Positions 1-64,000 of a DNA stretch of 64,000 bases are shown here, piece after piece. Numbering within the stretch: the stretch's first letter is position 1; every line of letters starts with the position of its first letter. Location: the NCBI GenBank assembly GCA_030704615.1, contig CM060734.1, positions 38,068,001 through 38,132,000 on the forward strand, in the 5' to 3' direction. The stretch is from Takakia lepidozioides (Eukaryota; Plantae; Bryophyta). The notes under the pieces were generated by a model that saw nothing but the letters and a program-made list of their open reading frames with translations, did not search any database and was not told the DNA's origin. The position numbers and the translations under genes were made by a program.

Positions 1-2
1 TC

Positions 3-200
3 AACCCTGCTTGGAGAATAGCCAATGGTGATTTATGTCTTAGAGTGATTCATACTGGTGGAAGAACAACCATAGCACTTTGGATAAGAGAGTTAGGAAG
101 GTGGGTGAAGATAAATACCATGGCACGAGAGGTGACATGGGGAGGTAGAGTAGAGATGTTGCGAAATGGACAGTGGGAGTGGTATAGAGGTCAACATTAA
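3..200 (+). CDS. 3' end of an accessory ORF ('ORF0') upstream of gag in Gypsy element A; 5' part lies outside the window
   Basis: Stop-free frame from base 3 to TAA 198-200: NPAWRIANGDLCLRVIHTGGRTTIALWIRELGRWVKINTMAREVTWGGRVEMLRNGQWEWYRGQH*. It ends 71 nt before the gag ATG and aligns by eye with the upstream ORFs at 34041-34560 and 40680-41120. Confidence 0.6.
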   Translation, partial: NPAWRIANGDLCLRVIHTGGRTTIALWIRELGRWVKINTMAREVTWGGRVEMLRNGQWEWYRGQH

Positions 201-271
201 GGGAGTTGCGGAAAAATTAGAGTCAGAATTAGGTGTTGAAACAGTTTGAACTTTGATTAGAGAATAGAAGG

Positions 272-3200
272 ATGACCAGTCCAACCAGCATAGATGCGCC
301 TTATCATGGTAGGAATAGTGAGGATGTAAATGACTGGCTGGAGAGAATTCAGATGGAGGCAGATGTCAGGGATTTGAATGAGGACAAGACTTTCAAGGTA
401 GCAAGGCTCAACCTGAGAGCCAAGGCTGATGAATGGTACCGTAAACAAAACCCTAGACCAAACAACTGGGTGGACTTCAGGGCAGCAATTTCAGCCAAGT
501 TTGGTATCGTTGACTTGGCAGAAATTAGGCTAAGAATGGATACCATTAAACAGGAGAGTAGACAAAGGGTTCAAACATACTTCGATAGGTTGAACCGGTT
601 ATTTATAAGAAGTGGGGCGTCTGATTTGGAACAGAGACGTAGATTTGCAGCAGGTTTGAGACCAGAAATAGCAAGAGTAATGCTGGGCAGGCGCTTCCTT
701 GATGTAGAGGAAGCACTTGACACAGCCATTGAGATTGAAAGGGGCCTGGGAAAGTTAGGGGAAATACCTCTAGAACCATTGGAAGGAGATGATACAGATG
801 AGTCAGTTGTGTTTGTCAACCCTGTGGACAGAAGACTTGATCAGCTGAACACTACCCTACAGAAGTACTTTGATAGGGGACCAGTCATAGGAGAAAGCTC
901 GGGATCTAGAACACCACCTCGTGTTCGCCTTTGTAATGTTTGTCACAAAGAAGGTCACATAGCTGCATATTGTCCTGAAGGAAGAACCCCAGCTAAGTGT
1001 GACAAATGTCACCGGTTCGGGCATTCCACGGAAATGTGTGGTGTGAGATGCAACTTTTGCAAGCTACTCGGGCATACGGAGAGTGAGTGCAGTAGAAAAC
1101 TCGACCAAACTATGATGGGAACTCCGGGAACTAACTTTGTAGACGTGTTCTATGATGATGAGGATGATGTACTCGCAGAGATGACAGATCTGATGTCACG
1201 AAATAGTATCAATGAAGTCAGACTTCCAAGGACACGCATACCTGTCCAGAGTCCGATTGTTGAACCTACAGGGTCACCAGAAAGGAATAGTGAGAGCAGT
1301 GAACAGCCAAGCAAGACCAAGAGTGAAATCTACCCAAAGAACAATTTCAAGAATGCTATAGAAGGAGGTACGAAATCCAGAATCTTGAACCACTTCTACA
1401 AAGGGAGAATATCGTTGTCGCCCATGGACCTGATCATGACTGTGCCCGGAGAGCTAGACAAATTGAAAGGGCTGGTCAAAGTGGTGGAAAGAGCAATGGT
1501 ACAACAAAGGGAGACAACTCACAGTGTAGAAGTTGTGAAGGATGTACCAAGGCCTTTGTACTCAGCACACGCTGAGCCCACGATCTCGTATGCTTATACT
1601 GGTAAGGTTAAAGCGCTTCATGTAATGATTACAATGGGAGATTACCAAGTATTAGGCCAGATTGACACTGGTGCCATGCTTTCTGTAATATCAGCTAGTA
1701 CAGTCAGGGATCTGGGTTTGATGGGATCTGTCATTACTAGTAAGGATGTGAATTACAGAGTAGCCTCAGGTGCTCTTGAGACTGCAATGGGCAGACTTGA
1801 GGACATCAAGGTCAAAGTAGGAGAACTAACCAATCGTTTGTCCTTTATGGTGGTGAACACGGATACATATCACATGCTGCTAGGATTGGACTTTCTCAAA
1901 AAGTTTGGCGCTGTAGTGGACACCGAAGCTGAAACAATTCGCGTACGCTATGGGCCAGGAAAGGATTTTGCTCACTTCCCTTTGCACACCATCAATTATA
2001 ATGAGCCTGCAGTTACCAAAACAGCCTACCATAGAGGGGTCGAGAGTAGAATGAGATATGCAAGCAGTACGTCAGCAGGTAATGTCCTAACCCTGACGTC
2101 AGATGAACAGTACCTAGGCTTGTGGGAGAAGAAAAGAAAACCAGAGGAAGAATATGAGGACACGGAGGAAGCATCCTCAGGTTCTGACACCTCTAAATCT
2201 GATAAAGATGAGGAGATGGGAGGCTCTGAGGAGAGTAAGGAGGTAGAAACAGCACTGAGGGATGTTGAGGAAATAATAGACGATGTCAACCTAGGGGAGG
2301 ACTTGTTCGAGGACCAAGGGATGTCTGAACTCCTTCAGGAAGAGACCCATAAGAGCATGGCTGCTGCCATAATACAGGAAGCTTATCAGAAAGCTTGGAA
2401 TGGTGAACTAGGGAACAACAACCTAGAAATAGAGGATGACTTCCATGATTGGAATCAGGTTGTCACACAAGAGGAACGACAGAGAATGGCTAACTCTGTA
2501 AGCCAGGTGGAGGGAAAGAATTGGGAACCCAGTCAAGAGGAAGAAATGGAGAGTCGTTGGAGAAGTCTGAAATCCAGACTGCACATCAACCCAGAACTGG
2601 CCCCAGAACATAGGATAGAGCTTGAGCAAGAGCTGAAAGCAAACCAGGAATGCTTTGCTCTTAGCAAGGCTGACTTGGGATACTGCAGTGAGGTAGAACA
2701 CACAATTGACACACAAGGTTTTCCCCCTTGCAGAAGTCGTCCCAGCCGCCTATCAGAATGGGAGGAAGACGAGGTCCAAGGACAAATTGAGACTTTGATC
2801 TCACAAGGCAAGATGAGAGAGAGTAGTTCAGAATGGTCGTGTCCAGTTACCCTTCCACCAAAAAAGGATGGATCCAAGCGGTTTTGTGGTGATTTTAGGC
2901 CAGTAAACCGTTTGACCAGAAGGGACTCTTACCCTATGCCATTAATTCAGGATGTTTTAAACCAGTTGGGGAAAGCCAAGTGGTTTTCTGCGCTGGATTT
3001 ACAATCTGGTTTTTGGCAGATCAAAATGGACGACCGAGACATAGGCAAAACAGCGGTGATCACAAAGAAGGGATTGTATGAATGGCTGGTCATGCCATTC
3101 GGGCTAAAAAATGCCACTGCTACCTTTCAGAGAACAATGAATAGAGTGCTCAAGGAAGAAATCAAAGATTGCGCTAAGGTGTTTGTAGATGACGTCAATA

Positions 3201-6200
3201 TCCATAGCAAGGACTGGGGAGATCACGTGGGACATATAAAGAGAGTATTGAGCAAGGTTAGAAAGGCCAATCTTAGGCTCAATCCGGACAAGTGTTACTT
3301 TGCCAACTTACAGTTGGTATTCCTTGGGCATGTGATCTCTGAAGAAGGAACGTGGCCTGATCCAGATAAGATAGCTGCTATTGAAAGGTTTCCCTTGCCC
3401 AAAAACCACACTGCTCTCAAAAGCTACTTAGGCATGACAGGGTACTATAGGCCCTATGTCAAAGGATATGCTGGAGTGGCAGTACCCTTGTTCACTCTAA
3501 CCAAGAAGGATGTAAAGTTTATCTGGAGTGCAGAGGCACAAAACGCTTTTTCTACCTTACAGGTGAAGTTGGTAACTGCTCCCATCCTGGCAAGACCAGA
3601 TTTCTCAAGACCGTTCGTCTTGGATGTTGACTGGTCCATCAAAGGAGTAGGGGCAGTCTTGTCACAAAAGGAGTATAAAAAGGAGAGGGTCATTGCATAC
3701 GCCAGTAAGGTACTATCTGATGCTCAGCGCAAATATCACCCTATGGAGGGTGAATGCTATGCACTGGTGTGGGGAGTATTACATTTTCGACAGTACCTGT
3801 ATGGAACCCCTTTTGTAATCAGGACTGATCACAAACCACTGGAATGGTTGGCAACGGTAAGTGACGCATATGGACGCAGGGGTAGATGGATCATGATGTT
3901 ACAAGATTTTGAGTTTAAAATTGTTCACAGAGCAGGTGCTAGGCATGCTAACGTAGATGCACTAAGCAGGTATCCAGTGGGACCAGCTGAAGAAACCGAG
4001 GAAATCGAGGTATACTCTACTTCTCTGTACAGTCAGAAAAGAGAAGGGAGAAAGAGGGATGGAGCCTATCTTCTTAAGTTAGCTTGGGATAGGGGTGCCA
4101 TCAATGCTTCATTATTTCAATTTAAGGAAGGGAAGGAGGAGTTGAGAGAAGAAGCTCATAGGCAAGTAGGGTATAGCAGTGAAAAAGGGGAGATGATTTG
4201 CAAAAGAGAAGAGTACTATGCATGTGTATGGGGCCTTTGGCACTTCAAGGAAATACTGTTGGGAAGTCATTTTTCTTTAGAAACAGATCTAGATCCATAT
4301 TGGTGGCTATACTCAGAGCACCACATAGGCATAGACTTACTTGGTGATTTTTCATTTGAGTTCGTTCCGGGTATAGTAAGATCTTCCACAGGTGGAATGT
4401 TGACCAAGGATCATGGCATATTGAAAGGAGAACTGAAACCAGGCATAATGCCAGATGGAGAAGGAAAGAGGGTGACTTTTGCTGCACAGACTTTTGCTAC
4501 AAAAAAAAAACAAGGAAAGGGTATTGATCAATCAAGCTCTGTCAATCTGGTGAGGGAGGGTATTTGGAAGGATAAGGGTGCAGGAAGGATAGAGGCTACT
4601 GCAATCAGCAACAAGGAAAAGGAGCATCTGATGCCCTCTTGTCCCACCATCCATGTGATTACCCGAGGATCTTGTGCTCGTGATAAGCAGCTGAGCGAGG
4701 TACATCCAGCCTGTGAACTTGTGGAAGAGAGATTGAACAATGAAAAGGAAAGCTTGCAAGGGACACCATTCCTTCAACACTTGACAAGCACTCCAACAAC
4801 AAGAAGAACGCGGGTGACTTCCTCATCAGAATGCCCAGCCAAGAAAAACATGGGGGGTGAGTGTTCCACCAAGACGTTTTGTTCTTCAGACAGTGATGGA
4901 ACAAGTGGTTCAGAACAAGACACTTCTTCTTGCAACAAGATTGATGAAGCGGACTGGGTACCATGGACCACACCCACCAAAGCTACTCAGATGTCATTAT
5001 TACGTGAGGCTGAAAGATGTGGGAAAAGCTCTCTACTCAGCTCTGACCTTCATACAGCAGCTGGTAGGGAGGAAAGGCAACCTGATGTGCTTGATGATGT
5101 GGAGGTCATGCACCTCTTATGTTTTGGAGAAGTCAATGACTACCTGACAAAGGAGGAGAGCAAGAGAGTCAAGAGGCGGGCAAGGCAGTACTCCTATCTC
5201 AAAGGTGAGGTCTACTTTGATGGAAGGGTAGTTCCACCAAAGACTGACAGAGGGGCAATAATCACTGAAGTACATGAAACCACTGGCCACTTTGGAGTCA
5301 GAAGAACACAAGAGGAGATATGCCGACGTTATTTCTGGCATGATAGAACAAAACTCATCAGGCAAGTACTCAAGGGCTGTGGTAAATGTCAGATGGCCAA
5401 ACAGAACGGAGTGTTGCGCTCAGGTAGCTCAAAACTTCATAGCATTCCAGTAGTGGATCTGTTTTTCAGAGTTGCAATTGACACGGCAGGACCATTACCT
5501 ATAACCAGCAGGGGCAATCAGTACTTTCTGGTGGCAATCGATCACTTCTCAAAATGGATAGAAGCTGCACCAGTGGCAGATCATACAGCAGCCCTTGCTG
5601 CCCGCTTTCTTGAGGAAGAAGTAATTGACAGGTATGGCTGCCCACATACGTTGCTCACTGACAATGGCACAGAGTGGGGAGGTGAGTTTGAAGATACATG
5701 CCACGAATACGGTATAAAGAGGGAGCATAGTGCCCCCTACTGGCCTCAGTGTAACGGTATGGTGGAAAGAGTCATTAAGTCCATCAAACAGAGCATCACC
5801 ACCCTAGGAGTTGGAAACGACACTGAGTGGGATCAGAATCTCTATAAGGCCCTGTTTGGTTACAGAATGGGTGTCCATGCTTCCACTGGGTTCTCACCTT
5901 TTCAGGTACTTACTGGTAGAATTCCCAGGCTGGGAATTGACAACAGGTTGCATTTTCTTACAACACCAGTAAATTCTGATGGATCTGTAGCAGAAGTCAC
6001 ACTTATGATGCAGCAGAAAATCCAGCTTCTCACAGAGATGAAGGCAAAGCTGCGAAAGAGTGTGAAGAAAGGGCAGCGTCAACAGGCAAGAGATTATGAA
6101 AGAAGGCATCAAACAGGGCATACTTACTGCACGTTGATGGAGAACAGCAAGGTAATGATGTTGAGACCTGGAAAGAGGTCTTCCATGACATCTCCATGGG

Positions 6201-6391
6201 AGGGACCCTATGACTTTTTGGGATACAAGGACGCAGGAAGCACAACCAAGACTGGAGAAGCTGCACGAAGATGCAGGTTGAGAGATGGAGCAGACAAGGA
6301 ATGGGTAAGAAGTAGGAGGGATTTAAAACCCTTCATACCACCAATAGGTGTTCAGCCGTTAAAGGTGGTCAGTGAGGACCCTGACACTTAA
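272..6391 (+). CDS. gag-pol: Intact Ty3/Gypsy (non-chromovirus) Gag-Pol polyprotein, 2039 aa (element A)
   Basis: Single ORF with a capsid-like N-terminus, three Cx2Cx4Hx4C knuckles, protease IDTGA, RT (ALDLQSGFWQ, MPFGLKNA, FVDD), RNase H (LDVDWS..EGEC..TDH..DALS) and integrase (H-H-C-C, IDTAG/TDNG/VE, GPY). Order is PR-RT-RH-INT; no chromodomain. Confidence 0.97.
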   Translation: MTSPTSIDAPYHGRNSEDVNDWLERIQMEADVRDLNEDKTFKVARLNLRAKADEWYRKQNPRPNNWVDFRAAISAKFGIVDLAEIRLRMDTIKQESRQRVQTYFDRLNRLFIRSGASDLEQRRRFAAGLRPEIARVMLGRRFLDVEEALDTAIEIERGLGKLGEIPLEPLEGDDTDESVVFVNPVDRRLDQLNTTLQKYFDRGPVIGESSGSRTPPRVRLCNVCHKEGHIAAYCPEGRTPAKCDKCHRFGHSTEMCGVRCNFCKLLGHTESECSRKLDQTMMGTPGTNFVDVFYDDEDDVLAEMTDLMSRNSINEVRLPRTRIPVQSPIVEPTGSPERNSESSEQPSKTKSEIYPKNNFKNAIEGGTKSRILNHFYKGRISLSPMDLIMTVPGELDKLKGLVKVVERAMVQQRETTHSVEVVKDVPRPLYSAHAEPTISYAYTGKVKALHVMITMGDYQVLGQIDTGAMLSVISASTVRDLGLMGSVITSKDVNYRVASGALETAMGRLEDIKVKVGELTNRLSFMVVNTDTYHMLLGLDFLKKFGAVVDTEAETIRVRYGPGKDFAHFPLHTINYNEPAVTKTAYHRGVESRMRYASSTSAGNVLTLTSDEQYLGLWEKKRKPEEEYEDTEEASSGSDTSKSDKDEEMGGSEESKEVETALRDVEEIIDDVNLGEDLFEDQGMSELLQEETHKSMAAAIIQEAYQKAWNGELGNNNLEIEDDFHDWNQVVTQEERQRMANSVSQVEGKNWEPSQEEEMESRWRSLKSRLHINPELAPEHRIELEQELKANQECFALSKADLGYCSEVEHTIDTQGFPPCRSRPSRLSEWEEDEVQGQIETLISQGKMRESSSEWSCPVTLPPKKDGSKRFCGDFRPVNRLTRRDSYPMPLIQDVLNQLGKAKWFSALDLQSGFWQIKMDDRDIGKTAVITKKGLYEWLVMPFGLKNATATFQRTMNRVLKEEIKDCAKVFVDDVNIHSKDWGDHVGHIKRVLSKVRKANLRLNPDKCYFANLQLVFLGHVISEEGTWPDPDKIAAIERFPLPKNHTALKSYLGMTGYYRPYVKGYAGVAVPLFTLTKKDVKFIWSAEAQNAFSTLQVKLVTAPILARPDFSRPFVLDVDWSIKGVGAVLSQKEYKKERVIAYASKVLSDAQRKYHPMEGECYALVWGVLHFRQYLYGTPFVIRTDHKPLEWLATVSDAYGRRGRWIMMLQDFEFKIVHRAGARHANVDALSRYPVGPAEETEEIEVYSTSLYSQKREGRKRDGAYLLKLAWDRGAINASLFQFKEGKEELREEAHRQVGYSSEKGEMICKREEYYACVWGLWHFKEILLGSHFSLETDLDPYWWLYSEHHIGIDLLGDFSFEFVPGIVRSSTGGMLTKDHGILKGELKPGIMPDGEGKRVTFAAQTFATKKKQGKGIDQSSSVNLVREGIWKDKGAGRIEATAISNKEKEHLMPSCPTIHVITRGSCARDKQLSEVHPACELVEERLNNEKESLQGTPFLQHLTSTPTTRRTRVTSSSECPAKKNMGGECSTKTFCSSDSDGTSGSEQDTSSCNKIDEADWVPWTTPTKATQMSLLREAERCGKSSLLSSDLHTAAGREERQPDVLDDVEVMHLLCFGEVNDYLTKEESKRVKRRARQYSYLKGEVYFDGRVVPPKTDRGAIITEVHETTGHFGVRRTQEEICRRYFWHDRTKLIRQVLKGCGKCQMAKQNGVLRSGSSKLHSIPVVDLFFRVAIDTAGPLPITSRGNQYFLVAIDHFSKWIEAAPVADHTAALAARFLEEEVIDRYGCPHTLLTDNGTEWGGEFEDTCHEYGIKREHSAPYWPQCNGMVERVIKSIKQSITTLGVGNDTEWDQNLYKALFGYRMGVHASTGFSPFQVLTGRIPRLGIDNRLHFLTTPVNSDGSVAEVTLMMQQKIQLLTEMKAKLRKSVKKGQRQQARDYERRHQTGHTYCTLMENSKVMMLRPGKRSSMTSPWEGPYDFLGYKDAGSTTKTGEAARRCRLRDGADKEWVRSRRDLKPFIPPIGVQPLKVVSEDPDT

Positions 6392-8361
6392 AAAAAGGAG
6401 ACACACTACATATGTAGTGTGAATGCAGGGAGTAAAAATCTCAAGTTTGTGTTTGGCATCAGGTTTCGGCACTACTACAAAGGGAGTACCCTTCGTGCTA
6501 ATGAAGGGGAGGAATTGACCATAACTTGAGGTAATTCCATGGAAGGACTATGCTATTTATCTGCCAAGAACAAAATATGGCTAAGTTATGACATGCACCT
6601 TTTTCATCCCTAGGATGAATGATTTTCATCCATGATGTTGAACCCTAGAAGCGGGATGTGAAATTCGAAGGGGAAGAGTGCGTGGATCTTTTCGCAGCTG
6701 CTGCAGTGGTGTTGGCAGCACAGGATATCTGAGAAGGTTCCACCTACGCAAAGGGTATCAGCTTGCTTTTAAGAGAAATGTTAAGAACTCCTGCTTGGCT
6801 TTCTGTGCAAGAAGAAGCGGTGCCGCCTTCTTCGTAAGCAATGATCAAACCTGAGGGATCGGGTTTGTGATAAGGGCGGTGCACCACTGCTGTCGCCATG
6901 GTATTTGTGAGCACATTAATGAGGAGATGGAGTGGCTCAGCAGGTGTTGGGGGATGAGAAATGCAGGCTGGTGTGTATTATCGCCTCAGGTTGTCAGTGA
7001 TCAAATCTTGTAGCTGCTGTCTGTTTTTGAGCTGTAGGACCAGATCACTTTGTAAGGGAATCAGCTTGCCTTAAAGAGTGACGTTGAGGGATCTGGCTTG
7101 GCTTTCTGTGCAAGAGGAAGCGGTGCCGCCTTCTGGTGTGTATGGCGCTTAAGCTATCTATAAATAAGTTATGTATCTGCTCTCTGTCTTAAGGGCTGTA
7201 GGACCAGATCACCTCATAGGGAGGAAATGCACATGTAGAAGGATAGGGTAGAGGTTGGCAGGCACAAGGATGTGCCAGCAGCTGAAGCAGAGCCGTCATG
7301 CCTTAATGAGGACTGGAATCACGATAAGAAGAAACGTCGGAGATGGCTGACGAGGGAGAGGATAAGGTGCCTTCTTGACAGGCAGACCCACCACTTCAAG
7401 GAGTATAAGACAGATAAGTTCGAGGAGTGTACCCCCCCCTTTTGGTTTTTGGTTGCTTAGAAATCGCTTTGTGAAGTTTGAACTGTCTCTTGTATGTAGT
7501 AAGAGACACTGACATGTGAGGAAGAAAAAGAGCTTTGTAAATGGAATGAAGACACTGGACTTCAAACCAGGATGGGCTGGAGATGGATGCACCTGCTATT
7601 ACATTGTACAGTAGGAAAATGAATGGAAACAGGGTAGACTCGTTGCTGGGACAGAATGGTTACTGTTGTTGTATTCTTGTTCCTTGTTTCAACGTCATGA
7701 GCTTGTACAAACAATCTAGCCTGGGATGTTGACACATTGCAGCCAATGTGGAACTAGCTTAGTAGGTAGAGGAAACCAGAGAGGGTTAGATAGAACTGTT
7801 TGGAAACAACAAGAAGGGATGATGTGGATGGGGCAGAAAAACCAGCATCTGTTTGGGTTTGGATCTGATTCTCAGAGTGCTCTCAGCCCATGAACCACTG
7901 AGGTTCACAGCTGATGGGAAAAAGAGAGCTGTCAGGGTGTGTAAATTGAGACCTGTTGAAGGGTTGAGAGCTGTCTTGGGCAATGGTTATACCTGGGAAA
8001 AGTGGAGTGTGAAGCATCTGTCATTGGCAAGAGAGGGACTGATAAAAGGGCTGATTATATCTTGTGTGACCAAGGTTGATTTCAATGCTGGGTGCACTGG
8101 ATGCTTGGCTGAATGCGCATTGCATTGCATCATAGGCATGTTACAGTGGAAAGAGTGAGGAACCCACTTATCCTGAAAGAAAGAGAGAGGGAGAGAGAAA
8201 AGGACACAAGGGAGAGAGTTGACCAGCAAGAGGTTATGATGAGGAATGGATGATTGGGGAGGTAAGATAAAGAAAGCATGAACCCATGAAGGGCCAAACT
8301 GGTGGGCCTGCAAACTCATGGCAGATCTGCGTTGCCGCCTTCCAAATCGTGATCTTGTTAC
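6392..8361 (+). mobile_element. 3' UTR / probable 3' LTR of element A (right boundary uncertain)
   Basis: A purine tract AAAAAAAGGAGA follows the stop and is followed by TGTAG at 6413. Internal direct repeats: TTGGCTTTCTGTGCAAGA(A/G)GAAGCGGTGCCGCCTTCT at ~6796 and ~7099, GCTGTAGGACCAGATCAC at ~7031 and ~7195. TATAAATA at ~7159. The 5' LTR is not in the window, so the ends cannot be confirmed. Confidence 0.4.
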
Positions 8362-8728
8362 AAAGGGGATTCCACGTATTGTTGACCAAGAGAGCTGCCC
8401 ACAAGGGCAGTGGTCATCACTGACGTAGGGCTGGTTGCATCACTGAAGACCGCATGGTAACATGGCTGGTGCAGTGTATCAGGGAAAGGATGTCGTGTAG
8501 AAGTAGAACCACGGGTGAAAACAATACAGACTCCCCATCCATGTCTTCTCTTCCGCTGCGGCGTGGATGAGGATTGTGCGAACTCTGATCACGAAGGACC
8601 TGATGGAAACCCACACCGAGTGACGATGGTTGGATAAGCTTGGAATGAGAGCTCCTTTCCTTCCCTCCGATTGACCTAGGGAAGAGCACAACTAGACTTG
8701 CACAGAAGGGGATTCACGCCCCTTCTTT

Positions 8729-9445
8729 TCACACTACACTTCCTTCCTTCTCCATTGTGTCTGCCCGCTGCGTGATTCCCAACGTTGTTTGCTCTTCGGG
8801 TGTCAAGTGTACAGTGTGTCGAATCATTTGGAATAACAGGGGAGTAACCGATCTGGTAACCGTTACTTCATTCTTCTTCTTTGTCAACATGGTTAATTCT
8901 TGGGTCAACTTCTTCAATAAGAAGCCTGCCCAATTCACAATTTGCCCATTGAGGCAAATCAATACTTGGTCGATTAGATCCTTAGTGCAACAGCTGTGGT
9001 TTTGCCTGAGGCAAAGCAACGTGCTAAGTACCGGGGCTATCTTCTTAAAGTCGGGGTTTTTGTTGTGACTGCATGTGTAGCCCTGATCGGCTTGGTTGAG
9101 ATTCTCAAACAGGTCCGCAAGTACAAACCTTGGTGGTTTGCCGCTGTGTGCCGGTACGTCTAGACTGGGAAGGTGAAACACTTCCGCCAAGTACTTCTCC
9201 GTCAATAGAATATGTGTGTCACGGACATTTGTGCTTCGAGTACTGGTGTTGTAGTTCTCCAAGAACTCCCTGCACAGCTCGTCGTGCTTAAGGTTCCAGT
9301 CCAGCGTGGTGACAAAGTACCGCAGGCCAAGACTATCCAACGTCTCCTATGTCTCTGTGTCTTGCTTGATTTTCCACAACGCCAGGCTGATTTTGAAATT
9401 CACTTGCGCATAAGAACTTGGTGTCTTCCGCTTGGTGCCTGCCAT
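8729..9445 (-). pseudogene. Extra ORF downstream of integrase (Athila/Tat-type 3' accessory ORF), with one premature stop
   Basis: ATG 9445 (MAGTKRK...) is in frame, through TAG 9347-9349, with the 203-aa ORF (LGLRYFV..ELCREFLENY..HILLTEKYLAEVFHLP..IVNWAGFL). This motif pattern resembles the putative plant-transposon-protein ORFs of non-chromovirus Gypsy elements. Same strand as, and directly after, the integrase. Confidence 0.65.
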
Positions 9446-9645
9446 TTCCCTTAGTTTCGTTGTTGCTGTAAGGAATTGGAGTACCAATTCCTGTATCAAG
9501 AGCAGTATGAAGCGCACTGGAAGTTGTGTAGACGGCAATTTCTAGTTTGCGGAAGAGAAGGTGTGGGGTTCGTTTATGGGTTTAAGTAGGGGTTCTCCTC
9601 TTTGAGCTTCCACTCTAACTTCTCTTAAGGTTCTCGTGGAGGTAA

Positions 9646-10963
9646 TTATGTCCTGCTGTCACCTAGGTTTAAAGCGCAGTTAGCTTTAATTGTTGGGCCC
9701 GTGCTTTCCAAGAAGCATTTAGCTTCCAGTAACGGTTTTGAATGGACCTCATCCATTTTCTGGATGTGCCTGATTTTCTTCCGTTGGTGTTTTCTTCGTG
9801 GTTTGTCTTGGATTGGACTAATGGTTAATGATGATTGTCCGATTTTGGTTAGTTTACGTTCTTCCATCTTGGATATGTTCATCCATTTTGGTATGTGGTC
9901 TATTTTTAGATGAGCAGCGTGTGCGCAGTACTTGCAGATTGGTTTAATGGCTTTGCCCTTATCGTCCGCCGTCTTTTGGCAATCCGTTGGATTGTGTCGT
10001 CGTTCTTTCTCCGTGTTATGATCGATGGTTAGTGGTGTATGATTACCACGGTCCGTGGGGTCATCTAGAATGTACATCTCGGAGTTTAACACAAGCAGTG
10101 ACTTGTTGGCTGCTTCACATTCGTTCACGGTTCTGTAGGGCATATGTGCTGGCCACGGTTCACCATACGGTATACGGGGTGGTAGTGCTGACGTCCAAAT
10201 GAATGGTGGTCTAAACGTAGCGGTGCCCTGAACTCGTATTGCCACCCGTCTTAGTACATGCCGGTTCACCGTCTCGTGATGAATGTAGTATGCACTGGCG
10301 GTTTCACGCTCCTCATCTGCGGTTTGGTCTTCCTCGTTGGCGTATAAGTCATGTATAAGTGCTCTGTCATGTATCCCTTTGTAGCCTTTTAACTTGTTAA
10401 TATTTATTCGTCCCACGAATTCTTGTTCCAAGGTCTGCAAATCGACAGTTCCATTGTCATGCACCCTTTTGATTTGAAATGGTCCCATCCATGGCATGTT
10501 CGATTTTCCTCCCAGTTTGATTTTCTTGATTTTTGGTAACCACAAAACAATGTCCCCGTCCTGGAAAGATTTTTCTTTCCCTTCGGATATTCTTTTTCTT
10601 CGTTGTTCTTGAATTCGTGCCATATTATCTGCAGTGTCTGCCCGAACTTCTTCTAGATGACATAACTCATGTTCCCTGACTCGTAGAGATTCTTCTAAAA
10701 CCCATCGTTCATGAGTTCCAGTTCGTAGTGTGGGTATCATGCATTCAATGGGTAATAGTGCCTCTACTCCATACACTAGTTGAAATGGTGTATGTTTCGT
10801 GGTCACCTTGTATGATGTCATAAATGCCCATAGTGTTGTGTTCATTTTGGTGTCCCAATCTGTACGATTGGCATTTACTATCTTGGTTAAGATAGTGCAT
10901 AATATCTTGTTGGTAGATTTGGCCTGGCCATTTCCTTGGGGACAATAAGCAGTGCTCTTGTGA
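9646..10963 (-). pseudogene. Gypsy family C integrase C-terminal half with a long extension (second copy of family C)
   Basis: HKSTAYCPQGNGQA..TPFQLVYG..WMGPF motifs. 10730-10963 is highly similar but not identical to 35080-35313. Cut at 10964 by a MULE insertion. Confidence 0.9.
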
Positions 10964-11802
10964 GGGGATTGAAAATGCATGAGCGGTGAGCATGAGCGGA
11001 GTATTCAGGACCTTGCCCGAACCTACACCGAACCAGAATTATAGAACCGAAAACGCAAGTCCCGACATCCCCGCGCATCGACTTCCCCATACATAATAGG
11101 GACAATTTGGGATTTTGTAAAAGCGCACGGAAATTGGGGTTTCAACGCCTAGAGCCGTGCCCCAAGTTTCGCCGTTATAGTCGGCACCGACTATAATACA
11201 GCAAGCCAATGTGGGGTAAAACGCCCCGTGCGAAGCTTGCGGGTGTTGTAGTCGCCAACGACTACAGAAAGCATACGAAATTAGGAGGGTAATCGTCGAT
11301 TAATTCAAATACAATGTGGCAAATAAAACTTGGTTACTGTTATAGACGGCACCGAGTAGGTGACACGCGTTGGGTGAACGAATTGAAGAAGCATATGAGG
11401 AACGTAGATGAGCGAAGGTACTGCATTGCAGGCTCAAAGTATAGTCGGTGCCGACTTCATGCACTTAAGTTAAATGAGGCAACTGAGTGGAGTCTTTGTT
11501 TAAAAGTCCATACAACGCATTGCCTACCCATGGCTCTTGGTTTTTGAGGAGATCAGAAAGCACTCAAAGAACAAGTTTGGGTTGCCTTGGCCATTGCACC
11601 ATCATGTCAAGATCATGGAAGCTGTTGAAGCATTGTAGAAGAGAATTTGTACTCCGCAATATTGAAATCCGGGCACATCGTTGGATGATACCAAACAGTT
11701 CAAGGTGGCATAGAAAAGCCTAGTGTCTACTCAGTGATAATTGGGGCCTCATTAAGTAGTAGATGTGATGACACCATGGTCGGCCACGATAGACAGTCGT
11801 CA

Positions 11803-14800
11803 CTATGATAACCAAGGACAAGGGTTGCGAATTAACATTGCCTTCACCTCATTTATGGAAAGATTAGGGTGGTTGATGTCCTCCGAGTCTTCCCGCATTT
11901 TCAATCGGCGCAACAAAATATAGTATATGTGCTTGCAATGGGTGTATGCGGATTTAGCCCTCTTCATTTTTCCAAAGTCAGGGCAAGTGCACTCCGGACT
12001 TCTAGAGATGCACACATTGTAGACCTCCCCTGCTTTGGCCGATCCCGGTGTGCAAAGTGTGTACACACGACCAATTCCAAGGCGGGGAACATCTTTGAAC
12101 GATTGTACAATTGCCTTCAAAGATTGTCCGAGCTCCATCTTTTTACGGGCTTGTGCACTCAATGACTTTCGTCGATATATTTTACCCCATCTCTTGGTTG
12201 CATATGTGTCCGGATCCAGGTGATTGCTATCATCCGCAACAGTGTCCCCCTCTCCCTCGGCAGCGCTCTTGTCGTCTGTAGGAACAAGTCGAAATCCAGC
12301 CACGATTAAGGCGTCGACCTCCTCCTGATTTAAATTTGTCCCCACCATCATAGGCCAAACGTCGGGAACATCTGGTCTATCGAGCACACATCGCCCCGCT
12401 TCACCACCGACGCAATACACGATATCAGATGGGCAGTGCCACATTTCCATCATCTCTGGTTTTACCAAAGCCGGAGGATGGTGGCGACCCACATATCTTG
12501 GAGCAGGAACACCCAAACTGTGGAGTGGCCGGATTTCTTCTTTGCATGTTTGTGCACTGTCAGACCGTACTGCCCAACACTTTATTCTTGAAGTGTCGAA
12601 CGTCCGGGCGATGTGCCAACAAGTAATGGACACGGCGGTCTCTAAAACTAGCTTTCTATTATGTAGTGGAAGGTCATCCTCCAATGTCTCTAGAGACATC
12701 TAAACAGTAGTTGTGGGCACTCTTAGTCCTCCGACACCTTCACGGCGCCTGGGTGTGGTGCGGAGGTTCGTGTCAGGCCTCCATGAATGAAGGGGTTCCT
12801 CGTCGTCTAATTTGCCCACAACAATCTTCCGCTTCATTGTCCGAGTGAGAAGGTCGCTCTCGAGCCCATGATTTCTACCATGGAGAGGAGTTCCCTCCAC
12901 AAAACTTCTTACCGCCTCTGCATCTTCAGAGGATCAGAGGACCGCGCTGCCGCCTGATCTAATAATTGTTGGCGGTCGAGACCAGAACCCTTTGCACCAC
13001 CCTTTAGATAATTATGGAAGGCCGATGATTGCAAAATAGCCCTTGTCATGTTGTCTTTGTTGGCTGTGTAGAGGTCCACTTTTAAGACACCACTCCTAGC
13101 CTGTCAGCTCGCATGCACGGACTCAGACATGTTCACGTTTGGCATTGCTCCGTCCTCTTCCAGATCCAATCCCTGCAAGTAAAATCTCCATCATGAGAAC
13201 TACATTTGCGTGGACAACGAAAAAGGCAACGTCTTAAGGTGAGGTCCATCGAAACGATATCGAGCCTTCAGTTATCGGCACCGAATATAGCCATCGAATG
13301 CTTCATGACACATAACCCAATCTTAAAGTCGGTGCAGACTGTAAGCTACCCACAATAGTGCCATGTCTTACGGTATAGTCGGTGCTGACTATATTAGAGG
13401 GAATGTTCTACTGAAGTGAGCTGCACAGATTGGACGCTATGTTATAGTCGGTGCAGACTATAATCCACAATAGTGGCATTCCAACCGAGGCCGGTGTTTG
13501 GAGGAATAATTTGCTACATGTTATGTTATAGTCGGTGCAAACTATAAGCTGTGGACAGTAGTGCCCTACACTACGCTATCTTCGGTGCACACTGTAGAAC
13601 AAGTGTTCTACTGCAGTGAGCCAAACCTCAGGGTGAAAGCATGGTAGGGTCGGCCCAAAATGGAAGTCATAGACATTTTATTTTTGCATTTTGTATATAT
13701 AGGACTCAATGAAGATGTTAAGTTGGAATTTTTTATGGGTTATGAAGCAAAATCTAGACCATTGTTGACGTTTCCAACATAATGAAATTTGAGTCAGACA
13801 AATCTGACAAGATTTGAAAGTCCATATAAGTCCATGAGTGCATGAAGCTTGTGCGGTCACAATGGGTGATATGCCCTTCATGGACTCATTGGGAAATGAA
13901 TCCGACGTCCATTGTAGATGGAAAATTTAACCACCTTCATTGATCTCCCTTGTTATATGAAAATCTGGTTCAATGGGACAAGTTTTAGACGTAATTAAAT
14001 ATTTATAAATTTCGTGAATTAGCACATCGATTTTGGACATGCAATCTTCATTATTTTTTATATCTCCTTTCACAATAAGATGGATTGAAAGCTTATGGAG
14101 AGAAACATGCCTACAAAATTTAGACTCGAACCCACCTATGAAGACTTGCAAATTTTCAATCTATGAATTGATGTCAATAAAGGGTGAGATTGATAAATAA
14201 ACTTAGGGAGGTAGCATGATATCATATGTATGTCATATGTATGTAGTCTTCAAGGTTTCACAAATAGATTTGTCTAAAAATACATTGTCCATGAAAGTAG
14301 AGTCGAGGACTCCCAGATTCTGCCAGTTTTGGGTGGACCCTATCCTGCATTGACCCCTCATGTGATCAGAGAAAATGCATTCACATTAAGGATCAATGTT
14401 AAAATCTAATGTCATAGTTGGTGCAGACTATAAGGTAAAACAGTGCCATTGCAACGCTATAGTCGGTGCAGACTACAGTGGAATAAGGTCTCCTCATATG
14501 TGATGTGCTTCATGTCACCGGAGCGACTATGAAGGCAAGGTTTTGCTCATGTGAGCAGATATACATCCGCTCACGGATTCTTTTTCAAGTAGAATAAACA
14601 AAGTTCTCGATGGAACCGTAATAATCGGTACAGACTATGAAAGTTTCACTTTTGCTCACGTGAGCATAACACGAAATAACTGGGCGTACGAAGATATTGC
14701 ATGCAATAATTGAATGCTTACATTGCGGACATATGCCCCAAGTTGATAGTAACGGTATGTCCACCACGACAGCCAGCTCTCCAACGCGGGAACATCTTCA

Positions 14801-16870
14801 TCTTGAGCGGCACCAGAAAACGACCACCAAGCTCGGATGGCCAGAAATGAAACCTCCGCTTCCGTCAGTATTTACTGTTCTCCACTTCGTACAAAGCTAT
14901 ACATGTGCATGTTGGAGGTTTTCGGAGATGTATTTTTTGGTCCACTTCTGGAGGCTCTGACCCCAGTGGAACCCACATGTTCTCTCACGATCGGGCATGG
15001 GTTCCCCGCCTCCATACACTTCGCAAACAGCAGCCCATTTCGCATTTGCATTGTCGGCAATGAATCCCCGAAATTGCGGTTGCCCCTTCCCTGCTCGCAG
15101 CATCTGTTCATTGATGGATTCCCACATGATCTTCTGTGATTCTGTATCCTCACATTTCATTTCACAAATTGCGATCGTCATGAGCTTCCGAAAATTCGGA
15201 TGGTACACGTGACAAGCCATTGTACTCCATCCGTGTATCCGCTTCACGTTGTCAAACATAATCCAGCTCCTTCCCAGCTCCCCCCCCCCCCCGGACGCAT
15301 CATGTCCACCAGATGGACTCCACAGCCCTTTCCAACAGTTGACATCTTGAATATGAAACATCTCTCATCCACACTCCCTTGCCCTGGGAAGCGGCTCCCA
15401 TGGAAATAGTCGCAACCGCTCCACTTTTTCATTGTTAGTAAATCTTCTACTTCACTCCCAAGCCCCATTTGTGCTTTTGTCTTCCTTGTCTCGTAACGAA
15501 CACCACATTTGCCCACGGCACCGACCTCCTCCATGAGCTCCTCGAACTGCTCATCATCGAGCTTCCATCTCTCGGTTGCACCTGGCGATAACACCTTCTC
15601 CATGGCAATGGACTGAGCGGCAGACATTTGGACCGATTTTGGCCTGGCAGACGGTGACCTATGGATTTCTTCAGCAAGTGCAGATTTGGCTTTGGCAGCA
15701 GCTTCCCGGCATGCTTCAGGTGCAGATGGATGCAATGAATGCCAACATGCACGGCTGCTCTGGTCATCGTTGGTGGTCCTATCACGTAGAACATTTTGGC
15801 ACGGCAGGTGTGCATGCATGTAGGTGGATGGTTGCAGTGAGAACATAGGAAGGTGTTCGGGGGCACCTGGCTTTGCGGTTTGAACTGACCATCGTAATGC
15901 CCCATCCAATGAATCTCATTGTGGCTGCCCTCCCTGAGGAAGAACGGGCATGTTCCTCGGACACATCTCAGCGCACCAACACAGTACACATACCTACAAT
16001 GACATTTGAAGTCAGTGCAAAATGAGCAGAAATTGCACTATGGAAGTCGGCCATGACTACAACTGCACAATGGACAGTGAGCAGGAACAAAATACCACCT
16101 CACCTGACTGCGCCGCCTTTTGTGCCAATTATAGGAAGCTTTAAGTTCGTTGTCTTCGTGGTGGCCCATGGATTACCGTCGTACTTGTGGTCCATGCCTT
16201 CGAGTTGACCTATTGGGGATGTGTTTGATGTCGGTGGAAGCTCATACACGACATCACCATCAATGATCCTTGGCAAGCACTTCACCTGCTTCACTTCTAC
16301 TTCTTCAGAGTTTATCTTCCCCAATTGGGATTTGGAATCAAGATGGAGAAGCTTAAGGATATCTAATATGGATGGGCCGGAGTGTCCATAAGTCTTGCCA
16401 ACAAACTCAGGGCGCGGCACCTTCTTGGGAGGTGAGGCAGATGCAGCCAAATTGGGTTCCACCCTTCCATTGCTGGATTTGAGAACGACACAATCCTCTG
16501 ACTCCCCACTAGACAGCTCAATGCTTTCCGTTTTTTGTTGTCGGGCATAAGGAACAGAAGCAACAGTTGTAGGTTCACGTGTCGTGGAATTCCTATCCAA
16601 AGTAGCAGGGACACCGAACACTCTATATCGCACTTCACCTGTAAAAGGCAAAACCCACGATTTGCGGTCGTTATCTCGAATTGGATCCAAAATGCGGTAT
16701 GTTGTGCCGGAACCAGCAGTGATCTCCTCCTCTTCAACAACCAAAGAGAATGGGTTGATACAAAATCTGCCCCGAATTACTTTGTCCTTTAAAAAGACAT
16801 GTTGTCCCTCCGCCATCACCTTGATGTCGTCCGTGCCAGGTGGGCAATTCACCAGCACAAAGGGATCCAT
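11803..16870 (-). pseudogene. Spliced MULE transposase (GCM-like Cys/His region, DDE/MULE core, SWIM finger), broken by stops and frameshifts
   Basis: Putative exons ~16870-16104, ~15992-14722 and 13172-11803 with GT/AG ends. Motifs: YCVGALRC..CPF..CSHC..CRAK..GIH; MFDNVKRIHGW; FIADNANAKWAAVCEVYG..CGFHWGQSL; SWIM CTCPDF..CKHIYY. Confidence 0.85.
13645..14342. mobile_element. AT-rich non-autonomous TIR element (hAT-like TAG..CTA ends) inside the MULE intron
   Basis: TAGGGTCGGCCCAAAA ... TTTTGGGTGGACCCTA imperfect TIR. No clean TSD. A related end occurs at 48481. Confidence 0.5.
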
Positions 16871-17704
16871 GATCGCCTACGTCACTACTTCGCCACAGTG
16901 CTATCGAACACGCGCAGGTGTGGTACAGTGGAAAAATGCACAGAGCGTGTGGACACGGACACCCCAGTCCTACAAGAAGCAGCAAGCATGCATGGAATCT
17001 ATGCAACGGACTAACGAACTATACTATCAACGGTCAGAAATTTATGAAAATCTATCATCCGTTTGTGTTTAATACTATTTTCCATCCGTCTCCATCCATT
17101 CACGATTGTGGTGGCAACGGTCGGCGCGGATTTCAAGTACACGAGCACACCCTATCGGCCACTTTCCCGCCACCATACAAATGTTTCTATCGCATTACCT
17201 TTGTTGAAGGAGAATAACGTTTACGAATAGAAACAGAATGTGAGGCATTACACTTAGAATGAAGACGTCTTCATTATCATATACCCTCACATCCTCCGCG
17301 ACGGGTTCTATTGAAACTGTGGTCGGCACCGACTTCTTCCAATTCAAAATAGAGATCGTACTAAGGCACCGGATTGGAATACCAAAAGAAATGCAGTGCT
17401 TCAAGTCATTGACGGCTTCAAGGAAACCCTAGGATATTCACTGCAAAGGTTGGACACTAAGGCAGTTTCACGGGTATGAGGTCGTCGTGCTCGGAGCGCA
17501 CATCTGCCTCCTCTTGTGAAAGTCGGCAACGATTACACTTAGATAAGAAATAAACCCACAATGTTGGTGGCTTATGGGGCCGCATTGGGTGATAATCGGC
17601 ACCGACTTCAGTGAAGCCACGTCTCCATGTGTGCATCCGCCAACGGGAGTCGGCACCGACTATCCCCTGCAATCATGAGAGCCATTGGATAATTGGGAAG
17701 TACT

Positions 17705-18011
17705 ATTAACCACTGGTTTATAACTTAGAAAAAACAGGTTAGCAGTATTACTGCCCATTTCCTAAGACATGCAACAGAGGTTGTCCGATGGTATGGTTTC
17801 AGAAACTATTACGAAGTAATCGTTTTAAGGATAGCTAAACCCTGAACATCATATGAATGTATCTCCACGGAGGCTGCTTAATCCTATTGATTAAGCTTAA
17901 CTTATAGTCTCTTTGACATGAGAGATCTTAGTCGTAAAGACTACAGTTATTCCATTCATGCAAACAATTGATAGTCAAGGCAAAACAAGAACTATCCTGA
18001 GTATGATGCAC
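17705..18011 (-). repeat. Truncated LTR of Gypsy family C
   Basis: Clear similarity to 41149-41450 (CCCATTTCCTAAGACATGCAACAGAGGTTGTCCGA..TTACGAAGTAATCGTTTTAAGGATAGCTAAACC). No PBS next to it. Confidence 0.85.
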
Positions 18012-19470
18012 TCCATCGATCTTGCAGATGGTGAAGTTCTCACGTCCCTCCCAACTCCCCAGTTGAAGAGGAACATCAAACGCCAACCTTGTCGCCAATT
18101 GCGGTTCTCCTTTGGCAGAACGCACCTCAATAGAGGCCCCCACGTCACTTGTCGGGAGTCCCAGCTTTTGTGCCGTTGCCGGTGTTATGAAGGAGTACGA
18201 CGCTCCTGTGTCCACCAACAACGACACGTTAGTTCCGGATATTATCCCATCCACGAACAATAACTGACTCCCTTTACGTAAGGCGTCAGTTTCCTGATAC
18301 AACTCACAAAAAAATTTGCCTACCTTGCAAGTCCTGGCGACCACCGCTTCCACCAAGCGACTGATGGTATCTTCCGACAGCTCTGTGGTCGCCCAAGTCA
18401 TGTTCAATTGTCGGGGCTTTGTGCACTTCTTAGCCATGTGCCCGGGCTCCCCGTAATTAAACACACTCCATCAAAGGTCGCCTTCTGTCCGCCATAGGCC
18501 GCTCCACCCGCTTTTCCTTTCGAAGCACCGGGTGCCGCCTTGACTTGTGAGGGCCCTCCCTTCGATTTCCACGTGCCAATGTCGCCGCGTGGCCTATCCC
18601 ACTTCTTTTCCGATCGGAAGGAGTCACCTTCCCGCCAGGTCTTCTTGTGGTTCAGCTCCGTACGGCCTTGACTTTCACCCTTAGGGACATCCGAGAAACA
18701 TTCAGCCCTCTCAATTGCCTCGTTCAAAGTCTTAGGTGGCTTCTCCTCCAACTTCCGCCTGGCCCATGGGGCCAGTTCCGCCACAAAGTTGAAGACCATT
18801 TCTGGTTCCGCCATGTCCGCGACTTCGAGCAACAGCACATTGAAAGCCTGGACATATCCCCGAATGTCATCTGTTTGCTTCAAATTCCTCATCTTGTCCC
18901 AGGCGAGCCAGGACGCGTTGAGGGGCACAAATTGCCTCTTCATCAATTCCTTGAACCCACTCTAGTTCAAGGTTTCCGGGCTTGGACCTTGGTCGTGAAG
19001 GCGTGCTGAGCATAGCCCCTCAAATAGGTGGGAGCCACTTCCACCCGATCCTCGTCACTCAACTTGGCCGCCCGGAAGTACTGCTCTAGCTCCAAGAGCC
19101 AGGTGTTGAGTGCATTCCGATTTCGGACGCCCTCGAAGGTGCCGGGTTCCTTAGGCTTCACCTTAAACTTTGCCTTAGTGGAAGTGGCATTAGCCGCCTT
19201 CAACACGTCTTTCAACGTCCCGCCAAATTGCACCAACAACCCTTCCCAAAATGCTGCCGGCATGGGAGACATCTGTTGGTCGGTCGGAGCTCTCAGGGAT
19301 TCCTCGGGCTCCGACTCCTCAGATTCCTCCCGCTCTTGAGCGGCCTCGTTTTCGGAAACATGCATCGCTTCCTCAAACGGCCGCCTCGGTGACACGTCGC
19401 CCCCATCGGGCTCACCAGGATCATCATCTTTTGGGCCGTTCCGCTTTGGCTTTGGCTTGCTCGACCCCAT
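18012..19470 (-). pseudogene. Chromovirus (Galadriel/Tcn1-like) gag plus protease fragment
   Basis: KVKPKEPGTFEGVRN..LEQYFRAA capsid motif, degenerate zinc knuckle, protease LLVDTGAS. Frameshifted, and truncated against the LTR fragment. Confidence 0.85.
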
Positions 19471-19511
19471 GATGAGGCCAATCCCAAGGACGATCACGTA
19501 CTGAACTCTAA

Positions 19512-19523
19512 GCTCTGATACCA
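19512..19523 (-). promoter_or_regulatory. Primer-binding site, tRNA-iMet
   Basis: TGGTATCAGAGC on the minus strand, 2 nt from the LTR end. Confidence 0.92.
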
Positions 19524-19525
19524 AG

Positions 19526-20246
19526 TGTCGCGCACCTCACTTCGGTAAGCTCCCCCCTCAAGTCATAGTTACTCGCTTGATGCGCGCGCCTAACTCCCAA
19601 CCTGGCCGCCGGGCCAACTTGGAGCTCCGGCTGCTCACCGGGGCATAACGGTCCCCCCTTTGATCTCCCAAAGAACCCTCCAACGGTTTGGAACCAGCGG
19701 AATTCCCTTTGGTAGTTGGCAGTCCGGAACAGCTCCCCACTCTTTGGTCGCTTTCCGGCTCGCTCGCTTACTCACTAGCTTTGGTCACCAACGGGCTTGC
19801 ACCGTTCTCGGGGTTACTACTCCCTATATATACTTCTGTAGCTGTCCACGGGGGTTTCACAAACAACCATGCCATTTTATGGCGAACCACCACGAACACC
19901 CTCGACTCCCGGTGATGAGTCGCGGTGTTGGCTTACCCACCACAGCCCCTATGGACCGTGATGAGTCCCAAGACTCCCCACGACTCCCACCACGAGGTCT
20001 CCGCCCCAGGGTGAGTCCTATGCCACCCCCACTAAGTCCCGCTAAGCTACCACCACCCCTTGTGGAACCACCCCCACCGCAACCCAGTGTGCGGGGCTTC
20101 ACCTAGTGAGCGCCTCCGCCTCCTTGAGTGCCTTGGGCACTCAAGGGTGCTTCAGCCCCCCATACCTATCGTTGCCACTGCCCCCACCACAGGGGCAGCC
20201 CCTCTTGTGTCCCGACCCCCTGCCCTCAAGGCAAAGGGCCGCGACA
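19526..20246 (-). repeat. 5' LTR (721 bp) of the chromovirus fragment
   Basis: TGTCGCG...CGCGACA perfect 7-bp inverted termini, adjacent to the PBS, with an internal TATATATA. Confidence 0.85.
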
Positions 20247-20859
20247 TTGTGGGTTTTGTTCCTTGGAATCATGGAGGTCTATACATGCTTCTACTATTTT
20301 GTGTTCGTACTCCTTTGGTGAGTATCAATACCTTCGCAGCTTCTTTAACCATGTCTGGTGCACAAAGGAGACCCAGTTAGGTCTACCCTTCTCACAAACA
20401 TCCTCCATCAATTCAGAAGACTGGAAACGAACAGGAAACTATGCGAGAAGACTTAAAACAACAAGAAAAACTCTCAGTGGAAGAAGAGGCGAGGACGAAC
20501 ACAGAAAGAAAAGAAGAAATAAATAATATGAGAAAGAGTACTTCGCAGTTGGAGGAACCGTTGCGTACTTACGGGAGCCCTTGTATTCGTGACGCTTGGG
20601 AGCTCAGGAGGACTCTTTGAATCTGCGGAAGGATGGCGGTCTGCTCGCAGTGGTCATGGCAGACCGAGGTGGGGTCAACAACGGGAAATGGAGATGGAGG
20701 GCACTGAAACAAAAATGCGCATGAAAAAGGCAGAGAGACGCATCGGAAGACCATACGACTCGTGTGAAGAAGAAGTTCAAACTAACATCAGACGGGCCAT
20801 GTAGAACGACGTGGCGCGTCATCATTGGCGCCGGTAGCGCCGTCATGCATTTAAGACGA

Positions 20860-22660
20860 ACAGCAGACCCATTCTCCAGCAGACTGTTCAGCGGACATGC
20901 AGAACATTGTGCATCATTGGGGCCGCATGCGCTGTCCACGCATTTAATAGGTCCGGCAGACCCACTGTCCAGCAGACTGCCAGGTGCCCACTTCCCATCA
21001 GATTGCTGCTGCAACCGGCTGCCGGGCAGCGTCGACCAGCAGACTTTGACGTGCTGGAAATGACGGCCCAACAAACCCACCTCAAACAGACTTGCCGCAC
21101 ACCAGACTTGGCGAACTGGTAGCCGAATAGACTGATATCCCAAGAGAGCGACTGTCATGCTTGCCGTTGTCGTCGCATTTAAGAGGGTCCACCACACTCC
21201 CACGTTCTGATGTGGATGGCCCAACAGACCCAGTACAAACAGACTTGTGGCAGTCGAATAGACTGAAGTGGCAGTCCAGCAGACGGTCTGAAGTCTAGCA
21301 GTGGCAGTCCAGCAGTCCCAAAAGAGCCTTTGTCCTGCGAAAGATGATTTAATTGGTGTAGGAGACTTGGACGTGATGCAAAGTCCGGCCGAACAGACCC
21401 ACTGTGAACAGACTGGCGGCACAAGAGACTGATAAAGTGGCGTCTGACAGACAGACACATATTGGAAGAGACAGATTTTCAAGTCACCGTCGAGAGAAGA
21501 AACTGAGCATAAAAGCGTCATATCCAATGCAGTGGTGGGCCACTAGAGCCAACGCGAACAGACTCGTAGCAGAACAGATTGATAAAGTGAATCTCTAATA
21601 TCGATACAGATCCAATGTCTCGCCCACGGATGGTTCAATAGACTCAGGAGAGAAGAAGCGAGAAGACTGACGGGAGAAGAGACTGAGGATAAACAAGAAA
21701 CTCGATTGTCCTCAACTGTCCTCATCGTGTCGATGGACATGATTCAGTCCTACGGGCCATGCACACTTGCGGAATGTCAGCACATGTCTCAGCGTGGTTC
21801 CGCAGGTGTAAATGGATGTTTGAGGACCGTATGACAAGATCTTGCAGTCTGCTGCCAACCCTTCTATCATGTAATCTGGATCCTTGACAAAGCATTGGAT
21901 CTTCGGGATTTCCATTATGCTAAACTTCTGCACACTCTTGCACGTCGTTTTACTTCGTCCCCTAAACAGTCCCATCGTCCGATATGAAATTTGCAATGTA
22001 TACACGCCCCATGTGCATATGCTTCCACGATTTCTGCCCTCGTGGGGTCCGTTGCAGTACGAAGGGGTATCATGAGGGACCAGAAGCAGATGACGATATG
22101 GAGGACAAATAAAGCAGTAGCGATTTTATGACATACAAGCATACCATAAAGCCTAACCTTCCCTAAAGCACAACAAGAAAGCCAAAATGGTGGAAGCATA
22201 TGCACGATGGTAGCTGTAGAGCCCGGCCTGCCAGTGCTGTCATGTTCAGGCACACCCTTCATCATCATCAACGTCGCTCGTGCACAAGAAGAAGACGGCG
22301 TGCGTGGAAACGCCCGCAACATCCGACAACAAATAGCCCTCAAAAGAGAGAGGTCGATTTTGGTGGCAGGGTTTAGATTTTCCCAGCCCTAAGGGCTCGA
22401 ATGGGTTTTGAAAGGACGGTCCAGATCCGGCGCTGTCGGCGGACTGGATGGCCACGGACTGGAGGGCAGACTGGAGGCCAGCGGACTGATAGCAGACTGG
22501 AGGGCAACGGACTGGGGGGGGGGCAGGGCTGCCGCGGGCACGGCTCGGCGACCGCGCGCAACGCCGGGCGAGGAGTCCTGTGGGGGGAGCCGGGCGTCCG
22601 TGCGCAGGGCCCACCGTCAGCTCGCGGCCATAACGACCCAATTATTGTAAAATGAGAGGT
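20860..22660. repeat. Degenerate CAGACT/GACTGG short-repeat regions (likely DNA-transposon subterminal repeats)
   Basis: Many (A)GCAGACT/GGACTGG units at ~20860-21470 and ~22440-22515. The latter resemble, in reverse complement, the CAGTCC(G/A)CTCGC units at ~25360-25470. CCCAATTATTnnAAAATGAGAGG is shared by ~22637 and ~25624. Confidence 0.45.
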
Positions 22661-24904
22661 TACTACAAAATGGCTATGATGAGTCAGATAAGCGCGAGCT
22701 GACTGGGCCACACCAGTCCAGCCATTCTTTTAGTGGCGAATAATTGCCAGATTTCGACCTCGTGCGGGTCTTGGCGACAGGGGTAAAGGGAAATGAGGCT
22801 GAAAAATCATCACTTTTCGCCAGAAGCTAATATGATGGGCCCACCATTCGCTATAGGGGCCGCCACAGGGAAGCACATGGCGCCATATTGAGTGAAGAAA
22901 GTTTACAGCAGGAGCCAGATCCCACCGACCACGTGCATGACATCGCCGCATTCGCGGGAGACGTGGAGCCAGCTATGTTGCCCATTTTTGTACATATATA
23001 TATATATATATAGGTAAGTATAGTATAATCTGTATAGATAGACTTTGTAGTGAAATGTTTGTAACATGTGTATGGGTAGCTTAGTGGTAAACACCTCCTT
23101 TCCTAGCCAATCGCCTTGGTGTGGAATTCCTAACACCTCAACGCTTTTTTTATAGCAACCTTGGTTTGGATGATACAATTCCTAAATATGAAAAAAGTGG
23201 CTGCGGAGGAGGGCCAAAGGGTGATTGCAGAGGAGGATGATAATCAAAAGGGTGGCAGAGGGTGGAATGAGAATGTCATTTATTCATTGGGATGAAAGGG
23301 AACATGTCAGCAAGTTTAGGACAAAAAAACCTAAAACACACATCTTCTTCCTTCTTTCATTTTTTTCCTCTCCTCTCTTTAGGCCTTAGGGCTGGTTGCA
23401 AGTTGCATAGCCTGCTTTCGCATGCACTTTATGTTAGTATTAGTAATCACTCAAGGCTGCGATTAAAGAGAGCAAACATTGATACTTCTTATCTATGTGC
23501 CATGGAGCATTAGGCAGGGTCTTTTTGGGCCAGGGTTTCAATATAGCCACTTAGTGTAGATGACTGAAATGCAATATAAGCCAATTTGAGGTTTTCTACT
23601 TATGAATGGTGGTTTTAAATTTTTTTGGTGGTGTTTGCATAATTTCTGCCTAGTCTCCAATGATGCCTGAAAAACCCCTGCTAGGGGTTCAGGCCTCATT
23701 GGAGACTAGTTGCAGAATTCATTCCAAAACACCACCAAAATCTCATATTATCGCCAGCCATTTCCACTATGCATTTTGTACAAGCGCCAGACATGCTCCT
23801 CTAAGGTTCTAATGGATGCCATTGTTGTACATACCTTAAGAGAAACGCTGCACCAGTCCCCAGGGAGTGCCGGCAGTACGTCGACCGACATGAGGCAACC
23901 CGAGGCCGGGTTTGCCATTAAGGCACAGGAACTTGGGAAGTGGCGCATGGTCACGAGGCTCTTCGTAGTGGCGCATGCTCAAGAATTGGGGCAATGGCTG
24001 GCCTGACCCTTTTTTGTCACGAGGTTTTTGCTTAGCACTGGATCAAGGATGGGCTGACCCAAAAATAACCTTACACGTAGATGCCTACCTGGTCCTATAC
24101 AGTGCCTTTATAAGTTTTACGGACACTTGATGAGTGCTTAATGTAAGAGAGGACGGATCTGACACTTTTCACGGTCAGGATCGCGTCTGGAGGCGCAGAT
24201 GTGACGCACTATCTTGTCTGCAGTCATTTGCGCATCATCCTGGCCACCCCAGTATCTCCGGTCATCGATTTCCCCGCTGACAACACCTCGTCCTTTAAGA
24301 AGGAGATTCGAGGAAGACTAGGGCCCTGCAGTAAAGGCTGCTGACTGTAATGTCCGCTTTATTACAAAGAGATAAACTCAGCGTGGAAAGCGATTACCGG
24401 ATATACTGGGGTGCCCTGGATGATGCGCAATGACTGCAGACAAGCTAATCGATTACAGCGTCACATCTGCGCTCCTAGTCCAGACGCGATCCTGACCGTG
24501 AAAATCGTCAGATCCGTCCTCTCCACATTAAGGACTCATCAAGTGCGTGTAAAACTGTTAAAGCCACTTTTAGGGCCAGGTAGGCTTCAGCTGGGCATCA
24601 ATGTATTAAAGTGTTTTTGGGGTCAGCCCATCCTTGATCCATGTCTCCTAAGCAAAAACCTCGTGACAAAGGGATCAGGCCAGCCGTTAACTTTCCCCAC
24701 CTCTTAAACTCGCAATACGCAAGAGCCTCGTGAGCATGCGCACTTGCGCACTTCCCAAGTTCCTGTGCCTTAATGGGCCACTTGGCACACCCGGCCTCGG
24801 GTTGCCATCATGTTGGCCGACGTGCTGCCGGCAGTAGCAACATGCATTTGGACTGTGCCCGGTAGCTCACATTTATCTGACTCATCATAGCCATTTGTAG
24901 TACC
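22660..24904. repeat. Long imperfect inverted repeat (fold-back)
   Basis: 23868-24280 is the reverse complement of 24378-24833, with a ~97-nt loop. 22660-22718 pairs with ~24850-24904 once the hAT insertion is removed. Confidence 0.9.
22719..23850. mobile_element. Non-autonomous hAT element, 1132 bp
   Basis: 8-bp TSD CACCAGTC (22711-22718 and 23851-23858). TIR CAGCCATTCTTTTA / CAGCGTTTCTCTTA (11/14 match). The empty site is present in the paralog at ~61081-61111. Confidence 0.88.
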
Positions 24905-25279
24905 GAGGATAAGCCTGTTGTCACTGTCACTTGTCAGCGTAGGGCCTCCTGAGCCCCTCTTGACAGGTGATGCTGGATTGTAATATGGATATCCCAAATC
25001 CAGCATGTGGACCGTACGGTTGCACTGCAGCTTGAAGGTGTGAAATGCCTCTCATTGTTTGATAATTGGGATTTGAACGAGAGCACGTGTGGTTGTGGCG
25101 GGGCCCGCGTGTGGCGCAGGGGAAGAAAGAGGGAGCGAGTCTGTTGGGCCCACAAAACGCCTCAAGATATGTAGGTAAATAATTAATTATTTCAAGCGTT
25201 TGTAGAAAGCACCAGCTAGTGTGATGGTAAATGGTAATTTGTGACGAATGGGAGGTCTGTTACTCGAATCCTGGCAGGT

Positions 25280-26106
25280 GACATTGTGGCATTAATGTGT
25301 GTGTTAATTATAAATATATATTTTGTTTGAAGAGGGTATGAAGGTTGGAGTTAGGCGCTCGCCAGTTGGAGTCCATTGTTGGTCAGTCCACTCGCCAGCC
25401 AATCGTCAGTCCGCCGGTCAGTCCGCTCGTCACTCGCCAGTCTGCTGGTCAGTCCGCTCGCCAGTTGGAATCAGACTCTTGAGGGTTTGGCTAGTCTGCT
25501 AGAAGGTCAGTCGCCGTTAAAGAACTAGGATTTGGAAAAAATTCAGAATCTAGACCCGGTGAAAGGGGGGTGGGTTCATCACCCCATGGGCCGTACTGGC
25601 GGGGCCCATAGGTGCATTCAAGTCCCAATTATTAAAAAATGAGAGGAGTGTGAAAGCGCCTCTCCATTTTATGCGGCGGTCCTAATATAGAGACGTTGGA
25701 CATTGTGGCATTAATGTGTGTGTTAATTATAAATATATATTTTGTTTGAAGAGGGTATGAAGGTTGGAGTTAGGCGCTCGCCAGTTGGAGTCCATTGTTG
25801 GTCAGTCCACTCGCCAGCCAATCGTCAGTCCGCTCGTCACTCGCCAGTCTGCTGGTCAGTCCGCTCGCCAGTTGGAATCAGACTCTTGAGGGTTTGGCTA
25901 GTCTGCTAGAAGGTCAGTCGCCGTTAAAGAACTAGGATTTGGAAAAAATTCAGAATCTAGACCCGGTGAAAGGGGGGTGGGTTCATCACCCCATGGGCCG
26001 TACTGGCGGGGCCCATAGGTGCATTCAAGTCCCAATTATTAAAAAATGAGAGGAGTGTGAAAGCGCCTCTCCATTTTATGCGGCGGTCCTAATATAGAGA
26101 CGTTGG
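25280..26106 (+). repeat. Near-perfect tandem duplication, ~420 bp x2
   Basis: GACATTGTGGCATTAATGTG...CCTAATATAGAGACGTTGG occurs twice. The second copy lacks 12 bp. Confidence 0.93.
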
Positions 26107-26157
26107 TCGGGTGGTGGGCCCACCTCTCATTCACAGACGAGCAAAGGACTTCGACGT

Positions 26158-26472
26158 TTTTTTGGCTTAGGAAATTTACAACTTGATCCATGCAGGTAGT
26201 TACAAGAGTTCCTGCATGGAGATAGAATAGGCTAAACTGCCTCCATGCAAATAATCACAAACTACGTACGTGGAGATAAAGATAAAGATAAAGATAAAGA
26301 TTCTTTAACGATAGTCCCAATTTTTGGCTTAGGAAATTTACAACTTGCTCCATGCAGGTAGTTACAAGAGTTCATGCAGGGAGGTAGAATAGGCTAAACT
26401 GCCTCCATGCAAATAATCACAAACTACGTACATGGAGATAAAGATAAAGATTCTTTAACGATAGTCCCAATC
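26158..26472 (+). repeat. Tandem repeat, ~150-165 bp x2
   Basis: TTTTTGGCTTAGGAAATTTACAACTTG..TTCTTTAACGATAGTCCCAAT occurs twice, differing in the number of GATAAA units. A related inverted sequence is at ~56925-56965. Confidence 0.9.
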
Positions 26473-27116
26473 AAGGTGCACATTAGAAAAGGCCCGGGAG
26501 TTTAATGCGACCCCTTCGGTCCTGCCTGCGTGGCACCCCCGCCACCCCAGCCGCACCCCCTTCTGCGCGGCTCGCGGTCGTTGCGCCCCGGCGCCAGCCC
26601 ACCCCTCACGCCCCCCCCCCCCCCCCCCCCCCCCGGCACCCCGCACCCCCTGCCCGCCCGCCCTCCCCGCCCCCCCCCCGCCGCCGGCCCGTCACCACAC
26701 CACAAGAACTCTGTGGCACATGACACCTGTCACCACAACCCAACATCGCGCGCGGGACACATCGTGAGTCGAAAACATGGATCCATACATGGCAGATGAC
26801 ACATACATGATGGTCACGAAAGTCACATGATGACCATAGGCGTGAAGCCCTCACATATGCATGTATACACAAGGTTGTACATGTTCAAATTTCAAAATTC
26901 AAATTTGAAATTTAGTATATTTTATGATTGGGTACTTCTAGGATTTAGGATGGATGTATGTAGGTACGGATGGATGAGACCAGGAAGTATGTGTAATGAG
27001 AGGCAACCTCCAATCGTCACCTTCCTTTCATGGTCCTCTCAAACTGTTCTGACCACGAAAGCACAACGTGCAGCCAGTACCAACCGTGCCTCAGGTCCCT
27101 AAAATTGCGCCACGAT

Positions 27117-28072
27117 ATGTCTGTTGCCGAGAATGAAGAAAACATTGCATTCCATCTTGTTTTGCTTCTTCGAAACCAAGTTCAAATGCCCAGTGTAGGT
27201 GCTTTTAACCATCATGTACTGCAGTGGCGTTTCCAATGGCATGGCAAGCCTCCTGGCCAAAACTCTGCCGAAGTCGCCTACATTCCCTGGAATCGAGTTG
27301 CTGATTTCATTACAGGGGAGTCTTCCCGTTCAGATGGCCCATGCACTTTCAGCAGGCATCAGCAAAGATGCCATCCAGAGGGGTCTCTCTTAGCTCCTCA
27401 CAGCAACAGTGCCAGGACTACAACAAGGTACATTGGGCTGCAGGTCATGGGTTGCAAGGGCTACTGAATGATTTCCATGAATGTCCAAGTGCCTGAATTG
27501 TTCCCTCTTGGAGGTTACCCCTGCAATGGCACACAAGAAATGCCGAGTGAAGCCTGCAAAGAAGAAGGGGAGGAAGCCCAGAGCCACGGCCGCTTCCACT
27601 GAAGCAAAGCCAAAACAAATGAGGACCACACAAACAAAATCGGGTGAAGGCATCAAGAGGGGATGCATGTGCAGGTTTGTAGTGAAGCAATGTTATGTGG
27701 ACCCTGATATTGCAGAGCTGGTCTATTATGAAAAGAGACATGTGAATGGGGCTGGACAGGTCTGCCATGGACCTGCGCATCAAGTAGGTCGCGTTTCATT
27801 AGTTCCCCACCTGAGCGATGAGATGAAATCATGGGTGTTACAAAACCTCCGTCTCGGACTAAGCATCAACAAGATAATGGCCAAGCACACGCAGAGGGTG
27901 AGGGAAATCATGGATGGGGGGTTCGAGGTTACTCGTGACACCTTCCTTCTTTCAAATGACATCCGAAATATTGCTAACAAGTGCGATGAAGAAACATTCA
28001 AAAAGCATTCCAATGATGCACAAAGTGTCCGAATGTGGGTGCATGAAAACGCAGGAAGCGTTTTCTACTACC
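27117..28072 (+). pseudogene. N-terminal part of a second MULE-type transposase (plant SWIM-family type), truncated
   Basis: AYIPWNRVADFITGES, KRGCMCRFVVK..HVNGAGQVCHG..PHLSDEMK..RDTFL..DAQSVRMWV..VFYY. Preceded by a GC-rich/poly-C end region (~26500-26700). Confidence 0.75.
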
Positions 28073-28860
28073 TTTGCATGGACAGCTGATTGTCAACAGG
28101 CTTTTGAGGAACTTACATTGTCAGTAACAACTACACCTGTGCTGATTAACCCTCACTGGCATGTAGTATTTCATGTTCACTGTGATGCCTCAGGAGAAGC
28201 ATTGGGAGCAATGTTAGCCCAAAATGTTACAGGAAACATAGATTCACTTGTGTACTATGCTAGCAGGTTGATGAACAGTGCTGAAAGGAACTATAGCACA
28301 ACTGAAAAAGAGGCGTTGGCAATGATTTATGCAGTCAAGAAATTCAGGCATTACCTATTGGGAAGGAAGTTTATGTTTTATGTGGATCATCAGGCTTTAG
28401 TTTATCTGGTGAACAAGCCTTTGATAAGTGGCAGGATAACAAGATGGTTAATAATCTTGCACGAGTTTGAGTTTGAAGTTGTTTACAAGCCTGGCCATTT
28501 GCATCTTGTGGCAGATCACTTGTCATGCCTACCAACAGGAGAGGCCGCCATGGGAGTAGACAACCAACTACCTGATGCGAGTTTATTTACAGTGGAGGTG
28601 CAGGGAAGTGCAGATGATTGGTTAGATTGGCAGTGGCCAATCAGATACTACCTTACTCATGGTCAGTGCCCACCTAGTTATGGGAGGGAGCAGAGGAAGA
28701 GAATAGCTATCAAGGCTTTACCTTACACTATGATAGGGGGCATCATGTATAAGCTAGGACCTGATGGAGTTCTTAAACGATGCTTGTACCACCATGAAGT
28801 AAATAAAATTTTGGAGGAAGTTCATAAAGGAGTGGCTGGAGGTCATTTTGGAGAAGAGAC
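28073..28860 (+). pseudogene. Inverted RT C-terminus / RNase H / integrase-start fragment of Gypsy family B
   Basis: FAWTADCQQAF..HCDASG..YYASR..EKEALA..VDHQAL..HKGVAGGHFG on the + strand, while the rest of element B is on the - strand. Confidence 0.88.
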
Positions 28861-29570
28861 TACATCTTTCTTCAGAAGCTTGTTCAATGGCGCTGCTATC
28901 TGTGCATACCGTCTGACAAATCTTCTGTAATAACTGGTTTGTCCAAGGAATCTCCTTAGACTCTTAACATTTCCTGGTGGTGGAGAGGCTTTAATAGCCT
29001 CTGTCTTTCTGGGATCCACAAGCAGTCCCCTCTTACACACAATGTGTCCCAAAAGTAACCCTGAGTTCACACAGAAAGTACACTTCTCCGGATTCAGGCC
29101 CAAACCTCTCATCCTGCATCTGACCAAACATAACTCCAATTTATGCAAGTGCTCATTCTTAGAACTGTGAAGTCATCTAAGAACACCTGCATGAAATCAT
29201 CCAGATACTCATGGAAAGATTCACTTATCACTCTCTGAAAAGTTGCTGGTGCATTACAAAGTCCAAAAGGCATGACTTTGTATGCATAGGCACTCCAGTC
29301 TGTGATGAAAGCTGTCTTTCCCTGGTCTTCTTCTGCCACTTGCACTTGGTTATACCCACTGAAGCCATCCATGAATGAGTACATCTCATGGCCTGCCACA
29401 GTGTCCAATACCACTTCTGTGAATGGCAAATGGAAGGGATCTTTCTTTGTACAAGCATTAAACTTCTTATAGTTCACACAAACTCTTAGTTTACCATTCT
29501 TCTTGGGAATTATCACAATGGTGACAACCAAGTTGTATACTCTATCGGGTATATAAACTTAGCCTCAGCC
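28861..29570 (-). pseudogene. Reverse transcriptase core of Gypsy family B (frameshifted)
   Basis: KKNGKLRVCV, FMDGFSGYNQ, MPFGLCNAPATFQR, FLDDF, FLGQTSYYRRF. Confidence 0.92.
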
Positions 29571-30577
29571 AACAACAACATTGCTTGCGATCGCTCATGA
29601 TGCCGCTTTTGGCATCACCTTGAGCAAGGGTTCACCTGGAACCCTCTTTGACTAGGAAGATAACCTTGAACCAACCGTGCGCCCCAATCACTACAATTGG
29701 GTCCACCTTGGAATGTTGGCCTGAGGTACGGGAACACGCCGAAGCCGCACTACGACTTCGTCCCGAGGCTACACGATTATAGTACGTGAACGGAAGCACG
29801 TAGCTTCCGCGTTAGCCCGCACTACAAGGCCACCCCCTCGGTAGCGCAGTTATAGTACGCGCACGCGTCAGGTGCGCACTAGCACGTGAACTCCCAAAGA
29901 AAGCGCAAGTTTCCTTGCCCCTTGGATGGGAGTCACCCGATTTCGGCACTACGCAAACACACGATTAACCCAATTTACCTCTCCCACTTTTATAAGCTAG
30001 CATGCATTCTACACACTAGCCAACCATACCATGCATCATCATTCCAAACAAATATGACGCACAACATTTGGAACCCATTTCCTTTATAACAAAATTTTGT
30101 ACAATACAAGTTTTTGTAATCGGATTCCTAAGCTAGCTAAGCCGGGCTAAGCATGCATTTCCTCCCCCACACTCCAAGGTTGATGTCCCCATCAACGCTT
30201 CTTCCGCTTTTGAGGTCGCCCTTCGAAAGCTGCAACCGCCTCGGATGCGTTTCCCATTTCTGAGGCACACACCCAAGATGCCTCCACATGATGATAGCCC
30301 TTCCATTTGACGAGATACTCCGTTTCTCGGTTCCTGAACCTCCTCGACTTAAGTATTGCCTCCACCTCGTACTCAGGTTCATTTTCATGATCCAACAACA
30401 TAGGTGGCGGACGCAACACTTGATGCCGATTCGGACGCGCTTCATCTTTGAAGTAAGGCTTCAAAAGGGAGACATGGAATACTGGGTGCACCTTGCTGTT
30501 TGCCGGCAGCTCCAATTCATACACATCCTCATTCATAACCTTCCGAATGCGAAATGGTCCCGCATACGGAGGCCCAA
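29571..30577 (-). mobile_element. Chromovirus 3' fragment (GPY/F + chromodomain + PPT + partial 3' LTR) lodged in family B RT
   Basis: YAGPF..HPVFHVSLLKPY..YEVEAIL..YLVKWKGY..SW, stop at 30192, then PPT GTGGGGGAGGAAA and TG at ~30157. Confidence 0.85.
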
Positions 30578-33500
30578 CCTTCTGTGCATAGTTGGGATTC
30601 ATTCTGTACCTCGCCTGTTTGATTGGTACTGACCCTGGTTCCAGTTCAATCTTATGATGACAGATCTCTGGTGGTATCCCTTTCAGATCCTCATAGCTCC
30701 AAGCAAATACATCTCTATATTTGATGAACAGACTCTTAGCTTCCTCAAAGAATTCTGGTTCCAAGTCAGCCCCTACTTTCACCATTCTCGGTTCCTCCTC
30801 AGTTCCCACATTCACTTCTCTCACCTGCTCATCAGCTGTGATTGTCCAACCAGTCACTACTTCATCCTGCAAACTCACAGTGGTTGGTTCTTCTAGGATT
30901 TCCATTTCTCCCTCTCTTTCTTCATAGAAATGTGGTGGGTAACTGCTTGTTTCACCCTCAATTGGTGTTGCTGTCACTACACCACAGCAGATACCTTTTA
31001 AACAACTTAGGCCCTCCAGTTGCATTTCTGCAACCTGCTCCCAACAGGGTAGCTTCTTGCTCCTCATCAAGTCCTTTTCTCCAGTCATACTCTTTGACTC
31101 TTTGAGGTCTTCTCGCAGCAGGTAGTCTACTAGATTTCTTAGTGGTGATTTGTATCTTGCACTTCCCATCATGCACAGTTAGTAACTGGGAATTCCAGTC
31201 ATGGAATACCCTGGCCTGTTTCAGCCATGGTCGACCCAGTAATAAGGAGTAGGCTTCCATGACATTATCCATTTTCAATACAGTCACTGTGATCTTAAAG
31301 ATCATCTTTTGAATCTGTATCTTAACTCTTCTTATTAAGCCTAATGGCTGAACACTTCTTTGATCTGCCATTGTTACTGTGAATGGGGCTGGTTTCATGT
31401 TACTTAGAACAAGCTTCTGCCTTAATTGGTCTGTTATGATATTCACTCTAGAGCCTCCATCTATCAGTACATCAGTCAAGTCTGTGCTTCCAATTCTCAA
31501 TTGGATTACTAGCATAGAATCATCAAAGTCCATGACTGTTTCTCGCCCTTCTGGCTTCACAGTATAGCTTGTCACCTTGCTCTTCAGGTATGTGTTCCCT
31601 GTCACATGGGCAATCTGATTAATTGCTTGATACAGCCTGTGCCTACAATGAGGTGCCACAGCCAGTAGCTGTCCAATGGTAATCTCCGCTTTGGACTGAC
31701 ATATCACTTCGGCCAAAGTCCCTTCATTACCCTGCACTTGTGCAACTTCTTCACTCACTTCATCTTCTCTTTCAGAATCAGAGGAATCTGCCATAGGGAT
31801 ATCAATACTCTTCTGCATTTCCCTTATGGTTTCAGCCACTTCCTTGTGTAGTTCCTTCTCATCTCTCCAAGCCTCATCATCTTCAGGCACATCACCGCCA
31901 TCCTCATTATCATCATCTTCCTCATCTACTGGAGGTATTAGTTTAGCTTTGCTTCTAGTTACTATCATCGTACTCACTTCTGGTACAAAACATGGCCTAA
32001 CCATGTGAGCTGCCACCACTGGGCCCTCATTCACAGGAGCTCTCATCTCATTTTGGTGTCTGATCCAGATCGGACAGGCTGCCTTGCGATGTCCTGCCTG
32101 ATTACAATAGTAACACAGTTCTTCACCATTGCGTCCTCGACCTTGATCTGCTCTGGGATTATTTCTATAATCCTGATTCCCTGGCTGATAATTACCCCTT
32201 GGATTACCCTGATAGTTGCCCCTGGGATTGCCTTGGTAATTCCCTCTTGGATTACCTCTTCCTTCTATACCATTGTTATAACCACCACGCCTACCATAGT
32301 GGTTCTGATCACTGTTTCTTCTTGGCTGGGGCTGCACTTGATGCACCCTTACTTGCCTAGGTTCTCTTGCAGCTGTCCTTCTGTTGTAATAACAATTCTC
32401 AGTGAAATGGTTATCCATTTTACAGATAGTACAGTGTTTCTCCTTCATATGGCATTCAGCTGTGGTATGGCCTTCATTCTGGCATTTTGCACACCAAACA
32501 CCCTTCCTCCAATGTGTTGCAGCCTCTGTGGCATACTTCTTCAAGATCTCTTCCAATCTTTTCTCATAGTTATCCCTCTTCAACTTTTCATTCTTCTTAC
32601 TCTTCCTCTTGAGCTCTTGCTCTTCTTCCTCATCTGACTCCTCCTCAGAGTTCTCATCCTCATTTTTCTCTCTCCTGAGCATTCCCAATTGCTCAATTCT
32701 GTTAGCTGTTTCAAATGCCTCCTCCACTGTATTATGGGGTAGCATATCCACTTTCTTTTGCAACTCTGGTCTTAGTCCATTCATAAACCAAGTCTTTCTG
32801 TAACCCTGGTGCTAGTACAGCAGCCAACTTTTTCATCATCAATTCCATCTTTTCCATGTACTCTTCAACAATTTCATACTTCTTTTGCTTTAACTATTGT
32901 AAACTTCCATACACTTCATCCTCAGTTTTACTTGTCCTGAACATATTTCGGAATGCTGTACTTAAGCCATTCCAGGTTAGGAAATGATTATCAGGGAATC
33001 TTGCATACCATTCACTTGCTTTCTTTATAAGTGAACAAGGAAATAATCTCATTTTGGCATCATCGTCATTCTCATTGTTCACAATACACATGTGCTCAAA
33101 TTGGCTGATGTGTACATCAGGATCCCCTTTTCCTGCATATATTGGAAAATGTGGTTTTGCCCGTGTTGGTTGTAATGCCATCTGTGGCCCTACCCCCTGC
33201 CCACTGACAGGTGCTGGCCCCCCTGCTGGTGCTGGTCCTTGAGGACCTGTTGTAGTTGTGGTGGAACTTCCACCAAGTGCTGGCCCCTGAGCACTCCCTG
33301 CTACTGGCCCCACTATATTCACAGTATTCCCAGCTCCAGTTGCACTACTTCCCACACTCCTTGTCCCCCCAGAGCCAGATCCAGATCCAGGCTACCTGCC
33401 TGATCCCCCTGAGCCGACACCTTCGTTGGCCTGTGATCCAAGTGCTCCACTTGATCCAGGTCCAACAGGTTGGGATGTCCTGGTTGTAGTCTCAACCTCA

Positions 33501-34000
33501 ACTGTTGGGTCTACTTCTTCATACTCTTCATCTTCCAATTTCTTCTCTCTGTTTTCATCTTCCAAGTTATGCCCTTGGGTTTCTTCTTCTTCACTCATGT
33601 AACTCAACTGAAGTGATGTGGGAGAGTCTGAACTCTCCGTTGGCTCTACCACATCCTCCTCTCCTTCCTAGCCTTGTGCCTCAGAAACTGGAGTTCCTGC
33701 TTTTGGTGTTCCATGCCAACTCTGATCAAAGATTTCCGTCAAATCTTTAATCCAGGGGTGTACCTCAGATCTTTCACCTCGTGGTTGATCTTCTTCCTGT
33801 ACCAATTCTCTTAATCTTTCTTGTAAAGAATAAGAAGGAGTAGCATCCAACTCTAGTTCTTCCGGTATGGGTGATGTACTCTTTGATCTTAACGGTGTGA
33901 GAGGTCCAGATGATTCCCTTATATCTATTCCTCTCTCCCAAAGATATGGATAATAGCTTTCAGATAACTTTCTCTTTTTGCTGAATATCTCTGGAGTCTA
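30578..34000 (-). pseudogene. Gypsy family B gag-protease-RT start, decayed
   Basis: YAGKGDPDVHI..LFPCSL..A.EWY gag motif, CCHC knuckles, an 8-aa GNPRGNYQ repeat x3, protease LIDGGS..LLLGRPWL, DVFAWSYEDLKGI..YRMNP. Confidence 0.9.
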
Positions 34001-34040
34001 GCTTCTCTTTCATCACTCATGTCCCATGCCTTTCATATCT

Positions 34041-34560
34041 TTAATGAGGCAATAACCAAAACTGTCTTCTGTAGTATCTCTCGTATATGCCTGGATTTCT
34101 TTCAAGCTTCAATACACTTTTGGCTATACTAGAAGTCTCCGTTACCATATAACCATATGGCAAACAAGTCTGAAAAGTTGTTCTTGGTGTGAGTTTGATC
34201 CACAGAATATCCTTAGGAATCCAATTCTTTACCAGTACAAGCTCTTCATGCATATGAGTGTAAACATTCACTTTCCTTTCCTCCCAGCCTTCAAACTCTA
34301 CTCGCTTAATGGATAGCAACGTTATCACATAAACCAGTGTTGGTAACCAACGTGCTCTCCCTCTACAGGCCACCTGATAAATCTTTATCACTCCTTTCTC
34401 CAGACCCCACTTAGGGTCAGCTTCATGCACTCTCTTAAGAATGTTTTCTTTACAACCGTCTGGCAATTCCAAGAACCTCTGAAAGAATTGTTTGGACAAT
34501 CTTTCCTTCTCAGTTCCACAGGGAATTTGATTCACATCAAATTATTTAATTCTCCAACCA
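34041..34560 (-). CDS. Accessory ORF0 upstream of gag in Gypsy family B (164-aa open part; one upstream stop)
   Basis: FLELPDGCKENILKRVHEADPKWGLEKGVI..WLPTLVYVITLLSIKRV..WIPKDIL. Homologous to 40680-41120 and 3-200. Confidence 0.7.
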
Positions 34561-35079
34561 CCATGATCCCACCAGATGCCTGTCACATCTGGTTGTTCAT
34601 GACCCGAGCGGCTTTTACTCACCCATCCCTTTGCTATCCGAGGCGGAAACTCCAAGATAGAAGAGTTGGATATCTCTAAACACTCAGCCCGCTCAGAACA
34701 ATCAGTCATGACCTACAGCTAGTGAATCATGGTTGTGCTTCCTATTTGTATTTCTTCTTGCCTTCATGTTAGCCAATTACCTTACTGTGCATACTGAAGC
34801 ATCAGATTGCTTCAGTATCTATCAAGTTCCAATCAATCATTCATTCATTCCACAACTTCACTCTTGTCTCTCTACACAGTGTATTTGTATCGAGTTAGTA
34901 TCAGATTATGATTTATCAAGTATCAGGCCAATGCCATGATGTCCCTAATCTACCCTACTGTATGTTTCTACAGCTTGCATGAATTAAGTCTCAATCAAGT
35001 CATCATTTCCTCTTCACTGTTTCCGCTCTCCGTTTCGTCTCCTCTTCCTCTGACCAAGTCGCGCTCTCCAAGAAGTGAT

Positions 35080-38000
35080 GTGGGTATCATATATTCAATG
35101 GGTAATAGTGTCTCTGCTCCATACACCAGTTGAAATGGTGTATGCTTCGTGGTCACCTTGTATGATGTCCTGAATGCCTATAGTGTTGAGTTCAATTTGG
35201 TGTCCCAATCTGTACGATTGGCATTTACTATCTTGGTTAAGATAGTGCATAATATTTTGTTGGTAGATTCGGCCTTACCGTTTCCTTGAGGATAGTAAGC
35301 AGTACTCTTGTGATGTACAATCATGAACTCATCCGTCAAGCATTTTATGGCATCATTTATGAAATGTGATCCTTGATCACTGACGAATTCCAGTGGGCAA
35401 CCAAATCGTGTGATGATGTTTTCATATAAGAATTTGGTTGTTGATCTGGCAGTGTTGTCTCTTAGTGCCTTGGCCTCTACCCATTTGGTAGTGTAGTCAG
35501 TGGCTGTGAGGATGTATTGGTTTTGTGTGTACCTTGCTAGAGGTTTAATGGGTCCCACGAAGTCTAGCCCCCATTGCTGAAATGGTTCTGTTGGTAGTAT
35601 TGGGTGCAGAGTCCCCTTCCCCGTTCGTTCTACTGGTCCCATCCTCTCGCAGACATCACACTGTTGACAGTGTTCATAAGTATCTCCAAATATAGTAGGC
35701 CACCAGTAGCCTGCTAGTAATTTTCTTTGCTGTCAGGTCCGAACTGAAGTGTCCTCCTGCAATTCCTTCGTGTAGTTCTTGCCATACTGTTTTGGCTTGG
35801 TATTTGTTTACACATCTTCTCATTATGGAGTCAATTCCTCTTTTGTACAGAATCCCTTTGATTAATGTGTATGGCTTGCTTTTCATTGAAAGCTTCCTCC
35901 TGTCATCTTTGGTGTAATCTTCAGGAAAAATTTCCCTGTGTTCAGATAGTATTTGATTGGCCATTGCCAATCATCTTGATCTTGATCTTGAATATCTTCT
36001 GATTCTTCTTTGGTGACTGTATAAGCTCCAATACTGATATTGGCCAATTCTTGATTGTTTGTGTCTTTGTTTTCCTTGTCATCTTCTTCTTCTGGATCTG
36101 GCTCTTCTTCAATAATAAGTCCTTCATCAAGAGGTTCATCTTCATCGGATGAATCCTCTTCTTCGTCCGTGTCGTCCATGAGTTTGAGATCATCTGGAAG
36201 GTCATAGTCTCCTTGAAACATTCCTTGAGCATTTATAGGATCTGTCTCTTCATCTGGTGCTTCCGGTTGAACAACAAACAGAAATGCATCGGGAAGTTGA
36301 TCCTCTACCCCCGTGGCTGGTTCTCCTGTAGTAATCCTTGACAGATGATCTGTTGTAACATGTAATCTCCCTGGTTTATGAACAACTTCAAAGTCGTACT
36401 CATGAAGAAGTAATAACCATCGAGCAACCCTGCCACTAGCTAGTGGTTGATTTGCTAAATGAACTAGAGCCTGATGATCAACAATAAACTTAAAGCGATT
36501 GCCAAGTAAATAATGCCGAAATTTTTGAACAGCATAAATCATTGCCAATGCTTCCCTTTCTGTGGTGCTATAATTATTTTTTTCGGCTGCTGTCAGTAAC
36601 CTGCTTGCATAATAGATTGGTGAATCTATTGTGCATGTCACATTCTGAGCTAGAACCGCTCCCAAAGCAATGCCTGATGCATCACTGTGTACATGAAATG
36701 GTAAATCCCATCTTGGATTTATCAGAATTGGTGCTGTTGTGAGTGCCCTTTTTAGTGAATCAAATGATTCCTGACAAGCTGGAGACCATCGGTATTCGGC
36801 ATCTTGCTTCAGTAGTCTATAGACTGGTGCCGCTCTGTGAGCATATTTGTCCATGTACCTTCTGTAATAGCTCGTCTGTCCAGAAATCTCTTGAGTTTCT
36901 TGGGATTTTTTGGTGGTGGTATTTTCTGGATAACCTCCACTTTCTTTGGATCTACCAGAATTCCCTGTTGGCACACAATGTGTCCCAATAATAATCCTGA
37001 ATTCACACAGAATGTACATTTTTCCGGGTTGAGACTTACTCCATTGTTTCTGCAGGCTTGTAGGCAAAGTTTTAACTGTGCCAAATGTTTGGATTTCTGT
37101 CCGAAGACACTGAAATCATCCAAAAATACCTGCATAAAATCATTGAGATAGTTCTTGAATATCTCAGATACTGCTCGTTGAAATGTGGCTGATGCATTGC
37201 AAAGTCCAAATGGGCATGACTTTGTAAGCATATGCTCCCCATTCAGTGATGAATGCGGTCTTTTCTTGGTCTTCTTCTGCCATTGTACCTGGTTGTACCC
37301 ACTAAACCCATCCATGAATGAGTACATCTCATGTCCAGCCACTGTGTCCAACACTATTTCAATGAAAGGTAGTGGAAAAGGGTCTTTCTTGGTTCCTACG
37401 TTTAACTTGCGGTAGTCCACACACACTCGTAGTTTTCCATTTTTTTTGGGTACTATCACAATGGGCAATAACCATTGTGGTGTCTCTACTGGGTATATGA
37501 ATCCTGCATCCAGTAACTTCTTGATTTCTTCCCAAACTTTAGCTGCATAGTTGGGGTTCATTCTGTAATGGTTCTGACGAATTGGTTTTGTGTCAACTTC
37601 CAATTCAATTCGGTGTTGACATATATTAGAAGGTATACCCTTCAAATCTTTGTAGTTCCAGGCAAATACATCCTTGTATTCAGTGAATAATGCAGTAGCT
37701 TCTTGTAGAAATGTTTCTTCAAGACCTGCACTTACTCGTATTATTTGTGGCTCTTCTACTGTTCCTAGATTCACTTGAATCAATTGAGTTTCTTCCGTTA
37801 CTGTCCATCCTGCGATTTCTTGTCCGATGGTTGCAATTGTGGCAGATACTTCATTGATTTGAATGTCTTCTTCCCTTTCTTGATAGAAACGGGCAGGGTG
37901 TTGAGGTGCGTTCATCGTTTCTTCCTCTGAAGCTTCCGTTCTCGAAGTATTTGGTTCTCCTTGAGTGTTCACCATGTGACATCCTACTGTTGTGGTATGC

Positions 38001-40547
38001 TTGACCACCAGTTGCCCAGTAGGTTCCAATTGTGGATGTGCTGCGTATACTGTGGCTTCTTCTTCATCCGACAGTCCACTGGACCAATCATACTCTTCCA
38101 CTATGCAAGGTCGTTTATCTCGTGGAATAGTACCTCGTTGCTTGGTAGTGATGGTGACTTTGTTATGTTTATTTTATTTTATTGTGAAAGTCTGACTTTC
38201 CCAATCATGGTGTGATTGGGCTTGTGTTAACCATGGTCGGCCAAGTAGTAGTGAATATCCTTCTGCCACATCCTCCATTCTGAGAATGGCTACTGATACT
38301 TCGTATACCAGTCTTGCTACTTCCATTGCAAGTCGTCTGATGATCCCCAATGGCTGCACTTTTCGTTGATCAGCCATTCGTACTATGAATAGAGCGGGTT
38401 TTATGTGTCCCAATCCTAGTGACTTCTTCACTTTTTCTGTCATGATATTCACTCCGGATCCTCCATTGATGAGTACATCCGTTACCATCTTCCTTGTAAT
38501 ACTTACTTGTATTGCTTCGTCGTAATCAGGAGTTTGTCGTATAGTTGTGGGTTTAATCGTGTAAACTTCTGGTGTTGGTTTTTGTTTTGGTGTGGGGGTC
38601 AATGCCTCGATTGCCCGGAACAAAGTTTTCTTGCAGTGCGGAGCAATTTTTAATAATTGTCCAATGGTAATTTGGGTCTTGGTCTGGCAGATTACTTCGG
38701 CCAATTCTGTTTCCGTGGTTGTATTCGTGGTCTTCATCGTTGGTCTGATTTGCTTATCTGGAGTTGGCTCCCCAGAAGGTATATGAGTACCCTCTCGCAT
38801 TTGAGCTATGGCTTTACTTACCTCCTGGTGTAAGCTCTTTTCCTCCTGCCATGCTGCACTTTATGGATATTGTTTCCGTTCTTCTTCAATCTCCTTATCT
38901 GGAGGTTTCTGTTTCTTGGCCTGAGTTCGGGTTACCGCAAGGGTATCCACTACAGGGGTTACCACACTTACGGCTACACTTGGTCCGGCTTCCATATTTC
39001 CCACTTCTGCCTCATGCTTGATTCGCAACTGGCATTCATGTTTCCAGTGCCCTTCTTTCTTGCAATAGTGGCATCTCGTGCTTTCTTTGTTTCTGGGTTG
39101 ATGTTCCCTATCCCTTGGTGGATATTCATTTTGTGGCCTCTGATAACGATTACCCATATTGTATCGTCTTGGTTCGTCCGATCCTCCCCGTCGGATTCCC
39201 CTACCTCTCGTGTGTACCCAGTCTTCTTGGCCCGTTGGTTGTAAATACAATGGCTGGTATTATGATTGTTCATATGACAAATATCACAGTATTTGTCGTT
39301 CATATGGCATTCCGTTGTCAGGTGTCCTGCAGTCCCACATGTGTGACACCTTGTTGCCTTTCGTGGCCCTTCATCTTTAAAATTCTTGATAGCCTCTGCT
39401 ATCTTCTGATCCAAAGTGGTTTTGTCAATCACTTCTTTCTTCTTTTGTTTGGGTTTTTCTTCATCATCAGAGTCTTCTTCCTCCAAGAGATCCTTGGAAT
39501 CTTTGCTTCTGCTCTGATGGAATCCCAATTCCAACTTCTTTGCAGTCCCTACTGCTTCAGCCAAAGTGTTGTTAGGCATGACTGTAACCATGGTTACGTA
39601 TTCATGATGAAGTCCATTGATGAACCATTTTTTGCAATCATCCCCTGGTGCTTGATCAGTCATTCTCTCCAGGTAGTCGACTACAATTCTTTCTTTTCTG
39701 TCTTAGGTTCTGTAATCATGTGAAGATTTCAGACGTGGATTTGTTGGATCTATATCTTTCTTGAAACGCGGGCTATCCGCCCCAATTTGGGAAAGCCAAC
39801 CATTCAATGCCTTCCGGGCCATTGAACAAGGAAATAGTCGGATCTTCTCTTGGTCTGCTTCATTGTAAATGGTGCACATTTTCAAAAGATTAGATATCTG
39901 GATCAGATTTCCCCATCATATAAAGGAAATGGTGGTCTGGTTTTGCTTACTGCTAAAGCCATCAGTGCAGCTGGTGCAACTGGTTGCCCAAACTGGGATG
40001 GTCCCGCTGCTGTTGGCTGGAGTGGTGTTGGTGTTTGTCTTCCAAACAGTGATTCAAAGCTAGGAGGTCCTTGTCCCAATGATAGTCGTCTTCCAGCTGC
40101 TGTCCCTACTAAGCTTAATGAATCTTTAAAAGCTTTGAGTGCAGTTCTGGTTATCCTTTCTGGAGAAGTGCTTTCACTTCTTTCACCTTCTTCACTCAGA
40201 ATGTTCTCAAATCTTTCTTCTAATATTTCAGCAAAACCTCGATTTGGACTTGTTACTGTAGAAGGTCCTGCAGATCTTTCTTGTGGTAACCATTCATCAA
40301 ATACATTACTGGCAACTTCTTCTGGTGTAGTGTTCCCACTTCCCACCGATCCGATTTCCTGATCTTCTGGTTTATCACTGTCAATTTGTCTTGATGTCTC
40401 ACCTTGAATAATATTCAAATTCTGTAATTCTGGGAACTTTTCTCTTAACCGAGCATATTTCTCTATTCGTTCAGCTCTGTCTTGTTTAGCTTTCTCTTTA
40501 ATTTCCTCATTCATTCCCACATCATATGTAGAATTCTTTTTCGGCAC
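35080..40547 (-). pseudogene. Family C gag-pol, frameshifted
   Basis: CCHC knuckles; LINGGSG..LLLGRPWL; FMDGFSGYNQ, FLDDF; HSDASG..EREALA; acidic insert; HEGIAGGHFS; GLDFVGP..SDQG..AESTNK. Confidence 0.9.
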
Positions 40548-40679
40548 CCTTTAAACAGTCTTGGTATGTCAGTAAAGAAAATTTATAGTGGTCTCTACCC
40601 TTTCTTCAAGATTTATCCTATCTTGCAAGAATCCGTATTACGACTTAATTTTCTTTTTTACTGATTGATCACCAAACTT

Positions 40680-41120
40680 TTAATGGGCACAATAATACCA
40701 TCTATCTTTTTCAGTGTATCTGACTTGCAATAAGTCTTTGGGTATCCAATACTACACTGCTTCTATGATCGGGTGACAATATTCATAATTTGAACATCAT
40801 TCTCTGAAAATATAACTAGTGTAGCAAACTTTTCTGATTGGGATTAGAGTAATCAATAGAGCTAGACGAGACAACCACTCTTCAGTTCTAATCCTACATT
40901 CCCAAGGTGCTCGTGTAATACTGATCACTCCTCCCTTCAATCCCCATTTGTCATCTTATTTCGCGACTGAAAGAAAGATTTTCTGTTGTATTGCTCTTGG
41001 TAAACCATGAAATTTTTCCAGGAATGTTTTCCATTCCTTTGCTTCTGTTGACTCGTTCTGTCGTGATTTCAAGAAATCACTGAGTAACCATCCTTCTTTG
41101 AGTACTCTTGAACTCAACAT
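40680..41120 (-). pseudogene. Accessory ORF0 of family C, with three internal stops
   Basis: One frame from ATG 41120: ..GWLLSDF..FHGLPRAIQQKIFLSVAK*DDKWGLKGGVI..EWLSRLALLITLIPIRKV..WIPKDLL. Confidence 0.7.
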
Positions 41121-41128
41121 ACCGTTAG

Positions 41129-41146
41129 TCCCCAGTATGGTCGCCA
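41129..41146 (-). promoter_or_regulatory. Primer-binding site, tRNA-Arg-like
   Basis: TGGCGACCATACTGGGGA, 2 nt after the LTR end (..GTTAACA). It resembles the tRNA-Arg PBS of Tat/Ogre-type elements. Confidence 0.75.
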
Positions 41147-41148
41147 AA

Positions 41149-42031
41149 TGTTAACTGCTGGTTTATGACTTAGACAAAATAGACTATCGACACTATTGCC
41201 CATTTCCTAAGACATGCAACAGAGGTTGTCCGACGGTATGCTTTCATAAACGATTACGAAGTAATCGTTTTAAGGATAGCTAAACCATGAACGTCATATG
41301 AAACCATATTCCTGTAGGCTGCTTAATCATATTGATTAAGCCCAATCTACAGTCTCTTAATATAAAAGATTTTAGTCCAAAGGACTGAGGCCTCTGGATT
41401 CATACAACAGAGGGTAGTCAAGACAAAACAAGAACTATTCTGAGATGATACACATTCTCACCATATCACGTTTTCTCATAATGCACATTCTCTCCATCTC
41501 ACATTCACTCTATACAGAGATACTTCGAATAGCATGGCTTTACTTCAGAGCTCCTCACATCATCACAGAAGTACACACTGATCCCTGATACTCACACTAC
41601 ACACTCCACACTACACGCTCCACATTACACACCTTCTAAGTTGCGTGCAGTCTTTTTATACTATGCTCAAAAGAGCCGTTACAGTCTGCGGTCATTAATG
41701 ACCGTTTGCCTAACTGCCTACGCAACCTAAAAGGTTTGCTAAAAAGTGGCTCGTTGTAGTGGTCGTGAGCCATAGTGGTAAACAGTCCACTACTCTCTCT
41801 ATTGGTTAAAGCCGATGCTAACGTGGTCGTGTAATATCGTGGTTCACGGCTCACGGTTACTACACTACCCACTACTGCTCTCGTGGTAATGTACCCTTGT
41901 CCCACCATTGGCTAAGTACCGTGTACTTAGCCGTCTCTGCCTGTGGCCCAGGTAGTGTACGTCCCTCACTACCTGGTATATCTCGTTGTGACCCTCGTTG
42001 TCTGTCCCTCGTAGCATAGCCGTTATCAACA
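41149..42031 (-). repeat. 5' LTR of family C (~883 bp)
   Basis: TGTT..AACA termini, an adjacent PBS, a paralog at 17705-18011, and unrelated coding relic resuming at 42032. Confidence 0.8.
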
Positions 42032-42659
42032 TGCTCCAGTGTTGAAATTGATTTATCCTGCCAAGAATGAGATTGTACTTTGCACCAATGCGAGTGATCT
42101 CACTATTGGAGCAGTGTTAATGTAGAGTGGTCAGGTTATTGCCTACGAGTCTAGGAACTTAGTCCAGCTAAACAAAATTATCATGTTCACGAAAAAGAAC
42201 TTCTGGCTGTAATTCATGCGTTGAAAATATGGAGGCATTACTTGCTTCATGTGGACTTTACAAGAGACAGATCATGAGTGTTTGAAATATCGAGTAGCAC
42301 ACAACCCAGTTTGAGTCGACGACAAATCCGATGGGTTCAATTTCTTCAGTATTTTCATTATGATCTACAATATGTGAAAGGAAAGAAGAATATGCTGGCA
42401 TATGCACTCTCTAGAAGGCCAATGGTCAATGCAATGTCCTTTGCGAGAAGCTGAATGATTGACGATGTAAAACATCATTATGCTAATGATGTGTTTCTCA
42501 AAACACCTTATAAAAGTCTAGAGCTCTCATGACAGTCGGACTTCTGATGAGAAAGACAAGTGTCGTCATACCTATTGCGCAATGGGATATTATGTTATCA
42601 CTTGTGGTGCATTTTTTGCTTACAAGATTTGCGACTACGTGTTATTTATGACTGTTATA
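42032..42659 (+). pseudogene. Old chromovirus-type RNase H relic
   Basis: [60 protein letters not shown], with stops and frameshifts. Confidence 0.8.
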
Positions 42660-42835
42660 CACTAGTAGGAATCACCGAAATAACGACTCAAGAAACGACT
42701 GGAAACCTAGTCGTTTCAGTCACAAACGACTGGGCGACTACGAGTCCAAAAGACCAAGTCCATTCGGTCAGCCCAGTCGCTTCGGTCATGACATGGTCGG
42801 AGTCGATCCAGTCAGTCATTTCGTCGACTGTGGGG
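42660..42835 (+). mobile_element. Possible CACTA transposon end with short subterminal repeats
   Basis: CACTAGTAGGAA lies at the break of the RNase H relic and is followed by ACGACT/AGTCG units in both orientations. The other end was not found. Confidence 0.45.
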
Positions 42836-44032
42836 TAATTTTTGAGGAGTGGTTGCGTGACACCGCCGCACGGAGCTTTGTTTCATGGTTTTAGTCATGG
42901 TTAACTAGAATTACCTACTTCTAGTTAACTAGGACATTTTGGATATTTATATTTGTATTTTGTGTGTTGGGACTTCATTTGGTCTCATATGCCAAGTGAG
43001 GTATCAAGCCTCACTTGGGACATTGGGATAGGTTTTCCCCTTGTGAGTGTTGAGAAGGGCTCATCTTTTTGTAGTTAAGCTTCCATGAGCCTCTCTCACC
43101 TCCATAGCTTTAGGTATTGAGAGGGAGTGTGTTGAGGGCTTCGTAGGGTGGATTCTTTTAGCAAAGGTGCCCTTGGCTTAACTTAGTTTATGTGATAGAG
43201 TGGATTTTACTTGGAAGGATTAGAGCTTCTTCTTCGTGTGATTGCTTCATGCTTGAGAGCTTTCAATGTCTTCCACTTCTTTCATTTTCTCATCTCTTAT
43301 CACTACAAGAAGATATCCTTATGCTTGTGAGTGCGGAGTGTAAGGATTAGTTTTGCACTTGTATGTTAAACAGATTAAGAACTACGAGAATTTAGCTCTT
43401 GTATCACAAGGTTTGCAAGGGGTTGCAAGGAAATGTGCTCGGGTGTTGCATGCACCAAGGAATTGGAGAGAAGAAAGCTCTTGAGTCACAAGATTTTGCA
43501 AGGATTGCAAGGGGATGTCTTATGTGTGTGGAAGCATGGATTGTAGGGTTTGAGAATCTTTTCTATGCATTGTGGAGTGAATGGTGTGTGCCATGGCTTG
43601 TGGAGAGCCACTAAAAGATTGTTAGTGCTCATCTCACTAACAATCTAGGGTTAAGCAAGCTCAAGTGTGGAAGTTGTGGAAGAGAAGCCAAGGAGCTACA
43701 TAGGCTTGGGCTTGAAGACAACAAGGGCAAGCACTTGGAGATCAGCACTAAGAAGCTCAAGAGGTTTTGAAAGTGAGCATGTGAAGAAATCTTCCAATCA
43801 TGGTGGTGTGGAGCCAAGCTCAGGGCATTGGAAGGGGATGAAGAACATATGGTGGGAAATCCTTGAAGGGAGATCATCATTCAATGTATGCTTCACCCTA
43901 ACTATGTAATGTGACAAGAGGGGAAGGCAATGCTCGGCTATTCATGCTCTTGGTAGAGTGAGCTTTGTAGTGGATAGTTGACCAAGCAAGTGGTGTATGT
44001 GTGGAGCATGCTGAGATCTTGAGTTTGTAAGT

Positions 44033-45065
44033 TCGGCGGTCGCATTTTTTTATTTTATTTTTCAATCTTTTATAAATACCAAAAAGAGCAAACGCCGAAT
44101 TGGCGGTCGCTTCATTTAAAAAATACAAAAAAGAACGACCGCCATAGGATGGTTGCTTCATTTTTTAGAAAAACTTAACAGATCGACCGCCGTATTGGCG
44201 GTCGCTTCATTTTTAATTTTTAATTTTCTTAAAGAAATTGAAAACAAAACGTAAACGAGCGACTGCCGAATTGGCGGTCACTTCAGTTTCTTAAAAAGCA
44301 AAGAAGAGCGACCGCCGTATGGCGGTTGCTTCAGTTTTTTTTAATTATTATTATTTAAAATAAATAAATAAAAATCAATTAATTAATTAAAATTAATTTT
44401 ATTTTTTTAAAAAACTTTAAGGAGCGACCGCTATTAGTTTTTAAAAATCGAAAAAAGAGCGACTGCCATAGGGCGGTTGCTTCATTTTTTTCTTTAAAAC
44501 AACTTCATTTTTTAAAATATTAAAAAGGAGCGACTGCCGTATTGGCGGTCGCTTCTTCAGTTTTTTAAGAAGCGAAAAAGTGCGACCGCCATCGGGCGGT
44601 CGCTTCATTTTTTAAGAAATAAAAAACTTCATTATTTTTTTTTATTTTTAATTAAATGTTTTTAAAGGAGGAACCGCTGTGTTGGCGGTCGCTTCACTTT
44701 CTTAAAAAAAACGAAGAAGAGCGACCACCATATGGCGGTCGTTTATTATTATTATTAAAAAAATTATTTAAAAATTAACTTATTTATTTATTTATTTATT
44801 TTAAAAAAAAAATTAAAGGAGCAACCGCCGTATTGACAGTCGCTTCAGTTTTTTAAAAGCGAAAAAGAGCGACCCTATATGACGGTTGCTTCATTTTTAA
44901 AATAAATAAACTAAAATGAGCGACCACCGTAGTGGCGGTTGCTTCATTTAAAAATTAAAAAAAAAAATACGACTGTCGCTTCATTATTTTAAGAAACAAA
45001 AATGAGCGACCGCCGTTTTGGCGGTTGCTTCATATATGTTTTAAAAAAAAAAACGACTGCCGTAT
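44033..45065. repeat. Array of ~27-28-bp palindromes GAGCGACCGCC-N4/5-GGCGGTCGCTTC in AT-rich spacers
   Basis: About 14 near-complete and 4 partial copies, counted by eye. Confidence 0.9.
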
Positions 45066-46085
45066 CCACTGTCCCATGTAGGTTCAGCCTTGCTATTTAT
45101 CCTTGCTCAGGTCCTTGATATCTCCAATCAGCTTTAGCCTTTCGATCCAATCTCTCACATCTTCACTTTCCCATCTGTGAAATGGTGCGTCAATTCCAGA
45201 AGGGTTTGACATTGTGAAGTTCTTGTCAAATCATGGATTCACTTTGAGCTATTGAGTTGAGTCATGCAGGCACTTTGACCCACTGTACCTATGAGTTGTA
45301 TATGTAGAAGGACCAGCTCTTCCAGCATCGGCACCTCCTTTGCATGCTTGACCGTCTTGTGCATACAACTGGTGGTCGATGACCACTTAATACTCATCAA
45401 GGGCTCTGCTCGCAGTTTCTGTAGGTGTTCCCAGTATTGAGTTTTTTTTCTTTAAAAAAATAAAACGGGACAGAACCTTGTTACTCAAATTAGAACGAGG
45501 ATCCGAGGGCAGTCATCCCCTCTATGCTTTGCCAAAATGTGGAAGAAGGAATGGTGCCTAGCTCATCTCTGCCTTCGACAGTTCTTGGGGCAAATGGGAG
45601 TGTTCAGCAGGAGAATATCAGATACCAGAATCGAATGGGCAACTAGTCTCCCAACTTGTTGGCAGCGTGGATAGCAGTTGCATTTCCCCATCAGGGTCGG
45701 ATGGATCAGGATCGATCAACTGGAGACACCGGAAGCGGTCTCTAAGAAAAGGAAAATCGAAAGCTCAACTTTCTTTTGAGTCCTCTAAAAGGAAGAAGAG
45801 TAGTTCTTGATTCTCAGTCTCGCTCTTTGGATTCCTATGAGTTAGCTTCTTCATAGGATGATTCTTCTCCATGGTATAGATCTTGTGAGATGCAGTTTTG
45901 CTGGCACAGTGGATGCAGATTTACGTATTCTCAGGTTCTTGGCTGCAGATTACCTTCTTCTCTGGTAATTAGTCTCTGGGATATTGTCTCTCCCTGAATT
46001 CTCTTGCCTTAGCGCCTTCCATGGCCATTTGTGCTTTCCTTATCTGTGTTTTATGGCTCGGAGTGGAACCTCATTCATATGCCTT

Positions 46086-46173
46086 TTGTAAGGTTATTTT
46101 TTCCTTACCATTTTAATAAAACATCCAGGGCCACTGTCCCCTGTTCTCTCTAAATTAAATAAATAAATAAAAA
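46086..46173 (+). repeat. Retroposon (LINE-type) 3' tail
   Basis: TTGTAAGGTTATTTTTTCCTTACC, AATAAA, CAGGG..CCCTG and an A-rich tail. The same 24-mer and layout occur at 61954-62030. Confidence 0.6.
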
Positions 46174-46770
46174 ATGAACGAAGAAAAAATAACCCCGTGG
46201 GAGGCCATGCGAAGGTCAAATGGGGGGACCTCCCAGAACACCACAAAGGGTAGCAAAGGTAACCAGTCATGGTTCCGTGAGTCTTTAGAGGAATGGATAA
46301 ATACTAGACTTTCTACATCCAATTACCGTACTTTCAAAGACGTGCCGGACTAATTAATATTTCTTGAAGAAGGGGTCCGGCAGGCTTTTTGGGAATTTCT
46401 GCCCCGTTCCGACAGTAATCATGATAAGTAATAAAAAAGGACTAATGTATCATATGTACATGGCTAGTGCAGTGGTAATGTGTGAAATTGGGCAAATAGG
46501 CGTTGGGGTCAGAATTTTGACATTTGGCATTGAGTGGGCTTCAATTTTAAATTTTTTGGCAGCCCTCTTTGGGATTTAATTATCATCGGACAGCATATTG
46601 AACATGCGCCAGTCCTAATTTCATAGCATGTAACATATCACTCTTTCATGTAACATATCACTCTTTCGAAGTTGTTCGTCACTATGGTGAATTTCTACAC
46701 ATAAGTAATAAGTAGTGAAGATTGTTTCATATTGAACATGCGCCGGTCCTTCCTTACCACCGACGTAAAC

Positions 46771-47135
46771 TAAGGATTTTGGGGGCAGATTATGCGTTTT
46801 ATGAGGCAAATTAAAATGCAGAAGATCGTCGCTCCACGCCGTCCAGGGTGCTGGCGCATTCTGCATTCATAACCGGCAGTTTGACTGCCATAAATAGGCT
46901 GTTTGACTTTTATCTACTCATTGTGGCCTGCAGCCAATCAGAGGCCTCGCATAATCTGTCCCAAAAATCCTTTACGCCAGTTAACGGGCAGGGGTTGGCA
47001 ATGCCTCCCCGTGCTAGTCGACAGGCGAGCCCGGGAGTTCACGGGCAGGGGTTGGCATATTATGCCTCCCCGTTCGCCATCACGCTCGCCTGACGACTAG
47101 CACGGGGAGGCATAATATACCAACCCCGGCCCGTT
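46771..47135. repeat. Cluster of local hairpins
   Basis: 46771-46796 is the inverse of ~46938-46963. 46983-47030 is the inverse of 47084-47135, with a third arm copy in the loop. Confidence 0.75.
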
Positions 47136-47816
47136 ATCTAGTACATAGTCCAAGTTGGGGAAGCTCCCCGAGCAGGGTCTCCATACATCGTGACCTGCAG
47201 AGAAGTTGGGTGATGTCAGCATCATGATGAGTACTTACTGCCAGTTCCTGCAACGGACTTCACACCTGCAAGTGACACTTGCACCCCAAGATCTAGGCCT
47301 ACCTGCTTGATTGCGATGTTCAGTGCCAGCCTCGGACACGGAATTGTACAGTCAATTAGCATTATGTACATGCGGCTCGCCTGCCACCTGGCTGGGTGTG
47401 CCAGGTGGCCCTGGAAGGCAGGAAGTGGCGGGGTCACGAGAAGCTTGTGCTCATCAAGGCGAGTTTCATAGTTGTGGATAAACGGATAAACCATAAGCAT
47501 GGCCTGACCTTTTTTCGGTCGCCGTGAAATCTGTACGAGTACAGACTTGGAATCTGCCACAAGTGTTTGGTGCTACTGACAGGCCGATCAATCCTACTGA
47601 AAATTTGGACTTGGCCTAAAGAGCACTGATGATAACCAATGTCTTATTATTACTGACTCCATCGCCTTTATTGTGCCAGACTATATCCGGTACAGAGTAC
47701 AGAGAGACTACGTCAGATTCCCGAAGGCGTTGTGTGCCCGCGTGGCGGAGGGCACGTGGCAGGCGGGCAGGTTGGAGGCCACGCATCACGACACTAAAAC
47801 TTATCCCATCTGTGTC

Positions 47817-48172
47817 GGCCCCTTCGCCATTACAGTTGATTTCGAATCTCCCCTCCGAGCTGATCTGAAGCCTTCCGGCTAGAGGGTAGTACGGGACAAG
47901 TATCTTGGAAAGCGCATCTCTTATCGTTTTTGCTAGATTGTCATGGTTTTTGGTAGGATTGGCACGATACAAGTAAATAGTGTGTTGATCACTTGGAGCT
48001 TCGCAATTGATTAGGATGGTACCCTTGCTTTTTGGCAGTATTTTTGTCTGAAATGGAGGCCAGAACGTCAATGAGTCTCTTCAAATGTGGATGTGTAAGA
48101 TGTTTTGGAAGCTAATTTCGAATAACCTCAAAACGGAAGTTACGGGGTTAGATACTTCGGACCTGTTGTCGC
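47817..48172 (-). pseudogene. 5' fragment of the BAHD gene (5' flank plus part of exon 1)
   Basis: Near-identical to ~59265-59710 ([56 protein letters not shown]). ATG is mutated to AAG and there is a ~90-bp internal deletion. Confidence 0.92.
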
Positions 48173-49887
48173 TTCGCGGGGTGCCCGTGAGATCTGAGCT
48201 GCCTATAAGATCTAAGCCTATTGTTACACCTAGTGCTTTGAAGGAAAAGTACACTGGTGATTTTGCTGATTACTCTGAGGCTCAATTGGCCAATCTGTTG
48301 AAAAGTTTTCAGCTGCTAAGTTGGAAGTGGCTCTTGAAGAAGACAATAAGCATTAATTTGGTGGACAACTTTGTGGATAATTCTGTCTCTCATTCTATTG
48401 GCCAACAGTATACCAATTGTGTAGTTGTGATTGTTTTGGATAAAGACACCTTGAAGACATTGTTCAGCGGAGGGGCAGTTTAGGGTTGAGTGGACCAAAA
48501 ACGGCATATCCTGCTCCATAAAAGTCCATGACCAAAAAAATAAAGTTGAGAATAATATCCCAAAATATGTTTTTAGTGATAGATAATGGTATACTAAACA
48601 TATTTAGTAAAGAGTCCTATCCCAAATATTAAATATATAAATTCATTAAATATTTTAGCCTATTATTTAGAGAAATTATGAAAAACTAAAAATTAGAGTT
48701 TACAAAAAAAAATCAATATGACACCTAGCCATTGAAGATTATAGGTTTTTATCTTCTAGAAGAAAAAATGACACCCAAAATCCAATAAACAAGATGAACT
48801 ATGGACTTTTCAAAAAACGCCTATTTGTTTTACATATATAAGTCCATATGAGTCAAATGACAAATGATTTTGTCACTTCAAACCCATATCTATGATGTGG
48901 ACCAAAATGGCCACCTTCTGTCCAAATTTGAATGGAATTCACCAATGGCACATAGGAGAACTCCCTATTTCAAAGAGTATATGGTGGGGGTGGGATAGTG
49001 CGCTGCTGCGAGGCTTTTTCAGTATGTTAAGGGTTTTGAGTGTTTATGAGCCGCGTGTCATACTGTCATTGGAAAGGCAAAGCAAAACAGCGCATTATGA
49101 CCGTAATCTGCACTTAGGGTGCATGTGCAGGCTATCGTGGACAGGGGAATTTAGTGAATATATTAGTCTGTTAAATGGCGTAATACACACCCAAAATCCT
49201 TAACATAGACTGCCCATCAGATTACCTGCTGGTTATGATTGTTACGTAGACTGCATGTCAGATTATGTACCTACTGATTTTTTTATTTATGTTTTTTTTA
49301 AGGTGAAAGGGGAGGAAGCCCTGATTAACTTTATTTGAATTATTGAGACGCTCGATTGCGATGTAGGAGCTATGCAGTTTGCGGTGAGAGAGAGAGCCTC
49401 CAACGGTCTCTTCGTCTCTCCCAAAAGCCCTTCCTGACTATACCTCGACCGCCTAGCCAACCCTTACAATCATCCCAATCAGATTCCTCGACTAGGAAGC
49501 ATAAGCATCCTCAAACTCCACTTTATTCTGGTTTCCCGTAACATATCGGTCACATTTCACCCTCATTTTCAGAACTGTCATCATCACCTCTTCATCCCAT
49601 CTCTCCTTCTTAATTTTCACGCAAGTAAACGACGCTATTCATCCGTATCGGGAATCCAAAAGGCCTGCAGTCGCCGTCAACTTCATGGCACATTATTTCG
49701 TTACTGCCACCTGGTCGGGTCCCCCAGCTGATGAATCTAGCCATCCCGACATCCTTTCCCGCTCCCCCTATCGATCCCACTCAATCTAAGCCCCTCCCGC
49801 ACTCTCATTCCGTCCACCTCCAAGCTCTTCTAAGCACGCCAGCTAAAGCTCACTCTTTTCTTTCTACCTTCTCCCATTCAGCTCAAC

Positions 49888-52712
49888 ATGGGCCCTCTCA
49901 ACGCCTCTCAGATGCGCCGCTCTTCCAATTCTTGGAAACGCCCTCGTCAAGGACCATCCAGAACTCCAGTGATCAGCCGCCCGCAGCCAACCTCGGGTAC
50001 GGGCTTCTTTCTGGCCCACCAGGCGCAGGCTATCCCTCCGCGTCAATCCATCGTCAGGAGACCACCATCCCCCACGCGCTCTTCTCAGATCTCACGACAC
50101 CTAGTTCATGAACGCCAGTCCCAGGATCTCAGTCCAGTGGCAGACACCACTCCCCTGGACGATCACGGCCTCCTCATCATGGAAAATGTGGAGGAACAGG
50201 AGGCTATGGATGGTGAATGGGATCTTATCTCCATGCACGTACCTAACATGCAGAAGAGGGTGGAATCCTTGGAAGAAAGAGGAATCCTTGTGCACTTCCC
50301 TGGAAGAGAGGTCAGTAGAAAATGAGTTCGTGATTGGGCGCTTCGCCACTTGGGAGGGCCAGGAGAGCTCAAACATCATTTTTGCCACGTAAAGGGAAGG
50401 GGCTTCTTTTCGATTGCCTTCGAATCCCAGGCAGTAGTAGCCCAAGCACTCAATTTTAATCCACATCTATTTGGATTCAACATCAACATCTTTCCGTGGT
50501 CATCCAACATGGGCAATCGTAATGGCAAACTATGGGGGCCCAGAATTGTATATGTGCCATTCATACCAGATCAATACCTTTACAACCTCCCAGATATTGC
50601 TAATCACTTTGGTTACTATTTGGGTTGCATCTTAGTGTTTGATCCATTCATGTGCCCAGACAACATCAGGAATGACCCTGCTTGGAGATCCTCCACCATA
50701 TTGCATCAAGACTTAATGATTCAGGAAGTGAAAAATTTGTATTGATGATGCCAAATGAGGCCACTCTCCCGCCCTATGTGAGGCTCCCCATTGATGAGTT
50801 GGGTAATTATTACACCATCAGGCTCATAGAAGAGACATCGTCACATGCATGCTTCAACTGCGGAAATCTGGGTCATATCAAAGCGGAATGCAAGGAAGAA
50901 AAGAAAAGGAGAACTGGATACAAGAACCACTCTCAAACCCCCCCGCATAAGCAGCAGCAAGGCATCACACCGCCGAGGATGGCCTCGAACTTCTCTGGAA
51001 GGAAACAGCCAAGTCAGCAAAGCCAGCCAATGGAGCCAGCCATCTCCAAAGATCCGACAGATCTCCTGCAGGTATATGGTCAAAACGATGTCATAAGGGG
51101 GGGAGGGAGCTCCATTAGCCCATCCGTCCAGGTCAACAAAAAGCTAAGACAAGACTCGGATCCAATGAAGATGGAAGCTGTAGCAAAGAAGGCTTCGTGG
51201 ACCTCTAAAGGAAAATGGATTCCAGCACAGGATGCATTGCCCTCCCCAACTCCGCGACCGGCGGACTCGGGTATCCTCCCCAACGTCCCACCATCAGGAT
51301 CCACAATTCTCACAGGGATTGCTAGCCACTCAACAATAGCAAAAATTTGACAAGCTGACGTGCGTGCCAAATTTGGGAGCGATCCAAATTCATTTGGACC
51401 CAAAACCACAGTTTCTTCCCTGTTTCAAATCCTTTCCCAACCTTTCTCTCCAATGCTCCTCTGAAGTCAACATCGATGATATCCCCAAAGCATCATGCAT
51501 CTCTCCCTTGGTGTTCAGGAAGGGACCCCCAATGTCCCTACTTGTCACAGAAGCAGCATGGGAAGACTATGGATAACGGTCCAGGATGTTCAACACTTCA
51601 TTGCAAATTGTCCTCCCAATACCTGTCCGGAGAATATGCTAAGGAAAAAAATCCAGGAATTCCTTTTGTCCTTCCTTCCGTACTACCACCTAGCTGGCAC
51701 CACAAGAGTATTTTGGCACTCCTTCCTCGAAAACTTCCCAGGACTCAGCTGCAACCCAGTAGTTTACATCTTGGCGTTGATGGAAGAGGCGGACATGTAT
51801 CTGGTACCACCCCCGAATGGAGCAGTTTGGGTCAAGAAGAGCATTCTTTCAGAGCCCAGAGGGGCAAGCAGGCTCAAACCCAGATATAGAGATACGTTGG
51901 CTAATGCCTTCTCTATCCTGGAGGCTATTGTAGAAGCAGACGTCGGTGAGATCAATCACAGAGGGGACCTGCAGAGAACTAGGGATTATCTGTATGGGCC
52001 TCAGACACATCCATCTCCTTCATCACCCTCCAGCGTCTCTGCGGAATCAGGGATACCATCAATGAACATGCAGGACAATTCAAGTTCGGTCTGCAAAAAA
52101 GACGTGTTCGCCAGCCAGCCCCTCTCTGAAGCAATTGAACCTGTGGAAGGGGCACTTAAGGAAGCCACGAAGACACATATGGAGCATGAAGTGGCAGCTG
52201 CGACAGAGGATGTTATTAACTCAATGGGCCAAGTTCTTCTCTCACCCAAACCCTGTTTCATTTATGACATGGATAAGAGGAACCCCAACAAATGTTGGGT
52301 GTTGTGTTGCAATGACTTTGCTGCCAAAAAATATCGCAGGAAAATACCTTGCATCGAGCTGCCTGCCTCTTTTGCTATGCCTTATCTTAATAGTCAACAA
52401 AACAATACCAGCCTCCCTGCCTTCCAGATTGCACTACCCTCCGACTATTTCCGCTCAACTGCCTGTCTCCTCTCCATCTCTGCCATCCACCCACACCATG
52501 GACAGTTCACAAACATTTCTGATCATTCAACCCAAACCTCATCCGTCATTATGATGAATATCAAGAAACTTCTCCCAAATCCCCCTCGGGGATTCCTCTG
52601 GAAAAACTGCCTGTTTCCATCAGACAAAAGGGTCAGATTCTTCTTTGATCCTATGGGGCCATCAAATGAGAGTAATTCTTTAGCCCTAGCTCTTCCTCAT
52701 CATGCTCATTAG
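49888..52712 (+). pseudogene. LINE (L1-clade) ORF1, frameshifted, with a long unexplained C-terminal region
   Basis: KGRGFFSIAF (RRM/DUF4283-like), zinc knuckle CFNCGNLGHIKAEC, then open segments at 51364-51576 and 51495-52712 ending 11 nt into ORF2. Confidence 0.7.
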
Positions 52713-55490
52713 GCTAGACTCTTGGAATTTCCGGGGAATGGGGACGGGCCCAGATTCCCTAAAAAGAGTCAGACTAAGGTCATGGCTCAGCCCGCTGCTG
52801 CAGCAAGATGCCATTGTTGCTATCCAGGAACACAAGCTAGACCCGCAAAAAATTCGGCAACTCAAAGATCAACTATGGCCTACTGGGTTGTCGCTCTGGA
52901 AACCAACCTCCATGGGCTCGAGGGGAGGCACAACAATCCTCCTCTCTCCATCAATCCACGCTCTACTAGTTTCAGAGGCCTCATGGATTCCAGGAAGAGC
53001 TCAATTGTGCAAAAATGCAATTCCCAACAATGCAGGCTCGCTAGGAATAGTCAACATTTACGCTCCCAACAACACCATAGACAGGGCAGATTTCTGGATC
53101 GCCATAGACAGCAAAATGAAATATGCTCCAAACATAGATAGTTGGATATTAATAGGAGACTTCAACATGGTGGAGGATCTTCGCGATCGTAGAGGTCCAT
53201 CACTAGTAAACCCCTCCTCACTAGAGATTGACTCCTGGAACACTCTCACTCCGAACCACAACCTCACAGAAGCCATCACTCAGCCCTATGGAACAAGCCC
53301 TACCCTTCCATCCTTTGCTTGGACCAATAACAGATCCCTCCCTCACCTTCAAATGGCTAGATTGGATAGATTTTATACATCACTCAACCTTGTTCAGTGG
53401 ATTTCTAGAATCCCCCAGATTCCGATCCAACAGGGCTTTGATCATGCTCTGGTATTGTCAACAATCAAGATCCCAAATACTCAATTTAGGGGGAGAGGCT
53501 TGTACAAGCTAAACTCCTCCCTGTTAAAACTAACCTCTTTCAAACAAGGCCTTCTTCAAGCTTGGAATGAAGGGGGTGAAACAGCGACTGACCCATTCTC
53601 CAAGTTCAAAGCTAAACTCAAAGCCGCCTGCAATAAAGCCCAATCCATGAGCAAAAGCTTGGCCCAAGCCCGTTCCCGCAAAATCAAGGCCCTTCGTAAA
53701 TGTCTTTCGGTATGTCAATCTAGAGTAGAATCCACCAGATGTGATGAGCACACATACATGACTTACCTCCAAGCCAAGGAAAACCTAGAGATTCTTCAGT
53801 CTACCCATGAATAAAAACTCAAACTTCAGGCAGGCATAAACTGGTCTACAAAAGGGGAAAAGATGACCAAATATTTCTTCGAAAAATCCAAGCTGCGTAG
53901 AGCCTCTCAAAACATCACCGAACTGATTGACCAGCCTTCGGGTATATCAGCCTCTTCTCCCAAACACATGGCAAGCTTAGCAGGCAAGCACTTTGAATCC
54001 TTATTTAGCAGTTTCTCCGGAGGCCACACTGCAACATCTCCCCATCAAGATCACTGCCTTCAATCCACTCCAACATTGCTCGCCCAAGAGCTAGCTGCCT
54101 CCCTGGAAGGCCCATTCACAGAGATGGAGCTCGGGGGTGCTCTCTCCAAGCTAAATAATGGCAAATCCCCAAGGGCTGGACGGAATGCCAGTGGAGTTTT
54201 AGAAGGCTCTCTGGAAGGATATCTCGAAAGATTTCCTCTCCATCGCGAATCATATCTTCCTGATAGCGCGAATGCCAGCCTCTATGTCTCAAGGAGTGGT
54301 AACACTGCTCTTCAAAAAAGGAGATCGCACTAACATATCTAACTATAGACCTATCACCCTTTTAAACGTAGCCTATAAGATCATTGCCAAAGCTCTAGCT
54401 CTAAGACTACAACCCCTACTTCCTAAATTGATTAGGCCCAACCAGACAAGATTCATAAAAGGTCGCTACATTATGGACAATCTTCTTTTAGCCCAAGAAA
54501 CTCCACACTATGCCCTACAAACCGAGCAAGCTATAGCCTTGCTGCTTCTTGATTTTGAAAAGGCTTTTGATAGGGTAGAATGGTCGTTCTTGCTAGGAAC
54601 CCTAACTTAGGTCGGTCGTCCAGAATCGTTCTACCAGTGGGTTAGCATTCTTCTGCAGAACTCATCTAGTAGGGTCATGATTAATGGCCAGCTCTCAAAA
54701 ACCATTCCCCTTTCAAAGATTTGTCAGGCAAGGCTGCCCCCTACCTCATCTCCTTTTTCTTTTCGTCGCAGATTCCCTGGGATACATGCTAGAAAATAAC
54801 ACAGACATTGTAGGCCTTCAAGTCTCCAATTATCATACCAACCAGCCAGCGCAAGTCAAAGACTCGATGTTTGTGGACGACACTCTTATCATGCTGCAAG
54901 CTTCCTTGGAAAATCTTCACAACACCTCTCAAACACTGGACTCGTTCTGTCAGGCTTCCGGTTTTAAGGTTAATTGGGCCAAGACTTGTGCAATCCTGGC
55001 CGGGGATCTGTCCAGATCCACGATATAGACAGACCCCACCTGGGGATTAAATCTGGGCCTCTCATGGATGAGACCTGGTCAGTCAACGACCTACCTGGGC
55101 TATACTTATGGAGTGAACCTCACAGATGAGCAACGCTTTGCACCCACTCTAGCGAAATTGAAAAAAAAACTCTCCTTTTGGGGTTCGAAACACCTTTCAA
55201 TAACTGGTAGGGTGCTAGCAGTAAATCAGATCCACTCGGCAAGGATTTGGTTCTTCTCATCCTCTTGGAGGCCCAACTCTTCACAAACCAAACAGATCAA
55301 AGCTCTTCTTAGGAATTTTGTTTGGGGAGCACAAAGCAGCTCCTCGAATTGCAAAAGACCACAGGTATCGTGGAAACAGATCTGTCTCCCCAAAAAAATG
55401 GGGGGGCTGGACCTTATAGACCCGAACACGCAAATATCAGCACAACTAGGTAAATGGTTGCATAGATTCTTCGGTCCGGAGGGGGGTTGG
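52702..55490 (+). pseudogene. LINE ORF2 (AP endonuclease + RT), with stops and frameshifts, 3'-truncated
   Basis: SWNFRG, AIQEHK, NIYAPN, GDFN, RLDRFY, FDH; NYRPITLLN, LDFEKAFDRV, RQGCPL, FVDDT, YLG, GGLDL. Confidence 0.93.
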
Positions 55491-55890
55491 TGGAAATCAC
55501 GCCATCCATGGCACCTAGTTCTCGCCCGACTGTTACTGAGGCGGAGGTTACTATGCCATTGGGGAGAGTCAGATTACCAGATGCAAAGAGGTGCATGGTT
55601 GCATCGCCAAAGGCAGCAGCTGCAGCGGCACAGTTGATAAAGTCAGGCACCTCAACCATGACCACAACTTCTGGAAGAGGATCAAGAGAGGAAGTCTACA
55701 ATGCCTCTTCTGGCACTTATGGGCATGTGAAGATGCTTTGTGAGGCAGGCAGACTGAAAGAGGCTCTACTGACTTTAAACCAAGGAGGCATTTGAGCAGA
55801 TTCAGGTACGTATGTCTGTCTCTTGCATAAGTGCATCAAGATGAAGGGCCAAGTGAAGCTAGAAAGCAGGTGCACACTCACATTATCCAT
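55491..55890 (+). pseudogene. PPR protein 5' fragment (transit-peptide-like region plus first repeat)
   Basis: MLCEAGRLKEALLTLNQGGI*ADSGTYVCLLHKCIKMK..(frameshift)KQVHTHII, a typical start of a PLS-class PPR. Confidence 0.7.
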
Positions 55891-56623
55891 CTATCACTGA
55901 TTACAGTGTGTGTCCTTCGCAAGCGAGGGTAGTTCTATCTATCACTGACTACAGTGTGTGTGCCTACATGGCGAGTCATAGGGGTTTTAAATTTTTTCCC
56001 CGACAAATAAACTTAATAAATACCCAAGGAAATATATATATATATATATAGAAGGGAAAAAAATTAAAACCCTTATAGGCCCGAAGGCTGCCATGAGTGT
56101 GCTGATTGTGTTTGAGTATTACAGGTTTTGCGGCAGTGTTTTTTTTTCACTTTTCTAAAATTGCCTCAAAGGCTACATGTAAATTCCACCCATTGCCCAT
56201 GTGGCAGGGTCAGAAAAGTGGCTATATAACAGGTGTCATATTTTAACAGGTCCATGTGGGACAATTCTGGCTCCTGATATTTTTTATTTAACCATGTAAC
56301 GGTTAAATATATGATATTTAACCATTGGCGCTTTCTGGCGAATTTTCTGAGTTTTACTCCCATAATTCCTTAATAAAAGTAGTCGACCAATTTTCCAGGT
56401 CGAAATCTGGCGACCTGTTTTGCAAAACAGATCGCTTGAAGGCCGGCACATGTATCCACATGTATCCGACAATGAATGGTTTGATTATATTGGTGGTGTT
56501 TGTCTAGTGTTGAATGCTCTCCCTGGGACGCTTGACATTTTCAGTGTAGTAACTTGTTTGTGATAGCCCTCACTTCATAGTGCCAATATCAGTTACTAGA
56601 CACATTGACGTCCAGAAGTGCTT

Positions 56624-57069
56624 CAGAATTTTGTGTGGCCTCGTCCTAATGAGGCCGCACTGTGCAGAGTGGACAGGGACCTGACAGTGGGCCCCGCTAC
56701 ATCAAAACGATCCCTATTCCCCTGTTTCTCTTATAGATGAAAAAAACTACAGTTTCGCACGATGGAGGTTGTGGTTGGTGGTAGGGTGATGTTGATGTGG
56801 CGATGCAGGATCTCGGGATCCATTCCCTGAACTAGGCGTTGATCACAACTACCTCCATGGAGGTTAGTATGTAACAACTTTCATGCAGGTAGAGTTTCAG
56901 CTTGGTTTTGCAACTACCTTCGTGTACCTGCATGGAGGTAGTTGTAAATTTCATACGCCAGAAAATCTCCAAGTTGTCGACGCATGAAGGTAGTTTGCTC
57001 CTATATTAATGAGACGGCAGGCCCCATCGTCTGACCAGCCTCATTACGACGAGGCCACACAAAATTCTG
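56624..57069. mobile_element. MITE-like element with ~32-bp TIRs
   Basis: CAGAATTTTGTGTGGCCTCGTCCTAATGAGGC / GCCTCATTACGACGAGGCCACACAAAATTCTG (1 mismatch). No TSD seen. Confidence 0.75.
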
Positions 57070-57844
57070 AGGTTCCAAAAGTCATGGAGCAACAGCCCTA
57101 AATCAAAGTGTGGAACGCCGTAGTCCATATTTGCTCCGAGTCATTGATCAAAAAGCTTGCTGTGACTCATTAATCTCTCAGATGATTGAGAAACACTGAA
57201 CACCCAGAACATTTACACGATCTGCTTCTAAGCACAAGGCCTCCAGATTACGTCCAGCATCAGTGCTGAGTGATGCGATACATCAGCAATCTCGAGGCTT
57301 CCAGGTGTAGAGTGAGATTAGCTATTAAGAGAAACAGCGTCAGTGCTCAAGGCGATTAAGTAGTGGGTGTGAAAGGACAAGGTTCTTGTAAATGCATAAT
57401 AATAAGAATGCAGAAATTGCCGTGTACATTACAGCACTGGAGGCGCAGTACATAGAGAATAAATGCATCCACGCTCTCAAAAGCCATATACGCATACAGG
57501 ACGGTGCATACAGCTCCATCCACCTCACAAAATTGCAAACTAGCCAGCTAATTGCAAACCTCCTTCTGAGACTAGAACTAATTAGATGAGATTATATGAA
57601 ACAACGGCGCTTTGCAAACACCCATCCGATTCAAATGGAATTCTCTTCGAAGTTTTTCCAGCTCTCGGAAGCAGTCCGATCACAACCTTCAAAATCGAAG
57701 GCTCCCGTGAAAAGGGAGTTGACCAGGTGCCCAGGTGCCTTGTACGATCTATCACTGGCGCTTGCGAACAATCAAGCATATTTATACGAAAGTTAAACAG
57801 AAGCAAGGAGCAGGGGGCAGCTATAAGTCCTTGCCGAGACCATC

Positions 57845-59566
57845 TTACAAGCTGCTATGGATTCGATGACGTATCGTCTCTTCAAACTTATCAACAACCC
57901 TCGGAGGCAGTCGTATTGCCTCTTCAAACTTCTCCATAGTTCTCGGTGGCAGTCCTATCATCACCTTCAATTTCTTTCCCCCCTCATTTCCATCTGGCAT
58001 TGTAACTAAAACAATGTCAGGCCGTCGACTGACAGGTCCACAGTAAATTGGCTTTCCCCACCCGAAGTCAGTTTCATAGAACGCCAATCGGGACCAAGAG
58101 GTAATCACAAATGCCTTTGTGATGAAAGATGGCCTCGCCTTCACGAAGTGAAGATAATCTATTGCGGATCTCAAGTATTTGTCTGTCATCAAAGCAATCC
58201 CTTCTTGTATAAGCCCCACTGCATAAGACAGAGGCTTTGATAGGAGCTCATCAACTGTGGTGGTAGCGCAAGCATCATAAACTGAGTTACCAACATAGTT
58301 GGATGGAAGGGGCGGCACAAACTTTGAACGCACATCAACTGACACGAGGAGCCTGGCTGCCTGGGATGGCTCCATTCCAAGTGCCTTGGTGCGTGCGCGC
58401 CAAACATGAGCTGCGAGCGTCTCAAAAATGGAGCACTTGCTCACATAACTACCAGGCTTTGCCAACATTTGTTGTCGTAACTCTATGAGGGCTTCACGGG
58501 TGAAATAGAAAGATTTGAATACAAAATCATCACCCCAGAGATCATCTGATAGATCGCCCAACCCGTCACATTCATGGTGTGGGAAGTCAATCTGAAGTGG
58601 AGATCGTTGGCGAAGGATTGTACGGTCCAAAAATGGAGTGTTCACAGGGGTACTGTCTCCACGCGCTATAGCAGCCCAAGCATTTATGAACTGCATGGCT
58701 GCGGTGCCGTCCACAAACGCATGGTTGACGCCTAGGCCCAAGGCGAACCCACCACACCTGAACCTTGTCACCTGCTCGCATAGATCAACCCAAACTTAGC
58801 TGCTTCTAATTTCAACTTGAGGACTCAGATTACATGCAGTATTGCGCATGTCATACGATGTTGTGACATATGCTACGAAAATTAAATAACTAGTTGGGTC
58901 GTCGTTTATATACTTAGAATCCTCATTTACAGTGCATTGAGGAAAGATGCATTCATATCCAAATCCAGTCAATCAAATTTTCAACTACTTAGGAAGGTTT
59001 AAAAACACCTACAGTGAGCAGGAAGTCTTTTAAATCACTGCATACATACATGGCAACGATATAACAAAATTTTGGCTTCAAAGATGAGTTACCTGGACAA
59101 CCACCGGTGGAGTCACAAGTAGCTGATCCATTTCCTCATGATTCATTGCCCCCTCTGGAACCAAGTAGAGCAGACGCATCAATTCCGGATCAGGCTTGCC
59201 ACACTCGATGTATTTCTCCAAGTCAGCGATGGTGGCATCTGCCTCAGCTTCCACAAACACGGCACCTTCGCCATTACAGTTGATTTCGAATCTCCCCTCC
59301 GAACTGATCTGAAGCCTTCCAGCTAGAGGGTAGTACGGGACAAGTATCTTGGAAAGCGCATCTCTTATCGTTTTTGCTAGATTGTCATAGTTTTTGGTAG
59401 GATTGGCACGATACAAGTAAATAGTGTGTTGTATACAAGCCACGCTCTGATCCAAGTTGCCAAGATACAGCACATGATTTTTGGTAGGCACATCTGGAAC
59501 AACCACAGTAGGGTCTTTCAAGATCACTTGGAGCTTCGAAATTGGCTCAGTTACGACGGTACCCAT
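57845..59566 (-). CDS. BAHD acyltransferase, HHT/ASFT (omega-hydroxypalmitate O-feruloyl transferase)-like; exons 59566-59093 and 58771-57845, 466 aa
   Basis: [19 protein letters not shown], the conserved phase-0 'Q' intron (CAG|GT..CAG|GTG), catalytic HAFVDG, PFLDRTILR, ITSWSRLAFYETDFGWG. Frame intact. Confidence 0.95.
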
Positions 59567-60060
59567 GCTTTTTGGCAGTATTTCTGTTTAAATGGAGGCG
59601 AGAACGTCAATTAGTCTCTTCAAATGTGGATGTGTAGATGTTTTGGAAGCTAAAGTCGACTAACCTCAAAACGGAAGTTACGAGGTTAGATACTTCGGAC
59701 CTGATGTCGCGTCGAAGGCCTTCCTTCCTCCTTCCTCGACGATGAGCTTATATGGCTGTACTCGCTATTGCTTGCTTCTCGACATTCATGCTACAACGCC
59801 AATGAAAACATGATGAGCTGCTGAACTTGCTTCACCGCCACCTCTTCTACATCGCACATGCGGGGAAGAGGCTCGTATTAACCTAACTTCGGTTGGCTCT
59901 CTACCGGCTAGGGTCTGGCGCAAGAAAGCCGCGAGAAAAATGTTGAATCCCGACGTAAAGTAAATTGCCTTGAACCAGTTCCTTACACTTCTAACGCAGG
60001 CTTCCTGGGAACCTAGGTTGGCAGTTGAAACTCCTTGCCTCAGGACCGGTCCCAGAACCC

Positions 60061-63000
60061 ATTAGCCAGGCTGTTTTCTGAACGCCTAATCAGATACTCT
60101 TATTACCAACCATCGATGCACATCAAAGAATTCAGGAGATCAGCTGGTCGCTCAGCTGGAAGTGCACAGCTCACAGCCCTAACCCGCTGCCCTGCACCGT
60201 GTGTGTTTTGTCTCATGGCCCGTAACATGAAAGGGGATTACCCCCCTCCTCAAGGGCCTGAATTTTGGGCTGTCGCTCCCACGTTTCCTTTAGTAAAAAG
60301 TCTTAGAAAAACGATTGTTACGTAAGGCGAGGCCCGCCTTGCCAGGCTAGGGAATCTCGAATCACATAAAATATTCTCTGCAACTTACCAGGTGCGGTAT
60401 GTTTTTCACTCAGAACAATTAATACACCTTAGAAGTCACAATTAACCCACCTACCCATTTTCATCCACATTAAGGATTATTATGCCGTTTTAGAGGCAAA
60501 TTAAGAAGCAGAACTTGTCCAACCAATCAAATGCTGCAGAGCTGCCCATCATGCTCTTACACAACCTCCCGCTTCACTTTGTAGTAAAGCGGCCATGACA
60601 GTCAGCAGCCTTTACTGCAGGGCCCTAATCTTCCCCGAATCTCCTTCTTAAAGAACTAGGTGATGTCAGCGTGGAAATCGATTACCGGAAATACTGGGGA
60701 GGCCAGGATGATGCGCAATGACTGCAGACAAGATAGTCGATTAGAGCGTCACATCTGCGCCTCCAGACGCGATCCTGACCGTGAAAAGCGTCAGATCCGT
60801 CCTCTCCTACATTAAGCACTCATCAAGTGTCCGTAAAACTTATAAAGGCACTGTATAGGACCAGGTAGGCATCTACGTGTAAGGTTTTTTTTGGGTTCAG
60901 CCCATCCTTGATCCAGTGCTAAGCAAAAACCTCGTGACAAAAAAGGGTCGGGCCAGCCATTGCAATTCTTGAGCATGCGCCACTACGCAAGAGCCTCGTG
61001 AGCATGCGCCACTTCCCAAGTTCCTGTGCCTTAATGGCAAACTCGGCCTCGGGTTGCCTCATGTCGGTCGACGTACTGCCGGCACTCCCCGGGGACTGGT
61101 GCGGCCCAGTCAGGGCCGCTGCCCAGTCAGCTCGCGCTTATCTGACTCATCATAGCCATTTTGTATTACGGTACTGAGGATTATGTAATCCACTAGGAGT
61201 TTTGGGGAAGATTAGGGCCCTGCAGTAAAGGCTGCAAACTTTAATGGCCGCCTTACAAAGTCAAGCGGACAGTTATGTGCTAGATAATGGCCACCGGGCA
61301 GACCCGGCGAGCATTGTCAACCGGTGGCCATTATCGAACGTAGTTGAAATGGTGGAGTATTACTCGGGCTGCTAACCCCAGATGTCGCTATCAGAGCTAC
61401 GATAGCCAAAAAAAAACACTTGCCACGTGGTGCAATGTGGCAAACTCCCTTGACAAGTGAAGGGCCAAACCCTCTGAAACCTTGGGTGGAAGCTGTAATA
61501 CGACCCCATGTCCAATTACGTAAGAGCATATGGGCAGCTCTGTAGCATTTGATTGGCTGGACAAGTTCTGCTTCTTAATTTGCCTCTCAAACGGTATACA
61601 GTCTGTCCTGGATAAATGTTAACAGTCGGGAGTAGAAAAAAAATAACATTTAGACAAGATTAACACATTAACAGTTTATGAAGGGGTTAGTTGTAGCACA
61701 TTAACATTTACAGAATCTAACACTTAACAAATGTAAAAATTGCAAAATTAACAATTATGAAATAAAGTGTAATATATTCTATTCTCTCTATGTTTGTGAG
61801 TTGTCTTTCATCTTTATTAATCACCTAATATCTAACTTATTAGTACAACACATCTATCTAATCATATATTGGTGGGCCTACCTATCAACAACCAAAAAGA
61901 AATCCGGGAGTGGTACCTCAGTAATACCACTCAGTAATCTGCCTTACAGCTAATTGTAAGGTTATTTTTTCCTTACCTTTTAAATAAATTTGCCAGGGCT
62001 ACAACCCCCGTTCCCTTTTTAAAAAAAAAACTGCTATAGGCATCTCAAGAATATTTGAAGTACACTCGCTAAAAAAACAAATTGATACCATCTACTTGCA
62101 AAACAGCTATAGCAGGTACAACTACCACACAACTTATGTGATCTCTCCTCTCCAAAACATCCAGCATGTCAAGTCTCAAAATGCTGAACATACCAGTGTT
62201 GGTCTGGTATCTTGAATTGGAAATACCAGAAGGGTCCTGGTATGTATGCAGTGCTGATTTTTTTTAAGGCAGGTAGGTTTTCCAATAATGCATCCCCTGA
62301 TTTTTTCAAGTATGAATCTGGTATGCATAGAGTGGTTTGTTAAGAAAATCAATCCGGATATGAGCAATGGTATCTGAATGTCAATAACCTAGAAATATGA
62401 ACTCGAATATGGTATTAAAAAGATAAAAAAAAGATAAAAAAAGATACTAATATTCAAATTCAAATTCAATATTGAAATGGCCATTTGAATAATCAAGAAA
62501 ACCACAAGGAAACCTGCTCATCTCATAGGATATCAACCCCCATAACAATTATACACTGAATCAGAATTGGCATAGTTAGTGTCTCGCAAAATGAAGATCA
62601 TAAAGAGGCGCTCATAAACACATGAAACCCTCCACTATATGCATATTCATTTGATACCTGAACAGACCTGCATCGACGAGTGCTCTCTGGTAGGGGCCGG
62701 GGGAAGGAGAACCTGAACTGCCGTCTGGTAGGGTTTGGGGGGCCGCCAGGGAACTTGAGAACCTTATGGTAGGGTACTACAAATGTTTACCGGGAGAGAG
62801 AACAGTAGGTTAGGAGAGACCAGGGTTGATACCCGGCGAAACCCAGATACCAGACTAACACTAGAACATATGTTCGTTGTATCTCATAAATAACCTCCAT
62901 ATCTAATCTCAAAATGTTGTATATACTATATACACTTGCTTCATCTATTCACTTCAGTCTTGTGATTGGTTATGTTTCAAGATGGAATCTTATCATAATC

Positions 63001-63688
63001 TAGCTAGAACTTATACAACTTTCTCCTCTTAGGTGAAGCCTTTATGGTACACTTAATATTTATGGAGGGCAAATTAACAAAGAGGGGAGTAGACAATCGT
63101 TAACAAATAACACTTAACATTTGCTAGTCTGCACAAGTAGGGGAGTAAAATTTTCTTAACATTTATGGTAGTTTAACGTTTATAGACCATTTATCCAGGG
63201 CAGACTGTAATGTGCCTCAAAAATCCTTAATGTGGATGAAAATGGGTGAGTGGGTTAATTGTTACTTCTAAGGTGTATTAATTGTTCTGAGTGAAAAACG
63301 TCTTGCAGAGAATGTTTTATGTGATTCGAGAATCCCTAGCCTGGCAAGGTGGGCCTCGCCTTACGTAACAGTCGTTTTCCAAAACTTTTTAATACAGGAA
63401 ACCTGAGAGCGACAGCCCAAAATTCAGGCCCTTGAGGAGGGGGAAGTATAACCCCCTTTCATTTATGGGCCTTTGAGACACACTGGACGAATAACGCCAA
63501 GGCAAAGCACCACGAACAATACACACACGGTGCAGGGCAGCGGGTTTGACCCGCGACCCACCAGGGTGCCACACTGTGCACTTACCAGCTGATCTCCTGA
63601 ATTCTTTGATGTGCATTTTTGGTTGGTAATAAGTGTATCTGAATTTGCAGCTGACTGTTATTAGGCGTTCAGAAAACAGCCTGGCTTA
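60061..63688. repeat. Large fold-back upstream of the BAHD gene
   Basis: Left arm 60061-60636. The right arm is in three pieces, ~61204-61277, ~61521-61596 and ~63222-63688, separated by insertions. 60577-61165 is a paralog of 22663-24368. Confidence 0.9.
61599..63207. mobile_element. Non-autonomous Tc1/mariner-type element with nested fragments
   Basis: 20-bp TIR CAGTCTG(T/C)CCTGGATAAATG and TA TSD (61597-61598, 63208-63209). It interrupts the fold-back arm. Confidence 0.88.
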
Positions 63689-64000
63689 TTGTGGTTTCTA
63701 TTAATTAATTGATTCATGTTTGCTCTTTTTTTTTGGGGGCCATGCCTTTGCAGAGCCCACTATTTACTAACGTGGTAGGTAGGAAGTTAGTAGGTAGTAA
63801 GAGGGGGGCATCCCTTATATACCCTCTATGGGCGGTGGGACCCTTCTAGAACCCCTATGACCCTTGGACCCTTCTAGAAGGCCCTGGACACATGTCAACC
63901 CTACAAGACTCCCTATTCTAAATTTGGCCAATTCATCCATTTTATTTTTTTTGACCCCCTCATCTCATTCTTTAATACACATGGCCTTCCTACATAAGCG

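Follow-up and report, generated by a model that had tools for sequence, protein, structure and literature searches.

Elements B and C, two of the Ty3/gypsy elements in the 64,000-nt stretch of DNA analysed here (the window), are probably members of a single non-chromovirus Gypsy lineage from bryophytes that has a PBS starting with TGGCGACCAT and carries an extra cistron, ORF0, between PBS and gag. Between these two elements, the ORF0 segment shows conservation solely in its own reading frame, and it has diverged about as fast as gag. ORF0 terminates ahead of gag, gag has its own ATG, and stops in the gag frame occur between the two. ORF0 spans about 145 codons in C and 231 in intact B copies, and a relative found outside this genome has 214. 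We read ORF0 as a lineage-specific 5' extra ORF of the B/C lineage. The initial annotation had reported a short ORF upstream of gag in three elements, A, B and C; all three ORFs were present where it had placed them (Table 1), and for B and C its description was borne out, namely a conserved, separate, same-strand ORF that sits between PBS and gag and has the behaviour of a protein-coding accessory gene.

Table 1. Coordinates of the upstream ORFs and neighbouring features of elements A, B and C (window positions) and of the outside relative L003 (contig positions)
Feature	Coordinates	Strand	Remarks
Element A upstream ORF	3..200	+	cut by window start; TAA 198-200
Element A gag-pol ORF	272..6391	+	ATG 272; intact, 2039 aa; protease, RT, RNase H, integrase; no chromodomain
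C-family solo or truncated LTR	17706..18011	-	stops exactly at the LTR/PBS boundary; served to define the LTR of C
Element B gag start	33929..34020	-	ATG 34020; three-frame translation; frame broken further on in the window copy
Element B ORF0	34041..34709	-	ATG 34709 inside the LTR; stop TAA 34043-34041
Element B 5' LTR	34606..34950	-	5' boundary approximate; 3' end adjoins the deleted PBS
Element C gag N-terminal ORF	39903..40547	-	first ATG 40514
Element C ORF0 remnant	40680..41120	-	ATG 41120; ends 40680-82; about 145 codons
Element C PBS	41130..41146	-	TGGCGACCATACTGGGG; 2 nt beyond the LTR end
Element C 5' LTR	41149..41451	-	TG...CA, about 303 bp; aligned to solo LTR 17706-18011
L003 PBS	6821-6837
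L003 ORF0	6930-7574
L003 gag	7691

In the window copy of B the ORF0 frame is uninterrupted from 34535 to 34041, and one in-frame TAA at 34542-34544 separates this part from the ATG. The stretch conserved with C extends from about 34565 to 34164. The B ORF0 region was covered by contigs from a family of very high copy number, and other copies of this family had neither this stop nor a deletion that is found in the window copy. The stop is private to the window copy, position 34544 being C (codon GAA) in 99.9% of the depth of contig X1 and likewise in contigs X8, X9 and X10. Comparison with the contigs revealed that the window copy lacks 27 nt, corresponding to the PBS, between 34605 and 34604; other B copies contain these 27 nt as an insertion behind 34604. 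Their ORF0 comprises 669 + 27 = 696 nt, giving an inferred intact length of 231 codons. Two common variants were listed for B ORF0, at 34506 and 34644, and each is a synonymous change in the third codon position. X9 and X10, B copies from two other organisms, were 91-94% identical and contained zero indels within ORF0. The X8 contig, which may represent RNA, contained two stops. At the 5' edge of the B LTR the summed contig depth dropped from about 3.4e5 to 2.4e4 over 34924-35125, and contigs ran off at 34951; at the 3' edge many contigs joined or ran off at 34605-34608, the loose end being the PBS complement. The gag ATG of B lies 18 nt past the ORF0 stop in a different frame, and the N-terminus of B gag is similar to the gag starts of C and L003.

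The frame of the element C ORF0 remnant is interrupted three times by a stop (40956-58, 40797-99, 40752-54), and gag starts with an ATG 165 nt downstream of ORF0. Capsid, protease and RT follow downstream of the gag N-terminal ORF up to the truncation point of the element at about 35079. The similarity between the C LTR and the solo LTR begins with TGTATCAT and finishes with ...TTAACA. Both window copies of ORF0, in B and in C, are damaged.

In all comparisons stops were read as X, and the sequences were neither repaired nor replaced by a consensus. The homology between B and C, which the initial annotation had called strong, was recovered by tblastn (E 2.6e-13, 34% identity across 114 aa) and by Smith-Waterman alignment, where the score of 160 compared with 30.6 +/- 5.3 for shuffled sequences (z about 24) and 0 of 2000 shuffles scored as high. 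Aligning B with C by nucleotides alone left too many gaps for a codon-phase signal, and a frame-by-frame test was used in its place. It gave a z of 28 in the ORF frame (0/0), and the remaining two sense frames of matching phase did not exceed 1.2 (0.6 and -0.2 in frame 0/0 terms of the test). The homologous coding segment common to both elements comprises about 130 residues, located immediately after the 5' LTR/PBS and ending before gag, and the LPx6I[LF]xxV motif was found in both proteins as originally quoted. B and C are colinear. Their ORF0 blocks were 39% identical (dN 0.63), gag 41% (dN 0.54), protease 49% and RT 63%; synonymous sites were saturated in ORF0, gag and RT and near saturation in protease (dS 2.5). 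The flanking non-coding parts could not be aligned, the ORF0 nucleotides were about 56% identical, and blastn gave no match between them.

A more distant relative was present in public assemblies of other samples, in contig L003 and four further contigs. The L003 PBS is identical to that of the B/C lineage, and the LPx6I[LF]xxV motif of its ORF0 reads SIDELPEELQALIFSKV. The similarity of L003 ORF0 to those of B and C was marginal (34 of 1000 shuffles were as good; hhalign P 0.046), and the link is based on a 21-residue motif, the position and the common PBS. L003 probably provides a third example of the B/C-type ORF0, outside this genome. Within the L003 family eight sequence variants of ORF0 were found, every one intact at 214 aa. 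dN/dS ranged from 0.09 to 0.24, and 16 polymorphic codons had synonymous changes only, as against 13 with non-synonymous ones; where copies differ in codons 1-62, the synonymous excess was seen there too. In contig L009 an intact ORF0 of 214 codons is followed, after a 116-nt spacer, by gag as an ORF of its own, which is intact over at least 542 aa, and the spacer of L003 and L009 contains stops in the gag frame. Between L003 and L009, identity reached 100% across codons 63-214 of ORF0 plus the spacer, with 81-87% in the flanks. Perfect nucleotide identity in part of ORF0 cannot be protein-level selection, and the dN/dS argument is weaker for that part; the block could come from recombination or from assembly chimeras.

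The PBS core was also found next to LTR ends in L001, L003, L006 and L008. In L007 and L008, which are close relatives, the leader is short and ORF0 is absent, which makes ORF0 dispensable for the lineage as a whole. In the Selaginella relative L001, obtained from a search with B gag-protease that was swamped by low-complexity words, no ORF0 was detected in the decayed 3-kb leader. The long leader of the Riccia relative L006 contains ORFs, none of them significantly similar to ORF0 of B, C or L003, and a scan of viral contigs with L003 ORF0 gave no match. A metagenome match to B ORF0, one GC-rich and apparently bacterial contig with a single 8-residue pattern, was dismissed as chance.

The conserved segment might instead be a non-coding leader RNA with roles in packaging, dimerisation or translation control, the open frame being incidental. 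We consider this unlikely, even though the segment sits where retroviral leaders bear such signals, nucleotide conservation of codons 63-214 of ORF0 and of the non-coding spacer goes beyond coding need in the outside family, and the C leader folds better than shuffles (z -4.3). The B leader, however, folds no better than shuffles (z -1.45), and Rfam gave no matches. Against an incidental frame also stand the B-C conservation, which is seen just as amino acids in one frame at the low nucleotide identity given above, and the outside ORF, which keeps its 214 codons in 8 of 8 variants, with a synonymous excess that also holds in codons 1-62. It is highly improbable that ORF0 is the N-terminal domain of Gag and that the separating stops reflect decay in the window copies. 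Both of these copies are indeed degenerate, and in C the frame of ORF0 is that of the gag N-terminal ORF (41147 to 40547 = 600 nt). In B, however, gag follows in another frame, and in the outside family the intact ORF0 has its own stop and is separated by gag-frame stops in the spacer from an intact gag. Moreover, stops are denser in the spacers of B and C (3-4 per 35-45 codons) than within ORF0. Expression of gag by -1 frameshifting out of ORF0 was rejected, since in A, B and L003 stops in the gag frame intervene between ORF0 and the start codon of gag.

The initial annotation had also pointed to an F-box-like nature of the protein. Polerovirus P0 destroys a silencing factor via SCF recruitment, and ORF0 could by analogy be an adaptor to the host SKP1/SCF ubiquitin ligase, for example for destroying a silencing factor. 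The spacing of LPx6I[LF]xxV is that of F-box helix 1, this is the best conserved piece in B, C and the outside relative (there LPEELQALIFSKV), and two F-box clusters took ranks 2 and 4 among the named Atlas clusters for ORF0 residues 8-80. However, shuffled proteins reached the range of the Atlas language-model F-box scores (0.76-0.81, with 48-63 shared features) one third of the time. About 1% of ORFs this long are expected to contain such a 5-position motif by chance, and there are many known motifs that one could have 'recognised' in this way. Pfam detected no domain in the B and C pieces or in L003 ORF0 at E up to 10, a search in which the HMMER filters may hide very weak matches; PF00646, PF12937 and their relatives were unmatched for all three proteins, as were recognisable substrate-binding domains (LRR, WD40, Kelch, FBA etc.). 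The roughly 45-residue F-box module is incomplete, with the second and third helices and the conserved Trp about 27 residues past the Leu missing from the sequence. The residues after the motif, DxKWGLxxGVI in B/C and NNGREGIRAHV in L003, do not fit the second half of an F-box. Of the proposed similarity just the first-helix spacing is present. A PDB sequence search with ORF0 returned nothing relevant and no F-box protein. Taken together, an F-box-like SKP1/SCF adaptor is very unlikely. We give an equally small chance to the broader proposal that ORF0 is a minimal F-box-like or other host-factor-recruiting adaptor of a retrotransposon family that ranks among the most abundant in this moss, kept across the bryophyte Gypsy lineage via the LPx6I[LF]xxV helix and aiding evasion of host silencing or degradation. 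ORF0 shares with P0 and cellular F-box proteins the LP-initiated helix with hydrophobic residues at F-box helix 1 spacing, but differs from them in lacking a profile match, the second F-box half and a substrate-binding domain.

An exhaustive phmmer search of 1.84 billion representative proteins found no homologue of B ORF0, its two matches being repeat-protein artefacts. AlphaFold2 models of B and L003 ORF0 (pLDDT 34 and 36) were unusable and gave no independent sign of a folded domain. GW/WG Argonaute-hook motifs of B and C were discarded as a candidate feature, as they are not retained in the L003 protein.

For the extra cistron itself we propose that ORF0 would be translated from the full-length genomic RNA as its first long cistron, yielding a small basic protein with a predicted pI of about 9.4, in which a helix-LP-helix motif would be followed by a hydrophobic core. 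As B contains 14 AUGs between the starts of ORF0 and gag, leaky scanning would not give access to gag, and ribosomes would have to arrive there through reinitiation, shunting or internal entry. The spacer and the last two-thirds of ORF0 at its 3' side probably also work in cis as an RNA element that serves translation of gag or packaging. No other stretch is as well conserved in its nucleotides. The conservation of the spacer points to a dedicated RNA element and is by itself no demonstration of an SCF-hijacking suppressor. As to what the protein does, our best guess is that it assists the particle or the RNA of the element itself as a cofactor, or that it links to a host factor as an adaptor.

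Plant Ty3/gypsy elements are known to carry a class of extra ORFs on the 5' side of gag (Neumann et al. 2019, PMC6317226; Vicient and Casacuberta 2020, PMC7264820), so the idea that ORF0 is undescribed as a kind found no support. Such sense-oriented ORFs of plant non-chromoviruses (eORF-5'F), surveyed with a cut-off of 250 codons, are highly heterogeneous and fall into 314 similarity groups, most of them without a CDD hit (Neumann et al. 2019, PMC6317226). In Phygy and Selgy, the two non-chromovirus clades described from non-seed plants, the polyprotein coding sequence fills nearly the whole internal region (PMC6317226). Like eORF-5'F, for example Ogre ORF1, ORF0 of B, C and L003 is a separate ORF on the same strand between 5' LTR/PBS and gag, and its sequence is family-specific with no known domain. 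Unlike them it is much shorter (214-231 codons, about 145 in the C remnant) and falls under the survey cut-off, and it was found in a bryophyte lineage. The domains that some Ogre/Retand/Athila eORFs carry, namely the plant mobile domain (PF10536), Transposase_28 (PF04195) and Athila ORF-1 (PF03078), were absent from the ORF0 proteins of B, C and L003 in the Pfam search.

Leader-borne coding capacity is also known from other retroelements. The GAG ORF of yeast Ty1 begins in the 5' LTR and crosses the PBS, and similarly the ORF in intact B copies begins in U5 and reads across the PBS. The Ty1 ORF is gag itself, whereas ORF0 is an additional cistron before gag, and ORF0 of C and of the outside relative begins after the PBS. 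In murine leukaemia virus, glyco-Gag is an upstream-initiated Gag extension with a role in host interaction. Glyco-Gag and ORF0 alike add coding potential to the leader, ahead of the start codon of gag, but glyco-Gag runs on into Gag in the same frame, while ORF0 is terminated and apart from gag.

Extra ORFs of plant retrotransposons are common and functionally opaque. ORF0 belongs to an extremely successful bryophyte family, shows protein-level constraint across a divergence with saturated synonymous sites, and has an intact, selected counterpart in the public assemblies of other samples. With 214-231 codons it is a compact, testable candidate for what extra ORFs do, and it poses the question of how gag gets translated behind a long upstream cistron.

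Element A was initially grouped with B and C as the third of three divergent families sharing the ORF. Its upstream ORF is indeed separate from gag-pol, with the 71-nt spacer given in the initial annotation, and resembles ORF0 in position and strand; by eye it fits [ND]PxWx[IL]xxG and is Trp-rich and basic as in B and C. Yet the alignments could not be distinguished from shuffled controls: the score of 29 against B was reached by 620 of 2000 shuffles, that of 25 against C by 1282 of 2000, and a B+C profile gave -1.6 bits, with 572 of 1000 shuffles equal or better. Furthermore, a 66-codon open frame at the window edge arises by chance in about 1 of 10 frames, and the richness in Trp, Gly and Arg follows from a purine- and G-rich sense strand. 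Membership of the A ORF in the ORF0 gene family, and with it the sharing by three divergent families, is quite unlikely, and the ORF is at most a positional analogue. The RT of A is just 31% identical to that of C, compared with about 63% between B and C, a distance at which homology of a fast-evolving ORF would be undetectable even if real. An exact look-up of the A polyprotein returned nothing on record, and its relatives in the protein database were at most 37% identical.

Three Gypsy non-chromovirus elements with a small ORF before gag, designated A, B and C, are present in the window; coordinates of these and further features are compiled in the table. Elements B and C are colinear relatives on the minus strand. 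Element C shows the order LTR, primer-binding site (PBS), small ORF, gag, protease, RT and RNase H and is cut off in integrase near 35079, while element B begins at ~34950 and is rearranged farther downstream. Fused into the ORF upstream of the B RT is a fragment with integrase-SH3 and chromodomain parts (Chromo, E 2e-11), which apparently comes from a chromovirus.

Retroelement and other features of the window
Feature	Position	Strand	Remarks
Element A gag-pol ORF	272-6391	+	intact, 2039 aa; protease, RT, RNase H, integrase; chromodomain absent
203-aa ORF	8729-9340		no Pfam match
Integrase C-terminal fragment	9646-10980		10729-10963 91% identical (nt) to C 35079-35313; runs into ~250-aa tail, no Pfam match to tail
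298-aa ORF	11803-12699	-	SWIM-like CxC...CxH motif by eye, cf. Mutator-type transposases; no Pfam match at 1e-3
Neighbouring ORFs	14897-15361, 16100-16870		no Pfam match at 1e-3
C-family LTR, solo or truncated	17706-18011		inside protease region of the next element
Another Gypsy element	17928-19524	-	gag 18404-19524; protease Pfam matches within 17931-18464
Inverted repeat pair	23850-24833 / 60574-61102		~36 kb apart, 94% identical over 533 nt, plus local inverted copy; may be DNA transposon ends or two short-element copies
Tandem duplications	25280-26451, 26500-26870		units ~410 bp and ~160 bp, 96-100% identical; adjacent very GC-rich stretch, several frames open as Pro/Gly/Arg runs
Element B rearrangements	27914-28930 / 30192-31172	+ / -	RNase H segment inverted onto plus strand; integrase-SH3/chromodomain fragment fused into RT-upstream ORF
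Element C PBS	41146-41130	-	adjoins LTR, precedes small ORF
Element C LTR	41451-41149	-	303 bp, TG...CA; ends fixed by alignment to solo LTR 18011-17706
BAHD partial duplicate	47616-48071	-	~11.4 kb from gene; 47816-47987 98% identical to 59260-59431
LINE-like element	50682-55637	+	zinc-knuckle ORF 50682-51350; endonuclease/exonuclease/phosphatase domain 52702-53814; RT-like ORFs (by eye) to 55637
BAHD acyltransferase gene	57845-59566	-	host-type; Pfam Transferase, E 1.6e-59

The initial annotation had proposed that the small ORF is common to all three families. For B and C this was borne out (tblastn E 2.6e-13; Smith-Waterman score 160 versus 30.6 +/- 5.3 for shuffles), and when both regions were translated in every frame, with breaks read as X, only the ORF frames aligned (score 166, z 28), whereas the other two same-phase sense frames gave z 0.6 and -0.2 and the best antisense pair z 8.9. 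The ORF of element A, in contrast, scored like shuffled controls against B, C and the B+C profile, so that the match seen by eye is unsupported and, as far as can be told from these comparisons, A's ORF is unrelated to that of B and C, hereafter ORF0. The RT of A is 31% identical to that of C.

At the nucleotide level blastn found no match between the B and C ORF regions (~56% identity over aligned codons), and no alignment was possible for LTRs, spacer or the gag N-terminal linker. In the best blocks, amino acid identity and dN were 39% and 0.63 for ORF0, 41% and 0.54 for gag, 49% and 0.39 for protease and 63% and 0.28 for RT, with synonymous sites saturated in ORF0, gag and RT and nearly so in protease (dS 2.5). 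Because ORF0 can still be aligned over a saturated distance, though in protein alone and with a gag-like rate of change, the comparison indicates that it is under protein-level constraint.

ORF0 is separate from gag. In B the gag ATG (34020) lies 18 nt past the ORF0 stop in a different frame, with a gag-frame stop just upstream of it, and the 14 AUGs between the ORF0 and gag starts exclude leaky scanning to gag; in C four stops lie between the ORF0 end (40680) and the gag start (40514). In A the upstream ORF stops 71 nt before the gag ATG.

Contigs from four public runs were mapped onto 32500-35500 at a likeness of at least 80%. In the source organism the B family is very high-copy, with 24,057 contigs of one DNA run mapping to 3 kb, and the fall of summed contig depth at ~34950 marks the 5' end of the B LTR; depth over the C integrase (35025-35500) was ~2-3% of that of B. 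Many contigs leave B at 34605-34608 and continue as the complement of TGGCGACCATA..., which is also the PBS of C, and one contig contains 27 nt at this point (junction 34604-34605) that the window lacks, showing that a 27-nt deletion removed the PBS from the window B copy. The TAA at 34544-34542 is private to this copy, as GAA was found in 99.9% of depth and in all three other runs. Both defects are absent from nearly all other copies in the public runs. If they are notionally reversed, an open frame of 696 nt (669 + 27) results, which starts with an ATG at 34709, in the LTR, reads through the PBS and ends with the TAA at 34043-34041. Among the listed sites, departures of the window copy from the family majority are numerous in 33467-33680 (gag N-terminus) and limited to the private stop in ORF0. 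Runs bearing the names of two other organisms contained B-family copies that were 91-94% identical, with zero indels in the ORF.

No homologue of B ORF0 was found in protein libraries, one reason being that contigs assembled from high-copy repeats are 150-500 nt long. Relatives were gathered by searching with C's RT and fetching the contigs. One of these, L003 (RT 51% identical to that of C), carries the PBS TGGCGACCATGCTGGGG at 6821-6837 directly behind '...CA', then an intact 214-codon ORF (6930-7574), a 116-nt spacer and a gag with a C-like start; frameshifting from this ORF into gag was ruled out by gag-frame stops upstream of the gag ATG. Pairwise scores of the L003 ORF against B and C were not significant. 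The B+C profile and hhalign both single out exactly the shared motif (SIDELPEELQALIFSKV in L003, FLELPDGCKENILKRV in B, FHGLPRAIQQKIFLSV in C), with p ~0.035 and 0.046, and its pattern occurs ~5 times in the roughly 100,000 codons of six scanned loci. The L003 ORF is probably homologous to B/C ORF0, the statistical link being marginal. In itself it is clearly a gene: all 8 variants of its 90% cluster (NCBI, ENA, JGI and Logan contigs) are 214 aa long, and five DNA copies gave dN/dS of 0.09-0.24, with 16 synonymous-only versus 13 non-synonymous polymorphic codons. In the related contig L009, gag behind ORF0 is intact over at least 542 aa.

The PBS core TGGCGACCAT follows the 5' LTR directly in L001 (6462-6471), L003 (6821-6830), L006 (5547-5556), L008 (7457-7466) and the window (41136-41146). 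Outside the window, its carriers belong to Selaginella, Riccia and three ENA assemblies, so that the primer is lineage-wide. The core presumably resembles the 3' end of an Arg-type tRNA; the window holds no tRNA gene. The leaders of L007 and L008, which have the same PBS, are short and lack an ORF of this kind, and no ORF0 homologue was detected in the long leaders of Riccia L006 and Selaginella L001, so ORF0 is not universal in the lineage.

Taken from these sequence data, a real, selected accessory ORF is present in the B/C lineage and probably also in the wider clade with the same PBS. It had been suggested that the accessory protein may be undescribed, but its kind is known: plant Ty3/gypsy non-chromoviruses are recognised to carry extra ORFs, some of them 5' of gag in sense orientation, and these form hundreds of unrelated groups mostly lacking known domains (PMC6317226; PMC7264820). 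The survey applied a cut-off of 250 codons and reports moss and Selaginella non-chromovirus clades to be without extra ORFs (PMC6317226); with its 214-231 codons, ORF0 would have escaped it.

The suggested F-box-like motif fared less well. The spacing of LPx6I[LF]xxV is that of F-box helix 1, and the L003 version looks canonical (LPEELQALIF), but no Pfam F-box family was reported for the B, C and L003 proteins at E up to 10, no F-box protein was among the PDB sequence matches, and the residues behind the motif misfit the F-box second half and lack conservation from B/C to L003. No substrate-binding domain was found in ORF0 proteins, the F-box clusters among the Atlas matches scored within the range of chance (0.81 with 63 shared features, 0.76 with 48), and both AlphaFold2 models were unusable. 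An F-box function is an unsupported idea with a low prior.

Between L003 and L009, nucleotide identity was 81% in the leader, 91% in ORF0 codons 1-62, 100% from codon 63 to 214 and through the whole spacer (572 nt; L003 7116-7690), 81.5% in the gag N-terminus and 86.5% in the capsid, and the ranking was unchanged for L003 versus L011 and L012, two further contigs. Identical synonymous sites together with an identical non-coding spacer are not explicable by protein selection. The block could be a mosaic or stem from recombination between co-packaged RNAs, it could reflect assembly chimeras, or an RNA element may overlap ORF0 in its 3' part and reach as far as the gag AUG. Rfam matches were absent, and single-sequence folding of the leaders (z -1.45 for B, -4.3 for C) was not decisive. 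We favour the overlapping element, which would be a cis-acting RNA with a role in gag translation or in packaging.
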